DNA from: an uncultured Rikenella sp.
Lineage (GTDB): Bacteria; Bacteroidota; Bacteroidia; Bacteroidales; VadinHA17
Assembly (NCBI GenBank): GCA_964470815.1
Contig: CAYYEH010000010.1
Coordinates: 1 to 56,684, forward strand
DNA length: 56,684 nt
Reading direction: 5' to 3'
Part shown: positions 1-56,684 of the stretch, one piece after another
Numbering within the stretch: position 1 is the first letter of the stretch
How the letters are laid out: every line of letters starts with the position of its first letter
Translations under genes and position numbers: made by a program
Notes under the pieces: generated by a model
Database searches by the model: none
Told to the model about the DNA's origin: nothing
What the model saw: the letters and a program-made list of their open reading frames with translations, nothing else

Positions 1-20
1 TTTTTTAGACAGGAGGAAGC

Positions 21-695
21 TCAACTGTTGTTATGAAGCCTGATGCCGGCTGGTACTGTGGCTTCCCTGGAAGATACGATCCAAAGTATCACAACACTTA
101 TAAGGGCGGCAAAGAAGCACCATACCGAGGTAAGATATTCCTTGTAGAAGATGCCGGTGATAAGGCATGAAGCTGTCACCAGGATTCCGAATATCCACAT
201 CCTCCTTACCCCTGATATAAACAGTGGTACCAGTGTGGCAAGCAGGTATGCCGCAAATACAATGTCAGCAATCTGCCTCGGAAATGTATTTGTGTATTTT
301 ATATGGTGGCTGCTTATCTCAGGGCTGACATCATGGAACAACAAACCTGACCCGTAATAGAGTGAGGTGGCCACCCCTATGGCCAGGAAGACCATCAGCA
401 CCCTGCGCCGACGGGGGGAAGGTTCCATCAGCAATACAGACAGAGGGATCATCACCGGCCATAAAAACACCGCGGCAAAGAGAAAGGTGTAAGCGGCTAT
501 GGTGAGCATAAGTTCATGGCCCGGCGACTGCAGCGCGACCCAGACAAAACCTTCCGATATCTGCTGAACTCCGAAAACAAGGGGTATTGCTGCAAAAAGC
601 CTGCGCGACGGTTCGGTGTTCTTTCTGACTGTCAGTGCTCCTATTGCAGTGATCACCGCTCCTCCGGCGAAACTTGCTCCTGCCGAAAAACACAT
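21..695 (-). CDS. Multi-pass membrane protein, DUF6629-like
   Basis: 224 aa with about 7 hydrophobic segments. N-terminal MCFSAGASF and late TSVWCFFAA resemble this family as recalled. AAGGAG lies upstream. Confidence 0.6.
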   Translation of the reverse strand: MCFSAGASFAGGAVITAIGALTVRKNTEPSRRLFAAIPLVFGVQQISEGFVWVALQSPGHELMLTIAAYTFLFAAVFLWPVMIPLSVLLMEPSPRRRRVLMVFLAIGVATSLYYGSGLLFHDVSPEISSHHIKYTNTFPRQIADIVFAAYLLATLVPLFISGVRRMWIFGILVTASCLITGIFYKEYLTSVWCFFAALISVVILWIVSSREATVPAGIRLHNNS

Positions 696-775
696 GGTAC
701 TTTCTCCTTTTGAAGAACCAATTTAATGAATTTTGATATTTCATGGTATCTTGCCTCCGGAAAAGAATGCCGACA

Positions 776-2635
776 ATGAAAAAGACGATACTCATTTCCG
801 TAATCTTCCTGTTCCTGTGTTCCATCTTTATGAGCGGTCAGGAAGGGAGATTCAGTTTTGCACTGGTGACCGACATCCACATAGGAGGCACCGGCGCTGA
901 CGAGGATCTTCAGCGAACGGTGGATGACATCAATTCCATCGATTCTGTTTCCTTTGTGATTGTATCAGGCGACGTCACCGAATTCGGTTCTGACGCAGAG
1001 CTGTATCTTGCGAAGAAGATACTTGACGGTCTCACAAAGCCCTGGTACATCATACCAGGCAACCACGACACAAAATGGTCTGAGAGCGGTGCCAACAGCT
1101 TCCGCGTCGTCTTCGGGGACGAAGCTTTTGCATTCAGCCATGAAGGTTGGCTCTTCATTGGCACCAACTCCGGGCCGAACATGAGAATGGGTCCGGGGCA
1201 GATACCCAGGGAAAACATCGTCTGGCTTGACTCCGTTCTGAGTATCCCCTCCATCAGGGATCTGAAGATAATATCCGTCAATCACTATCCTCTGGATGCG
1301 GGGCTTAACAATTGGTATGAGCTCACTGACAGGCTGAAGAGGCTTGATACGAGGCTGGCGCTTTGTGGCCACGGCCATTCGAACAGGGTGATGAACTTCG
1401 AAGGGATTCCCGCACTTATGGGCCGTTCAAACCTGCGTGCAGGAAAGGAGTACGGGGGTTACAACATAATGACCATAACCGGTGACACCGTGCTTAATGC
1501 CTCTGTCAGACACCCCGGCGTGGCCACCATGCCGGTATGGGCCTCTCTACGCCTTGACAGAAATGATTTTGCTGCCGATACTACCATGTGGCCAAGACCT
1601 GATTATTCAATGAATGACTATTTCGGCCGGGTGCGTGAAAAGTGGCGTGTCCAGGAAGATGCTGACATAGGTGCGGGAACTATGGTTACTAAAGGGCTTG
1701 CAGTGATAACCAACACGGCAGGTGATGTCAGTGCACTCTCCGCCAGGAACGGTCGAAGCAGATGGAGCTACCCCACCGGGGCAAAGATTTACAGTACCCC
1801 GTCAACTGACGGCAAAAGGGTTATCGCCGTTTCGGCTGACGGTATGGTAAGAGCCCTGGGACTGAAAAACGGGAAGCTGCTTTGGAGCTATGACACGGGG
1901 CAACCGGTGGTGGCATCGCCGGTGATCAGTGACGGGAAAGTGATCATTGCCGGGTCTTCGGGCAAATGCCATGCACTTGACATCAGTGACGGTGCACTTC
2001 TGTGGAGCAACGGTGAGATAGACGGCTTTGTGGAGACCATCCCTCTTGTTTACAGGGGCATGGTGATCTTCGGCACATGGAATAATCGCCTTTATGCTCT
2101 TGATACTAAGACTGGTACAACCAGGTGGATCTGGAAAAACGGTTATGCAAACAGGATGCTCTCACCGGCTGCATGCGTGCCTGTGGCTGCAGACGACCGG
2201 CTTTTTGTGGTTGCTCCCGACAGGAAGATGGCATGTATTGACGTCATGACCGGAGAATTCATCTGGCACTCTGACCTGGGCGGTGTGGCAGTCAGGGAGT
2301 CGATGGGCCTCTCTGCAGACAGTACAATGGTGCTGGCCAAGACGATGAACGGCATTGTCATTGGCGTCGCTACTTCCGCTGATCAGCCTGAGATCATATG
2401 GAAAACCGACTTCAATATAGGATATGATATTGCCCCCGGAGTGATCACCGAGCGTGAAGGCATCATCTTCATCCCCTCTGACAAAGGGATTGTGCATGCT
2501 GCATCCCGGGCTGACGGGAAGCTGCTCTGGAGTCACAGGATTTCATCATGCCTTATCAATAACATCGTACCGCTGAAGGGCGATGCCCTGCTCGTCAACA
2601 CCATGGACGGGGTGGTGGTAAGGTTAGGATATTAG
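776..2635 (+). CDS. Secreted calcineurin-like metallophosphoesterase fused to a PQQ-like beta-propeller
   Basis: Signal peptide MKKTILIS... (start could also be 743 or 767). Motifs TDIH, GD, GNHD, NHYP and GHGH, then repeated GxxxW propeller blades. Confidence 0.85.
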   Translation: MKKTILISVIFLFLCSIFMSGQEGRFSFALVTDIHIGGTGADEDLQRTVDDINSIDSVSFVIVSGDVTEFGSDAELYLAKKILDGLTKPWYIIPGNHDTKWSESGANSFRVVFGDEAFAFSHEGWLFIGTNSGPNMRMGPGQIPRENIVWLDSVLSIPSIRDLKIISVNHYPLDAGLNNWYELTDRLKRLDTRLALCGHGHSNRVMNFEGIPALMGRSNLRAGKEYGGYNIMTITGDTVLNASVRHPGVATMPVWASLRLDRNDFAADTTMWPRPDYSMNDYFGRVREKWRVQEDADIGAGTMVTKGLAVITNTAGDVSALSARNGRSRWSYPTGAKIYSTPSTDGKRVIAVSADGMVRALGLKNGKLLWSYDTGQPVVASPVISDGKVIIAGSSGKCHALDISDGALLWSNGEIDGFVETIPLVYRGMVIFGTWNNRLYALDTKTGTTRWIWKNGYANRMLSPAACVPVAADDRLFVVAPDRKMACIDVMTGEFIWHSDLGGVAVRESMGLSADSTMVLAKTMNGIVIGVATSADQPEIIWKTDFNIGYDIAPGVITEREGIIFIPSDKGIVHAASRADGKLLWSHRISSCLINNIVPLKGDALLVNTMDGVVVRLGY

Positions 2636-2639
2636 GCCC

Positions 2640-2808
2640 CGGTCCGCCAGCCGTCGGATACGGGGTTGAGTCTCATAGCTCCTCATGCTGAGGTCTGAAG
2701 GCCCCGTCACCCTTCGGGTATCGGGATTTCGCTCCGCTATAGCGAAGCTCAATCCGAGGTCAGTGGTCGGAAGGTCAGGGCGGAGTTCCTCCCGGAACCG
2801 GCTGGGGA
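2640..2808. ncRNA. Candidate structured RNA or element, family unknown
   Basis: GC-rich intergenic stretch with at least 7 complementary segment pairs (see findings). No known-family match recognised. Confidence 0.35.
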
Positions 2809-2924
2809 AGTGAAAATCATACAATAATAATTTTGTTTTCACCCATGTAAAGCTTAACTTTAGGAGTTATCTGATCGAATTCTGTTTCAAGCAATTAATA
2901 TTAACCTAAACACTTATTGAAATT

Positions 2925-3509
2925 ATGGCAGGATTCATTGATGAATTTCTGAAGAGCTATGGTCCTGAGGTGACAAAACAGATGTCGAGGAACTTCAATG
3001 TAGACCAGGGAACGGTGCAGAAGCTGATCCCCCAGCTTGCGCCTCTCATCCTTGCGGGGCTAAAGAGGCAGAAGGACACCCGGGGCGGTGATGAGAGGGT
3101 TGGTCATATACTCAACAAGTATGGGGATGCTTCGGTTCTTAACAACATCAAGGACCTTGTTTCCAGCAAGGCACATGCCCGGGAAGTTGATCCCAACCTG
3201 GGCGGACTGTTGGGTGATGCCGGGGGACTCCAGGCAGCCCAGGCACTGGCTAATAGGATGAACATTGACCCATCGACGATCATGAAGATGATCCCGGCAC
3301 TGGCACCGCTTGTTCTGGGTGCATTGTCGAGGAAGCGTGATTCGGGTGGTCAGGGTATCTCCGGTGTAGGTGCACTCCTGGATGCTGACGGCGACGGCAG
3401 CATCCTTGACGACGTGGCAGGATATCTGCTCAAGGGCGGCACTGCAACCCGGAAGGAGGGCGGCGGACTGCTCGGTTCACTCCTCGGCGGTATCACACGC
3501 CGGAGGTAA
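2925..3509 (+). CDS. DUF937 (YidB-like) protein
   Basis: Repeated 'IPxLAPLxLxxL' helices, LDADGDGSILDD motif and Gly-rich tail GGGLLGSLLGG. Confidence 0.8.
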   Translation: MAGFIDEFLKSYGPEVTKQMSRNFNVDQGTVQKLIPQLAPLILAGLKRQKDTRGGDERVGHILNKYGDASVLNNIKDLVSSKAHAREVDPNLGGLLGDAGGLQAAQALANRMNIDPSTIMKMIPALAPLVLGALSRKRDSGGQGISGVGALLDADGDGSILDDVAGYLLKGGTATRKEGGGLLGSLLGGITRRR

Positions 3510-3519
3510 CTCTCTAACC

Positions 3520-4065
3520 ATGAAACAGCCGGTACTTTTCCTGTCTGTTCTCCTGGTACTCTGGATTGCCGGTGCTTCATACTGGTATGTATGCAAGATA
3601 AGGAGCGACTGCAAGGAAGCTGTCACTCCCGCCGTTGAGATCCAGGCTACAGGTGATACCCTGACACCGACCCCCGAACAACTCCTTCTTTCCTCGGTTG
3701 AAGCGGCAAAGAAGTTTCTGGAGGGGGCAGGCGTACAAAAAGGATTCTTTGCTTCGTCATCTGCTACCGGTGACGTAGGCGGGATAACCAACGACTACCT
3801 GCATAAGCTTAAACTGTTCCTCGACAACAACCCGTCAGCCCGGGCAGAGGTAACAGGTCATGCAGACATTACGGGACCCGAAGCCTTCAACGTCGAACTC
3901 GGACTTAAAAGAGCCGAATTCGTGAAATCTTTCCTGATCAATGCAGGGATAAAAGCGGATCAGATTGTGACATCAACGAAGGGTTCATCAGAACCCGCAG
4001 CGTCAAACAGCACGCCCGAAGGGAGAGCCGCAAACAGAAGAAGTGAAATAAAAGTAATAATTTAA
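3520..4065 (+). CDS. OmpA-family peptidoglycan-binding protein with N-terminal membrane anchor
   Basis: TM segment with WYVCKIRSDC, then OmpA_C motifs GHAD, N..LG.KRAE.VK and NRRSEI. ATG 3520 is preferred over the ORF-track start. Confidence 0.85.
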   Translation: MKQPVLFLSVLLVLWIAGASYWYVCKIRSDCKEAVTPAVEIQATGDTLTPTPEQLLLSSVEAAKKFLEGAGVQKGFFASSSATGDVGGITNDYLHKLKLFLDNNPSARAEVTGHADITGPEAFNVELGLKRAEFVKSFLINAGIKADQIVTSTKGSSEPAASNSTPEGRAANRRSEIKVII

Positions 4066-4070
4066 ACATC

Positions 4071-4754
4071 ATGGCAGAACGTTTTACAGCAGATCTGCTG
4101 TTCATAGTAATCGTGCTGCTAATTGCGGCACTGCTGGGTTTTCTGATCGGTTATCTCCTGGAGAGGGAACGCTGCAGAAAACGGATAGCCCTGAAGGACG
4201 AAGAAATTGAGAGATTAAATGCAAGGATACGCAGGCTTGAAGAGGAGAAAAATGCCCTGACCGCAAATGTGAAGGGGCTTGAGGAAGAAAAAGCTGCGCT
4301 CCGGGAAGATGCCAGGAGAATGGACGATGAAATCGCCAGCCTCAGGCTCACCATTGACAGACTGGAGAAGGAACTCGTGGTAATTAAAGAAGCTGGTACT
4401 GAGGGAGTCAGGGAGACTGCGGCAGATAAATTCACTGAAACCAGTGAAAGAATTAAGGACGCTGAAACTGCCGGAAGGACTCCAGAAACCGGAATAAAGC
4501 GCGATGATCTGAGGGTGGTTGTGGGTATCGGACCCAAGATCGCCAGCCTGCTCATCAACAGGGGAATAACAACCTGGAAGACCCTTTCCGAAACATCTCC
4601 TGTATATCTGAAGGAGATCCTTGACAAAGACGGAGGCGAACAGTTCAGGATACATAATCCCGAACACTGGCCGCTCCAGGCAAAGCTGCTCGACGAGGGC
4701 AGATGGGACGAGTTCAGGGAGTTGGAGGACAGGCTCGAAGGAGAGAAAAGCTGA
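4071..4754 (+). CDS. Membrane-anchored coiled-coil protein with C-terminal helix-hairpin-helix (COG3743-like)
   Basis: N-terminal TM helix, heptad coiled coil, then DDLRVVVGIGPKIASLL...W..QAKL..EGRW. Confidence 0.75.
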   Translation: MAERFTADLLFIVIVLLIAALLGFLIGYLLERERCRKRIALKDEEIERLNARIRRLEEEKNALTANVKGLEEEKAALREDARRMDDEIASLRLTIDRLEKELVVIKEAGTEGVRETAADKFTETSERIKDAETAGRTPETGIKRDDLRVVVGIGPKIASLLINRGITTWKTLSETSPVYLKEILDKDGGEQFRIHNPEHWPLQAKLLDEGRWDEFRELEDRLEGEKS

Positions 4755-4786
4755 GTTTAGCGCACAGCGGAGAATTGCCTCATAAT

Positions 4787-4820
4787 GACACCCGGGCCCC
4801 TCACCCGGGTGTTGTGTTTT
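4787..4820 (+). terminator. Intrinsic terminator after the DUF937-OmpA-HhH operon
   Basis: Stem GACACCCGGG/CCCGGGTGTT with a 7-nt loop and GTGTTTT tail. Confidence 0.7.
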
Positions 4821-4833
4821 GGGCAGTGAAGCC

Positions 4834-4863
4834 TTTGAAAAAAGGTAAAAAATACTATATTTG
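4834..4863 (+). promoter_or_regulatory. Bacteroidetes housekeeping promoter for the kamA-like gene
   Basis: TTTG (4834-37), 18-nt spacer, TATATTTG (4856-63). Confidence 0.65.
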
Positions 4864-4915
4864 TTAATTCAGGTGTGGAATAACAGGATTAACATTCTAA
4901 AAAAAGGAGGTGCTG

Positions 4916-6442
4916 ATGACTTTAAACGAGGATTTTCTTTACCATCCCCGGAAGTACAACAAGATTGAATTATGGAAAGATGTAACGCCGGAGCAGTGGA
5001 ATGACCCTGCCTGGCAGAGGAAGAACTCAATACGGTCAGTTGACCAGCTTAAGAAGGTGATCAGGATGAGCGATCACCAGGAAGCAGAGATAAGACGAAC
5101 CATCGGGACGTTGAGGCAGGAGGGCAAGGAGCCTCTGAGGATCACCCCCTACTATGCCTCGCTGATGCAGGAGGACCCTTTTAACCCGGTCTTTTTCGGC
5201 GAAGTGTCGCATAAGCGTCTCGATCCCATTTTCTGGCAGAGTGTGCCAACGCCTGCCAACCTGATGTTCCCTGACGCAGGGGTTGAGGGAGCGATGAGCG
5301 AGGGATCGCGCAGCTACGGTGCTGCATACCAGCGCTATCCGAACAGGGTAGCGCTGTTTGTTGCAGAGAATACAAGCTGCGCCTCGTATTGCGTGCATTG
5401 CCAGAGGGCCAAGTCACTTGACACTACTGCCGATGTTAACAACCGCGAAGTGGATAAAGGACTCTTTTATATAGGGTATAACCGAAACATCAATGAGGTA
5501 CTCGTCACCGGCGGTGATGCGCTGATGATCAGCTTTAAAAGGTTGAAATATATACTCGGCGAGCTGAGCCGCATACCTCACCTGAGAGTCATCAGGATAG
5601 CCACCCGGGTGCCTGTGGTGCTCCCGATGCTGATCACCGATGAACTGCTTCAGATGATCAGGGAATCATCAAACAGGCATAACAGAGGTCCTGAGAAATA
5701 TGTCTATTTCATGACCCATATCAACCATTACCAGGAGGTTACTGCTGACCTGGCGGCTGCAGTGAAGAAGATCACCCGGCACGGGTTCACCATCCGCAAC
5801 CAGACCGTGCTTCTGAATCATGTCAATGACCACTACCGTACCCTGGCTGAGACCTTCAGGCGTATGTTCTGGGTGGGTGTCCATCCTTATTACCTGCTCC
5901 AGTGTCACAAGGAGAAGGGGATAGTCCACTTTATCACCCCCATCCAGGTGGGAAAGATTTACATGAAACACCTTCAGGGATGGATAAGCGGAATAACGGT
6001 ACCGCGCTATGCAGTCAACATTGAGGGAGGCGGCGGCAAGGTGCTGCTGATGCCCTCAGGGCATGATACCCTTAATCTTGATACCAATATAGACGACAAG
6101 ATATCGGAGAGCTATGCAAATGTCTATACCTGGGATCACAAGAAAATAGTTAAGTACGAAGCCCTCGGGAGGGCCACCAGGAAGGAGTACGAGCAGGCCA
6201 TGGGCATCATGGACCGGTTCGTCGGCCGTAAGGGGGTCTTTCTTCCCAGGATCATCATTGTGGATGAGAATGGCAACCACCTGGAGACCACCAACCGTAC
6301 CAAGCTGCCCACCTTTGAAAAGAGCAGGAAGGCTGCACTGCTGGGATACGATCTCTTCAACACGGAGATGCCGCTTACCAATCCGGTTGATGCATACGAC
6401 AGGATTGAAGAGGCCTTCAGCAGGTCAAAATTTAATAAGTGA
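4916..6442 (+). CDS. KamA-family radical SAM/PLP aminomutase-like protein, substrate uncertain
   Basis: CASYCVHC (CxxxCxxC), RYPNRV, TGGDAL, RIATR, NQTVLL and GGGGK (PLP lysine). Confidence 0.9.
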   Translation: MTLNEDFLYHPRKYNKIELWKDVTPEQWNDPAWQRKNSIRSVDQLKKVIRMSDHQEAEIRRTIGTLRQEGKEPLRITPYYASLMQEDPFNPVFFGEVSHKRLDPIFWQSVPTPANLMFPDAGVEGAMSEGSRSYGAAYQRYPNRVALFVAENTSCASYCVHCQRAKSLDTTADVNNREVDKGLFYIGYNRNINEVLVTGGDALMISFKRLKYILGELSRIPHLRVIRIATRVPVVLPMLITDELLQMIRESSNRHNRGPEKYVYFMTHINHYQEVTADLAAAVKKITRHGFTIRNQTVLLNHVNDHYRTLAETFRRMFWVGVHPYYLLQCHKEKGIVHFITPIQVGKIYMKHLQGWISGITVPRYAVNIEGGGGKVLLMPSGHDTLNLDTNIDDKISESYANVYTWDHKKIVKYEALGRATRKEYEQAMGIMDRFVGRKGVFLPRIIIVDENGNHLETTNRTKLPTFEKSRKAALLGYDLFNTEMPLTNPVDAYDRIEEAFSRSKFNK

Positions 6443-6492
6443 GTTAATCAGGGAGGGCGGTTTGCCCTGTGCCGGTAATTGAAATATTGAGC

Positions 6493-6526
6493 CGGAGGCC
6501 GGTCCTAAGACCGGCCTCCGTTTTTT
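6493..6526 (+). terminator. Intrinsic terminator between the convergent kamA-like and aor genes
   Basis: Perfect 12-bp stem CGGAGGCCGGTC/GACCGGCCTCCG, CTAA loop and T6. Confidence 0.9.
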
Positions 6527-6541
6527 AAGTGCTCTGTATCT

Positions 6542-8695
6542 TCACTGCAGCGGGGCAACCACCTCTATCACCTCAGGGAAGTCAATCCCTATCTTCTTCA
6601 GGTGCTCAATGGTGGGGATGCCGTTGTTGTTCCAGCCACGGCGCCTGTAGACTGCATCGCGCAGCAGATCATACTGTTTCTCGCGGAACTGCCTCATGAC
6701 CTTTATCTTCTCTTCGGTGCTCATCCCCTCCGGGTCAACGCCTATCTTCTCCTTCATCTGTTTGTCATAGCGCTCCTGGCGTGAGAGGTATTCCTCAACG
6801 GTTACCGGGCCGCAGGCGCGGTACGGCTGATCATCATCCTTGCGTCTTCCATATCCGCGGCGTATGTTGAACACTCTCTGGAAGTTGTATACCCTCTCGG
6901 AATCCTCGATGAGCCTGTGCTTGTCGAACTCCCTTCCGGTCACGGATTTGTAGATTGTGACATAATTGTCTACATGTTCCGGGACCTTTGCAGGTTCGTC
7001 GGTCTGTGCATTATTCTCCGGCTCCACGTCGTTCCAGGGGAGTTTGCAGAGGCCAACCAGGCCGAACCATGTGCGGAACATCGGGAAATAGTGCAGTGCT
7101 TCGGCCTTGTTCTCGAATGTCGGGATCTGATTGTTGACCATATCCATGAAGATGAGCCATGCCTCGTCGTGCTGCGGACCCTTGTTGGTGAGGGCATAAC
7201 CTCCCTGCTGGGCAAGCGACTCCTTCGACATGTACTGTGAGTACTCAAGTCCTTTGTTTTCCATTCCGATATCCTGCATGAACTGATGGTCGCCCCAGCC
7301 CTTTTCTGCAAAGATCTGCTTCATGCGACGGATACCCTGGCCGGCTATCAGTCCGAAGCCTTCACCCCGGGCCACCTGGTGCAGCAGTTCGAGTGCCGCC
7401 GGGATGTTGCCAAAGTTGAGCTCGAGGCCACCTGTGCGTTCCTTGTTGAGAATGCCGTTTTCATAGCACTCCTGTATGAACGCAAGGCTGGTTCCCCAGG
7501 TGATGGTGCAGATGCCGTAGGTATCGCAGTAGAAGTTAGTCTCAATGATATAGCGCGGGTCAAAGAATCCGCCGTTGGAACCCAGACCGGCAGCCGTCTC
7601 GTACTCCGGTCCGTCTACGATTACCTTCTGCCCGGCATATGGTCCTGAGGATATCTCGTAGTCATCCACTGCCTTTGCACATGACATGTTGCATCCAATC
7701 CAGCAGCCGTCAGGTATGCCCTGGGTAAAGAATGAGGTCCATACTGCCGAATCAATCTTCGGGGCATCCTTATGTGATCCGAACTTGTAGTTGTGTGTCG
7801 GCAGCAGGTCATGGTCATCCATGATCTCCATCAGGTGAGCGGTACCCACCTGCCTCATTCGGCACTGCTTGTCGTCGAGCTCACGCATCTCACGGTTAAA
7901 GCGACGTCCGCGCTCCTGGATAGCTTCGAGGTCAACCACGTTGTTGAGATTGCCCTTCACTCCCGGAATCCTGCATACCAGCGCCTTTATCTTCTTGTTG
8001 CGGAAGACGGTGCCTATGCCGCCGCGGCCGGCCTGCTTCAGCCTTATCTTCTTCCGCTTGTTGTCATAGAAGGTGAAATTGAGCATCCCGATCAGTGAGT
8101 GGTCTGCAGCCGTACCGGCTGATACAATACCAATATTTTTCCTGTCAGACTCATTCTCGGCAAACATGTCTGTAAGCTGCTCCGCAATGACATGGGTATC
8201 AATTGCTTCGGCCGGCGCCTCGAATATCTCTATATAGTGGTCAACACCATTGATGTAAACAATGACATCGTTGGCAGCCTTGCCCTGCAGCTCTATGGCA
8301 TCAAACCCGGAGAATTTGAGGAAGGGGCCGAAGAAGCCGCCTACGTTGCTGTCCATCACCGAGTCAGTCTGTGGCGAGATGGATACCACCAGGGACTTCC
8401 CTGTGCCTGAGTACTGGGTGATGCCGCCGATGGGGCCTGAGGAAATTACTATCTCGTTTTCGGGATCATCCCATTTTGTATCCGGTTTGGTAGCATCCCA
8501 CAGATAGCGGAGGCCATAGCCTTTCCCGCCGATGAATTTTTCCTTCATCACCGGAGGAACGTTTTTCTCCTTTATCTCGGCGGTGCCGACATTGATATAA
8601 AGAGTCTTGTCGGTATAGCCCTTGTCAAGAGGAGTCCATTTGTAGTTCCACCTGTTGAGCAATTTGTGTTTCGACTTGAGTTCGCTGATATCCAT
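6542..8695 (-). CDS. aor: Aldehyde:ferredoxin oxidoreductase family (tungstopterin, 4Fe-4S)
   Basis: GGKGYG, AGRGGIGTVF..K.IKA, GT...LP..NY, Cys cluster CWIGCNMSC, EYET, GxC late Cys and Y..RGW...GIPT. ATG 8695 is preferred over TTG 8725. Confidence 0.9.
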   Translation of the reverse strand: MDISELKSKHKLLNRWNYKWTPLDKGYTDKTLYINVGTAEIKEKNVPPVMKEKFIGGKGYGLRYLWDATKPDTKWDDPENEIVISSGPIGGITQYSGTGKSLVVSISPQTDSVMDSNVGGFFGPFLKFSGFDAIELQGKAANDVIVYINGVDHYIEIFEAPAEAIDTHVIAEQLTDMFAENESDRKNIGIVSAGTAADHSLIGMLNFTFYDNKRKKIRLKQAGRGGIGTVFRNKKIKALVCRIPGVKGNLNNVVDLEAIQERGRRFNREMRELDDKQCRMRQVGTAHLMEIMDDHDLLPTHNYKFGSHKDAPKIDSAVWTSFFTQGIPDGCWIGCNMSCAKAVDDYEISSGPYAGQKVIVDGPEYETAAGLGSNGGFFDPRYIIETNFYCDTYGICTITWGTSLAFIQECYENGILNKERTGGLELNFGNIPAALELLHQVARGEGFGLIAGQGIRRMKQIFAEKGWGDHQFMQDIGMENKGLEYSQYMSKESLAQQGGYALTNKGPQHDEAWLIFMDMVNNQIPTFENKAEALHYFPMFRTWFGLVGLCKLPWNDVEPENNAQTDEPAKVPEHVDNYVTIYKSVTGREFDKHRLIEDSERVYNFQRVFNIRRGYGRRKDDDQPYRACGPVTVEEYLSRQERYDKQMKEKIGVDPEGMSTEEKIKVMRQFREKQYDLLRDAVYRRRGWNNNGIPTIEHLKKIGIDFPEVIEVVAPLQ

Positions 8696-8728
8696 ATTAA
8701 GGTTTTTAATTGTTATCCGTGTCAATTA

Positions 8729-8771
8729 CAAATATCCTGCATAAATATCAGCAATCTGATGATAATAGTCA
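8729..8771 (-). promoter_or_regulatory. Putative aor promoter with Crp/Fnr-like box
   Basis: TGACTATTATCA (8771-8760), then 23 nt, then the -7-like GATATTTG (8736-8729). Confidence 0.55.
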
Positions 8772-8899
8772 ATATGCACATGAATGCGAGACGCCCCTCA
8801 TCATAGACTGCAATTTTCCCGGCGCGGCCGATTTCATCAGGACAGGTTCGGGTACGGGACTGGTTCTCTCCTTCGCGGGATCCCGGAATTGCCTGCATT

Positions 8900-8934
8900 G
8901 ACTGCCCGCTGCCGACTTCTGGCTTCTGACTTAT
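8900..8934 (-). repeat. Degenerate 7-nt-period array, single arm
   Basis: Minus strand: ATAAGTC AGAAGCC AGAAGTC GGCAGCG GGCAGTC. Confidence 0.55.
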
Positions 8935-8938
8935 TTTA

Positions 8939-8969
8939 TTTGCCAATCCCGATCAGCATAATAACTTTG
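8939..8969 (+). promoter_or_regulatory. Housekeeping promoter for thiS-ftsB
   Basis: TTTG (8939-42), 19-nt spacer, TAACTTTG (8962-69). The ATG follows 5 nt later. Confidence 0.75.
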
Positions 8970-8974
8970 CACGC

Positions 8975-9178
8975 ATGGAGATCACACTTAACAATGAACC
9001 CCTGGCGCTGGACGGTGAGAGTGTCACCGTTGAAAAACTGCTTGAGCTGAAGAGATATACCTTCAGGTTGAGGATAGTGAAGGTCAACGGGCGGCTCATT
9101 GACCGTGACAGCTATGCGCAGGAGGTGATCCGCGACGGAGACACGGTTCAGGTGATCTATCTGATGAGCGGAGGATGA
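8975..9178 (+). CDS. thiS: ThiS/MoaD-family sulfur carrier
   Basis: 67-aa beta-grasp protein, VKVNG...RDGDTV, ending in the C-terminal Gly-Gly. Confidence 0.85.
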   Translation: MEITLNNEPLALDGESVTVEKLLELKRYTFRLRIVKVNGRLIDRDSYAQEVIRDGDTVQVIYLMSGG

Positions 9179-9627
9179 CGGCAAACAGGGACAAAAACAA
9201 AGACAACAGCCGGAACGGCGATTTCTGGCAGCGGTTTACTCTTGCAGCCCTGCTTGAAAGGATGCCGTCATGGATGAAGAACAAGTATATCCTTACCATA
9301 CTTGTATTTCTTGTATGGATCATCCTGCTTGATCCCAACAATCTGATTTCGCGGGTACGCGAGATAAGGGCTCTCAAAAGGCTGGAGCAGGAGAAGGAGT
9401 ACTACATGGCCCGCATAGAAGAGGACCGCCGCAAGCTCAATGAGCTGAGGACAAGCAACGAGAACCTCGAGAAGTATGCGCGGGAACAGTATCGTATGAA
9501 GAGGCCTGATGAGGACCTGTTCATCATCGTCACCCCTGACCAGGAACGGAAGATCAGGCGTGAGCGCAAGGTGTCAAAAACACCGAAGCCCGCGGATAAG
9601 CGGGCCTCGGTGAAATCACGGGAATAG
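9175..9627 (+). CDS. Septum formation initiator (FtsB/DivIC family)
   Basis: KNKY..T..FLVWI..LD.N, coiled coil, LEKYAREQYRMKRPDED. Confidence 0.85.
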   Translation: MTANRDKNKDNSRNGDFWQRFTLAALLERMPSWMKNKYILTILVFLVWIILLDPNNLISRVREIRALKRLEQEKEYYMARIEEDRRKLNELRTSNENLEKYAREQYRMKRPDEDLFIIVTPDQERKIRRERKVSKTPKPADKRASVKSRE

Positions 9628-9630
9628 TGA

Positions 9631-10236
9631 TTATTTTTTTGCCTTTTCAGCGTTGTATTTGGCATTCAGCCCTGCAATCACATCGGCAGTCACATCAAGT
9701 GATGTGTCACTGTAAAGGATTGGGCCGGGGAACTGTTTTGCCAGGATGTACTGGAATCCGCGGTCAGCATTGAATTCTGCCAGGTACATGTTTATATACT
9801 CGAGCACCTGCCTCTGAGCCACGAGTGACTCCTCGTTGAGGTTATATGCCATCTCGTCACGCCTTGCCAGCAGTGTCTGCTGCTGCTGCTGAAGTGTCTG
9901 TTCCATCTCAGCGGCAGTGGCCCTGGTGACCAGTCCTTTCTGTACCTTGTTCTGGAAGTCCCTTACATCACGGTCAAATGCCTGCGACTTTGATGCAAGC
10001 TCCGCCTCTGAACTTTTTGTTTTCTCTTCAAGCTCTGTTGCCTTGTCTTTGGCCATATCAAAGTTGGCTATGACTGAATCGAGCTCAACATATGCTATGC
10101 CGCCGTGATTCCTGTTTGCCGCCGCCTCGTTTACGCCGGCCGGCTTGTTCTTTCCGCAGCCTGCCATCATGAGTGCTCCGGCAGCGATAAGAGTTGTAAC
10201 TATCAGGGTGTTCCTTGCAACTGAAATTCTATTCAT
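9631..10236 (-). CDS. OmpH/Skp-like chaperone (lipoprotein-type)
   Basis: Lipobox MAGC, IAYVELDS, helical tentacles, ..DVT..VI.GLN. Confidence 0.85.
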   Translation of the reverse strand: MNRISVARNTLIVTTLIAAGALMMAGCGKNKPAGVNEAAANRNHGGIAYVELDSVIANFDMAKDKATELEEKTKSSEAELASKSQAFDRDVRDFQNKVQKGLVTRATAAEMEQTLQQQQQTLLARRDEMAYNLNEESLVAQRQVLEYINMYLAEFNADRGFQYILAKQFPGPILYSDTSLDVTADVIAGLNAKYNAEKAKK

Positions 10237-10407
10237 CTTAAAGACTTGGGTTATGGTTCAACAAATTGTTGCACAAACATACATAAATTTTAAATACCAA
10301 AAAGGCAGAAGGAAGGTGAGGCAACTGGCAGGCGGAACCTGACCCTGAATGCGTGTCAGCGGATTTTGTGCGAGAGAGTGCTGGTACGGCAAAGGGTATG
10401 AAAGTGA

Positions 10408-11409
10408 TCAGAATTCGGGGCAGGGGATTGCGTGGATCTTTCCGCCGCGCTTCACCTGTGAAGAGGTAAAGGAATAAATCAGCGATATCTCATATGCGCC
10501 GCCTGAAGAGGTGATGAGGTTGGAGATGGTAAAATCATAGCTGAGGCCAATATTCAGCTGGTCAGTCTTGATTCCGAGCATCCCGATGATGGCATCGCCT
10601 GCCTGGGCTGACACCTCCTTCGATGTGGCAAAAGGTATTCCCCTGTACCAGACTCCGAAGACCAGGGGGTTCTTGTAGTAATAGAATCCGATGTCAGACT
10701 GGAAAAAATCACCCTGGAACATCACGTTGCCGGCAACAGACAGGACCTCCTCCAGTTTCTTCCTCAGCCTGCCGCGGCTGATGATCTGGAATCCACCGAA
10801 GAGATCGACCTTTACGGGAACTGAGTTATTGTCACCCCAGAAAGATGTTCTGGGCCTGAGGAGATGGTCAACGGTAAAGCCTCCCCATATCTTCTCGTTA
10901 TAAGCCAGCCCTGATACCGCAAAGTCTATGTCAGCAACGTTGTCGAATGGAGGGGGGGTGATTGGAGGAAGTGTTCCTCCGGTTGTAATCTGGCTGTTCC
11001 ATACCAGTTTGGTGAGATCGAGTCCGAGGTAGGTGAATTTAAAATTGACGCCGGGTCTGATATGCCATTCATCATTCAACTGTATATCATACGAATAGAG
11101 TAGCCCGAGATTAGTGGTGCTCAGGTCGCCTGAACCTGCCACATCATAGGTTGCAAGTATTCCGATGCCGGAGTTGAAGTTTGGTACTGCCTTGTCAAAT
11201 GAGACGCTGTAGGTATGGAATACTCCCGGAATTGAAGGCCACTGGTTTCTCCAGTTGAGTGAAAAACGGTAATCCTCCGTGGCTCCTGCAAAGGAAGGAG
11301 CCAGGTAAAGCTGGTTGGCATAGAACTGTGAGAACTGGGGGTCCTGGCCTTTCAGAACGAATGATACTAAAAGCAGCAGGCCTGTCAGATATTTAGCTTT
11401 TAAGGGCAA
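10408..11409 (-). CDS. PorP/SprF-family T9SS membrane protein
   Basis: QDPQFSQFY...L.PSFAG, RNQWP, GLSYDFTIS.L...GG.YEISL. Confidence 0.9.
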   Translation of the reverse strand: MPLKAKYLTGLLLLVSFVLKGQDPQFSQFYANQLYLAPSFAGATEDYRFSLNWRNQWPSIPGVFHTYSVSFDKAVPNFNSGIGILATYDVAGSGDLSTTNLGLLYSYDIQLNDEWHIRPGVNFKFTYLGLDLTKLVWNSQITTGGTLPPITPPPFDNVADIDFAVSGLAYNEKIWGGFTVDHLLRPRTSFWGDNNSVPVKVDLFGGFQIISRGRLRKKLEEVLSVAGNVMFQGDFFQSDIGFYYYKNPLVFGVWYRGIPFATSKEVSAQAGDAIIGMLGIKTDQLNIGLSYDFTISNLITSSGGAYEISLIYSFTSSQVKRGGKIHAIPCPEF

Positions 11410-11541
11410 TCCGGATAAATTTTAGTTACACAAAGTAGCTAATTATACGGCCCAAATTCAGGAAGGTTACATCAAATTATATCAACAATCTGAAGGTAAA
11501 CTGCCCGAGATATCAACAACAGACCCTTAGTATACTAATGA

Positions 11542-12843
11542 TCAATAATTTATAAGCGTCACATCACCTGCCATAATGAATGTCTGGCCATTCCTGTATG
11601 TTCCCCTGACCTTCCACACGTATACACCGGGAGCGCATAGTTCGCCCCTGTAGTATCCGTCCCATCCCAGTTCAATATCATTGCTCTCAAATACAAGCAT
11701 GCCAGCCTTACTGTATATTTTCAGGTTGTATGAGACTATTCCTGAGGCGACGGGGTGAAATACCTGGCTCTCCTCATCGGTGCGCTGGTTGTAATATCCT
11801 CCGGTAGGGCCTCCGCTGTTGGGGACGAAGGCATTGGGGAACCTGATATACAATCCCCTGTCGGTGAAGAGGTCGGTTACGGTCAGTGAGTCTGCACAGC
11901 CATCGGCCGACCAGGCCACGAGTTTAACATCGAAGACACCCATAGACCGGTATTTGTATGACGGGTCAGAGAGGGTGGAGAAGGTTCCGTCTCCGAAGTC
12001 CCACAGGTAATTCACCGCACCGGTGGAGAGGTTATCGAACTGAACCCTGTCACCCTGGTCCCATGAGTCGTCGCGGATCACCTCGAAGGCTGCCTTGGGC
12101 CTGTCCCATACCTCAATCAGTACTGATGCATCTGTTGTGCGGCCCCTGCTGTCGGTTGCTGTGATGGTCACACGATAAGTGCCGGGTATATCAAATATGT
12201 AATCCGGATTTCTGAGTGATGAAGTCCCGCCGTCCCCGAAATTCCAGTTTAACCTGATGCCGTCACCGGCGTTGGTGGTGAAGGTTACGTGCAGCGGGAT
12301 GCATCCGGATGTTACGGATGGTTCAACTGAGAGCGGGTATAAGGGTGAAGTGACGGCAGCTTCTCTTGCGTTGTCGATGGTGCTGACGGAGATTGTTTCC
12401 GAGGCGGATCTGCCGGAGGTGATTACTGATTCACGGCTGACGGTTTCACCGACAGGCGGTGTTGCATGCCCGGACACGCTTTCCGGTACCTGGTCCGGTT
12501 TATTTGCACCTTCTGCCGAATCTGCTTTTACCTGATCCTCCCTCTGGCCGCTGCCGGGGTCAGTGGTTACTGCTTCTGCTGGTACCGGCCGGTTATCCGG
12601 GATGGTTGTTCCGTCATCATTGCCGGTTACGGAGAACAGAATTACACCGGCTGCTGTCAGTCCGGCCATTGCAGCGGTCAGGTAATATATATTGAATCGT
12701 GAGATGTTGAAGCGGAAGAACTCTCTTCGCTCCAGGCGGCGCATAAAACGGCCTGTAAGGTCGCTTCCTGCAACCAGCTCATTCTCCTCCAGCTTGTCGC
12801 GGAAAAGATTTTCAAGACCGTTATCCCTTTCCTCTTCTGTCAT
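11542..12843 (-). CDS. PKD-domain protein with T9SS type-B C-terminal domain and anti-sigma-like N-terminus
   Basis: Two WNFGDG/WDFGDG PKD repeats. CTD: FPNAFVPN...IYSKAG.LVFES...GWDG...GVYVW. N-terminus LENLFRDKLEE followed by a TM helix. Confidence 0.85.
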   Translation of the reverse strand: MTEEERDNGLENLFRDKLEENELVAGSDLTGRFMRRLERREFFRFNISRFNIYYLTAAMAGLTAAGVILFSVTGNDDGTTIPDNRPVPAEAVTTDPGSGQREDQVKADSAEGANKPDQVPESVSGHATPPVGETVSRESVITSGRSASETISVSTIDNAREAAVTSPLYPLSVEPSVTSGCIPLHVTFTTNAGDGIRLNWNFGDGGTSSLRNPDYIFDIPGTYRVTITATDSRGRTTDASVLIEVWDRPKAAFEVIRDDSWDQGDRVQFDNLSTGAVNYLWDFGDGTFSTLSDPSYKYRSMGVFDVKLVAWSADGCADSLTVTDLFTDRGLYIRFPNAFVPNSGGPTGGYYNQRTDEESQVFHPVASGIVSYNLKIYSKAGMLVFESNDIELGWDGYYRGELCAPGVYVWKVRGTYRNGQTFIMAGDVTLINY

Positions 12844-12850
12844 CTTCTTT

Positions 12851-13405
12851 TCAAAAAAATTTCCCCCTGGCGCGCGCCAGGTCTCCGAGTTTTTTTCTGA
12901 GCGCTGCCCTGGCCCTGCTGTATTGTGATTTAGAAGTATTTACGTCAATCCCCAGCATCTCTGCTATTTCATGGTGTTTATACCCCTCGATGGTATAAAG
13001 GTTAAACACCATTCTGTATCCCGGTGAGAGGCCTGCAAGAACACGGTACAGATCCTCCGCGTTGCAGAAGTCCTCCTCAAAGCCGGCAGTTCCCGTCTCG
13101 GTGCTCACGTACTCATCGATGTCAACCTGGTGCTTGTGCTTAAGGTTTCTGTGCCAGTACGTTATGGCGGTGTTTACCGTGACCCTTCTCAACCATGCCC
13201 TGAAAGAACCGGTACCCTCATACTCCCCGAGATTGAAATAAATCTTCAGGAAAGCCTCCTGCAACATATCTTCAGCCTCAGGCCTGTCAGTGGCATATCT
13301 CATGCAGATGCCCAGAAGGTATCCGGAATACTGTTTCCACAGGGCCTGCTGCGCCTTTCTGTTGTGCCTGATACAGCCATCAATGATATGTTGTTCACTC
13401 ATCAT
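12851..13405 (-). CDS. ECF sigma-70 factor
   Basis: AEDMLQEAF, F.AWLRRVTVN, LSPGYRMVFNLY.IEGY.H.EIA..LGI...TSKSQYSRA. ATG 13405 is preferred because TTG 13429 overlaps the predicted -10 element. Confidence 0.92.
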   Translation of the reverse strand: MMSEQHIIDGCIRHNRKAQQALWKQYSGYLLGICMRYATDRPEAEDMLQEAFLKIYFNLGEYEGTGSFRAWLRRVTVNTAITYWHRNLKHKHQVDIDEYVSTETGTAGFEEDFCNAEDLYRVLAGLSPGYRMVFNLYTIEGYKHHEIAEMLGIDVNTSKSQYSRARAALRKKLGDLARARGKFF

Positions 13406-13424
13406 CAGCTGAGCACAGTGAGAA

Positions 13425-13451
13425 GACAATGGATAATAGCAAATGGTTGCA
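13425..13451 (-). promoter_or_regulatory. Putative ECF promoter (autoregulatory)
   Basis: Minus strand TGCAAC-N16-TTGTC, matching the sites at 51872 and 54215. Confidence 0.5.
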
Positions 13452-13509
13452 CGGGGCGGGATTTTTTTTCAAAATAAGGAAAAAAATGTATTAAATCATG
13501 GAATGCCTC

Positions 13510-13553
13510 TGATATAGGTCATTGAATCGGAGGGATGTTCAGGCTTACTTTTG
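13510..13553 (+). promoter_or_regulatory. Promoter with Crp/Fnr-like box for the fused oxidoreductase-proDH operon
   Basis: TGATATAGGTCA (13510-21), then 24 nt, then TACTTTTG (13546-53). Confidence 0.6.
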
Positions 13554-13584
13554 AGAACTGAACCAGAATGTGAAAGTGAATTAT

Positions 13585-16500
13585 ATGAGCAGAATTTTAC
13601 AGCATCCGATTCTTGACATCCCTCGTGCGGAAGAGACCGGCTTTATTTACAATGGAAGGTCTGTGAAGGGAATGAAGGGATTCACCATAGCGGCTGCTTT
13701 GCACCAGGCAGGGTTTCCGGTGCACACGCACAGTCTTGACAACCGCAATCGCAGCCTGGAATGCGGCATTGGCAAGTGCGGAGCTTGCGAGATGCTTGTT
13801 GACGGAGTGGTGAGGCGTATCTGCATCACTCCCGTTGATAGTGTCAGGGAGGTGACCGAGATACCGGCAGGATACCAGCCGGCTACCGCCCCAAAGGCCA
13901 ACGGTGCAGCCAGGAAAGTCTTTCGCACCACGGTGGCCATCGCCGGTGCAGGACCGGCAGGACTTGCAGCAAGGGAAGTACTGAACAAACATGGTATCCC
14001 CAACCTTGTGATCGACAGCAACGACCACATCGGAGGGCAGTTTCTCATGCAGACTCACCAGTTCTTCTTTTTCGAGAAGGAACAGAAGTTTGGAGGCATG
14101 AGAGGTTTTGACATTGCGAAAACACTGGCGGGGGAGTCACAGGATGGGATCATGCTCAATTCAACCATCTGGGACATACTTGAGGGTCAGCGGATAGCCG
14201 CGAAGAACATGCGCACCGGCGAGATCTTCTACGTTGATGCACAGTACCTGATCGTCGCCACGGGAGCGGTGCCCTTCATGCCAGCCTTCGGCAACGACGA
14301 TCTGCCCGGAGTATATACTGCAGCAGTGGTGCAGAAGATGATGAACCAGGAATTGACTCTCCTTGGTAAAAACATACTGACAGTGGGTGCCGGAAATATC
14401 GGTTACCTCACCTCCTACCAGCTGATGCAGGCCGGAGCGAAGGTGAAGGCGATCATCGAGGCAATGCCTTACGAGGGAGGGTTCCCCGTACAGGCCAACA
14501 GAGTAAGGAGACTGGGAATTCCCGTCATCCTTTCGCATATGCTTGTCAGGGCCATCCCGAACAGTACCAATGACGGTATCTGCGGGGCGGTGATAGCCGA
14601 GTGTAGCGACTTCACCCCGGTGCCGGGAACAGAAAAGATAATCGAAGGGATTGATGCCATTAACATATGCACAGGTTTGATTCCTGACAACCAGCTTCTC
14701 ATCAAGGGCCGTGAAGTATTCGCGACCAGGGTATACGCCGCCGGTGACGCCATGCGGATCGGCGAGGGGACTACGGCAGTACTTCGCGGCAAGCAGGCCG
14801 CCATGGAGATAATCCAGGAGATGGGAGTGCGCAGCAACTACAGTGAATACCTCTCACTCTCAAAGGAATACATTGATTCACAGCAGCATCCGGCAAGGAT
14901 AATTGAGAACCCGTTTATGCCGGACGAGGCCAGGATGAATGCCAGGCCGTTCGTGATAATTGACTGTCTCTACAGCTTCGCCTGCAACCCATGCCAGTTT
15001 GCATGCCCTCACGGGGCGATAACAAAGGCCTCGCCTGACACCGTTCCGTCAATCGACTTTGAGAAATGCACCGGATGCCTCAGGTGCGTTTACCAGTGCC
15101 CGGGACTGGCCATTTTTGGTTATAACCTCCCAAAGAATCAGCTCTTCCTGCCGGTGGAATATTTTGTAGATGAGGGTGCAGAGGTTTACCTCGTTGACAA
15201 TGACGGAAGGAAGGTCGGTGAAGGGGTGATAGAGAAGGTGTTGATGAAACCGAACAAAACAAATGTTGCAAGGGTAAGGGCAACCAGCCCGAAGGGAAAG
15301 GATATCGTTGCAGCACGTGGTTTCATCATGAAGGAAAGTTACCCTGTGGCGGTGACATTTACCCCTGCAGCGGAGACTGAATCAAAGGAATACATCTGTC
15401 ACTGTGAGGATGTGAAGCTTGAGGAAATAATGGCCATCATCGGTGACAGGAAGTACATCTCGGTTGATGAGATCAAGCACACCACCCGGCTGGGTATGGG
15501 TCCGTGTCGGGGCAAACGTTGCATAAGGAGGCTCTCGATGCTGCTCAGGCCCATGGGCATTGAAATTGTTGGTGACGCCACCCCCAGGGCCCCGCTGTCG
15601 AACCAGATCACCATGGGTGAGCTCTTACCACAGAAGACCCCTGAGATCATTATAACTCCCGGTACCAGGAAGAAGGTGAAGACGGGTGCTCTGGTGGCAG
15701 GCGGAGGAATCACCGGCAGCGCACTGCTCCGTTACCTTGCCGCGGCGGGCATGAATCCTGTGCTCATCAATCATGACCGCGGATCATCATGGCGAAACAT
15801 AGCAGGCGGCAGACCCAACTTCAGTGTTCCGGAGCTCTCTGAAATAGCAAGACAGAACCATGAGATATTCAAAGAGCTGCAGAAAATCGGCGAAACAAAC
15901 TACAGGGAAATAAAGTATGTGACCTTCGCCCATGACGATGCAATGATGAGCCAGCTTGAAGCCTCACTGGCATGGTCAGACGGAGAGATCGTGCTCCCGG
16001 AAGACTATGCTGAAAAGATTGCCCCGGGTATAAATCCTGAACTAAAAAAGAAATATAAGGCAGCACTGGTGACAAATGACTGCTGGCAGGCCACACCCGG
16101 AAAGGTCATCGACCTCATCAGACACCTCGGTTTACTGGCCGGAGGAATCGTGGAAGAAGACAGCACCGTCACGGCGGTGAGCCGCAACGGAAGTGAATAC
16201 AGCATTATAGTCCGGAACCACATGGGTGAATACGTGGAGTATGAGACCCCGGTGTTCGTCAATGCAATGGGGGCACACGGCGAGGATTTTGCACGCAGCC
16301 TCGGAATATATACTGGAACCTACGGAGTGCGTCACCAGGCGTTCATCACACGGCGACTACCCATGATGGGACCCGGCAACACACCGTTGCCGATGCTGAT
16401 AGACCGCCGTCACTACAAGGGATTTGTCGCAGTATACGGCCAGCAGCTTGGTGAGACAGGACAGATTATCGGCTGTGCCTCGCCGGCTTTTGAACCCGCA

Positions 16501-16809
16501 GAGACAGGACGAAACCTGAAAATAAACAGCAAGGATTTCATGGAGATAGTGTCAGAGGTATTCACCTCATGGCTGCCCGGGTTATCATCTGCAGGATTCC
16601 AGTCGCTCTGGAGCGGTTACTACACCGAGCCGAGGATGTACATCGATCCGGAACATGGTCTCTTCCTCGGACTTCGCGGACAGGGTTACATGCTGGGTCA
16701 GTACCTGGCGAAATTGTATGTTGACAAGCTGACGGGACGTGAAGTTCCTGCATATTTCAGCAGGTTGTCACTGAAGGGTGACGGGTTACCGGAGAAGGCA
16801 TTCAAATAG
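13585..16809 (+). CDS. Fused multi-domain Fe-S flavoprotein (sarcosine oxidase / dye-linked proline dehydrogenase-like)
   Basis: 2Fe-2S (CGIGKCGAC...C), GAGPAG FAD domain, two 4Fe-4S motifs (CNPCQFACP, CTGCLRCVYQCP), BFD-like (ICHCEDV...GPCRGKRC) and DAO-type (GGGITG) domains. Confidence 0.85.
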   Translation: MSRILQHPILDIPRAEETGFIYNGRSVKGMKGFTIAAALHQAGFPVHTHSLDNRNRSLECGIGKCGACEMLVDGVVRRICITPVDSVREVTEIPAGYQPATAPKANGAARKVFRTTVAIAGAGPAGLAAREVLNKHGIPNLVIDSNDHIGGQFLMQTHQFFFFEKEQKFGGMRGFDIAKTLAGESQDGIMLNSTIWDILEGQRIAAKNMRTGEIFYVDAQYLIVATGAVPFMPAFGNDDLPGVYTAAVVQKMMNQELTLLGKNILTVGAGNIGYLTSYQLMQAGAKVKAIIEAMPYEGGFPVQANRVRRLGIPVILSHMLVRAIPNSTNDGICGAVIAECSDFTPVPGTEKIIEGIDAINICTGLIPDNQLLIKGREVFATRVYAAGDAMRIGEGTTAVLRGKQAAMEIIQEMGVRSNYSEYLSLSKEYIDSQQHPARIIENPFMPDEARMNARPFVIIDCLYSFACNPCQFACPHGAITKASPDTVPSIDFEKCTGCLRCVYQCPGLAIFGYNLPKNQLFLPVEYFVDEGAEVYLVDNDGRKVGEGVIEKVLMKPNKTNVARVRATSPKGKDIVAARGFIMKESYPVAVTFTPAAETESKEYICHCEDVKLEEIMAIIGDRKYISVDEIKHTTRLGMGPCRGKRCIRRLSMLLRPMGIEIVGDATPRAPLSNQITMGELLPQKTPEIIITPGTRKKVKTGALVAGGGITGSALLRYLAAAGMNPVLINHDRGSSWRNIAGGRPNFSVPELSEIARQNHEIFKELQKIGETNYREIKYVTFAHDDAMMSQLEASLAWSDGEIVLPEDYAEKIAPGINPELKKKYKAALVTNDCWQATPGKVIDLIRHLGLLAGGIVEEDSTVTAVSRNGSEYSIIVRNHMGEYVEYETPVFVNAMGAHGEDFARSLGIYTGTYGVRHQAFITRRLPMMGPGNTPLPMLIDRRHYKGFVAVYGQQLGETGQIIGCASPAFEPAETGRNLKINSKDFMEIVSEVFTSWLPGLSSAGFQSLWSGYYTEPRMYIDPEHGLFLGLRGQGYMLGQYLAKLYVDKLTGREVPAYFSRLSLKGDGLPEKAFK

Positions 16810-16853
16810 TTTTTTCATATCTTTGAACGCCGTTATTAAAATTATAACCACAG

Positions 16854-17765
16854 ATGTTCAACAAGTTCATTGCCTCCATCCTTCCGTACTTTCCGAAGAA
16901 ATTCATCTGGATCTTTTCGCGTGCATATATCTCCGGTGTGACAATGGGTGATGCCATGCGAGTATCAAAGGAACTTAATTCCCAGGGAATAAAGGTCACC
17001 CTTGACGTGCTGGGTGAGTTCATAAAATCACTTGATGAGGCTGAGGCCAACAAGCAGGAGTATCTTGAGCTGATTGAAGAGACCCAGAAGCAGGGTATTG
17101 ACGGCAACTATTCACTTAAGCCTACCAGCTTTGGCCTCCTGATTGATAAGGAGGTTTGCTACAGGCTGATGCGAGAGATAGTGGTAAAGGCAGCGTCATA
17201 CAATAATTTCTGCAGGATAGACATGGAGGACTCACCGTGTACCGACATGGAGATTGAACTTTACAGAAGACTTCATGCCGAGTTCCCGAAGAATGTCGGG
17301 CTGGTTGTACAGGCATATCTCAGGAGGACCCTCGGTGATCTTGAGAACATGCTTGACATGAATACCCCAGAGATACCCGCCAGCTATCGTCTCTGCAAGG
17401 GTATCTATATTGAGCCGGCCGAGATAGCATTCAAGAAATATGAGGAGATCAACCAGCACTTCCTGGAGGATCTCGAGTTCATGTTCCGCAATAAGATTTA
17501 TGTCGGCATTGCCACCCATGACAAGCCGCTGATTGAAGGGGCTTACGAACTGATCAGGAGATACAATGTCCCGAAGAACATGTACGAATTCCAGATGCTT
17601 TACGGCGTAACACCGAAGCTCCGTAAGAGCATCGTTGACGCCGGTCATGTGATGAGGGTCTACGTGCCCTTCGGGGAAAAGTGGTTTGGTTATTCAACCA
17701 GGCGTCTTAAGGAGAATCCCAAAATCGCCAGCCATATCATTAAGGCGCTGTTTGTAAAGGGCTGA
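16854..17765 (+). CDS. Monofunctional proline dehydrogenase
   Basis: LDVLGE, SLKPT, RIDMED, QAYLRR, RLCKGIY, IATHD, EFQMLYG, VYVPFG..WFGY.TRRLKE. Confidence 0.95.
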   Translation: MFNKFIASILPYFPKKFIWIFSRAYISGVTMGDAMRVSKELNSQGIKVTLDVLGEFIKSLDEAEANKQEYLELIEETQKQGIDGNYSLKPTSFGLLIDKEVCYRLMREIVVKAASYNNFCRIDMEDSPCTDMEIELYRRLHAEFPKNVGLVVQAYLRRTLGDLENMLDMNTPEIPASYRLCKGIYIEPAEIAFKKYEEINQHFLEDLEFMFRNKIYVGIATHDKPLIEGAYELIRRYNVPKNMYEFQMLYGVTPKLRKSIVDAGHVMRVYVPFGEKWFGYSTRRLKENPKIASHIIKALFVKG

Positions 17766-17774
17766 TTATCAAGT

Positions 17775-17893
17775 AGCAGGAAACAGGCAAGAGGCATTAG
17801 TGAAAAGAGTGCCTTCACTGCAGTTTCTGAATGAATCATGTCAACCCTGTTGCCTCTTGGGTCTTGCCTAATATATCTTTCCTAATGCCTGAT
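17775..17893. repeat. Inverted pair of 7-nt-period arrays
   Basis: Plus arm AGCAGGA AACAGGC AAGAGGC ATTAGTG AAAAGAG. Minus arm ATCAGGC ATTAGGA AAGATAT ATTAGGC AAGACCC AAGAGGC AACAGGG. Confidence 0.7.
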
Positions 17894-18586
17894 CAATAAC
17901 GAATCATGCAGGTGTCTCAGGTAATCCATATCCCGGGCAGGGATATGGGGTACGGGAGGAGTCAGCTCCTCCGGCGGACCGGCAATCAGCATATATATTA
18001 AAGGTATCAGTGTAAAGGGGCTGAGTGCTGCCATCTGGCTTGAAGGAATCTGTCCCTTCTCGTAGGCCTCCATCCTTTGTCTCTGCCTGAGAATTTCATA
18101 GTTTGTTGCAGGGTCACCAAGCTCCGGGGCGTTGACCAGTCCCTGGTAGACTGCCATCCGGAGGTTATTTGTGGCATTTATCATTTCCTGGTTCGGAGCT
18201 GGCCGATCTGCCAGTATTTCGGCTCTTATGTTCCCGATACGGGGCATGACAATCACTGCCGGAATCATTGTGGTGTCAGCAGTGAGATAAATGCCGGCGG
18301 TATACTCTTTAGCCCTGAGGGTATCATGCACCGTCATGCTGAAATGGCGGTAGCCTATGCAGCTGAATGTAATGGTATCATGATGATGTGCGTATACCGA
18401 GAACATGCCTCTGTTGTCAGTGGCGCCGGCGGTACGGCCGCTGACGACATAGTGTGCATCAGGCAGCGGCTGGCGGGTTGAAGCATCAAGGATTATACCG
18501 TGAAACAGTACAACTCCGGGCTGCTGGGCCTGGATCCCGGGATCTGGAGGAAAGAAGAGGCTGACTGAAAGCAGGATAATCTGCAA
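17882..18586 (-). CDS. Secreted protein with carboxypeptidase-regulatory-like domain
   Basis: G.ILDAST..PLPDA...GATDNRG.F...DTITFSCIGY. Start uncertain: TTG 18586 just after the nitroreductase stop, or ATG 18634. Confidence 0.7.
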   Translation of the reverse strand: MQIILLSVSLFFPPDPGIQAQQPGVVLFHGIILDASTRQPLPDAHYVVSGRTAGATDNRGMFSVYAHHHDTITFSCIGYRHFSMTVHDTLRAKEYTAGIYLTADTTMIPAVIVMPRIGNIRAEILADRPAPNQEMINATNNLRMAVYQGLVNAPELGDPATNYEILRQRQRMEAYEKGQIPSSQMAALSPFTLIPLIYMLIAGPPEELTPPVPHIPARDMDYLRHLHDSLLIRH

Positions 18587-18590
18587 CGGC

Positions 18591-19163
18591 TTACCTGCGA
18601 AGAATGATCTCGTCAAGCGTCCTCTTCGGAACATGGTGAACGCTTTTCTCATCTCTCCAGTATTTAACGTCGTTATTGCTGATAGTCTCAAGGACCACCT
18701 CTTCCACTGGTTTGCCGATGGCAAGAACAAGCAGTACCTCAAACTGTTTTGGTATGTCAAGCGCAGACCTGAGTCTCTCCTTCTTGACAGAGGCGATGAT
18801 ACATCCGCCGAGACCCGCTTCTGTGGCGCCGAGCATGATGCTCTGGGCGGCGATACCGTGATCAACGCCAAACGATTCGGATATCTCCTTGTCTCCAAGG
18901 ATGATGATGTAGCCGGAAGGCCTCTCGGCGGGTTCCGGTCCTTCCCATGTTGTCAGGTACCCGGCCCAGGCCAGGCAGGGATAGACAACTTCGCGCTGTG
19001 CAGGGTCAGTGACAAGGATATATTTCAGTGGTTGCCGGTTTGCGCCTGAAGCTGACAGGCGAGCAAGGTCAACCAGTCTGACCAGAGTATCGGTTGTTAC
19101 CTGGTGGCTGCCATCAAACCGACGGTAAGTACGTGTTTTTTCAATCAGGGTCTGGAGATTCAT
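18591..19163 (-). CDS. Nitroreductase family protein
   Basis: RTYRRFD, ARLSASGANRQPL, GIAAQSIMLGA.E.GLGGC. ATG 19163 is preferred. Confidence 0.9.
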   Translation of the reverse strand: MNLQTLIEKTRTYRRFDGSHQVTTDTLVRLVDLARLSASGANRQPLKYILVTDPAQREVVYPCLAWAGYLTTWEGPEPAERPSGYIIILGDKEISESFGVDHGIAAQSIMLGATEAGLGGCIIASVKKERLRSALDIPKQFEVLLVLAIGKPVEEVVLETISNNDVKYWRDEKSVHHVPKRTLDEIILRR

Positions 19164-19189
19164 AGTCGGAATTTTGGCCAAAGATAGGG

Positions 19190-19217
19190 AAAAAAAGCAG
19201 CCCCTCACCGGGGCTGC
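19190..19217 (-). terminator. Intrinsic terminator after sod
   Basis: 8-bp stem GCAGCCCC/GGGGCTGC followed by U7 on the minus strand. Confidence 0.8.
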
Positions 19218-19225
19218 CATAACAG

Positions 19226-19819
19226 TTATTTCTTCAGCGCTTCATCATATCGTTCGCCTATGATCTTCCAGTCGAGCAATTCCCAGAACCCATTGATATA
19301 GTCAGGTCTCCTGTTCCTGTAGTCAATATAGTATGCATGCTCCCAGACATCGCATGTCATCAGTGGCACCAGCCCTGACCTGAGGGGATTGCCCGCATTT
19401 GATTCCTGAGTAATGGTGAGACGGCCGTCAGGTTTCATGCAGAGCCAGGCCCATCCCGAACCGAAAAGGGTTGTGGCGGCCTTTGTAAATGCCTCCCTGA
19501 AACCCTCGAGTGAGCCATATTCAGCATTAATGGCTTTTGCTATCGTTCCTGATGGTGTCTTTTTACCTGAAGGTGAGAATGTTGCAAAGTAAAAAGTATG
19601 ATTCCAGACCTGTGCGGCATTATTGAATATGCCGCCTTCTGCCTTCCGGATCATCGTTTCAAGTGTGGCTTCCTCAAAGGGAGACCCCGGCAGCAGGTTG
19701 TTGAGGTTATTCACATAGGCGAGATGATGCTTGCCGTGGTGGTACTCAAGTGTCTCTGCGCTCAGGTGGGGTGCCAGGTCACCGGCTGCATATCCAATTG
19801 GGGGGAGTTCATATTTCAT
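19226..19819 (-). CDS. sodB: Fe/Mn superoxide dismutase
   Basis: HHGKHH, NNAAQVWNH, FGSGWAWL and DVWEHAYY. Confidence 0.95.
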   Translation of the reverse strand: MKYELPPIGYAAGDLAPHLSAETLEYHHGKHHLAYVNNLNNLLPGSPFEEATLETMIRKAEGGIFNNAAQVWNHTFYFATFSPSGKKTPSGTIAKAINAEYGSLEGFREAFTKAATTLFGSGWAWLCMKPDGRLTITQESNAGNPLRSGLVPLMTCDVWEHAYYIDYRNRRPDYINGFWELLDWKIIGERYDEALKK

Positions 19820-19882
19820 GGCCTGCTCAGATTATTAAGAAATACATGTAAATATACTAAAATGTGAGGATCTTTTGTCTGC

Positions 19883-20713
19883 TCAGAGCAGAAATATCCT
19901 TTCGGGAAGCGGGTCAGTCACTCCTTTCTCCCGTGCAACGGCGAAGAGCCGTTCAATGGCCTTACGTCCCTCCTCTCCCAGGGTGAGACTGAAGTCGTTG
20001 ACATATAACTTTATGTGGTCGCGGGTCACTTCCGGATCGGTCTCTCGGGCGTGCTGCCTGATAAATCCGACTGACTCTCCCGGATTGGAACGGGCGTATT
20101 CTATGCTTCGCCGTATGGCCCTGTTCACTTTTTCCGCCGTGGACTGGTCAAGGTTCCGGTTTGTCACAATGCAGCCGAGAGGGGCCGGCATACCGGTCAT
20201 CTCCTCCCACATGGCGCCGGTGTCGGCAACCAGGGATAAACCCATCTTCCTGTAGGTGAAGCGGGTCTCGTGTATTATCAGCCCGGCATCAGCCTCCCCT
20301 GACAGAACCGCTTCGGGGATATCCGAGAATAGGTATTCGCGCTTGTGTATGGCCTTTGGCCAGAATATGCTGAAATAGAGGTTTGCTGAGGTGAGCCGCC
20401 CGGGTATCGCAATCAGTGCATCTTCCAGTTCATCAGGCCAGATCTTCCGTCTGCTTACCACCAGAGGGCCGTTGTTTCTGCCCAGGGCACTGCCCGAATC
20501 GAGGATCAGGTACCCTGATGCAGCACGGGCATATGCATGGAAGCTCATTTTGGTGATGTCAACGCTACCCTCCATGGCCCTGCGATTGAGTTCCTCCACA
20601 TCTGCCAGGAACCAGTCGAATTCCAGCCCCTCCGTATCAACCCTGCCGTGTACCAGAGCTTCGAAAATGAAGGTGTCATTCGGGCAGGGAGAAAAACCAA
20701 GATTCAGTTTCAT
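19883..20713 (-). CDS. mqnD: 1,4-dihydroxy-6-naphthoate synthase
   Basis: LGFSPCPNDTFIF, DVEELN, GSALG.NNGPL, IIHE.RFTY, HI.LYVN.F. Confidence 0.93.
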   Translation of the reverse strand: MKLNLGFSPCPNDTFIFEALVHGRVDTEGLEFDWFLADVEELNRRAMEGSVDITKMSFHAYARAASGYLILDSGSALGRNNGPLVVSRRKIWPDELEDALIAIPGRLTSANLYFSIFWPKAIHKREYLFSDIPEAVLSGEADAGLIIHETRFTYRKMGLSLVADTGAMWEEMTGMPAPLGCIVTNRNLDQSTAEKVNRAIRRSIEYARSNPGESVGFIRQHARETDPEVTRDHIKLYVNDFSLTLGEEGRKAIERLFAVAREKGVTDPLPERIFLL

Positions 20714-20796
20714 GATTATTGGGTCAATCGGAGATCAGTCTCTAGCTTCAGGTATCATGCCTTTATGATATCAACCCGGAGGTCTCCTTTTTGTTT

Positions 20797-21597
20797 TCAG
20801 AATGATGTTTCTTTTGCTATCAGTTCAAGCAGCTGAGTCATTTTTTCCCGGAGGTTGCGGAGAGCGAGTGGTATATCCCAGTTCTTCAGGTTACGGGGTT
20901 CCACCATGTTTGAAACAGCCCTTACCGATAACCAGGGTATACCTGAAAGGGTGCATGCATAAGCGAGCCAGGCACCCTCCATTGTCTCTATTTCCGGGCT
21001 CCACGTCATGCGTATGCGTTCTATCACTGCCGGTGATCCTGAAGCCATGTTAACCGTTGCTGCATCGGCAGCCGGCATGACACCCGCTGCCAGATCATAC
21101 CATCTGCCGCTGCACCTTATACGACCTCCGCTGAAGGGGGGAGTGTCAGGTTCGGCAAGGCCGGCGCTGAAAAGTGGAATGAAATGACCGTTGTCATCAA
21201 TGCCCATGTCGGCAAAGCAGTCAGTTTTGGCAACAACCACCGTGCCAGGGGGGAGCGACATTACATAGCTCCCGGCTATACCGGCGCCAATCACCAGTGA
21301 GGGAAACGGACGTGCATTGCTGATCCCGGGGATTGTTCCGGGGGGAGTACCCTCAGAACGGACGGGTATTTTCGTGCTGCCGGGAGGAGTGCCGGCAGAA
21401 CGGGCGGGTGTTTTCGTGCTGCCGGGAGAGGCGGCCATGGCGAATCTCTTCTGCAGCGCCCATGACATTGCGGCCCCTCCCACCCCGGTGATGATAATCT
21501 CACATCGGCAGCCTGCAACGGCTGCCGCCTGCCGCACCGTCTCTTCTTCGGACGGGTGGGCAACGGCAATGAGGATCTCCGCATACTCTTTATTCAC
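20797..21597 (-). CDS. mqnB: Futalosine hydrolase with a Pro/Thr-rich insertion
   Basis: ITGVG, GIAGSY, ETMEGA, VRAVSN.VEPR...WDIPLAL. Adjacent to mqnD. Confidence 0.85.
   Translation of the reverse strand: MNKEYAEILIAVAHPSEEETVRQAAAVAGCRCEIIITGVGGAAMSWALQKRFAMAASPGSTKTPARSAGTPPGSTKIPVRSEGTPPGTIPGISNARPFPSLVIGAGIAGSYVMSLPPGTVVVAKTDCFADMGIDDNGHFIPLFSAGLAEPDTPPFSGGRIRCSGRWYDLAAGVMPAADAATVNMASGSPAVIERIRMTWSPEIETMEGAWLAYACTLSGIPWLSVRAVSNMVEPRNLKNWDIPLALRNLREKMTQLLELIAKETSF
21344..21427. repeat. 42-bp in-frame tandem duplication in mqnB
   Basis: 21344-21385 and 21386-21427 are identical at 37 of 42 positions. Confidence 0.9.
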
Positions 21598-21679
21598 CTG
21601 CTGTATCAGTTGGAGAGATAAATATATTATTTTTGAACAAAATAGTCCTTCAAAAGGTCAACCATTTATAATTACGGAA

Positions 21680-22090
21680 ATGATCTATCTGACCAGAAGG
21701 GAAAGGTTCAGCGCTGCACACAGGATGTACCGTCCCGGCCTCAGCGATGAGGAGAACAAGAGGATCTACGGCAAATGCTCAAACCCCATGTGGCACGGTC
21801 ACAATTATGTGCTCAAGGTGACCGTAAAGGGTGAGGCTGACCCGGAGACCGGTTATTTCATGAATGCCACCCGGCTGAAGGAGATAATGACCGAGAAGGT
21901 TGTGGTCAAGCTTGACCACAGGAACATGAACCTGGAGACCGATTTCATGCTGGGTAAGGTAGCTACCACGGAGAATCTGGCGATGGCCATCTGGGGTGAA
22001 CTGGAGGAGCCGCTGGCAGCAGAAGGGGCAATTCTTCACTGCGTAAGGGTGGAAGAGACGGAAAATAACTATGTTGAATATTACGGATAA
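21680..22090 (+). CDS. queD: 6-carboxytetrahydropterin synthase (PTPS/QueD family)
   Basis: [37 protein letters not shown]. Confidence 0.9.
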
Positions 22091-22092
22091 CC

Positions 22093-22728
22093 ATGGAAAA
22101 ACTCAATGACGGCAGCGGAAAGCTGTCAGACGGCTACAACAAGATCGAGAAATGGAATCCTGAAGTCATAGAGGAGATGTCGGGATATTACTACAAGATA
22201 CTCAAGCTACTTGGGGAGGATCCTGACAGGGAGGGACTGGCAAAGACTCCGGAGAGGGTTGCCAAGGCACTCAGTTTCCTGACGCGAGGATACCAGTCAA
22301 ACCCGGAGGAGATACTACGGAGTGCAATGTTCAGGGAGGAGTACAGGCAGATGGTGATAGTGAAGGATATCGACATCTATTCAATGTGCGAGCATCATAT
22401 GCTGCCTTTTCACGGCAAGGCTCATGTGGCATACATCCCTGACGGTTATATCACCGGGCTGAGCAAGATAGCCAGGGTGGTGGAGACCTATTCAGCGAGG
22501 CTTCAGGTACAGGAGAGACTTACCACCCAGATCCGCAACTGTATACAGGAGAACCTGAAGCCGCTGGGGGTGGCGGTGGTCATCGAGGCACAGCACATGT
22601 GCATGCAGATCAGGGGTGTACAGAAACAGAACTCTGTCACCACCACCTCAGCTTTCACCGGCTGTTTTCTCTCAAACCTGAACACGCGTGAGGAGTTTAT
22701 GCATCTTATAGCCAGCAGGCTTCACTGA
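22093..22728 (+). CDS. folE: GTP cyclohydrolase I
   Basis: [40 protein letters not shown]. Confidence 0.97.
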
Positions 22729-22761
22729 TAACTTTTTATTGACACCACATCTGATTTAACT

Positions 22762-23649
22762 ATGAAGGCGTTTGTATTCCCCGGGCAGGGGGCGCAGTAC
22801 CCGGGTATGGGAAAGGATCTCTATGAGAACTACCCTGTGGCGCGCGATATTTTTGAAAAGGCCAATGCACAGCTTGGCTTCCGTATAACTGACACCATGT
22901 TTTCAGGCACTGATGAGGAGCTGAGGCAGACGCGGGTGACACAGCCTGCCATCTTCCTTCACTCGGTGGTTCTTACATCTGTGGCCGGCAGCGCATTTGT
23001 GCCTGCGATGGTTGCAGGACACTCACTGGGGGAGTTTTCCGCGCTGGTGGCTGCCGGCGCCCTCTCCTTCGAAGAGGGGCTGGCACTCGTTGCCGGCAGG
23101 GCATCAGCCATGCAGCGTGCCTGCGGCATCAATCCCTCAACCATGGCTGCCATCCTGGGCATGGATGATACAATGGTGGAGGAGGTATGTGCCGCACTGA
23201 ATGAGACCGTGGTGCCGGCCAACTACAACAGTCCCGGCCAGATAGTCATCTCCGGCACCATGGAGGGGGTGGCGGCAGCCACAGAAGAGCTCAGGAAACG
23301 TGGCGCCAGGCGGATAGTGCCGCTGTCAGTAAGCGGCGGCTTCCACTCACCATGCATGGAACCGGCAAGACAGGAACTGGAAGAGGCAATAAGGAAGGCA
23401 CGGTTCAGCCGCCCGGTATGCCCGGTCTACCAGAACGTATCCGGATTACCTGTGACCGAACCACAGGAGATAATGGCAAACCTGATAGCCCAGCTAACCT
23501 CACCGGTGCGGTGGACACAGACCGTTCAGCAGATGACAGCCGACGGCGCAACTGAATTCATTGAAGCGGGGCCTGGCAACGTACTGCAGGGGCTGATCAA
23601 AAAGATAAACCCGGCTGTGACGGCCACACCGCTTGCCATTAACGGCTGA
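22762..23649 (+). CDS. fabD: Malonyl-CoA:ACP transacylase
   Basis: FPGQGAQ, TQPAI, GHSLGE, FHSP.M, PVRW. Confidence 0.97.
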   Translation: MKAFVFPGQGAQYPGMGKDLYENYPVARDIFEKANAQLGFRITDTMFSGTDEELRQTRVTQPAIFLHSVVLTSVAGSAFVPAMVAGHSLGEFSALVAAGALSFEEGLALVAGRASAMQRACGINPSTMAAILGMDDTMVEEVCAALNETVVPANYNSPGQIVISGTMEGVAAATEELRKRGARRIVPLSVSGGFHSPCMEPARQELEEAIRKARFSRPVCPVYQNVSGLPVTEPQEIMANLIAQLTSPVRWTQTVQQMTADGATEFIEAGPGNVLQGLIKKINPAVTATPLAING

Positions 23650-23757
23650 AGGCGCTGAACTGCCCCGGGTGACAGGGCCAGATATCAACAGATATCCATG
23701 CTGATGAATGAGAGACCGGCAGTCATAAGCTGATTGAGGGGATCCCTCCCCTGCAGG

Positions 23758-26700
23758 TCATTCTCCCTCTGATATCACTGCCATCCCTATCTTGCCATCC
23801 ATCCTGATAATCAGGGGCCTGGAGAACCTTACATGCCTGAACCAGGTCCCTTTGCCTGTCTCCGGCATCTTTCGCAGTTTATCCCACATGATCACCCCTT
23901 CAGCGGTGGCTTCGTTCACGGCAAGGTAGCCTATTCTCATGGAAGTGACATTATGGAAGAAATGAGAGCCCTGTGAAGCATCGATATGGAAATTCGGCAT
24001 GCTCACCTCCACTATTATCCTTGCATTGGATATCTGGGGCCACTCTACGGGTATTCCCAGGAAACGGTCCTTGGTACCCCATCGTCCTGGACCGATGAGG
24101 ACATATTTTTTTCCCTCGGCCAGCATCTGCCTGTTGATGGCATCGATCTCTGCCGCCATTTCGTTGGTCTTCAGATTGTCAAACGTCTCAGGCTCAACAT
24201 AGATTATATCGGTTATCCCTTCTACCAGCCCGTTGCCCATGCTCTTTCTTGAGACAAGAAGTGTTTCTTCCGTATAGACACTCTCAGGGTCGATAGAATA
24301 ACCGGCGCCGCTTCCAACCAGGGGTTTTATCTGCAACAGGTAAAAGGTGGCCTTTCCCTCTTCGTCCTTTGTAAGGTCAACGGCATATTCGATCTCCACG
24401 GGTGCCCCGAAGGCTTCCCTTACCACTTCCAGAACCGTTTTAAGGGTTCGTGCAAGGGGCATGTAGTCATACTTCAGGATATTTGCGAAGTTGACCACTC
24501 TCGGGCCGGGCACCCCTAATCCGGGCACAAGAGTATCATTGTCAATACTGTATACTGAAACGGAATGGGTCAGAGTGCCGTCTCTCTCTGCCCTGGAGAT
24601 ATCAAGTTTCACCAGGCCGGCATTCTCCCCGAGCAGAAGGTCAACCTCGCTGCGTGCCAGGTTTACTGCATAAAATTCTGTCTGTGAATAGCGCATCAGG
24701 TCCCTGATGGAGACTATATCGAGGGCGGGGTATGCAGGTGAGAACCTGAAGGCTCTCTCCCCGTCAAGCACATACTGTCCCAGTCCCACGGCAGCCACGG
24801 CAAAGCCATCGTGAGTGGTCATGCTGGCCACCGGGTAGAAATTGAACGATTGAGCCGTTCCGCTTATATGAGGATAAAAGATGTCACCGTACCTGTTGCC
24901 CACTACAGCCTGTATAACCACCGCCATCTTCTCCTGTTCGATCTTGTAGTTTACTGCCTCAAAATAGATACGGGAGTTGTCAGAGTAAATTGAGGAGAAA
25001 ACGAGCTTGATGGCCCCGATGAGCTGCATAAGCCTCACTTCAGGGTCAGGATGGTTGTTTGGCAGGAGGTATGTGCCGAAGATGCCCGAGAAGGGCTGGC
25101 TCAGTGAGTCCTCGAAGAGGCTGGATGACCTCACTGCCAGAGGTCTGGAATTAAGCCTGATGAATACCCTGAGTTTGTGTTCCAGGTCATCGCTGAGAGT
25201 GCCGGCCAGGAAGTGCTTCTGCAGGACGGTAAAATCCTTTTCCCGGCTGACCACTTCCCACAGCCGGTTCGTATCCATGAACTGGTCGAACTCATCGGTA
25301 CCGATGATGGCGGTGACCGGTGTCCGGATATTGATGCCGGGGAGCAGGCGTCCCAGCTCGAAGCTGTAGATAAGTGTGCTTATGAATGCCAGGCCACGTC
25401 CTTTTCCTCCTAGGGAGCCGCCGGCAAAACTAACCACGTTTGATTCGTCTATCATTACAGACTCGTCGAAGTTCACCACCTTGCCCTTGTTCATCTCCCG
25501 GCGCCGTTTGCGTATGATATCGAGGAGAAACTCCCTCATCTCCCTGAGGCTGTTGAAGTCAGACACCTTGACCGGGTTGATCATCTTGGCTATCTTCACC
25601 TCTCCCCTGGCCATCAGCCAGAGTGAGAAGTGGTTTTTCATCGCATGATAAACGAGTGAGTCTTCGGGAACAGTCTTGAGGAATGCTTCAAACTCTTTCA
25701 TCGATTTGGCCACGGCTATCTGTCGCCCCTTGGTGTCACGGTAGACAAAATGGCCGAAGCCGAGGTAATATGTAATGAATGACTTGAGATCCTGCAGAAG
25801 TGTTTCGGAGTTCTTGTTGATGAAGCTGGCCTTGAGTTCCGCTGCCCACCGGGCGTTCTCGGGGTCAGATGACTGCAGTACGGTAGGCAGGTTTGGCTGG
25901 TCCTCCCGCAGGAGCCTGATCATTTCAAAGCCTGCCATTTTGTAAAGCTCGCCATTCCTGGGGAAACGCATGTCAGAGATGACCCCCAGCAGGCGGTCCT
26001 TATACTTGGTGTAGATTGCCATTGCCTCCTCCCAGTTTGTAGCCAGGAGTATCTTGGGTCTGGCCCTCAGCTTGAGCACCTTGTAAAGTTCATCCGCAGA
26101 TACGTCTTCAATGAGTATGCGTGTCTGCTCCAGCACCAGGCTGTAAAGCATCGGCACATAGCTGGAATAGTAATCAGGTGCATCCTCTATTATCAGTATC
26201 ACCCTTGTCAGCCCCTTCTCCGTGTCATTGCCCACATTCACCTTGTCCTCAAGCAGCTTTGCCATGGCGAAGAAAACGCGTGACTCACCGGTCCATACGA
26301 AGAGGTTGTCATACGGAACGCCCTGCTTCCTCTGATCCTGTACGAAGGGGATATCTCCCGGATTATTAAGCAGGAGGTATGTAGGGATGTAAGGATATTT
26401 CTCCTTCAACTTGCGGCAGAGGCTCATAGGGTTGACCTTGTCAACGCCTACCATGATAATGATCATATCATAATGTCTCGCCTCGAGGCGTGAGAAGGCC
26501 TCATCCTCACCTGAGACCCCGGTAATGCGGGGGATAGTAGTAAGACTCATCTGGTAGTATTCTCCGAGCATATAGTCGGAGAAACGCCCCTCTCCCTCGA
26601 TGGAATAGGCATCATAAAGACTGGCTACCAGCAGTATCTCTCTGACCATGAAAGGCATAAGGTCATGAAAGACATCCCTCTCCGCATTATGCCTGTCAAG

Positions 26701-27204
26701 GAACTGCTGCAGCAGTTTTCTGATCGACTGGTTTTCAGGGTCATTCAGCTCAGTCAGCCCGGTATTCCTGTCTGATTCAGGTGGAGAGTCGGCTGCCAGG
26801 CTGTTTATATATCCGGTGATAAGGCAGGCAAACCTTGAGAGGAGCTCTCGTTCTTCCTTCTGGAACGGGCCATCATCCTCCGGGAGGAAGGGGAGTATGT
26901 AGCATACTTCCACCATCCCTTCACCTCCCAGGGCTCTGAATCCCCGTGATATCTTCCACCCTGTTTCGGTGAACCCCGGTGTTTCATAGCTCCTGCCGCG
27001 ATAGATGATGCGGGCAACGGTATAACCAGGGTACTGGAACGCCTCCGGCAATCCCAGAACAAGATGCATGAGTGTCTCATCCACGGGTTTGCGTTCCTTC
27101 AGAATCTGGGTGGCGCGGTTAATACATGCCAGTTCCTTGAGGCGTTCCTGCTGGTTATGAACATCACGCGTAAAGCCGGTACCGGGGTCAGGACAATCAG
27201 TCAT
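23758..27204 (-). CDS. PEP/pyruvate-binding (PPDK_N ATP-grasp) domain protein with GAF-like and receiver-like N-terminal domains
   Basis: ERLKELACI...FQYP; ILIIED and VISDMRFP receiver parts; GGKGRGL, VRSSSLFED, YLLQIKP and GSHFFHN. Start uncertain (27204 or 27297). Confidence 0.8.
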   Translation of the reverse strand: MTDCPDPGTGFTRDVHNQQERLKELACINRATQILKERKPVDETLMHLVLGLPEAFQYPGYTVARIIYRGRSYETPGFTETGWKISRGFRALGGEGMVEVCYILPFLPEDDGPFQKEERELLSRFACLITGYINSLAADSPPESDRNTGLTELNDPENQSIRKLLQQFLDRHNAERDVFHDLMPFMVREILLVASLYDAYSIEGEGRFSDYMLGEYYQMSLTTIPRITGVSGEDEAFSRLEARHYDMIIIMVGVDKVNPMSLCRKLKEKYPYIPTYLLLNNPGDIPFVQDQRKQGVPYDNLFVWTGESRVFFAMAKLLEDKVNVGNDTEKGLTRVILIIEDAPDYYSSYVPMLYSLVLEQTRILIEDVSADELYKVLKLRARPKILLATNWEEAMAIYTKYKDRLLGVISDMRFPRNGELYKMAGFEMIRLLREDQPNLPTVLQSSDPENARWAAELKASFINKNSETLLQDLKSFITYYLGFGHFVYRDTKGRQIAVAKSMKEFEAFLKTVPEDSLVYHAMKNHFSLWLMARGEVKIAKMINPVKVSDFNSLREMREFLLDIIRKRRREMNKGKVVNFDESVMIDESNVVSFAGGSLGGKGRGLAFISTLIYSFELGRLLPGINIRTPVTAIIGTDEFDQFMDTNRLWEVVSREKDFTVLQKHFLAGTLSDDLEHKLRVFIRLNSRPLAVRSSSLFEDSLSQPFSGIFGTYLLPNNHPDPEVRLMQLIGAIKLVFSSIYSDNSRIYFEAVNYKIEQEKMAVVIQAVVGNRYGDIFYPHISGTAQSFNFYPVASMTTHDGFAVAAVGLGQYVLDGERAFRFSPAYPALDIVSIRDLMRYSQTEFYAVNLARSEVDLLLGENAGLVKLDISRAERDGTLTHSVSVYSIDNDTLVPGLGVPGPRVVNFANILKYDYMPLARTLKTVLEVVREAFGAPVEIEYAVDLTKDEEGKATFYLLQIKPLVGSGAGYSIDPESVYTEETLLVSRKSMGNGLVEGITDIIYVEPETFDNLKTNEMAAEIDAINRQMLAEGKKYVLIGPGRWGTKDRFLGIPVEWPQISNARIIVEVSMPNFHIDASQGSHFFHNVTSMRIGYLAVNEATAEGVIMWDKLRKMPETGKGTWFRHVRFSRPLIIRMDGKIGMAVISEGE

Positions 27205-27337
27205 CTGGGCTTGAGGTAAAGATGATGCCAAAATACACAAAAAGAGAATAGAATGTAACAGCCGGCCCCCCCTGAGAGGTGACCGGCTGATTATCATGGA
27301 CGGGCTGCTTCCGGCAGCCTCCGCGTTATTGCTGCAA

Positions 27338-28360
27338 TTACTTCACCTCCCAGGTTGAGCCGCTATTCAGGAGGTCATCAACACTCCTTATCTGTGACTT
27401 CGCCTGTACCCTCTGATGCTGCTCAATCATTGCGGCGTCATAGGTCTGGGCATTGATTGCCCTGATAACGCCCAGTGCTATGGGGTATTCGGGAAGAGAC
27501 ATTCCGGCGAGCCGGTAGTGGATCCCCGGGTTGGGTTCGTGAGCATCATGGGTCAGTATATCATCTTCCGTGATGCCGTCTTCACCGATCTTAACCACCC
27601 TCAGTTTGAGGTCCTTGAGGATTATGCCCTTGTCGCGGTTCTTGCCGAAGATCATCTTCTGGCCATGGTGCAGGACAAGGGTATTGTCATCACGGGTCTC
27701 CTTGCTGGTAAATGCATCAAAGGCGCCGTCATTGAAGATGACGCAGTTCTGGATTACCTCAACGACGGCAGTGCCATGAAATTTTGCTGCCTCCTTGTAT
27801 ACCTCATTGGAGAGCTGCAGGTTATAGTCAACCGTGCGTGCAAAAAAGCGTCCGTTGGCTCCGATAGTAAGCTCACCTATCTTGAAAGGTTCCTCAATGG
27901 TACCGTAGGGTGATGTTTTGGTTGCAAGCCCTTTCTTGGAGGTTGGAGAATACTGTCCCTTGGTCAGGCCGTAAATTTCATTGTTGAAGAGTATTATCTT
28001 GATGTCAATATTACGTCTGATGGCGTGGATATAGTGGTTTCCGCCAATTGCCAGCGCGTCACCGTCGCCGGTCATCTCCCAGACCATCAGGTCAGGGTTG
28101 GCTATTTTGATCCCGGTGGCAATTGCTGCGGCCCTGCCGTGGATTCCGTGGAAACCGTAGGTATTCATATAGTAAGGGAGCCTTGAGGAGCATCCGATAC
28201 CTGATACGAACACATATTTTTCTCTTGGTATGTCAAGTTCTGCAAGTGTCTTCTGAAGTGAAGCCAGGATGCCATGGTCACCGCAACCCGGGCACCATCT
28301 CACTTCCTGGTCGCTCTTGAAGTCCTTAGCTACGTAGTGGTTTGTTATCGTTTCAGCCAT
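27338..28360 (-). CDS. korB: 2-oxoacid:ferredoxin oxidoreductase beta subunit
   Basis: WCPGCGD, SGIGCSSR, HGIHGRA, GDGD, NNEIYGLTKGQYSPT. Confidence 0.95.
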   Translation of the reverse strand: MAETITNHYVAKDFKSDQEVRWCPGCGDHGILASLQKTLAELDIPREKYVFVSGIGCSSRLPYYMNTYGFHGIHGRAAAIATGIKIANPDLMVWEMTGDGDALAIGGNHYIHAIRRNIDIKIILFNNEIYGLTKGQYSPTSKKGLATKTSPYGTIEEPFKIGELTIGANGRFFARTVDYNLQLSNEVYKEAAKFHGTAVVEVIQNCVIFNDGAFDAFTSKETRDDNTLVLHHGQKMIFGKNRDKGIILKDLKLRVVKIGEDGITEDDILTHDAHEPNPGIHYRLAGMSLPEYPIALGVIRAINAQTYDAAMIEQHQRVQAKSQIRSVDDLLNSGSTWEVK

Positions 28361-30206
28361 TTTTCTTACCCTTAAGCAGTTTAACACAATGATCCTTAAT
28401 CTCTTTGACGGTGAATGGAAGCCCCTGAATCTTGTTGTACTGGTAGTACGTAAACTTCTGGTGCTTCATCCTGAGGTAGTTTGCAAACTGGCCGTTATTC
28501 AGCTCGCATACCAGCAGCCTGTCAAATCCGGCAAACACTTTAGCGGTGTTTTTCGGGAGTGGCCTGATATAGTTGAAGACCACGGCTGACACACTGTATC
28601 CCTCCTGCTGCAGTTCAGTGACTGCAGTGGTGATTTGCCCGTAGGTACTCCCCCATCCTATCAGGAGCATGTCACCTGTTTTCTTTCCGAAGATCTTGAG
28701 GTCAGGTACATTTTTCACGATCCGTTCCACCTTTTCCTCCCGCATCCTGACCATGTACTCATGGTTTTCAGGTGTGTATGAAACGCTTCCCTTTATTGTT
28801 TTCTCAAGTCCACCGACACGGTGTTCCAGCCCTGGGGTGCCGGGGATGGCCCATTTGCGTACGAGTGTTTCAGGATCTCTCTCATACGCAAGATATTCCT
28901 TGTCGGATTTCACTGCATACGGAACTGAAATGTCAGGCAGATCCTTCATTGCTGGGATCTTCCATGGCTCAGAACCGTTTGCCAGGTAACTGTCAGTCAG
29001 GAGTAACACGGGTGTCATGTGCTCAACGGCAATTTTTGCTGCTTCAAAAGCGAACCTGAAGCAGTCAGAAGGGGTGCCGGCTGCAATTACCGGGACGGGG
29101 CTCTCTCCGTTTCGGCCGTAGAGGGCCTGCCACAGGTCAGCCTGTTCGGTCTTGGTCGGCAGCCCTGTTGAGGGACCGCCTCTCTGGACATCGACAACCA
29201 CCAGGGGCAGCTCTGTCATTACGGCCAGGTTCAGTGCTTCCGACTTGAGTGCAAGTCCAGGTCCTGATGTGGTTGTCACAGCCATTCTCCCGGTGAAGCT
29301 GGCACCGATGGCGGTGCAGATACCGGCTATTTCATCCTCTGCCTGGAGACTCTTTACCCCCATATCCTTTCTAAGCGCAAGCTCCTCGAGTATACCGGTG
29401 GCCGGTGTGATGGGATATGAACCGATGAAGAGCTTAAGCCCGGCCTTCTCGGCTGCGGCAAGCACACCCCATGCAGTGGCCTGGTTGCCGTTGATGTTAC
29501 GATAGGTACCCTTTGCGATCGGGGCAGGGCCTACCCTGTAGGAAGGGGTAAGAGCTTCAATGGTCTCGCCGTAATAGTAACCTGCCCTGAGCACTTTGCT
29601 GTTGGCTTCGGCCACCTGTGGCTTCTTGCCGAACTTGTCATCAATGAAATCCTCGGTGTACTTCAGCTGGCTGTCAAAAAGCCAGTAAACCATCCCGAGT
29701 GCAAACATATTCTTCGTTCTCAGGACAGTTTTGGGATCGAGGTCCATGTCCTTCAACGCCTCCTTCACAAGTGTGGTTATAGGGGCAGCAATGAGGTTCA
29801 TCGAGTCAAGCTTGTCCTCGGCAAACGGGTCAGCCTTGTAGCCAGCCCTCTGTATCTGTTTCTCAGTGAAGTTGTCAGAGTCATAAATGATGGTCGAACC
29901 TTTCCTGAGCCACCTGGCATTTGCACGAACAGCTGCAGGATTCATTGCCACAAGAATGTCGGTGAAATCACCCGGAGTGTTAATCAGCTTATGACCTATG
30001 TGTACCTGGAAACCGGAGACACCACCTACGGTGCCCTGCGGAGCCCTTATCTCTGCAGGATAATCCGGAAAGGTGGATATGTCATGTCCGAACAGGGCTG
30101 ACGTGTTGGAGAAGAGGGTGCCTGTAAGCTGCATCCCGTCTCCTGAGTCGCCTGAGAACCTGATCACCACTGCATCCTTCTCAATGACCTTTGATCTTTT
30201 TCCCAT
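28353..30206 (-). CDS. korA: 2-oxoacid:ferredoxin oxidoreductase alpha subunit
   Basis: GDSGDGMQL, YPAEIR, YPITPA, QAEDEIA, TSGPG, QRGGPSTGLPT. Confidence 0.95.
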   Translation of the reverse strand: MGKRSKVIEKDAVVIRFSGDSGDGMQLTGTLFSNTSALFGHDISTFPDYPAEIRAPQGTVGGVSGFQVHIGHKLINTPGDFTDILVAMNPAAVRANARWLRKGSTIIYDSDNFTEKQIQRAGYKADPFAEDKLDSMNLIAAPITTLVKEALKDMDLDPKTVLRTKNMFALGMVYWLFDSQLKYTEDFIDDKFGKKPQVAEANSKVLRAGYYYGETIEALTPSYRVGPAPIAKGTYRNINGNQATAWGVLAAAEKAGLKLFIGSYPITPATGILEELALRKDMGVKSLQAEDEIAGICTAIGASFTGRMAVTTTSGPGLALKSEALNLAVMTELPLVVVDVQRGGPSTGLPTKTEQADLWQALYGRNGESPVPVIAAGTPSDCFRFAFEAAKIAVEHMTPVLLLTDSYLANGSEPWKIPAMKDLPDISVPYAVKSDKEYLAYERDPETLVRKWAIPGTPGLEHRVGGLEKTIKGSVSYTPENHEYMVRMREEKVERIVKNVPDLKIFGKKTGDMLLIGWGSTYGQITTAVTELQQEGYSVSAVVFNYIRPLPKNTAKVFAGFDRLLVCELNNGQFANYLRMKHQKFTYYQYNKIQGLPFTVKEIKDHCVKLLKGKKNG

Positions 30207-30271
30207 GATGATTGAAACGTATTTGATTTTAAGTGAAAACCTGTTTTAAGAAGTAACCTTAAATGATGAAG

Positions 30272-30329
30272 CTAAGTTCACCATAAAACTGATATAACTG
30301 TATGATTTTGGTCATGTTTGACATGACCA
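30272..30329 (-). promoter_or_regulatory. korAB promoter region with Crp/Fnr-like box and overlapping perfect palindrome
   Basis: TGACCAAAATCA (30314-30303), then 23 nt, then the -7-like GAACTTAG (30279-72). TGGTCATGT-ttg-ACATGACCA spans 30309-30329. Confidence 0.55.
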
Positions 30330-30408
30330 TGCAAATAACACAAAAAGAGCAGCATATACCGGTATTCCTTTCGCTCCTGCAGATATCCGGAATGCTCTTC
30401 AGGAGGTT

Positions 30409-31215
30409 TCACGACCAGATATCAGCCTTTGTCAGGTTTATGGAGCTCTCGAAAAACATCCGTGCTATCTTCTCGAAGTAGTCGGTATAGTCAGAGACGA
30501 AGAAGAGATCCTCTCCTGCCGCTCCCCTGTTTACCAGGTTATGTTTCTCAAGCACCTCCCTGAGCCTGACAGCCACGATGCGTGCCGAGTCAACCACTTC
30601 AACGTTGAAATTGAAGAATTTACTGATCTGGTTACGGATAATCGGGTAGTGTGTGCACCCCAGGATAAGTGCATCGATATTGTTCAGACGGGGATCAGAT
30701 AGATAGGTGCGGACGATGGCATTGGAGATGTCATCAAAGATGAAACCCTCCTCTATCATGGGCACCAGCAGCGGCGTTGCCAGTGAGGCAATTGCGGTCG
30801 AGGGGGCTGCCTCATGAAGCTTTTTCTCATATGTGCCGGAACTGATGGTGCGTTTGGTTCCGATAACACCCAGCCTGGAGTAGTGCCTGGATGAGCAGTA
30901 TTCGACTACCGGGTTTATGACATCGAGTATAATGACCCTGTCACCGTATTCCGCTAGCAGCGCCTCGTATGCAGATGCTGATGCCGAATTACAGGCAACA
31001 AGGACCAGCTTTGCATCATAACCCAGAAGGAATTCGGTGATCTTTCTTGAATAGCCCCTGATGGCCTCCTCCGACTTGTCACCGTATGGCAGGTGTGCGG
31101 TATCACCGAAGTAAACAATACGTTCGCCGGGAAGGATCTGGCGGATGGCCTGTGCCACCGTCAATCCTCCCACACCTGAGTCAAATACCCCGATAGGACG
31201 GTTGCTTGCTTCCAT
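30409..31215 (-). CDS. murI: Glutamate racemase
   Basis: FDSGVGGLTV, GDTAHLPYG, ACNSAS, LGCTHYP. Confidence 0.97.
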   Translation of the reverse strand: MEASNRPIGVFDSGVGGLTVAQAIRQILPGERIVYFGDTAHLPYGDKSEEAIRGYSRKITEFLLGYDAKLVLVACNSASASAYEALLAEYGDRVIILDVINPVVEYCSSRHYSRLGVIGTKRTISSGTYEKKLHEAAPSTAIASLATPLLVPMIEEGFIFDDISNAIVRTYLSDPRLNNIDALILGCTHYPIIRNQISKFFNFNVEVVDSARIVAVRLREVLEKHNLVNRGAAGEDLFFVSDYTDYFEKIARMFFESSINLTKADIWS

Positions 31216-31231
31216 AATGGTCTGATGTAAG

Positions 31232-31255
31232 ACTGCCCGCCGGAAGGCGGGCAGT
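31232..31255. terminator. GC-rich hairpin between skp and murI (terminator or stabiliser)
   Basis: Perfect 10-bp stem ACTGCCCGCC/GGCGGGCAGT, without a clear U-tract. Confidence 0.5.
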
Positions 31256-31269
31256 GCTGTTTATCCATT

Positions 31270-31785
31270 TTATTGCTTTGTTCCCAGCTTCGTCTTTACC
31301 AGAGGACTGATGTCCGTGCTCTTTACGGTGTCTACATAGACAAGGGTACGTACATCATAGATATAGATGTAACCGCCCTCCTTTGCAACGGCATTGATGG
31401 CATTGGTAGCCTTCTCAATGATAGGGTTAAGTAACTCCGCCTGCTTATCCTGCAATTGAACCTGTGCCTGCTGCTGGAAGTTGTTGATGCGGTTCTGCAT
31501 GTCAGCCAGCTCCTGCTCCTTGTTGGCCTTCACCAGGTCAGTGAGGTTCTTGCTGTCCTTCACATACTGGTCAAGCTTGTTGTTGTACTCAACCTGCATC
31601 AGTTCCAAAGCATTTGTCAGCTCCTGCCCGAATGCATTGTATTTCTTCATTGCTGAGTCATAGTCAGGCATCGTCATGATGATTTCATCGCGGTTGATGT
31701 GGCCTGTCTTGAACGACTGCGCAAATCCATCCTGTGCCGTGAAAACCAGTACAGCAAACAGGAGTATCCCAAACACTTTCTTCAT
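31270..31785 (-). CDS. OmpH/Skp chaperone
   Basis: Signal peptide, KTGHIN, helical body, AVAKEGGY.YIYD, DI..LVK.KLG. Confidence 0.9.
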   Translation of the reverse strand: MKKVFGILLFAVLVFTAQDGFAQSFKTGHINRDEIIMTMPDYDSAMKKYNAFGQELTNALELMQVEYNNKLDQYVKDSKNLTDLVKANKEQELADMQNRINNFQQQAQVQLQDKQAELLNPIIEKATNAINAVAKEGGYIYIYDVRTLVYVDTVKSTDISPLVKTKLGTKQ

Positions 31786-31824
31786 TGTCTTGTTTTTCAA
31801 AATTTAACGTGCAAATGTAATTAT

Positions 31825-32349
31825 TTAATTCTTATAACCCAGTTTCTGGAGAACCTGGTCGGAGAGATCATATCTCGGGTTTGCAAACAGGATATTTGAA
31901 CCTGCCGAGGTATCAAATATCACTGCATAGCTTCCTTCAACGGATATCTCCTTGATAGCCTTCAGGATCTCATCCTGTATCGGTTTTACCAGTTCCTCCC
32001 GTTTCTTGTAGAGTTCTCCTTCCATTCCGAAATACCTGTTCTGGAGATCCTTCACCTCTTTTTCACGTGCAATGATTGCTTCCTCTCTCTTTTTCTTCTG
32101 ATCCGGTGAGAGGATCACCACCTCTGCCTGGTAATCCTTATACAACTGCTCCACCTGTGCATAGCCGTCAGCCACTTCCTTCTCCCAGCCCTGGGATAGT
32201 TTGTCAAGCTGCTGCTGTGCTGCAGTGAATGCAGGTATATTATTTCTGATGTATTCGCTGTCAACAAAGGCGAATTTCTGGGATGCGCCTGTCAGTGTGG
32301 CTGCAAGCACCAGGAGTGTCATGACTGTGATCTTCTTCATAGCTGTCAT
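31825..32349 (-). CDS. OmpH/Skp chaperone
   Basis: QKFAFVDSEYI, LVKPIQDEI, YDLSDQVLQKLGY. Confidence 0.9.
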   Translation of the reverse strand: MTAMKKITVMTLLVLAATLTGASQKFAFVDSEYIRNNIPAFTAAQQQLDKLSQGWEKEVADGYAQVEQLYKDYQAEVVILSPDQKKKREEAIIAREKEVKDLQNRYFGMEGELYKKREELVKPIQDEILKAIKEISVEGSYAVIFDTSAGSNILFANPRYDLSDQVLQKLGYKN

Positions 32350-32363
32350 TTTTTGTTTTTTTC

Positions 32364-34883
32364 TCAGAATTGCTGTCCTATCACGAAGTGGAACTGGCTT
32401 CCGGAGTCCTCAGGTGATCCGTATACCGGTGAGTCAAATCCGTATCCCCAGTCTATCCCGAGGAGTCCGAACATCGGGAGGTTAGCCCTGAGGCCTATTC
32501 CTGCCGAGCGGTTCATTCTGAACGGGTTGTAATCCTTTATGTCATACCATGCCCTTCCTGCCTCGAGGAATGCCAGGCCGTAGATGGTTGCCTGCGGGTT
32601 AAGTGAGATGGGATACCTGAGTTCAAGGGTGAGCTTGGAATAAACGTTGCCTGACTCCACCCTCCTGGTTGACCCGTTTTCGGTCTTGTCAATCCTGGGA
32701 GTCAGCGAGCCGTTGGTATAACCCCTGAGGGCTATGACCTCGCGCCCGTAGAAGCTGTATCCGGTCATGCCGTCACCTCCAACGTAGAAGTTCTCAAATG
32801 GTGAAGGGCCTATGTCCCTGTTGTAGAAGCCGAGGTAGCCGAAGGCTGCTTTTGCATTGAGGATCAGCTTCTGCTGGTTGTCAAGCGGAAGGAAATAATC
32901 AGCTTTGAAGACAGCCTTGTAAAACTCTATCCATTTGTATTTTTCCTCGTCGGGAATACCTGCCATATTTTTCCCGCTGAGAGCCGAATATGGCGGGGTT
33001 GCCTGGAGTGAAAGCGAGAAGGTTGAGCCCGTCCGCGGGAATATGGTGTTCGGCCCTGCCGAGAATCTTGTCAGTCTTGCGCTGAGGGAAGCAAGGTTGG
33101 CAGTTCCGTTCGTAAACAGGAACTGGTAATAGCTGTATTTATTAAGGCTGTACCTCTGGTAGCTTGCTTCATAATAAACGGAGAAATAGTTATCTGGCCA
33201 CTCAAGCCGCTTGCCGAATCCCACTGAGGCTCCGTCAATGATCATTGACTGCCTGTCATCTTCGCCCTTTTTGGAGCCGTTGGTCATGAGTGAACGGAAA
33301 GCAGAAATTGAAAGGGTGTTGGGTTTCTTTCCGCCGAGCCATGGTTCGATGAATGAAATATTGTAAGACTGGTACACGCGGCCGTTTGACTGTGCCCTTA
33401 TCTGCAGTGACTGTCCGTCACCGGAAGGATATGGTCTCCACTCATTCCACTTGAAGAAGTTGCGCATGGCGAAGTTGTTGAACCTCACCCCCACCGTTCC
33501 CACGAGCATGCCTGCGCCCCAGCCGCCGGAGATTTCGAACTGGTCATTGGCCTTCTCCTCCAGGGCATACAACAGGTCAACCGTACCGTCAACCTGGTTA
33601 AGAAGTGGCTGCGGATTGATCTTTTCAGGGTCAAAATGGCCAAGCACAGCAACCTGCCTGGCAGACCGTATCAGGTTCTCCTTGCTGAACAGGTCACCCG
33701 GCATCGTGAAGAGCTCACGCCGTGCGACATGCTCATTTGTGCGGGTGTTGCCGCTGATAATAACATTATTGAGAGTGGCGGGGTCACCTTCAAAAATACG
33801 CACCTCAAGATCAATTGAGTCACCTTCAATCTTCTTCTCAACAGGGGTCAGCCTTGAGAAGAGGTAACCATAATTGAGATAGAGTGAGCTAACGGCATCA
33901 TCGTCAACGTTGAGCCTCTTGTCAATCATGGTCTGGTTATAGATCTCACCCGAAGGAAAGTTAAAGACCCGGGTAAGCTGATCCTTGGTATAGATGCTGT
34001 TGCCCACCCAGTCTACATTTCTGAGGTAGTACTGGTTACCCTCGTTGATCTTCACCACCAGCACCATTTTGCCGTCTTCCAGCGCGTAGGTGGAGTCACC
34101 CAGAATGCGGAAATCACGGAAACCGTTTTCGTTGTAAAACTCCACCAGGCTGTTGCGGTCCTCCTTAAACTTATCCTCAATGAATTTGGATCCCTTGAAG
34201 ATATTCAGGTCCTTCTGTTTGGTGTTCTTCATAACACGGCGCAGCCGCCTGGTCTCGAAGAAGTCATTGCCCATAAACTGAATTTCTTCAATCCTGACTT
34301 TTTCGTTTTTGCTGATGATGAAGTTCAGAATCACGTTATTGGGCATATCTGGGTCATCTTTCTGTATGACATCAACGCCCACGTTCAGGAATCCCTTCTC
34401 AATATAGTGGTCCTTTATGGTGCGTTCGGCCCTGTTAAGCAGGTGGGCGGTAACCTGGGATCCTCCGGGGAGGCTTAGTTTCTCTATCAGGTCGGTCTCT
34501 TCAGATTTTCTTATGCCTTCAAACCTGAGTGATGAGAGACGGGGTCTTTCCTGGAGGTAAATGTCAAGCCATATGTTTTCTCTCTCCTTTCCGGTAATGG
34601 TGATCTTCACGTCGGAGAAAAGCCCCTGGTCCCACAGCTTTCTGACGGCAGCGGTGATCACCTCTCCGGGAATCTCCACTTTCTGGCCGATTCTGAGGCC
34701 TGAGATGCCGATAAGGGCATTGGGTTCAAGGAACTTCACCCCTGAAATGGTAATTCCGGCAATGGTATAATCGTCGGGGTATAGATAATTTACATATTTG
34801 TCCTCTGTCTGGGCTGTGGCAAACAGCCCTGTCAGGAGCAAGGCAAAAAGGGAGATTATCCGCATAGATTTCATTTTCATCAT
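32364..34883 (-). CDS. bamA: Outer membrane protein assembly factor
   Basis: POTRA repeats, GNTRTNEHVARREL, LRGY and C-terminal FHFVIGQQF. Confidence 0.95.
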   Translation of the reverse strand: MMKMKSMRIISLFALLLTGLFATAQTEDKYVNYLYPDDYTIAGITISGVKFLEPNALIGISGLRIGQKVEIPGEVITAAVRKLWDQGLFSDVKITITGKERENIWLDIYLQERPRLSSLRFEGIRKSEETDLIEKLSLPGGSQVTAHLLNRAERTIKDHYIEKGFLNVGVDVIQKDDPDMPNNVILNFIISKNEKVRIEEIQFMGNDFFETRRLRRVMKNTKQKDLNIFKGSKFIEDKFKEDRNSLVEFYNENGFRDFRILGDSTYALEDGKMVLVVKINEGNQYYLRNVDWVGNSIYTKDQLTRVFNFPSGEIYNQTMIDKRLNVDDDAVSSLYLNYGYLFSRLTPVEKKIEGDSIDLEVRIFEGDPATLNNVIISGNTRTNEHVARRELFTMPGDLFSKENLIRSARQVAVLGHFDPEKINPQPLLNQVDGTVDLLYALEEKANDQFEISGGWGAGMLVGTVGVRFNNFAMRNFFKWNEWRPYPSGDGQSLQIRAQSNGRVYQSYNISFIEPWLGGKKPNTLSISAFRSLMTNGSKKGEDDRQSMIIDGASVGFGKRLEWPDNYFSVYYEASYQRYSLNKYSYYQFLFTNGTANLASLSARLTRFSAGPNTIFPRTGSTFSLSLQATPPYSALSGKNMAGIPDEEKYKWIEFYKAVFKADYFLPLDNQQKLILNAKAAFGYLGFYNRDIGPSPFENFYVGGDGMTGYSFYGREVIALRGYTNGSLTPRIDKTENGSTRRVESGNVYSKLTLELRYPISLNPQATIYGLAFLEAGRAWYDIKDYNPFRMNRSAGIGLRANLPMFGLLGIDWGYGFDSPVYGSPEDSGSQFHFVIGQQF

Positions 34884-34884
34884 C

Positions 34885-35634
34885 TCAACTGTTATCAGCT
34901 ATCTGTTCGCTGGTCTTACCATATCTCCTTTCCCTTTTCTGGAAGTCTGCCACTGCTTTGTAAAAGTCCTCCTTACCAAAATCGGGCCAAAGTTTTTCCG
35001 TGAAATAGAGTTCAGTATATGCAAGTTGCCAGAGGAGGAAGTTGCTGATTCGCTTTTCTCCGCTGGTTCGTATCATCAGTTCGGGATCAGGGATGTGGGA
35101 GGTGGTAAGGCTGTCACTAACCGTCTGTTCATTTATCTGATCGAGGTTTAACCTTCCCTCTTTCACAGCCACGGCTATCCGGCGGCATGCTTCGGATATT
35201 TCCCATCGTGATGAATAGCTCAGGGCTACGACGAGGGTCATATGTGTGCCTTCGGAGGTGACCTTCATGGTCTCATAAAGCCTGTTCCTGACATTCTCAG
35301 AGAGTCGTGACAGGTCTCCAATAACCCTGAGGGATATCTTTTTCTCAACGAGTGTATGTGTTTCGTTATTGATAGATTCGACCATCAGGTCCATGAGGGC
35401 GGAGACCTCCTCGTCAGGCCTGTTCCAGTTCTCTGTGGAGAAGGCATAGAGGGTAAGGAATTTTATTCCCAGTTCAGCTGCAGCCTCGACGGTTTTGCGA
35501 ACAGCTTTCACTCCCTGGTGATGTCCGAAGATGCGTTCCCTTCCCCTTTTGTGTGCCCAGCGGCCGTTGCCGTCCATAATGACAGCCACATGCCCTGGCA
35601 GCCTGCTCATATCTATCTGGTCCTTAAATGTCAA
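34885..35634 (-). CDS. uppS: Undecaprenyl diphosphate synthase
   Basis: HVAVIMDGNGRWA, YAFSTENW.RP, IRTSGEKRISNFLLWQ. Confidence 0.97.
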   Translation of the reverse strand: MTFKDQIDMSRLPGHVAVIMDGNGRWAHKRGRERIFGHHQGVKAVRKTVEAAAELGIKFLTLYAFSTENWNRPDEEVSALMDLMVESINNETHTLVEKKISLRVIGDLSRLSENVRNRLYETMKVTSEGTHMTLVVALSYSSRWEISEACRRIAVAVKEGRLNLDQINEQTVSDSLTTSHIPDPELMIRTSGEKRISNFLLWQLAYTELYFTEKLWPDFGKEDFYKAVADFQKRERRYGKTSEQIADNS

Positions 35635-35636
35635 TG

Positions 35637-36296
35637 TTATCTCCTCTTTCTTTTTTTATCTTTTCCCATCTCTGCAAAAGCAGGACAGCCTGCAAGCTTG
35701 TTGTACATCTTCCATGTAACTGAAACACCCATGAAGCTGTACCAGTCGTTATTGTGGATTTTTGATTGATCCACCGGTTCACCTCCGGGGTCGGTTATTT
35801 GGTAAAGACCGTCCAGTTTGTCGGTAAATGTCTTGCGGAATCCATATTCGATCTCAACGCCAACCTGGTTTGCCACGTTAACCTTGAAACCGGCAGAGAA
35901 TGGAACGGAGAGGAAGGGGCCGGCCTGAGTCATCGCCGAAAGGGCAGCGCCTCCGGCGATATAAGGTGTATAGTCTACACGCCTGCTCCTGAATGTCGAG
36001 TACGGGAAGAAGTTGAATTCATAGGTTGCACCCAGTTCACCGAGGAAAGAGCCGAGCGGAGTCATGTAGCCTCCGATAAAGTTGGCTCTCACTGCCTGCC
36101 TGGGGTTGAAGTTGTACCTGTAAAAGAACTGGGCGGCAGGACCGGGTTTGAAGAATACGTTGAGAGGGTTTTCCTCGCCAATATAGTTTATAATGCCGGC
36201 GGAGACTCCGTAGTCAGCGCTGCGCTGTGGCAGGGCAGGCAGTGTGACGGCAGCGAGAGCAAGTATTGCAATAATCCTTCTCATTTCTCCTGTCAT
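35637..36296 (-). CDS. DUF6089-like outer membrane beta-barrel protein
   Basis: NYIGE, RYNFNPR, YGFRKTFTDKLDG, NNDWYSF and conserved position upstream of uppS. Confidence 0.75.
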   Translation of the reverse strand: MTGEMRRIIAILALAAVTLPALPQRSADYGVSAGIINYIGEENPLNVFFKPGPAAQFFYRYNFNPRQAVRANFIGGYMTPLGSFLGELGATYEFNFFPYSTFRSRRVDYTPYIAGGAALSAMTQAGPFLSVPFSAGFKVNVANQVGVEIEYGFRKTFTDKLDGLYQITDPGGEPVDQSKIHNNDWYSFMGVSVTWKMYNKLAGCPAFAEMGKDKKRKRR

Positions 36297-37084
36297 TGCC
36301 TCCTGAATCTGAATGAGGGAAGGCCGCTTGATGCCGTCCTGATACGGTAGTTAACGGTAACGCTGAATGTATGGTAGACATCGTTTCTTTTCGAAAACCG
36401 TGATGTATACCCGTCAAGATAATCTGAAAGGGCATATCTGCCGGTAAACTCCACCCCCATGAGGAGGTTTGGATCAAAGGCCACCTTGGCTCCTATCCCA
36501 AGAGGTATAACCGCAGTGAATCCCTTTGTCTTAAGTGTCGGGTCATTATCCCATCTCTCCTGGATCCTGTCGTTGCCGTAGAAAACATTGTACCCTGCAC
36601 CGCCGATACCTGTGAGGGCATAAACGTCAACACTCCTGAAGAAGTCACTGAGCCTGTTGGCCCGTCTGTACCGGTAAGTCTGGAAAAGGAAGCTGTTACG
36701 TTCACGGTTCCTCACGAAATAATATTCTCCGAAAAGTGCAGGCTCATAGATGAATGAACTTGTTTCATAGAGTCTTCCATCGCTGTTTGAACCTCTTGCA
36801 TCATCGGCATGTGTCATCGCGAAGGTAAAGGAAAGCCTGCCGGCGATATTGTCAGTAAAGAAGTACCTGAATGAGGTGTTGACGCTGAAACGGGTCTGCT
36901 TAAAAGTTATGTCCTTTAAACCCAGGGCATTCTCACCGATTGTAAAGCCTCCGATGTCACCGTAGAATTGTGATGTTCCAATGGCTGCCATGGCTTCATA
37001 TCTTTTCATCTTCCACAGCTGGCCTGATACGAACGGCGCCGTCATCAGCACCATCATACACATCACTATCAGACGCTTAACCAT
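36293..37084 (-). CDS. DUF6089-like outer membrane beta-barrel protein (paralogue)
   Basis: FYGDIG, SDYLDG, NDVYH.FS..VNYR. Confidence 0.7.
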   Translation of the reverse strand: MVKRLIVMCMMVLMTAPFVSGQLWKMKRYEAMAAIGTSQFYGDIGGFTIGENALGLKDITFKQTRFSVNTSFRYFFTDNIAGRLSFTFAMTHADDARGSNSDGRLYETSSFIYEPALFGEYYFVRNRERNSFLFQTYRYRRANRLSDFFRSVDVYALTGIGGAGYNVFYGNDRIQERWDNDPTLKTKGFTAVIPLGIGAKVAFDPNLLMGVEFTGRYALSDYLDGYTSRFSKRNDVYHTFSVTVNYRIRTASSGLPSFRFRRQ

Positions 37085-37158
37085 CAGTCACATTGCAATT
37101 GCGGCTACAAATATAAGGAATGTATAATATTAAAAACTTAAATATTCCTTAATTATTG

Positions 37159-38037
37159 TCAGTTACGGGGGTCAGCACCCCACATGAGTTTATTCCTCAG
37201 TGTACTGAAAAAATCGTTGCCGGCGGTTGTTACCGTGCTCAGCCTGGAAGATGACTGACATATTTCAATGACTGTGCCCGCGGGTACCCTTGTTGCCCTG
37301 GAATCGCAGGTAACGAGGCACCGGTCTGTCCGGCCTCCCGGCTCGAGGGTTATGATGCTGCTGCCTGTGACTATTATTGGCCTGATGGTGAGGTTGTGGG
37401 GTGACATAGGGACAATGATTATGCTGTCATCCGTGGGCGATAATATCGGGCCTCCCACACTGAGGTTGTATGCAGTTGACCCGGTGGCAGATGAGATTAT
37501 AAGCCCGTCGGCACGGTAGGTATTCAGAAATACGCCATCCACCCTGACGGTGATGGAGATCATGCTCTGGTCAGTTTTCTGTACCGTTATCTCGTTGAGT
37601 GCCATGGCGCCGCCGTTTTCGAAGAGGCCTGGTGGGGAGACTATTTCAAGCATGGCACGGCTGACGAGTTCATACTGGCCTGAGCAGAGGAGATCAATTG
37701 ATTTACCTATATCGTCATCGGGAATATTTGCGAGGAATCCAAGCCTGCCGGTATTTATTCCTGCCACGGGAATACCTGTGGATCGTACCCTCATTGCAGT
37801 ATCCAGGAAAGTGCCGTCACCGCCGACGCTCAGTATCATACAAACTTCCGCAGGCAGGTCTGAGAGTTCGCTGAAGAGTATAACCCTGTTGTCATGGTCA
37901 AAGTGGGGGCCGCCGGGCTCCATTATGTTCAGGTAGATGGTCACACCCCTGTCATAGAGAGCATCGATGAGCCTCATCAGACCGGCAGTGGTCTTTTCGC
38001 TAAGACCCTTGCTGTAAAGTGCGATTGTTTTGTCCAT
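37159..38037 (-). CDS. nadK: NAD kinase
   Basis: GGDGTFL, GINTGRLGFL, ALNE, DGLI..ATGSTAYNLS.GGP. Confidence 0.95.
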   Translation of the reverse strand: MDKTIALYSKGLSEKTTAGLMRLIDALYDRGVTIYLNIMEPGGPHFDHDNRVILFSELSDLPAEVCMILSVGGDGTFLDTAMRVRSTGIPVAGINTGRLGFLANIPDDDIGKSIDLLCSGQYELVSRAMLEIVSPPGLFENGGAMALNEITVQKTDQSMISITVRVDGVFLNTYRADGLIISSATGSTAYNLSVGGPILSPTDDSIIIVPMSPHNLTIRPIIVTGSSIITLEPGGRTDRCLVTCDSRATRVPAGTVIEICQSSSRLSTVTTAGNDFFSTLRNKLMWGADPRN

Positions 38038-38049
38038 TTCTATCCGGGG

Positions 38050-38715
38050 TTACATATTGAGGTACTTCATAAGCAGGTTGTACCTGTCGGTATAGAACCT
38101 GTCGAGCTCGTCATTGTCGGTTACCCATGTAGTCACCTCATAGGAGTATCTTTCAAATGTCCGGATGATTGATGCAAGGTCATTGGTATTGACCTTCAGC
38201 GTTATCTCGAGGCTTGTTGATTCAGGCTCTGAAGTGATGTGCATGCTGAGGATCCTGGCGTCATTGCTTTCCACTATCTGAGATATCCGGCTCATGGAGT
38301 AGTCACGCTGGAGTACCTTCAGAATCAGTATACCTCCGGGCTGGTCAATGGAAGAGATGCGGGCCAGGGCGCTGATCATCTCGTTGTATGTGATGACACC
38401 ACGGAAGTGGTTTTCATCATCAACCACAGGGACTACGGTAAGTTTATGCCGGGCTGCCAGGGCGATTACCTCGTATATGTGCTGGTGTCCCTTCACGGAG
38501 GGTCTTGGGAGTGAGAGCGGGTGATTGCCTATCGGTTCTTCCGGCTGGTTGAGATCATAGATATCACTGTCAGAGATAAGTCCGAGATAATCTGTCTCGT
38601 TCACTATCGGCAGGTGAGATACCCTGAATATCTCCATCCAGTTTAGTGCAGTCTGCGCTGTGTCAGAAGTTTTCAGTGCAGGAACCACGTCGGATATCAT
38701 CTCCTTGGCAAGCAT
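38050..38715 (-). CDS. CBS-domain protein with ACT-like C-terminus
   Basis: Two CBS repeats (HLPIV, VPVVD) and DYSMS.ISQIVESN.A.I. Confidence 0.85.
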   Translation of the reverse strand: MLAKEMISDVVPALKTSDTAQTALNWMEIFRVSHLPIVNETDYLGLISDSDIYDLNQPEEPIGNHPLSLPRPSVKGHQHIYEVIALAARHKLTVVPVVDDENHFRGVITYNEMISALARISSIDQPGGILILKVLQRDYSMSRISQIVESNDARILSMHITSEPESTSLEITLKVNTNDLASIIRTFERYSYEVTTWVTDNDELDRFYTDRYNLLMKYLNM

Positions 38716-38763
38716 TCACAGGCTCATTTGGTCAATAAAAGTACAAAAAACTGCGGATCTTTA

Positions 38764-38771
38764 TAACTTTG
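38764..38771 (+). promoter_or_regulatory. -7 element for pdxJ
   Basis: TAACTTTG. Confidence 0.55.
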
Positions 38772-38796
38772 CCCGTTGAATCAGCATAAGAAAGCC

Positions 38797-39516
38797 ATGA
38801 CGAGACTGAGTGTAAACATCAATAAGATTGCCACGATAAGGAATGCACGGGGAGGCAATGTGCCGGATGTGAAGCTTGCCGCGGTGCGATGCCAGGGCTA
38901 CGGTGCCGAAGGCATCACCGTCCACCCAAGGCCAGATGAGAGGCATATCCGTTACAGTGATGTATATGATATCAGGGATATTGTAACTACCGAATTCAAC
39001 ATCGAGGGCAACCCCGGGGAGCAGTTCATCAGGCTGGTGCTTGATGTGGTGCCTGACCAGGTGACTCTTGTGCCTGATGCCCATGATGCCATCACCTCAA
39101 ACTCCGGGTGGGACACGAAGACGAACCTGCAGTTTCTTGCCGATGTGATCTCACGCTTTCACGAGAAGGGGATACGCACCTCCATCTTCACCGGTACAGA
39201 TCCGGAGATGATAGAATATGCAGCCCGTACCGGCACTGACAGAATAGAACTTTACACCGAGCCTTATGCATCGATGTATCCTGCTGACAGGGACGCCGCC
39301 GTTGCTCCCTTTGTCAGGGCAGCTGAAGTGGCGCGTGATGCCGGGCTGGGTATAAATGCTGGCCATGACCTCGACCTGGGTAACCTTGCATGGCTTCATA
39401 AAAACATACCGTGGCTCCTGGAAGTATCCATCGGACACGCACTCATTTCGGATGCACTTTACTACGGGCTTGAGAATACCATTCAGATGTACCTTCGCGA
39501 GCTGCGCAAAGGGTGA
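38797..39516 (+). CDS. pdxJ: Pyridoxine 5'-phosphate synthase
   Basis: [45 protein letters not shown]. Confidence 0.97.
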
Positions 39517-39518
39517 AC

Positions 39519-40127
39519 CTACCTCAGGTGCTTTTCCACTATCGTGCGGAGCACCTCTATCCCTACCAGGTTTTCACCTCCGCCGGGAATGATAATGTCA
39601 GCATATCTTTTTGAAGGTTCAATGAACTGCAGGTGTGACGGCTTCACTGTTTTGTTGTACCGTTCAAGCACCATCAGCACCGAACGGCCGCGTTCCACTA
39701 TGTCACGCTGGATTACCCTCCCCAGACGGTCGTCAGCATCGGCATCAACGAAGACCTTGATGTCAAGCATCGAACGGAGACCAGGGTCAGCCAGTACAAG
39801 GATCCCCTCTACCACCACCACCTCTGCCGGCCTGATGGGCACGGTCTCCTGTGACCTGACGCAGGTGAGGTATGAATAGATGGGCATCATGACGGGCCTC
39901 CCGGCCTTAAGCTCTGCCAGGTGGGCTATCAGCAGAGGCCACTCCACCGAGTCGGGATGGTCAAAGTTTATATTCTGACGCTGCTCAACGGGGATATGAC
40001 TGTTATCGCGGTAATAGCTGTCCTGAGGCAATATGACAACCTCCCCCGGAGGAAGCATCTCAATAAGTTTGCGTACAACGGTAGTCTTTCCTGATCCTGT
40101 TCCTCCGGCAATCCCGACAATAAGCAT
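39519..40127 (-). CDS. udk: Uridine kinase
   Basis: GIAGGTGSGKTT, QDSYY, NFDHP, VEGIL, QFIEPSKRYAD. Confidence 0.97.
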   Translation of the reverse strand: MLIVGIAGGTGSGKTTVVRKLIEMLPPGEVVILPQDSYYRDNSHIPVEQRQNINFDHPDSVEWPLLIAHLAELKAGRPVMMPIYSYLTCVRSQETVPIRPAEVVVVEGILVLADPGLRSMLDIKVFVDADADDRLGRVIQRDIVERGRSVLMVLERYNKTVKPSHLQFIEPSKRYADIIIPGGGENLVGIEVLRTIVEKHLR

Positions 40128-40135
40128 AAAATGAT

Positions 40136-40154
40136 TATTTTTGTACCAAAAGTA
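40136..40154. promoter_or_regulatory. Overlapping opposite-strand -7 elements for udk and dabb-manA
   Basis: Plus TATTTTTG (40136-43) and minus TACTTTTG (40154-47). Confidence 0.55.
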
Positions 40155-40168
40155 GCAAAAACAACTGT

Positions 40169-40471
40169 ATGGTAAAGCATATCGTGATCTTTAAGCTTGC
40201 CCAGCCTGTCACCCCGGAAGAGAGAGAGCAGTCAGTCAGGAAGCTTAAGGAAGTATTCGGTCCCCTGGGAAACAGGCTGAAGTACATCATTGAGTACCGG
40301 ACAGGCATCAATGTCACGGATACAGACCATGCCGGTGATTTTGTCATCGACGCTACTTTTGCCTCGATGGAGGATGTAAGGCGATATCAGAACAGTGAAT
40401 CTCACCGTGAGGCAGTGGCAGCTGCGGCATCGATAAAAAAGGCCAAGCTGGTTGTTGACTATACCTTCTGA
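40169..40471 (+). CDS. Dabb family stress-responsive alpha/beta barrel
   Basis: MVKHIVIFK...F.S.ED...YQ...H...VVDY. Confidence 0.85.
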   Translation: MVKHIVIFKLAQPVTPEEREQSVRKLKEVFGPLGNRLKYIIEYRTGINVTDTDHAGDFVIDATFASMEDVRRYQNSESHREAVAAAASIKKAKLVVDYTF

Positions 40472-40475
40472 ACAG

Positions 40476-41474
40476 ATGAATCAGCTATATCCAATACGGT
40501 TCCGGCCTGTGCTTAAGGAGACCCTCTGGGGAGGCACTGCACTCAGGGAACGGTCAGGCAGGAAAACAAAAACCGAAGTGCGTATCGGCGAGAGCTGGGA
40601 GATAAGTGGTATGCCCGGGGCGAGTTCAGTTGTGGCCAACGGTTTCCTGAAAGGCAATAGCCTGGAAGAGATCTCCGAGATTTATATGGACGAACTCCTG
40701 GGTGAGTCTGTCTATGATAAGTACGGTACCGAGTTCCCCCTGCTCATTAAATTCATTGACGCAGCTGACAGGCTCTCAATACAGGTGCATCCTGACGACA
40801 GGCTTGCCTCGGAGCGGCATCATGCATGGGGCAAGACAGAGATGTGGTATGTGATTGATGCAAAGCCGGGTGCTGTGATCTACACCGGCTTCATAAAAAA
40901 AACGACGAAGGAAGAATACCTTGAACACCTGGCAGGCAAAAAACTTTCAGAGTTAATAAATGTCACCCCGGTAAGGCCCGGCGATGTCTTCTTCATTCCT
41001 GCAGGAATGGTTCATGCCATCGGAGCAGGTGTATTCCTTGCCGAAATACAGCAGACATCAGACGTCACCTACCGCATCTATGACTGGGACCGGGTTGATT
41101 CAACCGGCAAACCCCGCGAGATGCATACTGCACTGGCCCTTGATGCCATTAACTTCAGCCTCGACAGCAACAACCTCATCAGACATGAACCTGAACTGAA
41201 CAGAACGGTACTGCTCGCTGAGAGCCCTTATTTCCATACAAGCCTGATAATGTTTGACAGGCCCATCATTAAAGACTACAGCCTTACCGATTCCTTTGTA
41301 ATATATATCTGCACCTCCAGCATGGCTGTAATAGAATGTAACGGCCTGAGTGAAGAGATAAGGGCCGGTGAGACCCTCCTGATCCCTGCATCAGCCGACA
41401 GTGTAACGATCATCCCCCGCGAAACAGCAACACTGATCGAAGTCTTTGTACCCCTGAAAAGCAAAACGAAATGA
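40476..41474 (+). CDS. manA: Mannose-6-phosphate isomerase, class I
   Basis: LWGG, GESWE, PLLIKFIDA..LSIQVHP, GKTEMWY, EIQQTSD.TYR.YDW. Confidence 0.95.
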   Translation: MNQLYPIRFRPVLKETLWGGTALRERSGRKTKTEVRIGESWEISGMPGASSVVANGFLKGNSLEEISEIYMDELLGESVYDKYGTEFPLLIKFIDAADRLSIQVHPDDRLASERHHAWGKTEMWYVIDAKPGAVIYTGFIKKTTKEEYLEHLAGKKLSELINVTPVRPGDVFFIPAGMVHAIGAGVFLAEIQQTSDVTYRIYDWDRVDSTGKPREMHTALALDAINFSLDSNNLIRHEPELNRTVLLAESPYFHTSLIMFDRPIIKDYSLTDSFVIYICTSSMAVIECNGLSEEIRAGETLLIPASADSVTIIPRETATLIEVFVPLKSKTK

Positions 41475-42232
41475 AACAGCTTACAACACTGACAATGGTC
41501 ATCATCATGATACTTGCCTCTGCCTGCGGGGGAGGACCCGGGCAGGAAGGGAGCGGCAAAAAGAAGATGGGTCACGTGCCGGACACCGGGTATACCGGTG
41601 TGAAAAACTATATAAAGGATAACCTCAAGCTGAAGGAGGTTTACTACAAAAACGGCGTTCGTGAAGGGATAACCCGTACCTTCTACAAGGGGGGAGCACT
41701 GGAGCAGGAGATACCGTACTCGGCCGACAAGAAAAACGGCGAAGCAAAATGGTACTACCCTGACGGTAAACTATTCCGTACCACCCCCTATCTCAATGAC
41801 ACCATCCACGGAGACCAGGTACAGTATTACAAGAGCGGCCGCGTAAAGGCCAGGATCAGGTATACAGAGGGAAAACGGTTACCGGGGATTGAGGAATATA
41901 TGATGAGCGGAGAGAAGGTTACCTCCTATCCGGAGCTCAGGTACCGGATCAGTGACCGGTACGAGGAAAGGGGACTTTACAAGATATTCCTGGAGTTTTC
42001 AGACATGGCTGAAAACGGGAAATTCTACAGGGGTGATTATGTCAATGGCCTCGTTGACCTGGATTCCCTGACACTCCTGCTGCAAACGGCCACCACCGGT
42101 TACCTCGACCTGCAGAAGACGCAGGGCCACCGGGCCGATTCAGCGGTGGTGGTTGCGTCATACCTCACCCAGTTCGGCAACAGGCTTTTTTACCGGCTGG
42201 CAATACCATTACCATATAAGGACCTAAACTGA
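41471..42232 (+). CDS. MORN-variant repeat lipoprotein (YwqK-like)
   Basis: Lipobox LASAC and repeated Y.NG...G....YY..G units. Confidence 0.75.
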   Translation: MKQLTTLTMVIIMILASACGGGPGQEGSGKKKMGHVPDTGYTGVKNYIKDNLKLKEVYYKNGVREGITRTFYKGGALEQEIPYSADKKNGEAKWYYPDGKLFRTTPYLNDTIHGDQVQYYKSGRVKARIRYTEGKRLPGIEEYMMSGEKVTSYPELRYRISDRYEERGLYKIFLEFSDMAENGKFYRGDYVNGLVDLDSLTLLLQTATTGYLDLQKTQGHRADSAVVVASYLTQFGNRLFYRLAIPLPYKDLN

Positions 42233-42238
42233 AAAAAT

Positions 42239-42625
42239 ATGTCACAGATTCTCGTGCCGGGTATAAGGCTCACAACAACAAGGACGGTCGTTGAAAATGA
42301 CACAGCCGCTGTTTACGGATCAGGACTGCATGATGTCCTTTCCACACCGGCCATGATAGCTTTCATGGAGCAGACGGCGATGAAGGCTGTGGAGGCATGT
42401 CTCGATGAAGGAGAAGGAACCGTGGGGACAGAGGTGAACGTGAAACACCTCAAGGCAACCGCGGTTGGGAAGACTATTACATGCACTGCCACGCTACAGG
42501 AGGTTAACGGAAACAGGCTTCTCTTCCATGTTGAGGCAAGTGACGACGATGGCAGGATCGGTGAAGGCTATCACGAGAGATACATCATTGACAACAGGCG
42601 GTTCAAGGAAAAGCTGAACAGGTGA
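42239..42625 (+). CDS. FlK-type hotdog thioesterase
   Basis: STPAMIAFME, GTVG..VNVKH, G.HERYI. Confidence 0.88.
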   Translation: MSQILVPGIRLTTTRTVVENDTAAVYGSGLHDVLSTPAMIAFMEQTAMKAVEACLDEGEGTVGTEVNVKHLKATAVGKTITCTATLQEVNGNRLLFHVEASDDDGRIGEGYHERYIIDNRRFKEKLNR

Positions 42626-43233
42626 TGATCATCAGGTCAGCCACATTTGTTACCAGCAGTGCAAGGATAAGCCAGCTGCCTGCACCCGATTATCCCGAAT
42701 ATGCATTCATAGGCAGATCTAATGTCGGCAAATCGTCACTGATCAATATGCTTGTCTCCCGAAGGGGTCTTGCCAAAACATCAGGAAGCCCCGGAAAGAC
42801 TCAGACCATCAACCATTTTCTCATTAACGAAGGCTGGTATCTTGTTGACCTGCCGGGATACGGATATGCACGTGTTTCACAGAAAACGAGGGATCAGTGG
42901 GACAAACTGTTTACTTCATATGTAACGTTGAGGGAGAATCTGATCCTGTTGTTTGTGCTGATAGATGCCCGGCATGAACCGATGGCATCAGACCTGGCAT
43001 TCATGGAGCGGCTTGCGCGGAACGGTGTCCCCTTTGCCAGGGTCTTCACCAAGACCGACAAGCTGTCGGATACGGCAGCGGAGAAGAACAGATCACTCCA
43101 TGACAGTGTCATGCTGCGCTCATGGGAGAGCCTGCCGCCAACGTTTGTCACCTCAGCAGTAAAGGGAGAAGGGAGGGATGAACTCCTCGGTTACATAGAA
43201 GAGAACATGATATTTTTCCAAAGAGGAAAATGA
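42625..43233 (+). CDS. engB: Ribosome biogenesis GTPase YihA/YsxC
   Basis: GRSNVGKSS, PGKTQ, DLPGYG, TKTD. Confidence 0.95.
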   Translation: MIIRSATFVTSSARISQLPAPDYPEYAFIGRSNVGKSSLINMLVSRRGLAKTSGSPGKTQTINHFLINEGWYLVDLPGYGYARVSQKTRDQWDKLFTSYVTLRENLILLFVLIDARHEPMASDLAFMERLARNGVPFARVFTKTDKLSDTAAEKNRSLHDSVMLRSWESLPPTFVTSAVKGEGRDELLGYIEENMIFFQRGK

Positions 43234-43294
43234 TTTGACCATTAAGTATTATTTTTGGGGCATCATTCAGTAAAAACCAAACCAACTACCTGTT

Positions 43295-44233
43295 ATGATC
43301 GGCCGGGCTCCCTTTAAGATATTTTCCTGTACCTCATCATTAAGCATTGCGGAAAAGATTGCCGACCATCTCGGTATAGAACTGGGCAAAAGCTCACTGC
43401 TGAGTTTCAGTGACGGAGAGTTTCAGCCCTGTTTTGACGAGTCGGTCAGGGGCTGTCATGTCTTTATCATCCAGTCAACCAATCCCCCCGCGGAGAACCT
43501 GATGGAACTGCTGCTGATGATTGATGCGGCAAAGAGGGCTTCAGCCTACAAGGTAAATGCGGTCATACCCTATTACGGGTATGCACGGCAGGACCGCAAG
43601 GACAGGCCCCGGGTATCACTGGGGGCAAAGCTTACGGCAGACCTGCTGACCAAGGCCGGGGTTGACCGTATCATTACCATTGATCTCCATGCTGATCAGA
43701 TCCAGGGATTCTTTGACGTGCCTGTTGACCATCTTTTCGGATCAGCGCTCTTTGCCCCGTATATCAGGAGCCTCAATCTGCCTAATCTCACCGTCTCTGC
43801 CCCTGACATGGGCGGTTCGAAGAGAGCCAATGCCTATGCACGTCACCTTCAGTGTGAGATGGTTCTCTGCTACAAGCTGCGTAAGAAGCCCAATGTTGTG
43901 GAGGAGATTTCAATCATCGGAGAGGTTGAAGGAAGGCATGTGGTTATCATTGATGACCTGGTTGACACCGCAGGCACCCTTACTTTTGCTGCCACTGTGA
44001 TGAAAGACCGCGGTGCACTGAGCGTCAGGGCAGTGGCCACACACCCGGTCCTTTCAGGAAACGCAATAGAAAAAATAGACAAATCTCCTCTCGAGGAACT
44101 GGTTGTAACTGACAGCATTCCCATGATCAGCACATCACCGAAAATCAAGGTTTTGTCAGTGGGCGAGATCTTCGCCGAAGCCATAAAAGCAGTATATACT
44201 AACACCTCTATCAGCTCGGGTTTTGTTTTCTGA
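43295..44233 (+). CDS. prs: Ribose-phosphate pyrophosphokinase
   Basis: FSDGE, PYYGYARQDRK, DLHA.QIQGFF, PDMGG, DDLVDTAGT. The -7 box TATTTTTG lies at 43250-57. Confidence 0.97.
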   Translation: MIGRAPFKIFSCTSSLSIAEKIADHLGIELGKSSLLSFSDGEFQPCFDESVRGCHVFIIQSTNPPAENLMELLLMIDAAKRASAYKVNAVIPYYGYARQDRKDRPRVSLGAKLTADLLTKAGVDRIITIDLHADQIQGFFDVPVDHLFGSALFAPYIRSLNLPNLTVSAPDMGGSKRANAYARHLQCEMVLCYKLRKKPNVVEEISIIGEVEGRHVVIIDDLVDTAGTLTFAATVMKDRGALSVRAVATHPVLSGNAIEKIDKSPLEELVVTDSIPMISTSPKIKVLSVGEIFAEAIKAVYTNTSISSGFVF

Positions 44234-44251
44234 GCTTTTTCACTATATTTG
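44222..44251 (+). promoter_or_regulatory. Housekeeping promoter for rplY-pth-hslR
   Basis: TTTG (44222-25), 18-nt spacer, TATATTTG (44244-51). Confidence 0.7.
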
Positions 44252-44282
44252 CACGCCAATTTTTTCCAACAAAACGTCAAAC

Positions 44283-44322
44283 GTGTGATGGGAGGTTATA
44301 TGGCATTAACCTTGAGTAACAC
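44283..44322 (+). promoter_or_regulatory. Candidate L25-binding leader hairpin (5S rRNA loop E mimic)
   Basis: GUGU/ACAC stem, symmetric internal loop GAUGG/GAGUA, then the GAGGUUA/UAACCUU stem. Ends 16 nt before the rplY ATG. Confidence 0.65.
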
Positions 44323-44338
44323 AACAAATTAAAGAGTG

Positions 44339-44953
44339 ATGAAAACTATTGAGATCAAAGCCGTCTCACGCGAGCATTTCGGCAAGAAGAGCACCAACAG
44401 CCTCCGGGCAGAGGGGAATGTACCATGCGTCATGTACATGGAAAAGAAGAATCTTCATTTTTATGCTCATGAGAACGCATTCCGCGGACTTGTATACACC
44501 CCAGAGGTCTACCTTGTCAGCCTCGTCGTAGATGGCAAGAGCTATAATGCAGTGATGAAGGAGATCCAGTGGCACCCGGTCACTGACAGAATCCTGCACA
44601 TTGATTTCATGCAGGTCAGCGAAGAGAAGCCGGTTACCATTGACATACCTCTTAAAATCACCGGCGAATCTGTCGGTGTCAAGGCCGGAGGCAAACTTCG
44701 CGTTAAGCGGAGAACACTGAAAGTCAAGGGGCTGACAAAACATATTCCTGATCATCTTACAATTGACATCACCAATATCGGGATCGGCCAGTCAGTGAAG
44801 ATCGGTGATCTCAACTATGAAAACCTCGAGATAATTGACAACAAGCGTGCTATGATCGTTTCTGTTGATGTCTCCAGGCTCTCTCTCAAGGAAGAAGAAA
44901 CAGCTGCTCCCGGAGCTGAAGCTGCCGCCGCCGAGGCTCCTGCTGAAGAATAA
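44339..44953 (+). CDS. rplY: 50S ribosomal protein L25/Ctc
   Basis: R...GKK....LR..G.VP.V.Y, Q.HPV.D.ILHIDF, G.S.GVK.GG, IP.....DIT. Confidence 0.97.
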   Translation: MKTIEIKAVSREHFGKKSTNSLRAEGNVPCVMYMEKKNLHFYAHENAFRGLVYTPEVYLVSLVVDGKSYNAVMKEIQWHPVTDRILHIDFMQVSEEKPVTIDIPLKITGESVGVKAGGKLRVKRRTLKVKGLTKHIPDHLTIDITNIGIGQSVKIGDLNYENLEIIDNKRAMIVSVDVSRLSLKEEETAAPGAEAAAAEAPAEE

Positions 44954-44977
44954 GGAACAAGCAGGTCCTGATGCGTA

Positions 44978-45586
44978 ATGAAACACCTGATCGCCGGTCT
45001 TGGCAACATAGGCGACGAGTATAGAAACACACGTCATAACGTAGGGTTTATGGTACTGGATGCCGCAGCAGCAGCATCCGGTATCACTTTTAAGGAGAGC
45101 CGTTATGGTTCTGTGGCATCGATGAGGCATAAGAATGCGGAACTGATACTGCTCAAACCCTCTACCTTCATGAACCGCAGCGGCAATGCCGTCCGCTACT
45201 GGCTGCAGAAAGAAAAAATAACCCTGGAAAACCTGCTGGTGATTACCGATGATATTGCCATCCCCACCGGCAGCATCCGTCTCAGGGCCTCGGGAAGCGC
45301 AGGTGGCCACAACGGGCTCACAAGCATAAGTGAGGTGCTTGGTACAGACCACTATTCACGCCTTCGGATAGGAATAGGCAATAACTTCCCTAAAGGGGGA
45401 CAGGTGAATTATGTCCTTGGTGAGTGGAATGCTGCAGAACTTCTGATAATGGAAAAAAGGATCCCGCTGGCCGTGGAGATGATGCTTTCATTTGCCCTCA
45501 CCGGCTGTGAGCTCACTATGACTGCATATAACCGCAAAGGCAAATACCCCGGTGATGACAGTGTTTTGCCCCCTTCAAAGCAGTGA
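44978..45586 (+). CDS. pth: Peptidyl-tRNA hydrolase
   Basis: GLGN.G.EY.NTRHNVGF, KP.TFMN.SG, GGHNGL, RLRIGIG. Confidence 0.97.
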   Translation: MKHLIAGLGNIGDEYRNTRHNVGFMVLDAAAAASGITFKESRYGSVASMRHKNAELILLKPSTFMNRSGNAVRYWLQKEKITLENLLVITDDIAIPTGSIRLRASGSAGGHNGLTSISEVLGTDHYSRLRIGIGNNFPKGGQVNYVLGEWNAAELLIMEKRIPLAVEMMLSFALTGCELTMTAYNRKGKYPGDDSVLPPSKQ

Positions 45587-45660
45587 CAGATGCCGCTCAT
45601 CCCCTCCTCCCGGGAAACCATGATGCAGTCGAGTGTCAACCTTCTGAAAAACTACACTAT

Positions 45661-46038
45661 ATGACATCTGAAAAAGGTGAAAGAATAGACAAATTCCTCT
45701 GGCATGTAAGAGTATACAAATCGCGCAGTATTGCCACGGAGGAGTGCAGGAAAGGAAGGGTCATGATCGGCGGGCAGCCTCTCAAACCGGCACAGATTGT
45801 AAGCACAGGCGCAGTTATTACTGTCAGGAAACCACCTGTTACCTATACGTATACAATAACAGACATCCCCAGGGGAAGAGTCGGCGCCCCGCTGGTGGCA
45901 TCGTTCATAACAGATCTCACACCACAGGAGGAAAAGGACAAGCTTGTGACAGGTAAAATGGCGAACGGAATCAGGCCGCGCGGCAGCGGCCGGCCGACGA
46001 AGCGGGAACGGAGAGAACTGGAAGACTTTCTTGAATAG
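45661..46038 (+). CDS. hslR: S4-domain ribosome-associated heat shock protein Hsp15
   Basis: RIDKFLW.VR.YKSRS.A, GRPTKRERR. Confidence 0.9.
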   Translation: MTSEKGERIDKFLWHVRVYKSRSIATEECRKGRVMIGGQPLKPAQIVSTGAVITVRKPPVTYTYTITDIPRGRVGAPLVASFITDLTPQEEKDKLVTGKMANGIRPRGSGRPTKRERRELEDFLE

Positions 46039-46194
46039 CTCCACAGGGAGGGTGGTATAAATACTTAAAAAAGAGTTGCTGCCTGTTAACCGGTCCCAAT
46101 TTTAGGCCTCACGGTAAAACTTTTTCTAACTTCGTAAAAGGTGAAGCCCCGGTGGCTTTGCGCATTGTTTTAAGAAGGTAAACCTGGATTCGGA

Positions 46195-47523
46195 ATGGGT
46201 AAGAAGAATATTGAGAAGTATGATGTTTTCTATCAGCTTCTGAAGAAGTATGTTGATTTCTGGCATAATTACATTTTTTACCGCAGGGTGATAGTCCTGG
46301 GGAAGGATACGCTTGATTTCTCAGTTCCGACAATACTGGCGCCCAATCACCAGAATGCGCTGATGGATGCGATGGCGGTACTCTGCACCCTTGACCGCCA
46401 GCTGATTTTTCTGGCCAGGGCTGATATCTTCCGGAAGAAGATCGTCGCAAGGATCCTGTATGCCCTTAAGATGCTTCCGGTCTACCGGATAAGGGACGGA
46501 TTTGAGGCTGTCAAACAGAACGATGATACATTCCGTGATACACTCAGGGTGATGGAGAACCGGAACGGGGTGGTAATACTTCCGGAGGGCAACCACGCCA
46601 CATTCAGGAAGCTCAGGCAACTCAAAAAGGGAATCTGCCGTATTGCATTCCAGACGGCAGAAGCAAAGGGGTTCACGGGTGAGATCAATATCGTCCCTGT
46701 CGGTCTGGATTATTCTCATTACTGGCGCTTCAGGCAGGTGCTGACGGTGGTTTACGGACATCCGATACGGGTTTCTGATTACTATGAATCATACCGTGAG
46801 AATCCTAACAGGGCAATATCAGAGCTCCGTGACAGGCTTTCGGATGAGCTCAAGAAGGTGATGGTACATATTGACGATGAGGAGAATTATGAAGCCATCA
46901 ATGAGCTGAGAAACATCATCAACGAGAAGTACAGCGACAGTATAAAATACCCGAAGCTATTCCGTGACAAGAGGCTGGTAAGCAAGCTCAGTGAGCTGCG
47001 CGTGACTGACCCGGAAAGATACGGAAAGATATGTGAACAGACCCTTGCAGTAAGGACCCAGGCGACAGAACTGAATGTCACCTATCGCCATCTGAAGAAA
47101 AAGAAGCATCCTCTCGGATGGCTGGCCCTCTCTTCACTGCTGCTCCTTTTCACGCTGCCTGTCTTCATAGCCGGCGCCGCTTTCAATATCGTCACCTTCC
47201 AGCTTGCCTATCAGAAGGCCATCAAGTCAAAGGACCCTGCCTTCATAAGCACGGCACGATACGGATTCTTCCTTGGGCTGAGCTTTCTCTTCGGACCCAT
47301 CTATCTCCTCCTTGCCCTGATTTTCGTCAAGCCGTGGTGGCTTGCAATAATGGCCTTCATGGCAATCCCCTTGCTGGGAATACTGGCCTGGAACTGGTAT
47401 CTGCTTCTGCTGCGTACAGTGGGAGGTTTCAGGATATGGAACCTGAGGCGCACCGGAAACCCTCTCTTCAGTAAGCTTCAGGACACCTACAATGCTCTCG
47501 TCAACCGGGTCACCTCACTCTGA
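46195..47523 (+). CDS. Glycerol-phosphate/lysophospholipid acyltransferase with C-terminal TM helices
   Basis: NHQNALMD (HxxxxD), FLAR, LPEG. Confidence 0.88.
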   Translation: MGKKNIEKYDVFYQLLKKYVDFWHNYIFYRRVIVLGKDTLDFSVPTILAPNHQNALMDAMAVLCTLDRQLIFLARADIFRKKIVARILYALKMLPVYRIRDGFEAVKQNDDTFRDTLRVMENRNGVVILPEGNHATFRKLRQLKKGICRIAFQTAEAKGFTGEINIVPVGLDYSHYWRFRQVLTVVYGHPIRVSDYYESYRENPNRAISELRDRLSDELKKVMVHIDDEENYEAINELRNIINEKYSDSIKYPKLFRDKRLVSKLSELRVTDPERYGKICEQTLAVRTQATELNVTYRHLKKKKHPLGWLALSSLLLLFTLPVFIAGAAFNIVTFQLAYQKAIKSKDPAFISTARYGFFLGLSFLFGPIYLLLALIFVKPWWLAIMAFMAIPLLGILAWNWYLLLLRTVGGFRIWNLRRTGNPLFSKLQDTYNALVNRVTSL

Positions 47524-47525
47524 TA

Positions 47526-48326
47526 ATGAAAGATATTTTTACAGGCAAAGTGGTATGGATCACAGGAGCCTCCTCAGGCATCGGGGAAGCCCTGGTGAAA
47601 TCCTTTGCACGGGCAGGAAGCAGGGTGATAGCATCATCCAATGACAGCACCAGGCTGAAGAAGGTGGCTGATGATTGTGCCGGCCTGAAAGGAAGTGTCA
47701 CCCCGGTTCCGTTTGACCTTGCCGAGACATCGGGCATTGAAGAACTGGTGAGCGCAATTGCAAGGGAGGAAGGAAAAATTGACATGCTTCTTAACATTGG
47801 CGGCATAAGCCAGAGGGCCCTGCTCAGGGAAACACCATTGTGGCTTGATCGTAAAATAATGGAAATCAATTACTTCGGCACCATAGCCCTTACCAAGGCC
47901 GTGCTTCCCCATATGATGGCAGCCGGCGGCGGGCATATCGCAGCCACAAGTTCCATCTCGGGACGGTTCGGTTTTCCTATGAGGTCAGCCTACTCTGCCT
48001 CAAAACAGGCACTCCACGGCTTCTTCGAGACCCTGATGATTGAACACCGCAAGGACAACATAAGGGTGTCAGTGATAATACCGGGCCGTGTTCAGACAGC
48101 CATCTCACTGCATGCCCTGACCGCTGACGGAAGGGAGCACGGGAAAATGGACGACGGACAAAAGGGGGGAGTAACGGCTGAAAAGGCAGCAGCCCAGATA
48201 CTGAGAGGACTGATGCGTAACAAACGGGAGATACTCGTCGGCAGCGGGGAGTTGCTGATGCTGAAAATCAGGAAATATTTTCCTGCACTTTTTTTCAGGA
48301 TAGCAGAAAGGATAAAACCAATGTAA
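47526..48326 (+). CDS. Short-chain dehydrogenase/reductase
   Basis: ITGASSGIG, SS, YSASK (YxxxK), PG.VQT. Confidence 0.92.
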   Translation: MKDIFTGKVVWITGASSGIGEALVKSFARAGSRVIASSNDSTRLKKVADDCAGLKGSVTPVPFDLAETSGIEELVSAIAREEGKIDMLLNIGGISQRALLRETPLWLDRKIMEINYFGTIALTKAVLPHMMAAGGGHIAATSSISGRFGFPMRSAYSASKQALHGFFETLMIEHRKDNIRVSVIIPGRVQTAISLHALTADGREHGKMDDGQKGGVTAEKAAAQILRGLMRNKREILVGSGELLMLKIRKYFPALFFRIAERIKPM

Positions 48327-48333
48327 GGAAGAG

Positions 48334-49449
48334 ATGAAAATCAAGGGATACATTATCAGCGGGATACAGCAGATGGGCGTTGGGGTCTATGACCTCAGGG
48401 AGGCCTGGGAGTGGTATATCAGGGCATTCGGGATGGACTGCCGGATATTCGAGGATGAAGCAGAGGCAAGGCTGATGCTGCCTTACACCGGTGGTGAACC
48501 GCGCAGCAGGCATGCAGTGCTGGCAATGAACCTGCAGAGCGGCGGGGGATTTGAGGTGTGGCAGCATAAGGGGAAGGAACCCGAGTACCGTGACCGCGAG
48601 ACCAGACTTGGTGACCTTGGAATCTTCTCCTGCAAGATGAAAGTGAAGGATGTTGATAATGCATGGAAATACTGGACAGAAAACGGTGTGGAGGTGCTGG
48701 GCAGACCGATGGCTGATCCTGCAGGCAGGAAGAGCTTCTTTGTCAGAGACCCGTTCGGAAATCTTTTCCATATCGTGGGTGCCACTGACTGGTTCATGAA
48801 TCTCAGGAAAATATCAGGTGGTTCATACGGAGCCATTATCGGCGTATCTGATACAGACCGTGCGCTTGGCCTCTATTCTGATATCCTCGGTTATGACAGG
48901 GTGGTTTATGACATCACCGGCATCTTTGATGACCTTGCCTCAGTGCCGGGTGGCAACGGTCGCTTCAGGCGCATGCTTCTTGCGCCTTCACGTCCTTTCC
49001 ACGGCGGTTTCAATCCGATTTTCGGCCAGAGCGTCATAGAGCTGGTACAGGCTATTGACCGTGAACCCACGAGAATATTTGAAGGGCGTCTCTGGGGCGA
49101 TCCGGGTTTCATACATCTCTGTTATGATATCAGCGGCATGGACAACCTGCGCAGATACTGCAGTGATGCAGGGTTTCCGTTTCGCGTCGACAGCATGACC
49201 AGCCATGAGGGCGACAGCTTTGACATGGGTGAGGCAGCAGGCTTCTTTGCCTACATTGAAGACCCCGACGGCACTCTTATCGAGTTCGTGGAGACACACA
49301 AGGTGCCCATCATAAAGAAGCTGGGATGGTATCTTGACATGCGTCGCCGCAACCCCCACAAGCCACTTCCGTCATGGATGATGAAATCGCTGCGGTTCTC
49401 AAGGGTTAAAGGTAAGAACAGGCAGGAGTCAACAGGCAGCAGGCAATAG
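48334..49449 (+). CDS. Tandem VOC (glyoxalase-like) protein
   Basis: GIQQMGVGV, RDPFGNLF, DPDGTLIEFVE. Confidence 0.8.
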   Translation: MKIKGYIISGIQQMGVGVYDLREAWEWYIRAFGMDCRIFEDEAEARLMLPYTGGEPRSRHAVLAMNLQSGGGFEVWQHKGKEPEYRDRETRLGDLGIFSCKMKVKDVDNAWKYWTENGVEVLGRPMADPAGRKSFFVRDPFGNLFHIVGATDWFMNLRKISGGSYGAIIGVSDTDRALGLYSDILGYDRVVYDITGIFDDLASVPGGNGRFRRMLLAPSRPFHGGFNPIFGQSVIELVQAIDREPTRIFEGRLWGDPGFIHLCYDISGMDNLRRYCSDAGFPFRVDSMTSHEGDSFDMGEAAGFFAYIEDPDGTLIEFVETHKVPIIKKLGWYLDMRRRNPHKPLPSWMMKSLRFSRVKGKNRQESTGSRQ

Positions 49450-49487
49450 TGTTGACAATGCCTATTGCCTTCTGACTATTGCCTTAC
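49417..49487. repeat. Inverted pair of 7-nt-period arrays, probably doubling as a terminator
   Basis: Plus arm AACAGGC AGGAGTC AACAGGC AGCAGGC AATAGTG. Minus arm GTAAGGC AATAGTC AGAAGGC AATAGGC. Perfect 9-bp stem AGGCAATAG/CTATTGCCT. Confidence 0.75.
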
Positions 49488-50693
49488 TGAAAGTGCCTGT
49501 ACCTCATTCATCACGCGCATGAAGTTCCCGCCCCAGATTTTGGCAATATCATCGCGGCTGTAACCCCGCCTGATGAGTTCCTTTGTAATGTTTTTCATCA
49601 TTGAGACATCGGTGCATCCCTCTATACTGCCGCCACCGTCAAAATCAGAGCCAATACCAACGTAATCAATTCCTATCACATCAATCACATGCTGGATATG
49701 GTTTACGGCATCTTCAACAGTAGCCAGCCTGAGATACTTCTTCCTAAGTTCAGAAAACTCAGCCCAGCGCTGTTCCTGTTGCTGATCGGTAAGTTCAGGT
49801 CCCATCTCCCTCCACTTGTTGCGCAGTTCCATAACCTTTGCATCGTACTCCGGATTTGGTTCCGGCTGCCTCAGGTAGTCACTGAGAATGCATATCTGAA
49901 TCACACCGCCATTCTTTTTTAGCGCCTGGAGCATCTCATCATTTAGGTTGCGAGGGCTCTCGCACAGTGCCCTGCATGAAGAGTGAGAAGCAATTACAGG
50001 GGCTCTGGTGACGGCAAGGACATCGTAGAACGATTCATCGGAAATGTGAGACACATCAACCATCATCCCCACCCGGTTCATCTCCCTGACGACCTCCTCG
50101 CCAAAGGGGGAGAGTCCGTTGTGTTCGGGCCCGGTCTTGTCGGTTGAGGAATCACAGATATCGTTGTTTGATGAATGGCAGAGTGTAATATACCTGGCCC
50201 CGAGGCCATGGTATTGCTGTATCTTCGAGAGGTCCGTGCCCAGCGGGTATCCGTTCTCGATCCCCATGAAGATGGCTACCTTACCTTCCGACTTCAGCTT
50301 CCACGCATCATCAGGATTAAGTGCTATTCCTGCCAGGTGAGGGTATCGTGCCACACTGGCCTTAACGGAGTCAAAGGTAGCCAGCGTCATGGCATGCGCC
50401 TTCTCATAGTCTTCAGGTGTGCGTGGTCCCTGTCCAATGAATATTGCAAAGAATTCTGCATCAAGCCGCCCCTCCTTCATCCGTGGAAAATCGACTGATC
50501 CCTTTTCATTTCTCACCCCCGGGTCAAAACCACCCCTGAGCAGCCTCATGGGAGTATCGCAGTGGGTGTCAACGGAGAGGATGTCGTCGTGGATCCTGTC
50601 AGCCTTCCGGCTCAGCTTCTCATCAGCAGATGTACAGGATATGGCAATGAGACAGGAAAAAACAAGCAAAAATTTCATCTGAATCACATTCAT
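49476..50693 (-). CDS. Membrane dipeptidase (peptidase M19), lipoprotein
   Basis: AISC lipobox, DTHCD, GIEN, LCH, DVSH, SHS, GSDFDG, GGNFMRV. Confidence 0.93.
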   Translation of the reverse strand: MNVIQMKFLLVFSCLIAISCTSADEKLSRKADRIHDDILSVDTHCDTPMRLLRGGFDPGVRNEKGSVDFPRMKEGRLDAEFFAIFIGQGPRTPEDYEKAHAMTLATFDSVKASVARYPHLAGIALNPDDAWKLKSEGKVAIFMGIENGYPLGTDLSKIQQYHGLGARYITLCHSSNNDICDSSTDKTGPEHNGLSPFGEEVVREMNRVGMMVDVSHISDESFYDVLAVTRAPVIASHSSCRALCESPRNLNDEMLQALKKNGGVIQICILSDYLRQPEPNPEYDAKVMELRNKWREMGPELTDQQQEQRWAEFSELRKKYLRLATVEDAVNHIQHVIDVIGIDYVGIGSDFDGGGSIEGCTDVSMMKNITKELIRRGYSRDDIAKIWGGNFMRVMNEVQALSVRQ

Positions 50694-50853
50694 TTTGGTT
50701 GGCCCTGCTAATATATAAATATCATTCCCTGGTTATAACCGGCTGATGATGAAGAAAGTCATAAAAAAGGTTAAATGGGTGAGGATGAATGGCAGTATGC
50801 CGTTAATGGCTTCCCGGGAAATCCGGCAGAGCCGGCCGGCCTGAAAAATATTG

Positions 50854-51570
50854 TCAGAAATTGGCAAGGCCCAGGGCAAGGCCAAAATATGGCCTGTTAT
50901 TGTATATCCAGCTTCTTGAATCGCTGCTCACCAGGTTATCAAACCCCAATGTAATACCCATTGAAACATAGTTGATCGTGATGAAGGCTCCAATCCCTTT
51001 CTGAAAGACAATCCCATCATATTCGATTGTGGTAATGCTATTGGTTACTGAAGGATTCACAGGTGTGATTCCAATTCCGGCAAAGATCCCGAAGTCAAAA
51101 CCAATCTGCCTGATAGAGGAATGATTTCTGTTTACCGGTGATTCAAGGCTTTTAATAATGAAATAATCTTTCCTTGCTCCCAAATAAATCATGGCATTCA
51201 GGTTGGAATTCATCTGAACCGGAACGCCTGAAGCCGAGGGGCGAAGCTTTACCGGTATAGTGGAAAGGTCAACCTCAACCGAATTCTTTATGAACCGGCC
51301 TCCGTAAAGATCATCATCAGGTTTTATTGAACTTATTGCTGTTCCTTTTCCTGAATCCGTATCAACAACATCGGAGGTACCTGACTTCATCTGAAAGAGG
51401 ATAAGAGAATCTGCAATGACGTCAGCATACACCCTTGATAAGGCTGATTCTTTAGTTTTCAGGTAATAATACCCGCTGCCGAATTCGTGTCTGGCCACCA
51501 GGCCCGTCGGAGTACAGGAATACAAAGTGATAAGCACAATGGCAGTGAGGGGAAAGAAGATTTTCTTCAT
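50854..51570 (-). CDS. Hypothetical lipoprotein, low GC
   Basis: LYSC lipobox. Amphipathic beta-strands and C-terminal Phe suggest a barrel. No family recognised. Confidence 0.65.
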   Translation of the reverse strand: MKKIFFPLTAIVLITLYSCTPTGLVARHEFGSGYYYLKTKESALSRVYADVIADSLILFQMKSGTSDVVDTDSGKGTAISSIKPDDDLYGGRFIKNSVEVDLSTIPVKLRPSASGVPVQMNSNLNAMIYLGARKDYFIIKSLESPVNRNHSSIRQIGFDFGIFAGIGITPVNPSVTNSITTIEYDGIVFQKGIGAFITINYVSMGITLGFDNLVSSDSRSWIYNNRPYFGLALGLANF

Positions 51571-51662
51571 AGGGATTGCCTGTTTCATGCCATTAAGTTA
51601 GCACAAAATCGTTTTGACGATGGTAATAGTCAAACTCCGCGCAGACTGGATCGGGCATTAAG

Positions 51663-51691
51663 AAAAAAAAGCCCCGACTTAGTGTCGGGGC
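51663..51691 (-). terminator. Orphan intrinsic terminator
   Basis: 8-bp stem GCCCCGAC/GTCGGGGC followed by U8 on the minus strand. No annotated gene ends here. Confidence 0.85.
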
Positions 51692-51786
51692 AGCCATGAA
51701 AAGAATGGAAAAATTGCTTTTGGACAGTAAAAAGCATCTTTAAAGTCTTGCGACTTAATATCTTGAATTTATTCGGTCTACGATCT
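51663..51786 (-). ncRNA. Candidate ~125-nt small RNA or attenuated leader
   Basis: -7 box TATATTTG (51799-92), GCAA tetraloop hairpin, second hairpin, then the terminator. Confidence 0.5.
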
Positions 51787-51871
51787 TAACGCAAATATAG
51801 TAAAAATGTGACGGGTTAAGTAATCTTTTTGCGAAAAAAAATGCAGTCGGGGTAATACCCGGCACCATTCA

Positions 51872-51897
51872 TGCAACTAATTTAACTTTGATGCGTC
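51872..51897 (+). promoter_or_regulatory. Putative ECF promoter overlapping a housekeeping -7 box
   Basis: TGCAAC-N15-GCGTC, with TAACTTTG at 51883-90. Confidence 0.6.
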
Positions 51898-51919
51898 ATT
51901 TAACCAGAAAACCTGAGAT

Positions 51920-52474
51920 TTGGGCACAGCGGATTTGCACATACATGACAGGCTCATTGAGGAGTGCCGGAGCGGCAGCCGCAGTGCACAGTTCAGGCTG
52001 TATGAGCTTTACTCAAAGGCAATGTACAACACTGCATACCGGATAATGGGCAACAGGGAGGAGGCAGAGGATATGCTGCAGGAGGCGTTTACTGATTGTT
52101 TTACGAAGATAGGGTCATACCGCACTGATTCCACCTTCGGGGCATGGCTCAAGACCATAGTCATCAACCGCTGTATCAGCAGGCTCCGGAAGAGAGAGGC
52201 TGAGCTGGTATATATTGATGATTACAGCCGTCATGAGATTAAGCAGGAGGAACCGCAGGAGCTTGCATGGCCTGACGCCGCGGTAATAGCCAGGGCAGTG
52301 GGGATGCTGCCCGAGGGTTACAGGGTGGTCTTCAGTCTTTACCTGCTTGAAGGGTATGACCATACTGAAATATCACAGATACTGGGTATATCGGAATCAA
52401 CATCCAAAACTCAGTATGCAAGGGCAAAAGAGAAACTTAAAAAGATACTTTCAGAAATGCGAAGCCATGGATGA
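51920..52474 (+). CDS. ECF sigma-70 factor
   Basis: AEDMLQEAF, FGAWLKTIVIN, LPEGYRVVFSLYLLEGYDH.EIS..LGISESTSKTQY.RAK. Confidence 0.93.
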   Translation: MGTADLHIHDRLIEECRSGSRSAQFRLYELYSKAMYNTAYRIMGNREEAEDMLQEAFTDCFTKIGSYRTDSTFGAWLKTIVINRCISRLRKREAELVYIDDYSRHEIKQEEPQELAWPDAAVIARAVGMLPEGYRVVFSLYLLEGYDHTEISQILGISESTSKTQYARAKEKLKKILSEMRSHG

Positions 52475-53117
52475 ACTTGAGAAGCATATCAGGAGCGTCA
52501 GGAACGAGCTTGACATCAACGAACCCTGTCCGGGGCTCTGGAGCAGGATTGAGGCTGGACTGCAAGCTAACGGGGTTGCCGGAACGGCCGGCAACGAGGA
52601 GTCGCCTTTTGCAGGCAGAGAGGGTTCACCGCTTTCCCGCGCGAAGGGCGCATCGAACTCCGGCTGGCAGGAGTCACCAACCGGGCTTCCGGGGAGACAC
52701 AGGAATCTGACCAGGCTGTTGTGGCGCGCTGCAGTGGCAGTGATCATTGCCGGCTCAGCATTTGCAATTATCGCGGGCATGCTGGTTGCCTCCGGGAAGA
52801 TGAATGATCCGCAGGTGACTGAAGTGCGTGAAACATACAGGTACTATGATGACAGGATCAGGGAACTGTACCGCGAAGCCGAACCGCTTCTGACAGCCAA
52901 TCCTGAAATCAGTACCGAACTGACAATGGGGATGAGTGTACTTGACAGCCTGTCAGCCCGGATCATCCGTGATCTTGGTGACAATATCGCCAGCAGCGAA
53001 GTGATAGAAGCACTGATAGTCAATTACAGGCTGCGGATAGAACTCATGGAGGATATGCTCCGGCTGATGAGGGATAATGAGATTGAGGATGAAAAAAACA
53101 ATGGCAATGAACTATAA
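52467..53117 (+). CDS. Putative anti-sigma factor
   Basis: MDELEKHI...LD..EP...LW.RIE, a TM helix and a helical periplasmic part. Overlaps the sigma stop. Confidence 0.75.
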   Translation: MDELEKHIRSVRNELDINEPCPGLWSRIEAGLQANGVAGTAGNEESPFAGREGSPLSRAKGASNSGWQESPTGLPGRHRNLTRLLWRAAVAVIIAGSAFAIIAGMLVASGKMNDPQVTEVRETYRYYDDRIRELYREAEPLLTANPEISTELTMGMSVLDSLSARIIRDLGDNIASSEVIEALIVNYRLRIELMEDMLRLMRDNEIEDEKNNGNEL

Positions 53118-54198
53118 GAATCTGTTACTTCTGGCCCTCCTGCTTCCGGTCTGGATTGGCGTCTCGGGGCAGCAATTCTCCGACAGCAAGACCCTTAGGA
53201 AATCGTTCCGGGCGGGCAGCGATGCCGTGCTGGATGTGACAAACAAATACGGAGACATCCACATTATGCATTCCGGCAGTGACTCCATAACCATTATGGT
53301 TGAGATTACAGCCTCATCAAATACAGGCGACAAGATTAATGCCATGATGTCAGACGTGGATGTAAGCCTCACGATGAACGGTGAGACAGTGAGGGCAGTG
53401 ACCTCGTTCCGGAAGGGTATCACCCCTCTTTTTGAGAGCCTGAAGGGTCTGACGAAGAACCTCATCAACTTCGACTCGAGGCTGAAGATCGATTACCGGA
53501 TCGATTGCCCGCCGAGAACGGTACTGAGAATCAACAACAGCTACGGTGATGTATACATCGGTGACGAAACTCCGGTTCTGGCACTCAGCCTCTCAAACGG
53601 TAACCTCGACGCAGCCGCGGTAGGTAACGTCCAGATGATGGAACTGACCTTTGCAAAGGCCAATGTGAGGAGCATAGGTGAGGGCAAAGTGACATTGTCA
53701 TTCAGCGAACTTCGAACCAGGGAGGCTGGAAAAATAAAACTGGCAACGGTCTCATCAAAGGTCTGGATTGACACTTACAGGACGGTTGACCTTGATTCGA
53801 AGCGTGACGACCTGCACCTGGGAACCGGGGAGGTGATAACTGGTACTGCCTATTTCAGTGACATCATTACTGACCGTCTTACAGGAGAAGTAAACATGTC
53901 AGTCAAATACGGGAACCTGTCATTTGAAAACGTTGACCGAAGCTTCAGACTGATTGACATCCGGTCATCATATGCAGACATTGACATGGCTATGGATGAG
54001 AGGTCAGGCTATGATTTGGAGATCAGGCATACCAATGCGTTTGTCTCGCTCCCGGGAATCACTCCTGTACCTGAGAAAACGGAGATAAGCGCCCAGGAAA
54101 AGCTTTACCTGACCAAAGCAACGGTGGGAAGCGGATATGACCGCTCACAGGTAAGGATTGATGCCACCCGGGGTGAGATAAGGCTGCTTCAGAAGTAG
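53107..54198 (+). CDS. Secreted beta-strand-repeat protein (DUF4097/adhesin-like)
   Basis: Signal peptide, NKYGDI, NSYGDV and KYGNL repeats. Confidence 0.7.
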   Translation: MNYKNLLLLALLLPVWIGVSGQQFSDSKTLRKSFRAGSDAVLDVTNKYGDIHIMHSGSDSITIMVEITASSNTGDKINAMMSDVDVSLTMNGETVRAVTSFRKGITPLFESLKGLTKNLINFDSRLKIDYRIDCPPRTVLRINNSYGDVYIGDETPVLALSLSNGNLDAAAVGNVQMMELTFAKANVRSIGEGKVTLSFSELRTREAGKIKLATVSSKVWIDTYRTVDLDSKRDDLHLGTGEVITGTAYFSDIITDRLTGEVNMSVKYGNLSFENVDRSFRLIDIRSSYADIDMAMDERSGYDLEIRHTNAFVSLPGITPVPEKTEISAQEKLYLTKATVGSGYDRSQVRIDATRGEIRLLQK

Positions 54199-54214
54199 AT
54201 TTTTTTTCAGGAAA

Positions 54215-54240
54215 TGCAACCGATAAAGATTTTTTGTGTC
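54215..54240 (+). promoter_or_regulatory. Putative internal ECF promoter
   Basis: TGCAAC-N15-GTGTC, with the same spacing as 51872. Confidence 0.6.
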
Positions 54241-54271
54241 CTTAGAAAAGAAAAGTAAAAGGAAAAGGAAG

Positions 54272-55048
54272 ATGAAAAGAATTATTCCGGTCATTATCAT
54301 GGCCATGACGATGCTTGCCGCATGCAATATGTTCATAGACTGCATTGACGGTAACGGTGAGATGGAAACTGAGTCAAGGGATGCAGTGCCCTTTACGGCC
54401 ATTGCCAATGAAACCTCATTCCATGTGAATTATATTCAGGGGGATGATTACACAATTACGGTCGAGGCCGAAAGCAATATCCTCCCATTCATTGAGACCC
54501 GAATTACGGGCGGATCACTTGAGGTCAGCACCATCAGGGGTACTCACTGCCTTAATTACACCAGGAAACCGGTTGTTACGGTTACCGCACCCCGTATAAG
54601 TGATGTCGTCAATGCAGGGTCAGGTGACTTTGTTGCAGGGCCTCTAGCAGGCACCGACGTAAAAATAGTCTGCAGCGGGTCAGGTGATATAACCACCGGA
54701 ACCGTGAGCGGCGAGGAGGTGTCAATAGTGATTTCAGGGTCAGGCAACGTCATGACAGAAGAGATAGACGCGATATCAATGAAGGCTACCCTGTCAGGTT
54801 CAGGTGACCTGTCATCGTCAGGCGAGGCAGTCAGCACCAGGTACGTGTTATCCGGATCAGGGTCAGTCTTCTCAAGGTATTTCACAACTGATGCTGCCAT
54901 TATTACGATATCAGGTTCGGGGTCAACCTACGTCACAGTCATTGATCAGCTCGATGCAGTGCTCAGCGGCAGCGGCAATATTTACCTCCTGGGAGACCCG
55001 GATGTAAACCTGACACGCACCGGTTCAGGCAGGGTAATATACCTGTAA
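54272..55048 (+). CDS. Head GIN domain (DUF2807) lipoprotein
   Basis: LAAC lipobox and about 19-aa SGSG repeats. Confidence 0.88.
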   Translation: MKRIIPVIIMAMTMLAACNMFIDCIDGNGEMETESRDAVPFTAIANETSFHVNYIQGDDYTITVEAESNILPFIETRITGGSLEVSTIRGTHCLNYTRKPVVTVTAPRISDVVNAGSGDFVAGPLAGTDVKIVCSGSGDITTGTVSGEEVSIVISGSGNVMTEEIDAISMKATLSGSGDLSSSGEAVSTRYVLSGSGSVFSRYFTTDAAIITISGSGSTYVTVIDQLDAVLSGSGNIYLLGDPDVNLTRTGSGRVIYL

Positions 55049-55063
55049 CCGGGGAACAGAACT

Positions 55064-55106
55064 AATAAAATGAGACAGGCCACTCCGGACCTGTCTCATT
55101 TTTATT
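55064..55106. terminator. Bidirectional intrinsic terminator
   Basis: 13-bp stem AAAATGAGACAGG/CCTGTCTCATTTT with A/T tracts, between convergent genes. Confidence 0.88.
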
Positions 55107-55236
55107 GGCTGACTATCGGTTTGGCAGCCGTTTATCCTGCAATCTGAAGTACTTACTCTTCCGTCTTACGAGTGGTCCATCGTACCCCCGCCGTGAAAAA
55201 AATAATCTTTATCAACATCGGCGGAGGCTCCCCTTC

Positions 55237-56684
55237 TCAGGTGAGATCTATCTCATTCCCCTGCCTGTCGAAGAATTCGTACTGAAGGAAGTGGTATGAT
55301 TCGATCCCCTGGACTTTAATACTGACACCATGCTTCCGGTTGATCTTCGTGAGCCTTGATATAAGTCCTTCCTTAAGATATGCCGCCACAAAGGGATGAG
55401 TCCTGAGGATGAACTTGCGGGTCTTCACTTTCTCGATAATTGAAGCAAGGGTACGTTCAATCTCATCGGTAAGCAGTATTGCAGGAGCTGCCTTACCCTC
55501 TCCCCTGCAGACAGGGCATTTTTCATCGGTGATGATGGTCATTTCGGGCCGCACCCTCTGGCGGGTTATCTGCATAAGTCCGAATTTACTGAGGGGCAGA
55601 ATATTATGTTTGGCCCTGTCAGCATTCATCAGTTCTTTCACCCGGTCGAGGAGTGCCTGGCGGTTTTCGTTTGACTGCATATCAATGAAGTCGATCACGA
55701 TAATTCCGCCCATATCCCTCAGTCGCAACTGACGGGCAATTTCCCTGGCAGCCTCAAGATTGACAGAGAGGGCATTGGACTCCTGGTCAGAGCCTGATTT
55801 TGACCTGTTGCCGCTGTTGACGTCAATGACGTGCAGTGCTTCGGTATGCTCTATGATAAGGTATGACCCGCCCTTGAATGAAATCGTGCGGCCGAAGAGC
55901 CCCTTGATCTGACGGCTCACGCCGAAATGATCGAATATGGGGAACTGCTCCTTGTATACCTTGACGATCTTTTCTTTTTCAGGGGCAATCTCCCTGATGT
56001 AACTTTTCACTTCGCCGGCTATAACCTCATCATCGACGATGATGCTGTTGAAGTCGGTACTGAGTATATCCCGGAGGATTGTTGTCGTGCGGTTCATCTC
56101 ACCCAACAGCAGGCGTGGCGACTTGACGTCGCGGTGCACACCGGCCAGGGCTGATTCCCAGCGGCTGATAAGTTCCTTCAGTTCAGCGTCAAGGGCTGCC
56201 ACCTTCTTGCCTTCGGCGACGGTGCGCACTATTACGCCGTAATTCTTCGGTTTAATGCTCTGTATCAGGAGCTTGAGGCGATTTCGTTCATCTGCGTTCT
56301 CTATCTTCGAGGAGACGGACACCTTGTCTGAAAATGGCATGAGGACAAGGTTACGCCCTGCTATGCTCACCTCCGAAGCCAGCCTGGGCCCCTTTGTGGA
56401 GATGGGTTCCTTCGTTATCTGCACGATAACTGTCTGTCCTGCTGTAAGTACATCAGCTATCTTCCCGTCCTTGTCAATGTCTTGTTCAGGCTTGAACTTT
56501 GACACTGAGGTTCCCCTGGCTTTGTTCTGCGTGGCCAGCTGGTAATAACGATGAAGGGTCCTGAACTGGGCTCCCAGATCAAGATAATGCAGGAAAGCAT
56601 CCTTTTCGAAGCCAACGTTGATAAACGCTGCATTAAGCCCCGGCATGATCTTCTTTACCTTTCCCAGGTAAATGTCGCCGACTG
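55237..56684 (-). CDS. rng: RNase E/G family ribonuclease (5' end outside the window)
   Basis: VGDIYLGKVKKIMPGLNAAF, KEPISTKGPRL, IDVNSG, RLRDMGGIIVIDFIDM, C..C. The frame is open to the window edge. Confidence 0.95.
   Translation of the reverse strand, partial: VGDIYLGKVKKIMPGLNAAFINVGFEKDAFLHYLDLGAQFRTLHRYYQLATQNKARGTSVSKFKPEQDIDKDGKIADVLTAGQTVIVQITKEPISTKGPRLASEVSIAGRNLVLMPFSDKVSVSSKIENADERNRLKLLIQSIKPKNYGVIVRTVAEGKKVAALDAELKELISRWESALAGVHRDVKSPRLLLGEMNRTTTILRDILSTDFNSIIVDDEVIAGEVKSYIREIAPEKEKIVKVYKEQFPIFDHFGVSRQIKGLFGRTISFKGGSYLIIEHTEALHVIDVNSGNRSKSGSDQESNALSVNLEAAREIARQLRLRDMGGIIVIDFIDMQSNENRQALLDRVKELMNADRAKHNILPLSKFGLMQITRQRVRPEMTIITDEKCPVCRGEGKAAPAILLTDEIERTLASIIEKVKTRKFILRTHPFVAAYLKEGLISRLTKINRKHGVSIKVQGIESYHFLQYEFFDRQGNEIDLT

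Follow-up and report, generated by a model that had tools for sequence, protein, structure and literature searches.

The stretch of DNA analysed here, called the window throughout, comprises 56,684 nt from an uncultured Rikenella sp. (GCA_964470815.1, CAYYEH010000010.1:1-56684). It contains the gene of a KamA-family radical SAM/PLP protein, termed P0001. Genes for a DUF937 protein, an OmpA-family protein and a coiled-coil protein lie upstream. The features of the locus are given below, with residues compared to lysine 2,3-aminomutase (LAM) of Clostridium subterminale (PDB 2A5H).

4788..4812, + strand: GC-rich hairpin with a T-rich run after it, probably terminating the upstream gene (4071-4754), read from the sequence
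4856..4863, + strand: TATATTTG, sequence match to the Bacteroidota -7 promoter motif TAnnTTTG, 52 nt 5' of the start codon
4904..4910, + strand: AAGGAGG, Shine-Dalgarno-like, 5 nt ahead of the ATG at 4916
4916..6442, + strand: gene of the KamA-family radical SAM/PLP protein P0001, single open frame, 508 aa
5378..5407, + strand: radical SAM cluster motif C155-x3-C159-x2-C162, then Gln163 and Arg164 (CASYCVHCQR)
5906..5908, + strand: codon CAC of His331, in YYLLQCH, at the position of LAM Asp293 (HMMER alignment to 2A5H)
6017..6019, + strand: codon AAC of Asn368, in RYAVNIEGGGGK, at the position of LAM Asp330 (HMMER alignment to 2A5H)
6038..6040, + strand: codon of Lys375, in GGGGK within RYAVNIEGGGGK, PLP-binding lysine (LAM Lys337)
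6140..6439, + strand: clade-specific C-terminal extension, approximately residues 409-508 (~100 aa), without LAM counterpart
6440-6442, + strand: stop codon TGA of P0001
6493..6520, + strand: terminator-like hairpin of 12 pairs, then a T run

Judged from these signals the P0001 gene is monocistronic in the window, with its own promoter motif and terminators. The hairpin at 4788..4812 likely sets the upstream gene apart from it, and the hairpin at 6493..6520 sits between the P0001 gene and a convergent aldehyde:ferredoxin oxidoreductase gene. The TATATTTG element at 4856..4863 is a candidate promoter. Locus comparison shows that AAGGAGG is kept in the near relatives of the window, not in more distant Bacteroidales loci. 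A riboswitch or leader RNA was rejected, Rfam giving no match of any kind in the whole window. Genes for kamDE, ablB or a GNAT protein do not occur within ~5 kb of the P0001 gene, as a first, sequence-only reading had noticed for kamDE and ablB. Likewise no epmA-like partner or efp is found within 5 kb, and no stress genes are among the neighbours in the window.

Classification by profile models places P0001 in the KamA family at a general level. The generic KamA subfamily model TIGR00238 is the sole NCBIfam model to pass (246.6 bits, cut-off 199.2 bits). The equivalogs for AblA-type LAM (TIGR03820, 275.1 vs 525.4 bits), glutamate 2,3-aminomutase (TIGR04368, 251.3 vs 650 bits), arginine 2,3-aminomutase (TIGR04468, 220.8 vs 600 bits) and EpmB (TIGR03821, 164.6 vs 369.3 bits) all fail. 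Pfam returns only sub-threshold Radical_SAM and the first 32 positions of LAM_C.

In the following, family members are named after the residues at the positions of LAM Asp293 and Asp330, which are His and Asn in P0001. A tree of 144 representatives was built using FastTree. The 12 His/Asn sequences form a monophyletic group (SH-like support 0.988), to which one Ser/Thr sequence (P0232) is sister. In this unrooted tree, which has no outgroup and weakly resolved deep nodes, the His/Asn clade is separate from both the Lys/Asn and the Asp/Asp clades, and Lys/Asn is not its sister group. The labels are anchored by P0151, which passes the glutamate aminomutase equivalog (693/650), and by P0131, which passes the LAM equivalog (638/525). 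An alignment and phylogeny had been proposed in the sequence-only reading as a check on its claim; the separate clade agrees with it.

A search of 5.8 billion proteins revealed more than 120 clusters (90% identity) at 74-93% identity to P0001 among the matches listed. More distant relatives at 31-51% identity (P0122-P0125, P0127 and P0146) cover the C-terminal extension and keep His/Asn. Below them, among 50%-identity representatives searched exhaustively, scores fall abruptly to the level of generic KamA proteins at ~200 bits. P0001 belongs to a distinct clade of the KamA family with its own C-terminal extension. No characterised member of this clade was found in PDB, NCBIfam, Pfam or the full-text literature searched.

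LAM residue numbers were counted along the HMMER alignment of P0001 and PDB 2A5H. In this alignment C155/C159/C162 pair with C125/C129/C132, R164 with Arg134 and K375 with Lys337. These residues are invariant or almost so in 92 family sequences, and the SAM cluster, the carboxylate Arg and the PLP Lys are intact as initially read. Beyond Asp293, Asp330, Arg134 and Lys337, the roles given here to pocket residues are predictions from the alignment. The alignment also bears out the reported loss of both lysine-binding Asp, with His331 and Asn368 at codons 5906 and 6017. Neither residue varies in 121 close homologues or in the 12 clade representatives, distant members included. In LAM the two Asp bind lysine (PMC3965090), and a conserved Lys/Asn pair at those positions goes with glutamate binding (PMC3965090). 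P0151, which passes TIGR04368, has Lys/Asn there; the literature and this representative both uphold the earlier statement that glutamate aminomutase carries this pair.

The substitutions extend beyond the two Asp positions. Conserved in the clade and unlike the conserved Asp/Asp consensus are Q139 (LAM His111), Q163 (Thr133), E194, T198 (Ser169), H331, I340 (Arg302) and N368. Gln163 occurs in all representatives of the His/Asn clade and of glutamate aminomutase. Of nine positions diagnostic for glutamate aminomutase against Asp/Asp sequences, four (M127, Q163, T198 and N368) are common to the P0001 clade, whereby M127, Q163 and N368 are present in none of the 106 Asp/Asp sequences. The basic Arg139, His329 and Lys331 of glutamate aminomutase are Gln, Gln and His in P0001. 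With these basic residues lost, a carboxylate side chain would suit the pocket less well. A compensating clade-specific acidic residue is not found among the clade-discriminating positions.

Based on the alignment, Gln139 would line the substrate pocket, with His331 and Asn368, in place of the His, Asp and Asp of LAM. The pocket may resemble that of glutamate aminomutase in shape, with most of the positive charge gone. Such a pocket would suit glutamate if a protonated His held it, and it would suit glutamine, isosteric and neutral, just as well. A hydrophobic side chain would seemingly be a poor fit.

The sequence-only reading had also pointed to a missing C-terminal Zn-Cys cluster. The absence stands, as P0001 has no Cys beyond residue 330 and LAM Cys268 is aligned to His306. 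It is not a distinguishing mark. Representatives of true LAM have 3-4 Cys in the tail stretch, but the Cys-rich tail is absent from the glutamate aminomutase representatives (0/6 have it) and from most other family members, and it is confined to the true LAM clade.

An AF2 model of P0001 built on the 92 family sequences reached a pLDDT of 90.5. Superposed on LAM 2A5H by VIA-align it gives Z 43.8 and an rmsd of 1.8 A over 344 residues (model residues 12-408, 2A5H chain residues 3-390), while the following PDB entry reaches only Z 13.8. Similarly, a phmmer search of all PDB sequences found C. subterminale LAM 2A5H as the single relative (E 1.5e-61). The long C-terminal extension noticed before is confirmed as ~100 residues beyond the part that superposes on LAM. 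It is kept across the clade, with M432, F435, P444 and P490 invariant in the alignment. Its pLDDT is high within the full-length model and 70.5 when folded by itself. Foldseek found no PDB match to the extension alone at E <= 0.001. A new fold is not evidenced by this pLDDT together with the empty PDB search. In the model the extension packs on the core, and a structural or oligomerisation role would fit this better.

Among the matches listed, every close homologue that bears a name belongs to a Bacteroidales or Bacteroidota MAG or to the isolate Williamwhitmania taraxaci (P0107). Species-representative genomes contain 313 loci. The best 80 of these 313 are all from Bacteroidales MAGs, and their sources are digesters, sludge, sediments and biofilms. 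In an even sample at the order level the gene is present in 14 of 200 other genomes, spread over ~13 families. An even sample at the phylum level gave none among 400 other genomes at E <= 1e-100, and no copy turned up in the other genus that represented the window's own family. Despite this patchy occurrence, identity between families is 60-75%. The clade is under strong purifying selection, Bacteroidales families being 70-75% identical. The archaeal members are from MAGs of DPANN lineages (Aenigmarchaeota and Nanoarchaeota by label) and not from methanogens, so that a link to beta-glutamate-accumulating methanogens was dropped.

In the window's genome (3.13 Mb, 90.7% complete) the P0001 gene is the sole true KamA-family gene. 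Beta-alanine supply for pantothenate by a natural alanine 2,3-aminomutase was considered as a role and rejected as not needed; adjacent panC and panD genes pass their cut-offs in this genome. A second KamA gene of canonical length is present in 8 of the 15 carrier genomes of the order sample, the window's genome counted in. The second genes examined from these 8 carriers are all of the Asp/Asp LAM type (5/5). The same is true for the readable genes at the top-scoring Bacteroidales KamA loci (28/28), among which no canonical Lys/Asn enzyme occurs. Since an Asp/Asp LAM often co-occurs in carrier genomes, the His/Asn protein appears to be a paralogue with a different job.

The gene neighbourhood was compared over 84 Bacteroidales loci; these counts are drawn from related genomes and are hence non-independent. 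In 37 of the 84 an aldehyde:ferredoxin oxidoreductase gene lies convergent to the clade gene, an adjacency limited to close relatives sharing the whole arrangement. The idea of a conserved operon that would reveal a pathway was rejected, as in these loci synteny is seen among close relatives only, and the surroundings of distant members yielded no more than scattered hints. The gene mostly stands alone. There are ~14 distinct arrangements across loci, several of them with adjoining stress genes on the same strand. In at least 7 loci the gene 15-27 nt upstream encodes a membrane protein of the Na+/H+ exchanger family (the exchanger neighbour at locus L100 matches PF00999, E 6e-19). One arrangement has a tandem Usp gene and a ribosome hibernation factor (HPF) 50 nt upstream, one has three consecutive Usp genes with the last ending 4 nt upstream, and in one OsmC and a Crp-family regulator adjoin the clade gene. 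Counted against a stress role are the mostly unconserved neighbourhood in Bacteroidales and the window itself, where no stress gene is a neighbour.

Genes of amino-acid metabolism adjoin some Bacteroidales copies, namely proB, asnA, an aspartate-aminotransferase-like gene, a group II PLP decarboxylase and an M19 dipeptidase. In the distant members at L011 and L012 a glutamate dehydrogenase gene follows 37 nt downstream, and a related gene lies nearby at L013. The basal member P0124 is flanked by genes for an ATP-grasp ligase and an ArgE/DapE-type M20 hydrolase; stop and start codons overlap, and the genes apparently form an operon. In two DPANN genomes, whose proteins are only 41% identical, the gene of an AsnC-family regulator precedes the clade gene and a convergent lysA follows it. 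None of the contexts is decisive; together they point to a free amino acid close to glutamate metabolism as the substrate and to a stress-related role.

Our favoured reading, to which we give a probability of roughly 0.45, is that P0001 is a radical SAM/PLP 2,3-aminomutase for a substrate other than lysine, likeliest glutamate or glutamine, and makes a free beta-amino acid that possibly serves as stress solute. With good confidence P0001 would be a genuine amino-acid 2,3-aminomutase. The reaction that we infer by analogy to LAM would start with a [4Fe-4S] cluster on C155/C159/C162 splitting SAM to yield a 5'-deoxyadenosyl radical. The amino acid would be bound as external aldimine with PLP freed from Lys375, and its alpha-carboxylate would rest on Arg164. 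The radical would then abstract a C3 hydrogen, and the amino group would migrate from C2 to C3 via an azacyclopropylcarbinyl radical. His331, Asn368 and Gln139 would constitute the rebuilt side-chain pocket.

The replacement of Asp, Asp and His of LAM by His331, Asn368 and Gln139 argues, with high confidence, that the substrate is not lysine. The sequence-only reading had come to the same view, which is now well supported by the clade-wide loss of the ligands, the LAM equivalog score (275 vs 525), the separate clade and the LAM paralogues. The routine annotation of the clade as 'lysine 2,3-aminomutase' is almost certainly wrong. Most likely the substrate would be a five-carbon acidic or amide amino acid. 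From the pocket residues L-glutamate would be the leading single candidate at somewhat less than even odds, and L-glutamine is quite unlikely when taken by itself; another polar or neutral amino acid is rather unlikely and a basic one would be highly improbable. It is conceivable, if on balance doubtful, that the clade acts on an amino acid for which no radical SAM aminomutase is known. The most attractive case would be the conversion of L-glutamine to beta-glutamine, because the three basic pocket residues of glutamate aminomutase are neutralised to Gln, Gln and His.

The earlier proposal of either glutamate or a new substrate named the right pair of options, and 4/9 diagnostic residues are common with glutamate aminomutase. 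P0001 is outside the known glutamate aminomutase family (251 vs 650, separate clade). Counted against the glutamate reading are the failed TIGR04368, the clade not being sister to Lys/Asn, and the DPANN hosts, which are not beta-glutamate-accumulating methanogens. Early NMR evidence in methanogens speaks against a glutamate aminomutase route to beta-glutamate (PMC1224877, 2005 review).

As for the product, the gene is monocistronic and mostly stands alone, so a free beta-amino acid used as such is probable. As no downstream enzyme is conserved, the beta-amino acid may itself be the end product. The recurrent stress-gene neighbours suggest that it may act as compatible or stress solute, a role that we favour by roughly 2:1 over that of a fermentation intermediate. 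Methanogens use beta-amino acids as compatible solutes (PMC1224877).

The remaining explanations differ from this reading in substrate, role or reaction. A 2,3-aminomutase for a neutral or polar amino acid other than glutamate and glutamine would yield a beta-product new to radical SAM enzymes; candidate substrates are alanine, methionine, histidine, asparagine, serine/threonine and ornithine-like compounds. Engineered LAM-derived alanine 2,3-aminomutases reportedly have His or Gly at the position equivalent to Asp330, and the His/Asn/Gln pocket of P0001 is unlike every known specificity. The failure of all equivalog models fits in, as do the unassigned clusters that SFLD recorded in this subgroup (PMC3965090). 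However, the polar Gln, Gln, His, Asn pocket speaks against aliphatic and thioether side chains, the four positions common with glutamate aminomutase indicate a glutamate-shaped substrate, and a need for beta-alanine is unsupported with panC and panD adjacent in the genome. We consider this explanation rather unlikely. A basic side chain, of lysine still or of arginine or ornithine, might be bound via other residues. The top equivalog score of P0001, that of AblA-type LAM with 275 bits, and the convergent lysA of the DPANN members would agree with it. But both acidic ligands are gone, with no compensating acidic residue at the discriminating positions, canonical LAM paralogues exist in the same genomes, and no ablB, kamDE or epmA-like partner gene is nearby. 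We hold it to be very improbable.

Beta-lysine is an intermediate in lysine fermentation, and the product of P0001 might analogously open an anaerobic amino-acid fermentation as its first intermediate instead of accumulating as a solute. The carrier organisms are anaerobes of the order Bacteroidales found in digesters and sediments, the aldehyde:ferredoxin oxidoreductase gene is convergent in 37/84 loci, glutamate dehydrogenase genes adjoin distant members, and M20 and M19 peptidase genes adjoin some copies. Against such a catabolic role, no genes for a downstream dehydrogenase, CoA-transferase or lyase travel with the gene, which in the window is monocistronic with own promoter motif and terminators, and the oxidoreductase adjacency is limited to close relatives with the whole arrangement in common. 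We regard it as unlikely. Finally, P0001 might be no aminomutase at all. It might catalyse another radical-PLP reaction, or its substrate might be an amino acid bound to a peptide or carrier, and a partner would be recruited through the C-terminal extension. This would account for a conserved, clade-specific extension of ~100 aa without structural match and for the ligase and M20 hydrolase genes in the apparent operon of P0124. All residues known to be needed for the aminomutase reaction are retained, however, the retained alpha-carboxylate Arg implies a free amino acid, and the extension packs confidently on the core in the model, which makes a structural or oligomerisation role more plausible. 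The chances of this last explanation are slim.

To our knowledge, lysine, glutamate and arginine are the only established specificities of radical SAM/PLP 2,3-aminomutases, and we know of no beta-amino-acid solute in Bacteroidales of digesters or sediments. Once the substrate of the clade is defined, its annotation would be corrected, and a fourth specificity could be added to the family. Such knowledge could also reveal a beta-amino acid in abundant Bacteroidales of anaerobic digesters and sediments. The glutamine reading, if true, would let anaerobic Bacteroidales and DPANN archaea make a neutral beta-amino-acid stress solute with one enzyme. With Williamwhitmania taraxaci a cultured carrier is at hand, so that the function is directly testable.

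The clade is a variant of a known enzyme type and not a new type of system. New here are the co-occurrence with LAM, the glutamate-aminomutase signature at 4/9 positions, the neutralisation of that enzyme's basic residues, the occurrence in DPANN archaea and the recurrent stress-gene neighbours. With LAM of C. subterminale (2A5H) P0001 has in common the fold at 32-35% identity, the N-terminal domain, CxxxCxxC, the alpha-carboxylate Arg and the PLP Lys in GGGGK. In contrast to LAM, P0001 has His for Asp293, Asn for Asp330, Gln for His111, Gln for Thr133 and Ile for Arg302, lacks the Zn-binding Cys, and carries ~100 extra C-terminal residues; its clade is separate and is found beside true LAM in the same genomes.

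Glutamate 2,3-aminomutase was reportedly described from Clostridioides difficile by Ruzicka and Frey in 2007. It resembles P0001 in Asn at the Asp330 position, Gln163 (HCQR), Thr198 and Met127, and neither has the Cys-rich tail. It differs by the glutamate-binding Lys, which is His in P0001, by Arg139 and His329, which are Gln and Gln, and by a length ~100 aa shorter. The taxa are different as well, the P0001 clade occurring in Bacteroidales and DPANN archaea. Compared with AblA/AblB of methanogens, the P0001 gene has no conserved acetyltransferase partner, and its substrate is very probably not lysine; the salt-induced N-epsilon-acetyl-beta-lysine of that system, in which a KamA-family beta-amino acid serves osmoadaptation (PMC1224877), is the physiological model that we propose for P0001.

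The following features lie on the window around the aminomutase gene (4916-6442, + strand):

2925-4754, + strand: genes for small OmpA-domain or coiled-coil proteins, upstream of the aminomutase gene
4904-4910: Shine-Dalgarno-like motif AAGGAGG, 5 nt ahead of the aminomutase start codon
6542-8725, - strand: aldehyde:ferredoxin oxidoreductase of 727 aa with AFOR_N and AFOR_C domains
10408-12843, - strand: genes for type IX secretion PorP/SprF and a cargo protein with PKD/CHU_C tail

The PorP/SprF and cargo genes confirm a Bacteroidota host. The oxidoreductase and aminomutase genes converge, with the hairpin at 6493-6520 common to both. The oxidoreductase reaches 92 bits against the NCBIfam AOR equivalog, far below the cut-off of 868, and is hence a divergent representative of its family.

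The Shine-Dalgarno-like motif is present at 41 of the 90 loci homologous to the aminomutase gene. Across these loci it is found in nearly all close syntenic relatives of the window, in which the stretch AAGGAGGTGCTG ATG is often identical, and in few distant Bacteroidales lineages. Seemingly the motif is a lineage-specific trait rather than a property of the aminomutase gene family.

P0232, a protein of 529 aa from the representative library, is sister to the His/Asn clade, the KamA-family branch including the window protein. Its two pocket residues are Ser and Thr, and its highest score is with the glutamate aminomutase model (314 bits, under the cut-off). The Ser/Thr pair is a further unassigned type of pocket. 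Moreover, at least three KamA-related forms exist in Bacteroidales beyond canonical lysine 2,3-aminomutase and the His/Asn clade (e.g. genome contigs G559:C149, G480:C6, G477:C9 and G503:C1):

Form 1: ~600-660 aa, 290-320 bits
Form 2: ~700-760 aa, 140-165 bits, under the cut-off
Form 3: ~380-460 aa, ~170 bits

A second radical SAM protein with weak KamA similarity is encoded in genome G000 (80 bits against the generic KamA model TIGR00238, cut-off 199), directly followed downstream by a gene for 3-oxoacid CoA-transferase subunit A:

Contig C21, L002:1015-2589, - strand: radical SAM protein, 524 aa

Small OmpA-domain or coiled-coil proteins of ~180-230 aa adjoin the aminomutase gene in several differing arrangements. 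At loci L052-L056 and L060 their genes are located downstream of it, sometimes beside a DUF3108-like gene. Taking the window and loci L052-L060 together, the association is kept despite rearrangement.

At two further homologous loci, L072 and L081, another gene begins 30 nt 3’ of the aminomutase gene:

L072:9545-11284, + strand: protein with histone-deacetylase-family domain and weak N-terminal GNAT match, 579 aa

By analogy, this protein may be an acetylation/deacetylation partner of the aminomutase, comparable to AblB, the acetyltransferase partner of AblA in N-epsilon-acetyl-beta-lysine synthesis of methanogens.

Follow-up and report, generated by a model that had tools for sequence, protein, structure and literature searches.

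FNR-type boxes at a fixed distance from the -7 element of ferredoxin-linked catabolic genes in an uncultured sludge Bacteroidales bacterium

Known Crp/Fnr operators and the three boxes of the window

FNR-type class II promoters, as known for Escherichia coli FNR, Anr/Dnr, FixK, and FnrL, carry a TTGAT-N4-ATCAA box centred at -41.5. Other dyads with defined geometry are the 19-bp Fur box (GATAATGATAATCATTATC) with its TGA-N9-TCA core and the Rex box TTGTGAA-N4-TTCACAA with half-sites TGAA-N4-TTCA. For Bacteroides thetaiotaomicron, the Crp-like global regulator BT4338 (Cur/MalR) is described, which recognizes the operator wwwTATGTTnTAnAACATAwww and governs carbohydrate utilization and fusA2 under carbon limitation (PMC3878776, PMC6989115). 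HcpR, a haem-based and NO-responsive Crp/Fnr protein known from Porphyromonas gingivalis and further anaerobes, controls a small set of genes (hcp) (PMC1274295, PMC12750200). In non-model Bacteroidales, transcriptional control is almost unknown, and no relevant FNR-type regulon of aldehyde:ferredoxin oxidoreductase (AOR), 2-oxoacid:ferredoxin oxidoreductase (KOR), or indolepyruvate ferredoxin oxidoreductase (IOR) genes was found in the literature for this order. The regulon described here is real but fairly ordinary: it is of a well-known type and was not previously described in the group of this uncultured sludge Bacteroidales bacterium.

The window, meaning the whole stretch of 56,684 nucleotides that was analysed, contains three boxes of the form TGAY-N4-RTCA, each followed by a -7-type octamer. 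They had been proposed in a first-pass annotation, whose sequences and coordinates are reproduced here with gaps of 23, 24, and 23 nt; Pfam agrees with the gene identities given there downstream of all three boxes. The features are as follows:

8771-8760, minus strand: AOR box 1, FNR-type, TGACTATTATCA (extended form ATTGACTATTATCATC)
8736-8729, minus strand: AOR -7-type octamer, GATATTTG, 23 nt 3' of box 1
6542..8695, minus strand: aor, the AOR gene (Pfam AFOR_N and AFOR_C)
13510-13521, plus strand: fused-dehydrogenase box 2, FNR-type, TGATATAGGTCA
13546-13553, plus strand: fused-dehydrogenase -7 box, perfect, TACTTTTG, 24 nt 3' of box 2
13585-16809, plus strand: fused dehydrogenase (Pfam Fer2_4, Pyr_redox_2, Fer4, BFD, and DAO; 2Fe-2S / 4Fe-4S)
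16854-17765, plus strand: proline dehydrogenase (Pfam Pro_dh), next after the fused dehydrogenase; both genes 13585..17765
30314-30303, minus strand: korAB box 3, FNR-type, TGACCAAAATCA (extended form ACATGACCAAAATCAT)
30279-30272, minus strand: korA -7-type octamer, weak, GAACTTAG, 23 nt 3' of box 3
28353-30206, minus strand: korA, KOR (Pfam POR, POR_N, PFOR_II, and TPP_enzyme_C across korA and korB)
27338-28360/28387, minus strand: korB, KOR; korA and korB together 27338..30206

At korAB, the Pfam domains follow the order POR/POR_N, then TPP_enzyme_C. The ATG of the fused dehydrogenase at 13585 is confirmed by an alignment of relatives' N termini, and the domain architecture of this protein resembles that of fused HcnABC or opine-oxidase-type subunits. 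The TGA-N6-TCA dyad geometry is matched by all three boxes and by at least nine further sites. Herein, the N4 between the 4-nt half-sites is strict in the three boxes, and the spacers vary (CCAAAA, TATAGG, CTATTA).

Position, conservation, and transcription

TGAY-N4-RTCA has 381 matches in the 3.13-Mb genome, of which 49 are intergenic (0.168 per kb); the chance frequency of one per 16,000 given earlier is hereby corrected to about one per 6,000 nt of intergenic DNA. Within the window, ~0.9 intergenic matches are expected and the probability of three or more is ~0.07, so that the window alone is unconvincing. The bare pattern shows no gross intergenic enrichment genome-wide, its half-sites being at least as common when spaced otherwise; hence, the positional test alone is informative. 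Among box/-7 pairs in upstream regions, 6 of 25 have a gap of 22–24 nt, compared with 0 of 48 for five control patterns with other spacings and orientations (Fisher p = 0.001). An unbiased genome-wide scan, covering every palindromic dyad of 3-mers or 4-mers ahead of 440 perfect TAnnTTTG -7 boxes, returned TGA-N6-TCA at gap 22–24 as the top dyad that is not A/T-only (8 of 18 occurrences). It is this positional tie to the -7 box that makes the boxes real. The first-pass claim that they are not accidental, borderline within the window, is thus carried by genome-wide position and by conservation. Fur and Rex boxes were rejected as explanations, having another geometry or other half-sites; TGAR-N4-YTCA shows no positional peak.

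With 22–24 nt between the end of the box and the -7 element of Bacteroidota (TAnnTTTG), the centre of the box would lie near -41.5, the value obtained if TAnnTTTG spans -12 to -5; this would be a class II position. The three promoters indeed lack a -33 TTTG, as had been noted. This is uninformative since only 11% of the genome's promoters have a TTTG and 23% a TTG there (with a peak at gap 18–20), and the missing element was rejected as a sign of activator dependence. The box overlaps the usual place of this -33 TTG, and a site at -41.5 could equally repress. Hence, the same protein–box pair might mainly act as a repressor, with the dimer sitting on -33 or past the start and derepression following when DNA binding is lost. 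We consider this decidedly unlikely: the tight spacing of 22–24 nt in at least nine promoters fits activation that depends on the face of the helix, whereas occlusion would tolerate variable positions, and several targets have weak yet conserved -7 boxes (GAACTTAG, GATATTTG).

Loss of the boxes from orthologous promoters had been named beforehand as an outcome that would speak against the proposal. In same-genus genomes, the boxes are held at the same position. For AOR, 23/23 same-genus genomes have the strict box, as does a genome of another family (G037), with a half-site majority fraction of 0.97 compared with 0.74 for the upstream flank; the TTTG of the AOR -7 element is kept at a fixed distance within the genus, and in several relatives the element is a perfect TAnnTTTG. 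The strict box of the fused dehydrogenase occurs in all 11 same-genus genomes having the gene, its half-sites being constant and its spacer changing (AGG, ACG, ACA, CTG). For korA, the strict box is again found in 23 of the 23 same-genus genomes, and the -7 octamer GAACTT(A/C/T)(G/A) is conserved across the genus at constant distance (majority fraction 0.90). The neighbouring upstream gene stops right at box 3 in four genomes, which makes the box the upstream edge of the promoter. A 9-3-9 palindrome over the korA box was rejected as a second operator, its left arm being unconserved in the genus and deleted in four genomes. Beyond the window, the strict box of an oxaloacetate-decarboxylase-alpha-like (oadA-like) gene is present in 18/18 same-genus genomes. 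Taking AOR, korA, the fused dehydrogenase, and the oadA-like gene together, the half-site majority fraction is 0.90–0.98 compared with 0.49–0.81 for the flanks, which diverge, and no indels occur between box and -7 element. TGA-N6-TCA is found at pckA in ~15 of 21 genomes and at iorA in ~14 of 24.

It is highly improbable that the boxes match by chance or represent a sigma-factor element or one intrinsic to the promoter instead of a transcription-factor operator. In favour of this stand the post hoc discovery of the pattern, the bare counts given above, and some AT-rich spacers that look like generic promoter DNA; however, across 11–23 genomes per promoter, spacers and flanks change and both half-sites stay conserved, and the positional peak is missing in the controls. 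The conservation data largely refute this explanation.

Public metatranscriptomes were used as assembled contigs, whose ends stand in for RNA 5' ends. AOR and korA are transcribed in anaerobic-digester metatranscriptomes. The AOR contigs from three of these end at 8707–8715, which is 9–17 nt short of the predicted +1 (~8724) and fits this start; none of them covers the box. For korA, two runs gave contigs ending at 30209 and one run gave an end at 30240, and in two runs contigs extend across the whole region, so that these ends do not settle the use of the GAACTTAG promoter (predicted +1 ~30267). For the fused dehydrogenase (predicted +1 ~13558), coverage is too weak for a start call. The good transcription of AOR and korA in anoxic digesters, a setting in which an FNR-like holo-protein would occupy its DNA site, again argues against repression.

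Candidate regulators and extent of the regulon

Crp/Fnr proteins are indeed encoded in the genome, namely seven (HTH_Crp_2). The most likely regulator is a protein of 231 aa encoded on genome contig C37 (C37:15466-16161; the protein is hereafter C37). Its cysteines C10, C13, C16, and C111 are unchanged across 17 orthologues from the genus, and its recognition helix reads MAKESVVRI. In an alignment with what we take to be the E. coli FNR reference sequence, C10/C13 pair with C20/C23 and C111 with C122. Many order-level homologues have no third N-terminal Cys, which makes an Fe-S cluster in C37 uncertain.

The upstream region of the C37 gene contains TTGATATAGATCAA and TGATATATGTCA. A strict box ~90 nt upstream is present at 18/18 same-genus loci and at 40/40 named MAG loci, and the orthologous loci with a box extend to proteins of 51% identity, for which its position is -58. 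The boxes of this gene are located 30 and 52 nt upstream of its own -7 box, not 22–24, and this departure from the class II register would also suit a repressor. Within the order, a strict box lies ≤200 nt upstream of 16 of 19 homologues whose helix is K-E-x-x-x-R, compared with 1 of 9 for K-D-x-x-x-R (p = 0.0004); by chance, ~1 of the 28 would be expected to have one. Box presence is linked to the K-E helix subfamily of the regulator, and this covariation is a further point against chance matches.

A rather unlikely alternative accepts a real Crp/Fnr operator and assigns it to another paralogue (e.g., C5:65716, C41:13880, or C5:34554) or to a metabolic signal in place of O2/redox, such as carbon/energy status or amino-acid supply, as for the Bacteroides Crp-like Cur/BT4338. 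Three of the seven paralogues have E...R recognition helices, and C5:65716 has the best score in the Fnr model NCBIfam NF008365 (98.6 bits compared with 40.0 for C37, at a cut-off of 228 bits that no paralogue reaches). Four same-genus genomes keep the boxes and have no detected C37 orthologue, these MAGs being 82–94% complete with ~3 absences expected from incompleteness; likewise, no close C37 homologue was found in G037, where the AOR box is kept. A metabolic signal would suit the regulon content, which resembles a catabolic regulon no less than a redox one (pckA, the oadA-like gene, and, as candidates, peptidases, gcvT, hutH, and kbl). On the other hand, the C37 gene is the only one among the paralogues with conserved boxes upstream, and the box tracks its K-E helix subfamily. 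The upstream region of the more FNR-like C5:65716 has no conserved box, and this paralogue was set aside on that count, which weakens its candidacy without removing it. Against C54 as the binder stands its helix, which resembles that of the P. gingivalis Crp/Fnr structure PDB 2gau. The Cur/BT4338 motif was rejected as an explanation of the boxes for its different half-sites.

The first-pass annotation had suggested one redox or anaerobiosis activator regulon of Fe-S oxidoreductase operons in Bacteroidales. A single cis-element with Crp/Fnr (FNR-type) geometry, a fixed class-II-like distance to the -7 box, and a wider regulon bear out a shared element, whereas activation, the signal, and the binding paralogue are inferred. 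Its scope needs correction: the regulon is not specific for Fe-S oxidoreductases, as it has pckA and the oadA-like gene, and it is seen in one uncultured genus plus scattered relatives, the korA promoters of other families having no box. Further central-metabolism genes probably belong to it, the catabolic candidates being those named above. At an mmdA-like gene (C139), a conserved perfect -7 box is followed ~19 nt farther downstream by an invariant box; this position is repressor-like. For a PhsA-like gene (C27), the box of genome G000 is not conserved, and a neighbouring conserved block, (T/A)AT(C/G)ATAWWWRTCAT, lies ~29 nt from a -7-like box, which makes membership of this gene doubtful. 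Separately, lower-scoring PWM matches at pta, GlpD-like, NqrA, NuoF-like, argG, and other genes are candidates only.

Proposed mechanism and comparison with described systems

The boxes are probably FNR-type operators of a Crp/Fnr dimer near -41.5 that activate anaerobic catabolic genes, with C37 as the likely regulator. The binding factor would have the specificity wTGAY-N4-RTCAw, and the bound dimer would touch RNA polymerase and offset weak core elements. Its targets would form a genus-wide regulon of anaerobic catabolism with AOR, the 2-oxoglutarate and indolepyruvate ferredoxin oxidoreductases, the fused dehydrogenase with proline dehydrogenase, PEP carboxykinase, and the oadA-like gene among its members. 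C37 would be autoregulated through the same box in its own promoter. By analogy with FNR, its cysteines may hold an O2-, NO-, or redox-labile cofactor, and O2-sensitive ferredoxin-linked enzymes would then be made only under reducing conditions.

A broader version of this is tentative and, on balance, doubtful: a Bacteroidales-wide Cys-bearing FNR-like subfamily (N-terminal CxxC, central Cys, K-E-x-x-x-R) could be an autoregulated master switch that is on only when the cell is reduced. Its targets would be the PEP/oxaloacetate node and the ferredoxin-linked breakdown of amino acids and 2-oxoacids (AOR, KOR, IOR, proline dehydrogenase). When the K-D-helix sister group is counted as well, homologues occur in 70 of the 401 genomes sampled and in 48 of the 237 genera. 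If true, such a switch would amount to an "FNR for obligate anaerobes," guarding O2-labile metabolism and not toggling respiratory modes.

Since the mechanism, an FNR-type class II site, is textbook, the value lies in annotation and ecology and not in concept. Protein-fermenting lineages of such Bacteroidales are abundant in anaerobic digesters and sludge. What is gained is a testable operator–regulator pair and a core regulon over the main ferredoxin-reducing enzymes and the PEP/oxaloacetate node, against which shifts in digester metatranscriptomes after O2 or redox upsets could be interpreted. It also suggests a way in which strict anaerobes gate the synthesis of O2-labile enzymes.

Compared with HcpR, the system shares a probable Crp/Fnr regulator of anaerobic Bacteroidota, and HcpR activates from a palindrome upstream of the promoter; the HcpR-like paralogue in this genome is, however, a separate gene (C54). 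With BT4338, it has in common a Bacteroidales Crp/Fnr-family regulator, a palindromic operator upstream of -7 boxes, putative autoregulation, and catabolic target genes. The half-site there is TGTT (TGTT/AACA), whereas it is TGAY/RTCA here, and a Cys cluster is not reported for BT4338. The closest match is FNR: the dyad geometry is 4-N4-4 (TGA-N6-TCA) with the half-site TGAT/TGAC, one perfect TTGATATAGATCAA lies upstream of the C37 gene, and the fixed core-promoter distance is equivalent to -41.5. C37 itself shows a Crp/Fnr fold in which E and R correspond to FNR E209 and R213, together with an N-terminal CxxC and a Cys that pairs with C122; a box at its own gene, suggesting autoregulation, and probable targets in anaerobic energy metabolism complete the likeness. 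In contrast to FNR, the host belongs to the Bacteroidales, is uncultured and presumably a strict anaerobe, and has -33/-7 promoters, and the outermost T/A of the boxes is weakly conserved, A being as common as T. The Cys spacing of C37 is C-x2-C-x2-C compared with C-x2-C-x5-C in FNR, its helix K-E-S-V-V-R has V in place of FNR S212 (FNR E--SR), and its 40 bits are far under the NCBIfam Fnr cut-off (228). Finally, the targets are ferredoxin-dependent oxidoreductases and fermentative carboxylase/decarboxylase genes, as opposed to the respiratory reductases controlled by FNR.

Position of the boxes relative to the -7 box

The window contains three dyads of the type TGAY-N4-RTCA, for which the positions in the first-pass annotation are exact, and the genes that it named downstream of them are confirmed by their Pfam domains. 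Gaps are counted from the end of the box to the -7 box, the Bacteroidota promoter octamer TAnnTTTG.

8771-8760, minus strand: box 1, TGACTATTATCA, 23 nt upstream of octamer GATATTTG (8736-8729), AOR promoter
6542-8695, minus strand: aldehyde:ferredoxin oxidoreductase (AOR)
13510-13521, plus strand: box 2, TGATATAGGTCA, 24 nt upstream of the perfect -7 box TACTTTTG (13546-13553), fused dehydrogenase promoter
13585-16809, plus strand: fused 2Fe-2S/Pyr_redox_2/4Fe-4S/BFD/DAO dehydrogenase, followed by a proline dehydrogenase
30314-30303, minus strand: box 3, TGACCAAAATCA, 23 nt upstream of octamer GAACTTAG (30279-30272), korAB promoter
27338-30206, minus strand: korA/korB

The genome scanned is a 3.13-Mb MAG of 215 contigs, with the window as contig C10 and 2,539 genes (91% coding) called by a crude codon-usage caller. 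It holds 381 matches to the pattern, 49 of them intergenic (0.168 per kb), and genome-wide, the intergenic density does not exceed that of the same half-sites at other spacings. Therefore, the odds of 1 in 16,000 given by the first-pass annotation are too optimistic; the chance of three intergenic matches in the window is P ~0.07. What marks the box as a genuine element is its position relative to the -7 box, not motif density. Among upstream regions of the genome, a gap of 22-24 nt occurs in 6/25 pairings of the box with a perfect TAnnTTTG, as opposed to 0/48 pairings for five control patterns (Fisher p = 0.001). A hypothesis-free scan of the DNA preceding 440 perfect -7 boxes, covering all palindromic 3-mer and 4-mer dyads with spacers of 2-8, returned TGA-N6-TCA at gap 22-24 as the top dyad not composed of A/T only (8/18 occurrences). 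The box is centered at -41.5 if TAnnTTTG occupies -12 to -5.

Conservation and further members

The same architecture of box and -7 box lies upstream of other genes of the source genome:

C4:62814: oxaloacetate-decarboxylase-alpha/pyruvate-carboxylase-B-like (oadA-like) gene
C2:17546-19165, minus strand: iorA
C19: pckA
aconitase-family gene
TonB-dependent receptor
C39 and C35: two genes of unknown function

Weaker candidates include gcvT, hutH, kbl, an M3 peptidase, and a 2Fe-2S ferredoxin. A PWM from 12 sites gave additional intergenic matches, candidates only, at a methylmalonyl-CoA-type carboxyltransferase, pta with a divergent FAD/Fe-S oxidase, a GlpD-like gene, nqrA, a NuoF-like gene, and a multihaem cytochrome c.

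Orthologous promoters were taken from ~24 same-genus genomes, MAGs of sludge, digesters, and sediments that NCBI labels uncultured 'Bacteroidales bacterium UBA4070...', 'Rikenella sp.', or 'Rikenellaceae'. The conservation on which the first-pass annotation had staked its proposal is present: a strict box stands at the aligned position in 23/23 AOR, 23/23 korA, 11/11 fused dehydrogenase, and 18/18 oadA-like promoters. The majority fraction is 0.90-0.98 in the half-site columns, 0.49-0.81 in the 25 nt upstream, and 0.55-0.81 in the 22 nt between box and -7 box, and the distance between the two is constant throughout the genus. The dehydrogenase and oadA promoters keep the half-sites with a variable spacer, a pattern typical of a protein-binding dyad. 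TGA-N6-TCA is found at gap 24 from the highly conserved TAACTTTG of pckA in ~15/21 genomes and is kept before iorA in ~14/24. Outside the genus, a single genome of another family, G037, carries CATATTGACAATTATCAT before AOR; the box is absent from the korA and dehydrogenase promoters examined in other families. The gene that precedes korA terminates right at the box in four genomes; therefore, the box forms the upstream edge of the korA promoter.

Several neighboring elements were observed. The AOR promoter has a genus-conserved CCG.C..GCAAT-like block (8782-8794), 11-23 nt upstream of box 1, and a genus-conserved GGATATTTAT (8741-8750) between box 1 and the octamer; both could be sites for other factors. 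In another family, the AOR gene of locus L056 (genome G039) is immediately preceded by 4-5 tandem copies of TTGTATCATTGAATAA, a different element at the orthologous promoter. The conserved TTTTTTTTCAAAATAAGGAAAAAAATGTATTAAATCATG block just upstream of box 2 (13467-13505) is probably part of the promoter from which the divergent ECF-type sigma factor gene (12851-13405, minus strand) is transcribed. Box 3 is overlapped by a perfect 9-3-9 palindrome, TGGTCATGT-CAA-ACATGACCA (30309-30329). In 22 further korA promoters of the genus, the left arm is unconserved, and it is missing wherever the preceding gene runs up to the box; the palindrome is probably a peculiarity of this species and not a second operator. 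The iorA leader of ~100 nt (C2:19166-19300) is nearly invariant in the genus, reading GTAAAGTAAACAATAATGACATTT...TTTAACTTAACTTTAAT...CATCTTTAC, which points to a second promoter or to an element of control at the RNA level. In pckA, the ORF's first ATG (C19:25552) directly follows the conserved -7 box; by alignment, the true start lies 27 nt further downstream, at a conserved ATG.

The candidate regulator

The genome encodes seven HTH_Crp_2 genes. Upstream of one of them (C37:15466-16161, 231 aa) lie a perfect FNR consensus, TTGATATAGATCAA, and a second box, TGATATATGTCA. The first is kept in 18/18 same-genus orthologues (TTGAY-N4-RTCAA, variable spacer) and in 40/40 named MAG loci, reaching down to 51% protein identity. 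Within C37:15300-15465 lies, in addition, an invariant block, CATTGATATTTCAATCACAATGGATTGATAAGTA, whose TTGAT-like half-sites are separated by N6; the regulator gene has this control region in common with a divergent multihaem cytochrome c gene (C37:14186-15331).

In the C37 protein, C10, C13, C16, and C111 as well as the helix MAKESVVRI are invariant; the third N-terminal cysteine is missing in many distant homologues. BLASTP with E. coli FNR, a lead only, aligns C10/C13 with C20/C23, C111 with C122, and the helix E/R with E209/R213. Homologues (35-54% identity) occur in 70/401 sampled Bacteroidales genomes. A strict box lies within 200 nt upstream in 16/19 of those with a K-E-x-x-x-R helix versus 1/9 with K-D-x-x-x-R (p = 0.0004; chance expectation ~1/28). 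No other finding links the protein to the motif as well as this co-variation of helix and box.

The paralogue nearest FNR by NCBIfam, C5:65716, scores 98.6 bits against a cut-off of 228; no conserved box was found upstream of it, and none of the seven reaches the FNR-proper cut-off. A helix similar to that in the P. gingivalis Crp/Fnr structure 2gau is seen in the C54 paralogue. No C37 orthologue was found in four same-genus genomes with boxes, which are 82-94% complete, such that ~3 absences are expected from incompleteness; nor was a close homologue found in G037. At locus L125 (G020:C8:238490-239183), the orthologue is split by a stop or frameshift, which might reflect faulty assembly or recent decay into a pseudogene; the AOR, korA, and oadA boxes of that genome are intact.

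Mode of action and known systems

The favored reading is an FNR-type dimer that would bind at about -41.5 and activate transcription by the Bacteroidota primary sigma holoenzyme; by analogy, the signal could be O2, NO, or redox, sensed through cysteines. Activation is favored because the 22-24 nt register is narrow across many promoters, because the AOR and korA -7 boxes are weak yet conserved, and because expression is good in anoxic habitats. A purely activating role is disfavored because the regulator's own boxes are off register and because the AATGACTTTTGTCATG box at C139:3964-4030, invariant with its spacer in 21/21 genomes, lies ~19 nt downstream of the conserved perfect -7 box TAGGTTTG before the methylmalonyl-CoA-type carboxyltransferase (mmdA-like) gene; the placement resembles that of a repressor site, or the box may belong to a 5'-UTR hairpin. 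Dual activation and repression, as in E. coli FNR, is likely. Of the Crp/Fnr activator regulon proposed by the first-pass annotation, the shared conserved element at a fixed position stands; activation and the redox signal are what we infer.

Transcripts were traced in assembled contigs of anaerobic-digester metatranscriptomes. For AOR, the contigs of four runs stop at 8715, 8708, 8707, and 8658, and none covers 8716-9028, which is consistent with a start downstream of the -7 octamer and upstream of the ATG (predicted +1 ~8724). The fused dehydrogenase is scarcely covered. At korA, where use of the GAACTTAG promoter is only predicted, contigs end at exactly 30209 in two independent runs and at 30240 in one, and those of two other runs extend across the region, at a depth that is low or DNA-like. 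Position 30209, 3 nt before the ATG, is 5 nt after the -7-like TACGTTTC (30221-30214), which would put +1 exactly there and is poorly conserved, being kept in the closest relatives only. The contig ends at 30209 could reflect a proximal promoter with a nearly leaderless korA mRNA, or an assembly break.

Fur and Rex boxes differ from the present ones in geometry or half-site. Literature searches yielded no paper on an FNR-type regulon of AOR, KOR, or IOR genes in Bacteroidales. BT4338/Cur, the only characterised global Crp-like regulator of Bacteroides, differs by its operator, wwwTATGTTnTAnAACATAwww (PMC3878776, PMC6989115), and HcpR differs from the present system as well. A regulon such as this was not found described in these Bacteroidales; the putative FNR-type box-operator mechanism would be of an already known type, with FNR/Anr/FixK-type class II regulation as the closest known system.

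Follow-up and report, generated by a model that had tools for sequence, protein, structure and literature searches.

Comparison of a three-gene locus of an uncultured Rikenella sp. (Bacteroidales) with its relatives points to a 433-aa protein that is probably (we put the probability at about 0.6) a Dma-like envelope-spanning anti-sigma factor of the adjoining ECF sigma, attached to the outer membrane in trans through its type-B T9SS sorting domain (CTD) and a PorP/SprF barrel. Anti-sigma factors tethered between both membranes are already established in Bacteroidota as the Dma family (PMC10927553). An inner membrane-anchored, anti-sigma-like protein with a distal T9SS type-B CTD/PorP end, as proposed in a sequence-only reading of this DNA, is well supported by the comparative evidence, because its N-terminal module is conserved, is homologous to that of proteins of Dma architecture, follows an ECF sigma in every locus of its type examined, and is fused to PorP in some relatives.

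The sigma-PorP locus and its putative promoters

The window, i.e. the whole stretch of DNA analysed, is the 56,684-nt contig CAYYEH010000010.1 (GCA_964470815.1). On its minus strand the ECF sigma gene (12851-13405), the gene for the 433-aa protein (11542-12843) and the PorP/SprF gene (10408-11409) follow each other in this order, in full agreement with the positions given in the sequence-only reading. The second gene starts with ATG at 12843, 7 nt past the sigma stop codon, and its product, which begins MTEEERDNGLENLFRDKLEENE, carries a conserved module at its N-terminus, followed by a single TM helix, a disordered tether, a pair of PKD domains and, at the C-terminus, a type-B CTD. The features of the locus are as follows.

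9631..10236, minus strand: OmpH/Skp-like periplasmic chaperone gene (PF03938, 71 bits), conserved 3' of PorP
10408..11409, minus strand: PorP/SprF outer-membrane barrel, 333 aa (PF11751, 186.3 bits; TIGR03519, 204.1 bits)
11445..11471, minus strand: ECF-type promoter-like motif TGTAACC-N16-GTAT 5' of PorP (alternative reading N15-CGTAT)
11542..11823, minus strand: type-B T9SS CTD, residues 341-433 plus stop codon (CHU_C, family profile, AF2)
11824..12342, minus strand: two PKD domains, residues 168-340 (PKD_4, 92.6 bits; PKD, 78.3 bits; two stretches each)
12343..12627, minus strand: predicted disordered periplasmic tether, residues about 73-167 (AF2 model, composition, alignment)
12628..12690, minus strand: single predicted TM helix, N-in, residues about 52-72 (hydrophobic stretch IYYLTAAMAGLTAAGVILF)
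12694..12843, minus strand: cytoplasmic N-terminal module, residues 1-50, putative sigma-binding segment (conservation and profile)
12851..13405, minus strand: ECF sigma factor, 184 aa from ATG at 13405 (Sigma70_r2 and r4_2, TIGR02937)
13424..13451, minus strand: ECF-type promoter-like motif TGCAACC-N17-GTCT 5' of sigma, putative autoregulatory promoter

The gene layout thus stands, but the single three-gene operon that had been read into it is unproven, since the 132-nt gap between the 433-aa gene and PorP carries its own ECF-type promoter-like motif, with no convincing terminator found in it.

The sigma carries regions 2 and 4 only (Sigma70_r2, PF04542, 53 bits; r4_2, PF08281, 57 bits; TIGR02937, 96.9 bits against a cut-off of 42.9), falls in the size class of about 180-200 aa, and has ECF sigmas as its relatives in PDB. 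An alternative TTG start at 13429 is possible; the orthologues conserve GATGATG at 13405. Outside its own family, the closest relative is the sigma of a system in which the module is fused to PorP (161 bits, 46% identity), compared with 92-111 bits for control ECF sigmas. The partner sigmas of the three kinds of system described below (CTD-type, PorP-fusion and barrel-type) likewise score 119-218 bits against each other and 92-113 bits against the controls, a separation that is modest.

Upstream of the sigma genes, the blocks TGCAACC and GTCT are invariant across nine orthologous regions that have otherwise diverged, and TGYAACC-N16/17-GTMT, a motif derived from the same sequences in which it was counted, matches only twice in the whole window, once 5' of sigma and once 5' of PorP. 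The PorP-upstream motif is kept at the same position in six of the nine family loci, and none of 43 PorP genes located behind ordinary cargo is preceded by it. A related sequence, GCAAC(C/T)-N14-17-CGT(C/T), lies 5' of the sigmas in other CTD-type, PorP-fusion and barrel-type systems. As judged from this conservation, both motifs in the window probably act as ECF-type promoters.

The N-terminal module, its anchor and its relatives

Within residues 1-55, 17 columns are invariant among 25 homologues that are 50-60% identical overall. When the codons of the module were compared with those of eight orthologous loci, 12-19 differed only synonymously and 8-28 changed the amino acid (8-17 in the seven loci with 50-60% overall identity), and synonymous-only differences equalled or exceeded amino-acid changes in six of the eight; for comparison, 44-50 of 51 codons were changed in the linker. 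Codons 5-55 are therefore under purifying selection, and a true start further downstream with an ordinary signal peptide, the alternative that the sequence-only reading had itself raised, was rejected: the module is conserved and translated. The AF2 model places helices at residues 3-20 and 29-36 of the module. The N-terminal 75 aa gave no match in Pfam even at E<=10, including the known anti-sigma domain models (class I, zf-HC2/RsrA-type ASD), and the module has no relative in PDB. The likeness to the anti-sigma N-terminus at 52467, noted earlier, has no statistical support (7.6 bits, E 0.14 among 697 window segments). From its conservation and gene context, we infer that the module binds the adjoining ECF sigma. 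In many relatives the motif of the module is present in 2-8 tandem copies, which would be unusual for a segment that simply binds sigma in a 1:1 ratio and was counted against the tether reading.

The TM helix expected after an N-terminus of about 50 residues was borne out, AF2 predicting it at 52-70. The 19 residues preceding it contain six K/R and two D/E, the 20 residues following it one and four, respectively, a charge pattern that fits an N-in topology. No conserved signal-peptidase site follows the helix in the alignment of homologues, and with about 50 conserved, charged and translated residues preceding the helix, the protein does not appear, on a sequence-based judgement, to carry a cleavable Sec or lipoprotein signal. 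The subsequent linker is indeed disordered but shorter than previously estimated (about 97 aa, residues 71-167, instead of about 110 aa): it is rich in S/T/A/P/G/D/E, contains 15% hydrophobic residues, is modelled by AF2 at a pLDDT of about 27 with no secondary structure, and is unalignable among orthologues. Despite this absence of sequence conservation, its length does not fall below 96 aa across 165 CTD-type proteins, which suggests a distance to be spanned.

A profile of the module built only from CTD-type proteins, searched against 1.84 billion proteins, matched 586 representative clusters, of which 70 had E<=1e-10. Among the 100 listed matches with a length of 300 aa or more, 48 have an outer-membrane beta-barrel at the C-terminus, i.e. 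the Dma architecture (OMP_b-brl_2 or OMP_b-brl by Pfam in 39 of these 48), 42 have PKD plus CHU_C (type-B CTD), and 6-7 are fused to a PorP_SprF barrel. An ECF sigma gene lies directly upstream in 18/18 CTD-type loci examined, with gaps of 1-16 nt in most; these loci span Bacteroidales and Flavobacteriales and include families with modules less than 20% identical. The gene for one barrel-type member (P0162) overlaps the end of its ECF sigma gene, as in the published Dma arrangement (PMC10927553), and two module-TM-linker-PorP fusions (P0187 and P0193) start 1-5 nt after an ECF sigma gene. At one PorP-fusion locus (L085/L086) the following gene encodes a lipoprotein of 220 aa that carries a type-B CTD (CHU_C, 28.6 bits), so that the components are again the same but the module is attached to the opposite partner. 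In the databases, the CTD-type proteins are named only 'PKD domain-containing' or 'gliding motility-associated C-terminal domain-containing protein'.

The PKD-CTD end, the PorP partner and alternative readings

The two PKD domains and the type-B CTD, both already recognized from the sequence, hold. The PKD domains are modelled as beta-sandwiches with a pLDDT of about 90. The window CTD alone stays below the curated cut-offs (CHU_C, 24.1 versus 27; TIGR04131, 16.2 versus 35); the family profile matched the CTDs of 28 PorP-linked cargo proteins with an hhalign probability of 100% (E 4.9e-43), and about half of the homologues have a precomputed PF13585 match. AF2 models the CTD as four strands after a poorly ordered stretch, as described for type-B CTDs (PMC12618676). 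In the window protein a longer insert takes the place of the 'NGDG' loop, which, like the scores below the cut-offs, was counted against the tether reading. With dozens of invariant residues it is the best-conserved part of the protein. Judged by the profile match, the CTD is a genuine type B.

PorP, far above the curated cut-offs (22.3 for PF11751 and 90.55 for TIGR03519), has an N-terminus, MPLKAKYLTGLLLLVSFVLKGQ, that resembles a signal peptide. Type-B CTDs stay uncleaved and bind their cognate PorP-like barrel, the product of the gene directly downstream (PMC12618676, PMC9143113), and by analogy PorP is the presumed cognate partner of the 433-aa protein. It lies directly 3' of the CTD gene in nine of the ten loci of the window's family. 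Only the window's own clade, which is largely syntenic, has PorP in this position, a point counted against the tether reading; other CTD-type systems adjoin giant type-B cargo genes or nothing T9SS-related. The OmpH/Skp-like gene is found 3' of PorP also in three giant-cargo loci (L015, L018 and L068), besides the loci of the window's family; its association with PorP is uncertain, and synteny alone may account for the pairing.

The alternative that survives best, though we regard it as unlikely, is a conventional single-membrane anti-sigma factor, of which the N-terminus binds sigma and the PKD domains serve as a periplasmic sensor, the CTD and PorP being left over from an adhesin locus and having no signalling role. 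The closest PorP outside the family (L018, 2e-123) follows a 1968-aa cargo protein, so the PKD-CTD cassette has clearly been borrowed; in addition, giant type-B cargo proteins have C-termini with 38-44% identity to the PKD-PKD-CTD part, and several CTD-type systems have no PorP nearby. For a relic, however, it is unexpected that the CTD is the most conserved part and is kept in both divergent families, and PorP retains its own conserved ECF-type promoter motif. The independent module-PorP fusions with a separate type-B CTD neighbour point to the PorP-CTD pair as the functional output end, and the 96-aa floor of the linker also speaks against this alternative.

It is considerably less probable that the 433-aa protein is an ordinary small PKD-containing type-B cargo with a long signal-anchor, co-regulated by the sigma, and with an N-terminal segment used for export or another cytoplasmic role. 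Such a view agrees with the database names, with the failure to detect any known anti-sigma domain, and with the position of PorP directly downstream, as for normal type-B cargo. True cargo proteins in similar loci, however, have normal Sec or lipoprotein signals, and the module occurs only in sigma-linked proteins, being common to the non-T9SS barrel-type proteins of Dma architecture; the sigma gene is directly upstream in all CTD-type loci examined in two orders, mostly at very short distance, and the helix is followed by no conserved signal-peptidase site. Very improbable is the production of a secreted PKD cargo beside the full-length anti-sigma from an extra start at Met34, which is invariant in the window's family and would give an N-terminus of MRRLERREFFRFN and a hydrophobic core resembling a Sec-like n-region and h-region, because residues 1-33 are conserved just as strongly, no conserved cleavage site follows the helix, and several Flavobacteriales-type members have Leu at the equivalent position, so that a hydrophobic position within a helix is the better explanation of the Met.

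Relation to known systems, proposed mechanism and implications

Dma genes adjoin an ECF sigma gene of the ECF21 group and are found only in Bacteroidota (PMC10927553; PMC13088901), and the N-terminal 40 aa of Dma1 are enough to pull down its sigma, Das1 (PMC10927553). The window protein resembles Dma in the position of its gene 7 nt after that of an ECF sigma, in the short cytoplasmic N-terminus of a size that matches the Dma1 bait, in the single N-in TM helix and long disordered periplasmic tether, and in the outer-membrane element at the end. OMP_b-brl_2 proteins whose genes lie beside those of ECF sigmas have N-termini homologous to the module, while the link to Dma1/Reo rests on shared architecture and context. 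In contrast to Dma, which ends in an 8-strand OMP_b-brl_2 barrel, the window protein has no C-terminal barrel of its own but ends in two PKD domains and CHU_C, the barrel being the product of a separate gene and of the 14-strand FadL type (PorP/SprF).

At this distal end, the locus resembles the type-B pairs SprB-SprF, Fjoh_3952-Fjoh_3951 and PG1035-PorP (PMC12618676, PMC9143113), likewise with a C-terminal CTD and PorP/SprF directly downstream, and a PKD-containing passenger is found in many type-B adhesins. Canonical type-B cargo, however, is freed from the inner membrane by cleavage of its Sec or lipoprotein signal, whereas the window protein would keep an uncleaved N-in anchor together with the module; it is also translationally adjacent to a sigma, and known type-B cargo proteins are adhesins, not regulators.

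As in FecI-FecR-FecA, an inner membrane anti-sigma would control an ECF sigma and receive its signal from an outer-membrane barrel across the periplasm. Neither FecR nor TonB-receptor domains were found in the three proteins or their conserved neighbours; with no FecR domain, TonB-dependent transducer or TonB box, contact would be made between a T9SS sorting domain and a PorP barrel of the FadL type, and the tether is part of the anti-sigma, unlike in Fec-type systems, where the N-terminal extension of the receptor reaches down. The PorA/PorXY-SigP pathway of Porphyromonas gingivalis is similar in that a CTD protein conveys cell-surface information to an ECF sigma controlling T9SS-related genes, but PorA has a type-A CTD binding PorV, is neither membrane-anchored nor an anti-sigma, and acts through the PorXY two-component system instead of the direct sigma sequestration proposed here (PMC7712824). 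The earlier comparison with TonB-type signalling, for which no description was known, had missed the closer precedent of Dma (PMC10927553). T9SS is absent from the Dma papers (PMC10927553; PMC13088901), and we found no prior description of a T9SS-linked anti-sigma variant in the literature; this variant looks undescribed and widespread.

On the Dma-like reading, residues 1 to about 50 would hold the ECF sigma in the cytoplasm, the single N-in helix would anchor the protein in the inner membrane, the length-constrained linker would cross the periplasm, and the two PKD domains with the uncleaved type-B CTD would dock onto the PorP/SprF-like barrel encoded next door. A change in this distal attachment, by failure or success of docking, by engagement with or pulling by the T9SS translocon, or by damage of the surface or envelope, would result in proteolytic cleavage of the tether or anchor and liberate the sigma, which would then transcribe its own operon and porP from the TGYAACC-N16/17-GTMT promoters. 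From sigma binding, docking of this particular CTD-PorP pair and crossing of the outer membrane by the PKD/CTD end to trigger, proteolysis and regulon, these are steps that we infer. Release of the sigma by export, tension or proteolysis, as suggested in the sequence-only reading, is among these steps.

More tentatively, and with some doubt, we consider the protein as a 'sentinel cargo', of which the CTD would be captured, as in any other substrate, by PorP and the SprA translocon so that the inner membrane-anchored chain is pulled, either by active secretion or because its PorP-bound end moves at the cell surface, leading to intramembrane proteolysis and sigma release. All described T9SS substrates carry cleavable Sec signals (PMC12618676), and we found no precedent for one that stays tethered to the inner membrane, which was counted against the tether reading. 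If true, the sentinel cargo would report directly and mechanically on the activity of the T9SS type-B pathway or on contact with a surface, and PorP and giant adhesins would be expressed according to the state of the secretion machine. The PorP-fusion systems would then be the same device, its tether carried by the opposite partner.

If the Dma-like reading is correct, the Dma principle, hitherto a single C-terminal design with a fused 8-strand barrel, would cover a modular family with three kinds of ending for module and tether: a barrel, a PorP barrel, or a T9SS sorting domain plugging into a separate PorP. ECF signalling would be joined directly to the type-B branch of T9SS, of which the regulation and physiological roles are poorly known, there would be candidate regulators of PorP shuttles and of giant adhesins like SprB, and the fate of a CTD-bearing chain held in the inner membrane would pose a puzzle for T9SS. 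Since the CTD-type proteins are annotated only as PKD or gliding motility-associated, hundreds of regulatory systems of Bacteroidales and Flavobacteriales would be invisible in annotation, and a second CTD-type family is present in tractable Flavobacteriia.

Gene layout and domain structure of the 433-aa protein

The genes under study and the gene that follows them in the window are listed below.

12851-13405, minus strand, ECF sigma factor gene (Sigma70_r2 and r4_2; TIGR02937, 97 bits)
11542-12843, minus strand, ORF for the 433-aa protein (ATG 7 nt past the sigma stop)
10408-11409, minus strand, PorP/SprF-family gene (PF11751, 186 bits; TIGR03519, 204 bits; signal-peptide-like N-terminus)
9631-10236, OmpH/Skp gene, downstream of the PorP gene

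The sigma, 433-aa and PorP/SprF genes are co-oriented, and a gap of 132 nt, in which inspection gave no convincing terminator or structured RNA, separates the 433-aa ORF from the PorP gene. The protein begins with MTEEERDNGLENLFRDKLEENE..., has a hydrophobic helix that spans about residues 52-72, followed by a pair of PKD domains (PKD_4, 92.6 bits), and ends with a domain that scores under the curated cut-offs (CHU_C, 24.1 against 27; TIGR04131, 16.2 against 35). The AF2 model, using an alignment of 25 homologues, gave helices at residues 3-20 and 29-36, a TM helix at 52-70, no structure for residues 71-167 (pLDDT about 27), a pair of confidently modelled beta-sandwiches and, following a stretch of poor order, a four-strand C-terminal domain, the same feature with which type-B CTDs have been described (PMC12618676). 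The sequence-only reading had described the gene and domain layout accurately, but the linker is about 97 aa instead of about 110 aa, and its designation of the genes as an operon was not retained.

The low Pfam score of the C-terminal domain is due to the replacement, in the window's family, of the canonical 'NGDGxxD' loop by a longer GGPTGGYYN...VFHP insert. An HMM of the last 105 residues of the family, run on species-representative genomes, matched the C-termini of about 60 large proteins (800-2200 aa), most of which have a PorP gene directly next, and profile-profile comparison with the CTDs of 28 PorP-linked cargo proteins gave a probability of 100% (E 4.9e-43, 97 columns). Type-B CTDs pair specifically with a 14-strand barrel of PorP/SprF-like type, the gene for which is usually the next one downstream, and stay uncleaved, bound to this barrel, and T9SS type-B substrates have been described with Sec signal peptides (PMC12618676; PMC9143113). 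The closest relative of the window PorP outside the family (phmmer, 2e-123) is encoded at L018 (60-7990), a locus in another genome, after the gene for a 1968-aa type-B cargo protein and before OmpH, as also at L015 and L068, which suggests a giant-adhesin locus as the origin of the PKD2-CTD and PorP(-OmpH) cassette found in the window.

The databases hold over 1800 relatives of the 433-aa protein, and the best 120 are all full-length (about 430 aa), 50-85% identical, and named by their sources only 'PKD domain-containing protein'. In the alignment of 25 homologues, 17 of the columns for residues 1-55 are invariant, in contrast to the hypervariability and indels of residues 75-170. Comparison with eight orthologous loci gave 12-19 synonymous-only differences and 8-28 amino-acid changes within codons 5-55, and 44-50 of 51 codons changed in the linker. 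The helix is preceded by 6 K/R and 2 D/E in 19 residues and followed by 1 K/R and 4 D/E in 20. The substitution pattern, together with the conservation and the flanking charges, indicates an N-terminal segment that is translated, under selection at the protein level and located in the cytoplasm. A true start further downstream with a plain signal peptide, which the sequence-only reading had named as a refuting outcome, is rejected in view of the conservation and the codon-substitution pattern. The likeness proposed to the N-terminus of a second anti-sigma protein at 52467 turned out weak (7.6 bits) and not significant. In that region (51920-55048), a second ECF sigma gene (51920-52474) adjoins the gene for a one-TM anti-sigma-like protein with a weak DUF948 match (52467-53117), followed by those for a 373-aa protein without Pfam match and a DUF2807 'adhesin head GIN domain' protein; this module looks unrelated to the 433-aa system.

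Protein architectures sharing the N-terminal module

The module, residues 1-50 of the 433-aa protein, has no credible relative in Pfam, NCBIfam or PDB, the PDB matches to de novo designed TIM barrels being spurious. A word-indexed search with the N-terminal profile gave only 21 short fragments, silent on architecture, which were reused to diversify the profile. The module profile A3 (74 positions) was made only from CTD-type proteins, i.e., those combining the module with PKD and a type-B CTD. An exhaustive search with it, covering 1.84 billion representative proteins, gave 586 clusters at E<=1e-3, of which 70 reached E<=1e-10. A Pfam scan of 104 of the longer matches detected PKD_4 in 41 members, CHU_C in 34, OMP_b-brl_2 in 39, OMP_b-brl in 26 and PorP_SprF in 6. 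By HMM, the 100 listed matches of at least 300 aa included 48 barrel-type proteins (module with OM beta-barrel), 42 CTD-type proteins and 6 PorP fusions (module with PorP/SprF barrel), to which Pfam added a seventh. Many matches carry 2-8 tandem copies of a motif of about 30 residues (F/L-E..L...E.P....W..[ML]E..L), and in many of the barrel-type and PorP-fusion relatives (P0142, P0161-P0163, P0166, P0190 and others) these copies precede the TM helix. The repetition may accommodate several sigmas per anti-sigma or provide a helical-repeat scaffold.

In the barrel-type proteins, which are encoded beside an ECF sigma, a long disordered region connects the N-terminal segment and TM helix to an OMP_b-brl_2 barrel at the C-terminus; the P0162 gene and the end of an ECF sigma gene overlap, and for P0228 an ECF sigma lies two genes upstream. 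This layout with an adjacent ECF sigma is the published definition of the Dma (dual membrane-spanning anti-sigma) family (Pardue et al. 2024, PMC10927553). The N-terminal 40 aa of Dma1, the bait that pulled down its sigma Das1 (PMC10927553), are the same size as the module, and the likeness to Dma1 and to B. fragilis Reo is drawn from shared architecture and context. Matches of about 475 aa with two modules, taken as Dma1 candidates, turned out to be type-B CTD proteins.

In each of the seven PorP fusions (representative clusters P0179, P0187, P0193, P0195, P0202, P0215 and P0259), a single chain joins 2-4 copies of the module to a TM helix, a linker of low complexity and a PorP/SprF barrel; we found no account of such a class in the literature. 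The fusions were missed by phmmer with the single window PorP and found with the PorP HMM. An ECF sigma gene lies 1-5 nt before the fusion gene in both fusions looked up, and the gene after the fusion in L085 (3439-6513) and L086 codes for a 220-aa protein that starts with a signal peptide of the lipoprotein kind and has a type-B CTD over the cut-off (CHU_C, 28.6 bits). The tether is thus fused to the CTD partner in the window and to the PorP partner in L085.

For the CTD-type systems, an ECF sigma gene is directly upstream in all 18 loci examined, and PorP is directly downstream in 9 of 10 loci, these being of the window's family only. Close homologues keep the constant order of sigma, 433-aa-type protein, PorP and OmpH, and since their flanks are syntenic (proline dehydrogenase upstream; ThiS and aldehyde:ferredoxin oxidoreductase downstream), these loci are orthologues and not independent evidence. 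Independent evidence was provided by a highly divergent second family from Flavobacteriales MAGs (L054, L055, L064, L065, L072 and L076), in which a 404-454-aa protein directly after the ECF sigma has 'DAFERSLK.SLE.FEVPYNSADW..ME' as its N-terminus and also carries a TM helix, a linker of low complexity, a pair of PKD domains and a canonical type-B CTD (SPNGDG...W.GR). The N-termini of the two families align in register, with L010 bridging both, and in 4 of the 6 second-family loci the next genes encode large PKD/P-domain/CHU_C cargo proteins. Among variants with two modules, P0182 has no T9SS gene nearby, and P0230 is followed by a 4634-aa type-B adhesin with SprB repeats. The layout of L090 (9421-21422, a Flavobacteriales MAG), where an ECF sigma and a two-module CTD-type anti-sigma are directly upstream of a small secreted protein and the gene for a 4634-aa SprB-repeat/PKD/CHU_C adhesin, hints that CTD-type systems regulate giant gliding-type adhesins.

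Linker length, sigma relatedness and promoter-like motifs

Although unconserved in sequence, the linker keeps a length of 96 residues or more in each of 165 CTD-type proteins (median 99 for the window's family, 125 for the rest), and such a length floor without sequence conservation is the behavior expected of a tether spanning a fixed distance. Sigmas partnering the three classes give 119-218 bits when compared with one another and 92-113 bits with two control ECF sigmas, and the closest relative of the window sigma outside its family is a PorP-fusion sigma (161 bits, 46% identity). A composite promoter-like pattern was found at two places only in the 56.7-kb window, both conserved in orthologous loci.

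13424-13451, minus strand, TGCAACC-N17-GTCT, upstream of the sigma gene
11445-11471, minus strand, TG(T/C)AACC-N15-CGTAT, in the gap before PorP

The pattern is located ahead of PorP in 6 of 9 family loci against 0 of 43 PorP genes after ordinary cargo; the count was made on the sequences that had served to derive the pattern, and its six loci amount to one conserved feature and not six events. Related GCAAC(C/T)-N14-17-CGT(C/T) motifs stand ahead of the sigma genes in further systems of the CTD, PorP-fusion and barrel types; in the search for an analogous motif, sigma starts were ambiguous in high-GC Flavobacteriales loci.

Two other elements were noted on either side of the sigma and 433-aa genes. 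Immediately upstream of the PorP -35-like TGTAACC, TTGTTGATAT occurs as a direct repeat (11510-11519 and 11479-11488 on the minus strand, 31 nt apart); the pair, conserved in L001, L003, L005, L006 and L009 with single-base changes in some, may be the binding site for an additional regulator. Between the sigma start (13405) and that of a divergent gene for a 1079-aa Fe-S flavoprotein (plus strand, 13570), a palindromic block, AATGAC-N4-TATCA(T), at 13510-13523 with a TGA-N6-TCA core is reminiscent of Crp/Fnr-type sites and could regulate either gene; its AATGAC and TATCA are invariant in 9 of 9 orthologous upstream regions, while the flanking sequence has diverged.

Proposed mode of action and its alternatives

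With a probability of about 0.6, we propose that the 433-aa protein is the envelope-spanning anti-sigma of the adjacent sigma, its distal end docked on PorP, in a Dma-like system with attachment in trans. Residues 1-50 would bind the sigma and hold it in the cytoplasm, the tether of at least 96 aa would cross the periplasm, and the PKD2-CTD end would dock onto the neighboring PorP barrel and may cross the outer membrane. Attachment in trans through a T9SS type-B pair would give a Dma-like device, yet one without the fused C-terminal barrel that defines the Dma family; the system is not of the FecR/TonB type. The predicted trigger is a disturbance of the distal attachment, leading to proteolysis and sigma release, and the freed sigma would next drive transcription of its own operon and of porP, as well as, in other lineages, probably that of giant type-B adhesins.

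The protein could instead be a conventional anti-sigma with a PKD sensor, the CTD and PorP being vestigial, which we regard as unlikely; the occurrence of the four parts (sigma, tethered module, PorP barrel and type-B CTD) in two arrangements speaks, as a Rosetta-stone argument, for the PorP-CTD pair as the functional far end of the anti-sigma. Ordinary cargo merely co-regulated with the sigma is less probable still. The protein has the CTD and PorP linkage that define a type-B T9SS substrate, but is without the cleavable signal peptide. A second, secreted isoform starting at Met34, within the conserved N-terminus, is highly improbable.

In the literature searched, no description was found of an anti-sigma combined with T9SS, PorP/SprF or a type-B CTD, which, coverage being incomplete, is absence of evidence. 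T9SS is absent from the Dma papers (PMC10927553), anti-sigma factors are absent from the type-B CTD papers (PMC12618676; PMC9143113), and text matches to 'PorP' and 'ECF21' in the Casas-Pastor ECF classification were only Porphyromonas and ECF210-219. The proposed attachment of an anti-sigma to PorP would represent a widespread, currently unannotated, T9SS-linked and Dma-like system, and it poses a mechanistic puzzle, a T9SS signal on a chain unable to leave the inner membrane.

Follow-up and report, generated by a model that had tools for sequence, protein, structure and literature searches.

In PpsA (2ols) and PPDK (1dik, 2fm4), an ATP-grasp domain is followed by a phosphohistidine carrier domain, whose [S/T]-H motif sits at the N-terminus of a helix, and by a PEP/pyruvate TIM barrel. 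The rifampin phosphotransferase of Listeria monocytogenes (RPH; 5hv1, 5hv3, 5fbu) ends in a swivel His-type domain, which a large rifampin-binding domain separates from its PPDK_N ATP-grasp, and has no TIM barrel. The gene analysed here (23758..27204, minus strand), in a window of 56,684 nucleotides that represents the whole stretch of DNA studied, encodes a protein of the sensor-bearing LONG subtype of a family found in Bacteroidales and in other Bacteroidota classes. LONG shares with PpsA and PPDK an ATP-grasp followed by a candidate carrier, the two-domain module superposing rigidly on theirs, and with RPH the PPDK_N fold (Foldseek E 1e-13, VIA Z 26-27) and the C-terminal position of the swivel domain. 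It differs from PpsA and PPDK by the absence of the TIM barrel, so that it cannot make PEP, and from RPH by having only a short linker in place of the substrate-binding domain, by a carrier-like domain that is unrecognisable by sequence and about 70 residues larger than the canonical ones, and by receiver, sensor and DUF5752 domains that RPH lacks.

Two other systems bear comparison. The nitrogen-PTS enzyme I (EI-Ntr, or PtsP) carries a GAF sensor, reported to sense glutamine and 2-oxoglutarate, ahead of a swivel phospho-His domain, and passes its phosphate to protein in connection with nitrogen status. We draw a functional analogy and not a claim of membership: LONG likewise has a sensor-like domain ahead of a swivel domain, on which the EIN-Ntr swivel subdomain aligns with Z scores of 4.4-5.4, whereas the phosphate of PtsP comes from PEP by way of a TIM barrel rather than from ATP by way of an ATP-grasp, PtsP has no receivers, and the sensor of LONG is not demonstrably a GAF domain. 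In response regulators whose output is enzymatic, too, an N-terminal receiver that retains the Asp, Ser/Thr and Lys signature is followed by a catalytic module; LONG differs in having a pseudo-receiver and a sensor before the true receiver, and in having no linked partner kinase. We know of no response regulator with a dikinase-type ATP-grasp as its output, and a literature search for one found none.

The open frame spans 23758..27297 on the minus strand (1179 residues, stop codon 23758-23760), and the true start is Met32 at 27204, giving a protein of 1148 residues. Three observations place it there, in agreement with the preliminary description: homologues are 1146-1150 residues long; Met32 is common to the genus orthologues, in which the upstream sequence diverges or contains a stop; and strains sampled by RNA-library contigs carry 1-nt deletions upstream, at 27266 and 27273. 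The in-frame extension 27205-27297 is thus probably untranslated. As described earlier, the genes immediately upstream, in the same orientation, are korB (27338-28387) and korA (28353-30206), which encode a two-subunit 2-oxoacid:acceptor oxidoreductase (TIGR03710, 665 bits, above the cut-off); the LONG gene begins 134 nt downstream of them. In the korB–LONG intergenic region (27205..27337), whose sequence is not kept in orthologues, no terminator-like site was found on the gene's strand, and an RNA-library contig (X5, 27013-27827) spans the gap; a sigma-70 promoter scan is uninformative for Bacteroidales. RNA libraries of four studies contain pieces of the gene, with incomplete coverage and depths unfit for ranking expression.

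The N-terminal sensor-like domain (26770..27165, residues about 45-176) occurs in one to four tandem copies in LONG-type homologues, and none of 40 copies matches a Pfam family. The GAF-like character proposed for it earlier is hinted at by the best PDB profile match, the Nlh2 GAF domain (4g3v, E 0.05, helix 1 only), and by Atlas GAF clusters scoring 0.87-0.89, under the lead threshold of 0.9; we describe the domain as possibly GAF-like. The next domain, REC1 (26233..26670, residues about 210-355), is receiver-like by profile, the family profile matching PDB receiver domains (3hv2, E 9.6e-6). It lacks both the acidic pair, replaced by Ala/Ser/Cys and Asn/Ser/Thr, and the acceptor Asp, replaced by a hydrophobic residue, and on this residue pattern the first receiver copy is a degenerate pseudo-receiver. 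REC2 (25798..26208, residues about 364-500) retains Glu371-Asp372, the acceptor Asp442 (codon 25972-25974), Ser476 and Lys495, all invariant in 78 of 78 Bacteroidales homologues (42 LONG and 36 SHORT). Its Pfam Response_reg score of 23.3 bits is below the cut-off of 30.2, so the assignment rests on this residue pattern. The receiver segments ILIIED and VISD of the preliminary description are real, both belonging to this second receiver, and the domain anatomy bears out a signal-input architecture ahead of a dikinase-type ATP-grasp. The degenerate first receiver and the DUF5752/OrfY-like helical domain are additions to that description.

The helical DUF5752/OrfY-like domain (25432..25764) has a conserved GFGDF motif and an invariant Trp560. 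It matches PF19027 with 25.2 bits against a cut-off of 23, over profile positions 20-126 of 208 only, and residues 1-82 of our structural model superpose on Thermoproteus tenax OrfY (4cso) with a VIA Z score of 10.1 (rmsd 2.1, 82 aligned residues). The same profile has no match in the Bacteroides thetaiotaomicron control genome, which, given so weak a domain match, does not imply that the family is absent there. The following domain (24316..25431) is the PPDK_N-type ATP-grasp recognised earlier (PF01326, residues 628-994, E 1.3e-33). Its motifs GGK630-632, RSS723-725, ED729-730, Q796, E968/E970 and Q989 are all conserved, the ATP/Mg motifs being invariant across Bacteroidales homologues.

The AlphaFold2 model of residues 520-1179 (pLDDT 91, pTM 0.89) aligns with PpsA 2ols over 357 residues (Z 27.1; model 86-660 on chain 10-467), with PPDK 1dik over 350 residues (Z 19.4; 101-660 on 8-511), and with RPH structures 5hv1 (Z 26.7) and 5hv2/5hv3 (Z 22-26, extending through residue 866-867). 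These superpositions cover about 70-115 residues more than the ATP-grasp alone. They work where the PPDK conformer has its His domain next to the nucleotide domain, as in 1dik, and fail on the other conformer (1vbg, rmsd 14; 2r82, in which only the grasp aligns). In the model, the ATP-grasp runs to about residue 477 and the C-terminal domain begins at about 490, and RPH aligns only through its residues 6-314 and 755-867.

What had been described as a short tail with a His in GSHFFHN is a confidently folded domain of 185 residues (23761..24315, pLDDT 93) with a predicted swivelling beta/beta/alpha fold; the His stands, as the first one of GSHFFHN (23950-23970), and is His1112 (codon 23962-23964). 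GPGRWG, Glu1097, Ser1108 and G-S-H-F-F-x-N are invariant in this domain, and G-[S/T]-H-F-F-x-N is kept by all 76 Bacteroidales homologues with coverage at this position; of the distant representatives, 139 of 143 have it too. In the domain model, His1112 follows a strand and a loop and opens helix 117-125, which by the model is the position of the T-S-H motif in PPDK. The domain co-aligns with the His domains of PpsA, PPDK and RPH in the whole-module superpositions, and the top eight structural matches of the isolated domain are all phosphohistidine or PEP-utilizer-type domains, among them the RPH His domain (755-867, Z 6.2-6.4) and the PPDK central domain (373-510, Z 6.1-6.4). Non-catalytic swivel-fold domains score close to these, with a gap of less than one Z unit (DRTGG, 6.2; chaperonin apical domain, 5.3-5.5).

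Sequence methods returned nothing for this domain: it has no match to PF00391 (PEP-utilizers), which in this genome matches only the PPDK and a 781-residue open frame ending in a PEP-utilizers domain; hhalign comparisons with 30 swivel domains from Bacteroidota stayed at or below a probability of 0.4%, whether run in local, low-mact or global mode; the family profile found nothing for it among PDB sequences; and an Atlas feature search yielded no usable match. The structure prediction and Foldseek search proposed earlier thus succeeded for the module, which matches PpsA, RPH and PPDK, and gave no match at E <= 0.001 for the isolated domain, for which the fold-level VIA comparison is the informative one. 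The best reading of the modelled fold is a divergent swivel-type phosphohistidine carrier, which we treat as a candidate. The protein stops 185 residues past the ATP-grasp, the model shows a single swivel domain there, and no Pfam match to a PEP-utilizers_C TIM barrel was found, in line with the earlier claim that a PEP-binding barrel is missing. NCBIfam PEP-synthase models score 19-41 bits against equivalog cut-offs of 598-883, and on these two grounds we reject, as the preliminary description did, an identity as PEP synthase.

The family is very large: searches matched over 7000 close homologues and about 9700 representative clusters, and it is present in 111 of 121 Bacteroidales families sampled, which include dominant gut and digester anaerobes. 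Its members are routinely mislabelled as 'PEP synthase', 'pyruvate phosphate dikinase' or 'CheY-like protein'. In a FastTree phylogeny with SH-like supports only, the LONG subtype is a distinct clade. The neighbourhood survey suggested earlier identified glutamate dehydrogenase (GDH) as the commonest neighbour, at 33 of 60 Bacteroidales loci in several different arrangements, and the remaining 27, including the present locus, have no GDH within the examined flank. Among 20 loci from other Bacteroidota classes, about 14 have a GDH-type gene within 1.5 kb. In the genome of the present locus, two paralogues flank gdhA, whose stop precedes the start of the downstream paralogue by 4 nt. The earlier statement that related genes lie beside glutamate dehydrogenase holds in all three settings. 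All ten of the searched genomes of the order that lack the family still have GDH, so GDH does not need the family and co-occurrence is not obligate. Fusions did not name an acceptor, homologues of unusual length showing nothing beyond additional sensor repeats or another catalytic module, in some cases with no receiver (P0257, P0259). Literature searches for DUF5752, OrfY or PPDK_N joined to a receiver found no paper on the family, nor did a search under the tentative B. thetaiotaomicron locus tags BT1970-1973 (BT1971 is a catalase).

We give about an even chance to the reading that LONG is a receiver- and sensor-gated dikinase-type phospho-His enzyme with its acceptor in trans, acting at the 2-oxoglutarate/glutamate node. 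It would belong to the PEP-utilising dikinase superfamily, as a signal-gated phosphotransfer enzyme of the cytoplasm whose built-in acceptor domain was lost or never present. ATP would bind the PPDK_N ATP-grasp, the C-terminal swivel domain would dock on it, and a phosphoryl group would pass to His1112, as in PpsA, PPDK and rifampin phosphotransferase, with AMP or ADP as the putative product; the carrier would then swing off and deliver the phosphate to an acceptor outside the known domains of the polypeptide. Activity would probably be set by phosphorylation of the receiver at Asp442 and by a small-molecule signal received through the N-terminal sensor-like domain. The physiological target would lie at the 2-oxoglutarate/glutamate node and would most probably be GDH or something acting on GDH; because relatives stand so often beside glutamate dehydrogenase, the family probably helps to control glutamate synthesis from 2-oxoglutarate and ammonia. 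The reading draws on the domain anatomy, the conserved residues, the fold matches, the gene linkage and the purifying selection; counting against it are the modest Z scores of the C-terminal domain, its silence to sequence methods, the loci and genomes in which the family and GDH occur apart, and the lack of a recurrent histidine kinase gene near the family that might serve the receiver as phosphodonor. A more specific version, to which we assign a low probability, makes the family the first protein-directed dikinase system, driven by ATP, gated by both receiver and metabolite and reversibly modifying GDH or a GDH-bound partner, which in Bacteroidales, largely devoid of the PTS, would fill the role played elsewhere by the nitrogen PTS or PknG-GarA. 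The GDH of Bacteroides fragilis reportedly undergoes reversible inactivation in vivo, as described in the 1980s, and this version could explain it; our search for literature on reversible GDH inactivation in Bacteroides found no paper.

The phosphate might instead go to a metabolite from the 2-oxoglutarate/glutamate/ammonia node that DUF5752 or a domain interface binds, with GDH linked only through the shared pathway. To our knowledge, all characterised PPDK_N dikinases, the top structural relatives of the module among them, act on small molecules or glucans; DUF5752 has invariant residues without an assigned role, and a pathway enzyme would be at home beside korAB and gdh. We nevertheless regard a small-molecule acceptor as rather unlikely, since only a short, lower-confidence linker and no recognisable substrate-binding domain lies between the ATP-grasp and the carrier, two receivers and a sensor are typical of regulators rather than of pathway enzymes, and genomes carry up to three or four paralogues. 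It is improbable, too, that the protein is a self-contained, ATP-driven phosphorelay in which His1112 phosphorylates Asp442 of the same protein or of a SHORT partner, the ATP-grasp and carrier replacing a histidine kinase and the phosphorylated receiver serving as output. Receivers ordinarily take phosphate from a His onto their Asp, the receiver signature here is invariant, LONG and SHORT genes are often adjacent or overlapping, and no histidine kinase was found among the recurrent neighbour clusters of the 60 loci, where a LuxR-type response regulator lies near the family in three. Yet about 12 of 141 distant representatives lack the acceptor Asp and keep G-S/T-H, the forms with two catalytic modules do without a receiver, several genomes have only LONG or only SHORT, and a closed relay would leave no output domain. 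A similarly small probability goes to a protein that is not a dikinase, being an ADP-forming ATP-grasp kinase or ligase or an ATP-dependent switch, with the swivel domain as a lid or partner-binding module and His1112 as a structural residue or general base. The near-equal scores of non-catalytic swivel folds, the failure to find sequence homology to PEP-utilizers, and the excess size of the domain with its extra invariant motifs, such as GPGRWG, favour this view; the position of the invariant G-[S/T]-H, at the start of a helix, and the placement of the domain where PpsA, PPDK and RPH have their carriers argue against it, and no ATP-grasp of the PPDK_N type is known to us to work without a His carrier.

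The history of the locus bears on the last alternative, a decaying LONG copy left behind once SHORT and gdh were lost. Downstream, the ancestral cluster is bounded by the convergent folE and fabD genes (22093..23649, plus strand): the fabD-folE edge follows LONG-SHORT(-gdh) at two other loci (L007 and L045) and LONG in all genus orthologues, so that the present locus looks like a korAB-LONG-SHORT-gdh cluster minus SHORT and gdh. Such an ancestral cluster would explain the korAB neighbour. The korAB adjacency, from which the earlier description took a hint of the 2-oxoglutarate node, is kept in the genus and is best taken for a cluster remnant instead of a sign that KorAB is the target; the korAB link is real but secondary. 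The missing partner genes and the branch of this copy, the longest terminal one of its clade (0.52 against 0.18 for the sister), with a deviant amino-acid composition, would suit a relic. That reading is largely refuted and has very little probability left: the catalytic, receiver and carrier residues are all intact, gene pieces occur in RNA libraries, each of the 12 further species searched in the genus keeps the korAB-LONG-|fabD-folE order, and dN/dS against seven genus orthologues is 0.05-0.11, values by which the orphan copy is under strong purifying selection across the genus.

The locus thus adds three points to the picture of the family: LONG as a distinct clade, an ancestral cluster that would explain korAB, and an orphan copy kept by strong purifying selection across the genus. 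Even the minimal result corrects a widespread annotation, in that the proteins have a hidden candidate carrier domain and no TIM barrel. If a gated phospho-His enzyme does act on the GDH step, two-component signalling would gain a new class of output and dikinase chemistry a new class of acceptor, and in Bacteroidales both ammonia assimilation and the 2-oxoglutarate pool would have a new point of control.

Sequence comparisons place the real start of the receiver/ATP-grasp gene downstream of korAB at Met32 (27204), within a minus-strand open frame of 1179 codons (23758..27297) whose numbering is used here. This start, already given in the preliminary description, is borne out because almost all of the >7000 family homologues found are 1146-1150 residues long, because Met32 is common to seven same-genus orthologues that diverge or carry a stop 5' of it, and because strains seen in RNA-library contigs have single-base deletions at 27266 or 27273 that would break the longer frame. 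The product is predicted to be cytoplasmic; the sole hydrophobic stretch of the open frame falls within the untranslated N-terminal extension. Pieces of the gene occur at 95-100% identity in RNA-library contigs from four independent anaerobic-digester or sludge studies, and one contig spans the gap between korB and this gene, although such contigs attest presence in RNA libraries, not transcript structure, and may reflect DNA carry-over. Inside korB (27624-27656), RNA-library contigs of three runs break with loose ends on both sides, probably through assembly joining to korB of other organisms at a conserved thiamine-diphosphate motif.

A FastTree phylogeny of 57 proteins resolves the family into two fully supported clades: LONG proteins of ~1150 residues or more with sensor domains, to which the window protein belongs, and SHORT proteins of ~1000 residues without them. 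Pfam profiles recognize PPDK_N (residues 628-994, E 1.3e-33), DUF5752 (residues 530-622, score just above the cut-off) and, below threshold, Response_reg (residues 403-488). The NCBIfam models for PEP synthase, PigC and RedH have cut-offs of 598-1350 bits, and the protein reaches 19-43 bits with them. Searching the PDB with the single protein sequence returned no match; a family profile matched the ATP-grasp domains of rifampin phosphotransferase (RPH) and PEP synthase, and many receiver domains at profile positions ~31-152.

One alignment comprised 153 representatives, and another 42 LONG and 36 SHORT Bacteroidales homologues. The first receiver (residues ~210-355) lacks the acidic pair, is hydrophobic where the acceptor would be, and is by sequence a pseudo-receiver. 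The second (residues ~364-500), which has an insertion between strands 1 and 3, keeps Glu371, Asp372, Asp442, Ser476 and Lys495 invariant, in agreement with the receiver-like segments reported earlier. Likewise, GGK630-632, RSS723-725, ED729-730, Gln796, Glu968/Glu970 and Gln989 are invariant in the ATP-grasp domain, which argues that nucleotide binding is intact. The DUF5752 region (model residues 1-82, protein 520-601) matches Thermoproteus tenax OrfY (4cso; Z 10.1, rmsd 2.1), and this OrfY-type fold is the structural face of DUF5752. The N-terminal domain (~45-176), which LONG proteins carry singly or as up to four tandem repeats, is sensor-like and possibly GAF-like. It matches no Pfam family, and the sole indications of GAF are a profile match to the Nlh2 GAF domain in the PDB (E 0.05, first helix only) and Atlas clusters (0.87-0.89). 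In one genome, the sensor-like domain stands alone in a 1.6-kb LONG-SHORT gap (locus L009:3708-4013, minus strand).

Using a 75-sequence alignment, AlphaFold2 modeled residues 520-1179 with a pLDDT of 91 and a pTM of 0.89, and residues 995-1179 with a pLDDT of 93. What had been taken for a short tail is thus a folded domain, whereas the histidine assigned to it is indeed conserved: since the motif reads GSHFFHN in LONG and GTHFFQN in SHORT proteins, the conserved residue is its first histidine, His1112 (codon 23962-23964). The other C-terminal invariants are GPGRWG1069-1074, Glu1097, Ser1108, Gly1110, Ser/Thr1111 and Asn1116. His1112 follows a strand and a loop and starts helix 117-125 of the domain model; in pyruvate phosphate dikinase (PPDK), T-S-H455 has the same strand-loop-helix arrangement.

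Foldseek found no match to the isolated C-terminal domain at E <= 0.001. Its weak matches were LD-carboxypeptidase/MccF C-domains, PPDK, chaperonin apical domains and the extra domain of Bacillus stearothermophilus pyruvate kinase, all of which we take to have the swivelling beta/beta/alpha fold. Among the top ranks in a VIA-align comparison with 48,161 chains were a DRTGG domain (Z 6.2), the His domain of RPH (5hv1 756-867; Z 6.2 and rmsd 3.4 over 111 aligned residues) and the phosphoryl-carrier domain of PPDK (2fm4; Z 6.1, 117/128 aligned). When the Foldseek list was re-compared, the first eight were phosphohistidine or PEP-utilizer-type domains (Z 5.7-6.4), followed by apical domains (Z <= 5.5). 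Such Z values are modest and lie less than 1 above those of non-catalytic domains with this fold.

The 660-residue model superposed as one body provides what we regard as stronger evidence than isolated-domain Z values. It aligns with PEP synthase 2ols over 357 residues (Z 27.1, model 86-660 on chain 10-467), with PPDK 1dik over 350 residues reaching chain residue 511 (Z 19.4), and with RPH 5hv2/5hv3 up to residue 866-867. As ATP-grasp-only matches align ~235-290 residues, the 70-115 extra residues stem from superposition of the C-terminal domain on the His domain. The whole-module match works for PPDK crystal forms with the carrier domain beside the nucleotide domain, such as 1dik, but not for the other conformer (1vbg, rmsd 14; 2r82, grasp only). 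We consider it rather likely from the models that the C-terminal domain is a divergent phosphohistidine carrier. Against this reading, PF00391 does not match the domain, and when its profile was compared with those of 30 swivel domains from Bacteroidota the probability was 0.4%.

The family occurs in 111 of 121 sampled families of the order (one genome searched per family) and was not found in 18 genomes from other orders of the class. We surveyed 40 LONG and 20 stand-alone SHORT loci, mapping glutamate dehydrogenase (GDH), KorA, KorB, FabD and FolE and clustering all neighboring ORFs. GDH is by far the commonest neighbor (33/60 loci), encoded divergently from LONG (~23 loci) or downstream or upstream of SHORT, and KorAB is second (9/60); the clustered ORFs include no recurrent histidine kinase. 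The GDH association first described for relatives is therefore real, and is also seen in the window's own genome, where two paralogues adjoin gdhA. It extends to several other classes of the phylum, with a GDH-type gene within 1.5 kb at ~14 of 20 loci, sometimes on both sides, but is not obligate, since GDH is present in all ten searched genomes of the order that lack the family. In 7-10 of the 60 loci (L013:13047-16745, L046:2859-4634 and similar), NuoF-like (Complex1_51K) and GltD-like/molybdopterin-oxidoreductase fusion genes lie nearby, and may form a GDH-associated NAD(P)H/ferredoxin module.

The second cluster of the genome (contig C80, loci L002 and L003) surrounds gdhA. A LONG paralogue of >1447 residues, truncated where the contig stops and bearing four sensor-like domains in tandem, is divergent from gdhA, and a SHORT paralogue of 983 residues begins at a GTG 4 nt after the gdhA stop, a spacing that suggests translational coupling. 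The other GDH of this genome lies unlinked on a third contig.

The fullest cluster reads korA-korB-LONG-SHORT-gdh, followed by convergent fabD-folE (locus L045; L023 and L008 are similar), and in the window korA-korB-LONG is followed by fabD-folE, the two stop codons being only 108 nt apart. The window gene groups, with 95% SH-like support, with L008 (korAB..LONG-SHORT-gdh) and L007 (LONG-SHORT, then fabD-folE). The simplest history suggested by these comparisons is loss of SHORT and gdh from a korA-korB-LONG-SHORT-gdh cluster. The window's arrangement recurs in 12/12 other species of the genus searched and dN/dS against seven genus orthologues is 0.05-0.11, with dS saturated, indicating that the orphan copy is maintained and not decaying. 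Despite strong purifying selection, the terminal branch of the window protein is longer than any other in the clade (0.52; sister, 0.18) and its amino-acid composition deviates, which may reflect adaptation after loss of its SHORT/gdh partners. In-frame stops occur in the orthologue and the paralogue in several low-contig-count genus assemblies (L101, L103, L108, L110, L122); one genome has seven in the paralogue, and assembly error seems a likelier cause than pseudogenization. The minus-strand genes upstream of korAB (30409-34883) are bamA, a pair of skp/ompH genes and one resembling glutamate racemase. Other Bacteroidales families again have them close to korAB-linked members of the family, and they thus form a conserved housekeeping synteny block.

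Taken together, sequence and models describe a complete nucleotide-binding ATP-grasp domain and a probable carrier domain on a flexible C-terminal linker, with an intact receiver, a pseudo-receiver before it and a sensor-like domain; neither revealed an acceptor domain of any known kind in the protein. In a two-step transfer of the PEP synthase/RPH type, ATP would phosphorylate His1112, which would pass the phosphoryl group to an acceptor supplied in trans, and Asp442 phosphorylation together with a sensor ligand would gate the reaction. The receiver present in the same chain could itself accept the phosphoryl group from His1112. This reading is weakened by ~12 of 141 representatives that have lost the receiver Asp yet keep G-S/T-H, and by receiver-less relatives with two catalytic modules. 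Relatives of unusual build (proteins P0257 and P0259; loci L145, L146, L150 and L151) include the latter, which carry two tandem ATP-grasp and carrier modules, and, in other Bacteroidota classes, 590-residue catalytic-only forms; these adjoin a distant GDH-like gene and a protein with the same sensor-like domain.

For transfer in trans, GDH is the most economical candidate, a protein acceptor being hypothetical. Enzyme I donates from a swivel phospho-His domain to a protein, HPr, and in PtsP a domain of this kind lies downstream of a nitrogen sensor; these precedents are analogies only. The literature searched contained no characterization of the family. The architecture first described is confirmed with corrections, and its interpretation as a signal-controlled dikinase distinct from PEP synthase is partly supported. 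The window protein adds a new architecture to the PEP-utilising dikinase superfamily, and its genomic context points towards the 2-oxoglutarate-to-glutamate step.

Follow-up and report, generated by a model that had tools for sequence, protein, structure and literature searches.

In E. coli, the ribosomal protein L25 represses its own translation through a hairpin present in the rplY leader (PMC4408793; PMC10931766), the L25 autoregulation in Gammaproteobacteria to which the initial annotation of the DNA studied here had referred. Like the RNA described below, this leader (RF03131; Aseev, Bylinkina & Boni 2015) is a 5' UTR hairpin before rplY, but the two RNAs are unrelated. The gammaproteobacterial hairpin precedes a gene for a one-domain L25 with a weak GAGA Shine-Dalgarno sequence (PMC10931766), and the hairpin of E. 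coli, according to the authors who studied it, does not resemble 5S rRNA loop E (PMC4408793), whereas the Bacteroidia leader goes with a two-domain L25 and no Shine-Dalgarno sequence. A 2024 review assigns the known features of bL25 control only to species with short bL25 and has no L25 leader for Bacteroidia (PMC10931766). Mimicry of rRNA is a classic principle of r-protein operators, as for S8/spc, L1, L20, S15 and L4 (cited in PMC4408793); these share with the present leader the logic of a free r-protein binding an mRNA copy of its rRNA site, and differ from it in ligand and RNA. The Bacteroidia L13 and S4 leaders listed in the 2020 r-leader survey of Eckert & Weinberg, which lists no L25 leader for Bacteroidia, also differ in ligand and RNA and show that this lineage has r-leaders of its own. 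No description of a Bacteroidia L25 leader was found in our full-text searches.

The stretch of DNA analyzed here (the window, 56,684 nt) carries on its + strand an rplY gene (44339..44953) coding for a two-domain bL25/Ctc protein of 204 aa (Pfam PF01386, Ribosomal_L25p, and PF14693, TL5_C), of which the closest solved chains are the bL25 of 9i5t and 7jil. The gene is preceded by prs and followed, 24 nt downstream and on the same strand, by pth, encoding peptidyl-tRNA hydrolase (44978..45586, PF01195), and then by an S4-domain HslR-like gene (45583..46038, PF01479). Homologs of the HslR-like ORF mostly align from around residue 22-34 onward, and the gene probably starts at ATG 45661, about 75 nt past pth, and not at GTG 45583, which overlaps pth. 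No terminator-like site was found on the + strand of the window between rplY and pth. Together with the conserved gene order, this absence suggests that whatever acts at the rplY leader could also control pth and the HslR-like gene.

The initial annotation had described a hairpin between the rplY promoter and the ATG, at 44283-44322. The 40 letters read directly from the + strand at these positions are GUGUGAUGGGAGGUUAUAUGGCAUUAACCUUGAGUAACAC, and they contain every pair that had been claimed. In the outer helix, P1, GUGU (44283..44286) pairs with ACAC (44319..44322) through G44283-C44322, U-A, G-C and U44286-A44319. The loop-E-like internal loop follows, with a 5' strand GAUGG (44287..44291, corresponding to 5S G72-G76, with the same bases in E. 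coli and Bacteroidales 5S) facing a 3' strand GAGUA (44314..44318, corresponding to 5S G100-A104, with the same bases in E. coli 5S) as G44287.A44318, A.U, U.G, G.A and G44291.G44314. Above it, the P2 strands GAGGUUA (44292..44298) and UAACCUU (44307..44313) form a conserved G.U pair, an A-U pair and the stem GGUUA/UAACC, closed by an 8-nt apical loop, UAUGGCAU (44299..44306), that varies in length and sequence across clades. The G.U and U.G pairs of this hairpin function in the sense-strand RNA only.

The hairpin lies in the 5' UTR of rplY, as judged from a promoter box found upstream of it. Its elements were recognized by the known consensus of Bacteroides promoters and the spacing of their -33 and -7 elements. 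We read directly from the sequence a Bacteroidetes-type -7 box, TAtaTTTG (44244..44251, + strand), and, 18 nt 5' of it, a -33-like TTTG (44222..44225, + strand); this putative promoter (44222-44251) would drive rplY. A TAnnTTTG box is located 25-47 nt 5' of the hairpin in eight related leaders and is visible in other upstream regions. On the other side, an A-rich spacer of 16 nt with no Shine-Dalgarno sequence (44323..44338, + strand) separates the end of the hairpin from the start codon. A terminator-like hairpin with a T-run, at the 3' end of prs (44213-44236), shares sequence with the stop codon of that gene (44231-44233) and includes the TTTG taken here as the -33 element of rplY.

Folding energy gave a mixed picture. 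When the hairpin was folded by itself with RNAfold, the minimum free energy (MFE) structure was the claimed one, at -11.4 kcal/mol (z -2.9; equalled in 2/200 shuffles). Extending the single folded sequence to a context of 111 nt gave as MFE a competing structure and not the rplY-leader hairpin, so that energy alone gives the hairpin no support. The bipartite string GATGG-N(10-40)-GAGTA was found 5 times in the 56.7-kb window for 3.6 expected, and we rejected it as significant by itself. The case for the hairpin rests therefore on comparative data. The window clade also carries AAACGU twice (44272-44284 in the window), and an ACGU/ACGU mini-hairpin formed there, which is part of the 111-nt MFE, would compete with the outer P1 pairs of G44283 and U44284. 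It may be an alternative conformer of the window leader.

To compare the internal loop with its presumed model, we used the E. coli rrfH sequence, in which loop E, the known binding site of bL25/TL5, reads G72AUGGUA78/G98AGAGUA104. The in-register match of five consecutive loop E pairs (GAUGG/GAGUA) that had been proposed is borne out by this sequence: five of the seven pairs of the loop E signature (GAUGGUA/GAGAGUA) are identical in the window. Loop E with its helices IV and V has the same hairpin topology and strand order as the leader, with the same consecutive G.A, A.U, U.G, G.A and G.G; P1 occupies the place of helix V, and P2 with its loop that of helix IV and loop D. The differences are next to helix IV, where U77.A99 and A78.G98 are replaced in the window by G.U and A-U, and in Bacteroides-type leaders by N.A plus G.U. 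The flanking helices of the leader are unrelated in sequence to those of 5S, and the leader belongs to an mRNA and not to the ribosome. The leader covariance model gave no match to the 5S of E. coli, Phocaeicola and S. copri even with filters off, which confines the likeness to the internal loop (10-12 nt) and makes it a local mimicry rather than a homology.

Loop E of the same sequence is present in Bacteroidales 5S. We located 5S genes beside IMG/VR proviruses and assigned their hosts by exact flanking proteins. Those of a Phocaeicola-type contig (L096) and of Segatella copri (L092) read CCGAUGGUACUG...GGGAGAGUAGG, identical to the E. coli loop E (GAUGGUA/GAGAGUA); L096 is a piece of Bacteroidaceae chromosome with a flanking protein named for Phocaeicola vulgatus/dorei and a full 5S at 117-227. 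The search pattern required the loop E sequence, so this result shows its presence in Bacteroidales and not its degree of conservation. Leaders of other clades come closer to loop E than the window clade, in which 5/7 loop E positions are kept per strand. The S. copri leader (L130), GUGU-GAUGGCG...UAGAGUA-ACAC, compared with 5S CC-GAUGGUA...GAGAGUA-GG, keeps 5/7 and 6/7 on the two strands, and B. ovatus-type leaders (GAUGGUG/UAGAGUA) keep 6/7 loop E bases per strand. The 3' strand AGAGUA, six of the seven bases, is found in leaders whose L25 is identical to that of B. ovatus, P. massiliensis, S. copri and Paraprevotella, and some of these leaders have a U at the position of U77. The seventh loop E pair is never A.G in any leader, and in Bacteroidaceae and Prevotellaceae the match reaches at most 6/7 bases on a strand.

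The initial annotation had named no described family for this RNA, and none was found. A covariance-model scan of the + strand with Rfam 15 (4227 models, RF03131 included) gave no match at the hairpin at gathering score or E<=10. The L25-Gammaproteobacteria model RF03131 (gathering score 34.1 bits), run on 44150-44450, gave no match at E<=10; as a positive control, the E. coli rplY leader scored 46.9 bits with it. In the reverse direction, our leader model R2 did not match the E. coli rplY leader. The window leader is not a member of RF03131, and we consider it likely, from these searches and the comparisons given here, to be a new rRNA-mimicking r-protein leader. As a separate observation, the whole window has no Rfam match at gathering score, tRNA included.

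To see whether the hairpin is conserved, L25 relatives were aligned and one genome per GTDB species was scanned, retrieval being through the protein only. The resulting 80 loci, with L25 identities from 95% down to 46%, come from Bacteroidales MAGs (some labelled Rikenella/Rikenellaceae), from Marinilabiliaceae and Bacteroides luti, and from three Chlorobi-labelled MAGs. The motif was present directly 5' of the rplY start codon in 80/80 loci, or 81/81 with the window, in 54 distinct versions with the consensus GUG-Y-R-AUGG ... D-AGUA-R-CAC (80 loci). The internal loop, on whose conservation the proposal of the initial annotation had been made to depend, keeps A.U, U.G and G.A in 54/54 distinct leaders. 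On its 5' strand R, A, U and G are invariant and the fifth base is G in 53/54; on its 3' strand AGUA is invariant and is preceded by G in 45/54, with A or U in the others. The first internal pair (pair 5) is only G.A or A.A in all 54, and the fifth (pair 9) is G.G in 45/54 and otherwise G.A or G.U, once A.U. These substitutions at pairs 5 and 9 would fit the sheared and bifurcated pair families described by Leontis and Westhof. In P1 the three outer pairs G-C, U-A and G-C hold for 53/54 of the distinct leaders, the exception being an A-U swap, and the fourth varies (U-A, U.G or C-G). The whole element measures 32-60 nt; the apical stem remains paired while its sequence and its length differ among leaders, and the apical loop has 7 to >20 nt across clades. 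The hairpin is 14-17 nt from the AUG in 69/80 of these loci (16 nt in the window), and the spacer has 26-105 nt in a few clades. An apical-loop GGCA is kept throughout the window's own clade and absent from distant clades; a long-range pairing of this GGCA with a 5' GCC was considered and dropped, no covariation being seen by eye.

Covariation was scored in two alignments. The first, model-fitted, had 75 hits, 53 distinct sequences and 17 pairs; double changes were found at 7 of these pairs (55 cells), for a score of 0.245 against 0.127 in shuffled alignments, a value reached in 0/500 shuffles. Enlarging the alignment with metagenome stems (97 distinct sequences) gave 9 pairs, 125 cells and a score of 0.294 against 0.133 shuffled, again reached in 0/500. 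In the metagenome set the core is fixed by the search pattern, and only the stems and pairs 9-12 are informative. All register-slid controls had far lower scores than the true register, and register counts made without alignment from two fixed ends, found by regular expression, agreed with the model-fitted alignments. The double changes are held by P2 pairs (A-U/G-C, G-C/A-U and others). The stems covary while the block of internal mismatches is unchanged, which is the signature of a sequence-specific non-canonical module and not of a plain helix. The candidate leader RNA of the initial annotation, once aligned across rplY loci, is thus a conserved, covarying 5' UTR hairpin across Bacteroidales. 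From the weak single-sequence statistics (z -2.9) and the chance frequency of the bipartite string in the window, one could suspect a hairpin that arose by chance, or a palindrome acting at the level of DNA, for instance as the operator of a transcription factor. Either is extremely improbable, being contradicted by the 81/81 presence and the covariation: the element is conserved down to 46% L25 identity with compensatory changes. For a DNA palindrome, moreover, the invariant G.U, U.G and purine-purine mismatches would read as C.A or mismatches on the complementary strand, which destroys the symmetry.

The element is specific for rplY. The covariance models R1 and R2 gave one match per locus, always just 5' of rplY, with no further match in the rest of the 56.7-kb window and in roughly 280 kb of flanking DNA. 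A metagenome scan with the pattern CGTGYRATGG-N8-38-AGTARCAC returned at least 120 stretches. Among the 120 matches listed, 83 were followed on the same strand by an L25 gene starting up to about 70 nt away (usually <25) and 3 were ended by a contig edge. The other 34 of the 120 listed had no L25 gene and no stem and scored at most 21.7 bits, the best of them lying inside an antisense ORF. These L25-less matches (L100, L178, L209, L202 and others) were rejected as true elements and are treated as chance, since they are inside unrelated ORFs or stemless. Every covariance-model match of at least 26 bits, among the matches listed, is followed by an L25 gene or sits at the edge of a contig. As for the neighboring genes, pth is 3' of rplY in 79/80 protein-anchored loci and, among the metagenome matches listed, in 54/55 loci; the HslR-like gene is downstream in 68/80 and, among the matches listed, in 37/40, respectively. 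Among the same metagenome matches, prs is upstream in only 6/65 loci and L25 downstream in 55/55. The element accompanies rplY-pth-hslR and not the upstream prs; it therefore belongs to rplY.

Such a structured 5' UTR element might have a role independent of L25, as a stabilizer against RNases, as a standby site or enhancer for initiation without a Shine-Dalgarno sequence, or as the site of another factor, with the likeness to loop E merely reflecting a stable and recurrent RNA module. Loop-E-type modules do recur in many RNAs; the invariant P1 sequence, unlike 5S helix V, hints at a constraint beyond mimicry; and some clades have extras of their own (5'-strand repeats, outer helices) while 2/7 loop E pairs are lost. 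We nevertheless regard this explanation, including its account of the likeness, as unlikely. The element is found only before rplY, at more than 160 independent loci, and the bases that never vary in it are precisely the ones of the single rRNA site to which the encoded protein binds. If it were a general stabilizer or enhancer, it should precede other genes as well, and no such case was found in the 56.7-kb window, in the flanks of about 280 kb or among the metagenome matches listed.

Taxa were assigned to the metagenome leaders by look-ups of exact L25 protein sequences. The L25 proteins that have the leader are those of Bacteroides ovatus (in a 90% cluster that also includes B. finegoldii and B. 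caccae), Phocaeicola massiliensis, Segatella copri, Paraprevotella xylaniphila, Parabacteroides distasonis and a Muribaculaceae cluster. The element is thus present in main human-gut genera (Bacteroides, Phocaeicola, Segatella/Prevotella, Parabacteroides, Muribaculaceae). For these gut species, hairpin and AUG are separated by 3-20 nt, with the minimum of 3 nt in S. copri and 5-7 nt in some others. A phylum-wide distribution was rejected. No motif was detected, even with filters off, in six Flavobacterium rplY loci (L218-L223) from three L25 clusters, making the leader a feature of Bacteroidia and not of the whole phylum. The order prs-rplY-pth is kept in these six loci, and it follows that bL25 does not need the leader. 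Their AT-rich prs-rplY gap is just 28-55 nt, with no room for a leader, and rplY may be co-transcribed with prs there.

The existence, conservation and covariation of this RNA, its exclusive association with rplY, the identity of its internal loop with loop E and its place at the initiation region are established directly, and the leader hairpin is in our opinion probably an autoregulatory translational operator that binds L25. We infer L25 binding, the repression and the level at which it acts from these sequence comparisons. P1 and P2 would clamp the non-Watson-Crick run R.A, A.U, U.G, G.A, G.G, which would thereby copy the helix-V-proximal half and the center of bacterial 5S loop E; bL25 in excess over free 5S rRNA could then bind the leader mimic. 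Absence of a Shine-Dalgarno sequence is usual in this lineage (PMC7797042), and an mRNA of this kind would rely on its unstructured A-rich initiation region, where the ribosome loads. With only 3-20 nt left between the hairpin and the AUG, a two-domain bL25 bound there, together with the hairpin it stabilizes, would block 30S loading, rplY translation would drop, and the co-transcribed pth and HslR-like genes might respond through coupling or mRNA decay. With the hairpin at an A-rich initiation region lacking a Shine-Dalgarno sequence, and no terminator-like site found in the window between it and ATG 44339, a direct competition between the rRNA site and its mimic is the most economical reading.

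The bound leader could also act otherwise than on initiation, through mRNA decay, through Rho-dependent termination of rplY-pth-hslR, or as a chaperone or sink for L25. Such mechanisms need no intrinsic terminator, the order rplY-pth-hslR is conserved, and the spacers of 26-105 nt in a few clades make a direct occlusion less obvious. We consider them quite improbable given that, at almost every locus, a mere 3-20 nt separate the structured edge from the AUG, that no terminator-like site separates the hairpin from the ATG, and that the sole studied precedent, E. coli L25, acts on translation (PMC4408793). In the clades with a spacer of 26-29 nt, moreover, a possible outer helix would move the edge back to some 9-10 nt; only L058 has this helix in its MFE fold. 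Formed by AACAAU/AUUGUU, it would surround the hairpin in the 5' UTRs of L058, L062 and L061-L075; in L061-L075 the 5' end, UCACAC, is in addition complementary to the operator GUGUGA. In the Bacteroidaceae leaders L110, L119 and L077, the operator 5' strand is repeated about 21 nt upstream (cAUCGUGUGAU...CCACAUC directly followed by GUGUGAUGG).

Several observations weigh against an L25 operator. The window has only five of the seven loop E pairs, and the missing two are on the side that L25 also contacts in E. coli. The likeness to 5S extends over 10-12 nt only, the Flavobacterium order prs-rplY-pth exists without the element, and the competing MFE prevails in the longer context. On the first point, Lu and Steitz are said to have placed in 2000 the L25 alpha-helix in the major groove adjacent to the helix IV side of loop E. 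In E. coli, an amino group of L25 is near U80, on that same side (PMC1976436). Loop E is pseudo-symmetric about G75.A101 (PMC1976436), so that L25 could meet the kept half turned around, P1 then standing in for helix IV. Mimicry leaves unexplained the near constancy of P1 (GUG/CAC in 53/54), which is unlike helix V; as a speculation, a flipped docking might explain it.

If an L25 operator is the right explanation, the long form of bL25 gains a regulator, when control was so far known only for the short gammaproteobacterial protein, and the leader is an unusually literal case of rRNA mimicry, in which natural variation displays the minimal determinants of the L25-loop E interaction: five fixed pairs, the sixth and seventh being free. 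Taken all together, a first regulatory RNA for a two-domain (Ctc/TL5-type) bL25, in the form of an independent, Bacteroidia-only near-copy of loop E, possibly a flipped half-site mimic, in the main gut genera, is a tentative proposal that we hold as rather doubtful in its entirety; it could tie the ribosome-rescue functions of pth and the HslR-like protein to 5S rRNP assembly. The presence of the element in genetically tractable gut Bacteroides makes these ideas directly testable, and the Bacteroidia, which do not use Shine-Dalgarno-based initiation, offer a clean system for how a protein-RNA complex blocks initiation. For annotation, the leader could at once seed a new Rfam family, for which L25-Bacteroidia is a possible name.

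Finally, several IMG/VR contigs labeled as viral end in the tails of host rRNA operons (L083, 14226-14815; L092, 1653-1754 and 13225-14341; L096, 117-227). The tail on L083 comprises a 23S end, two tRNAs and a tandem pair of 5S genes, and the S. copri element L092, which carries an integrase and an RT-17 RNA (RF03020), is located by a tRNA next to a 5S gene.
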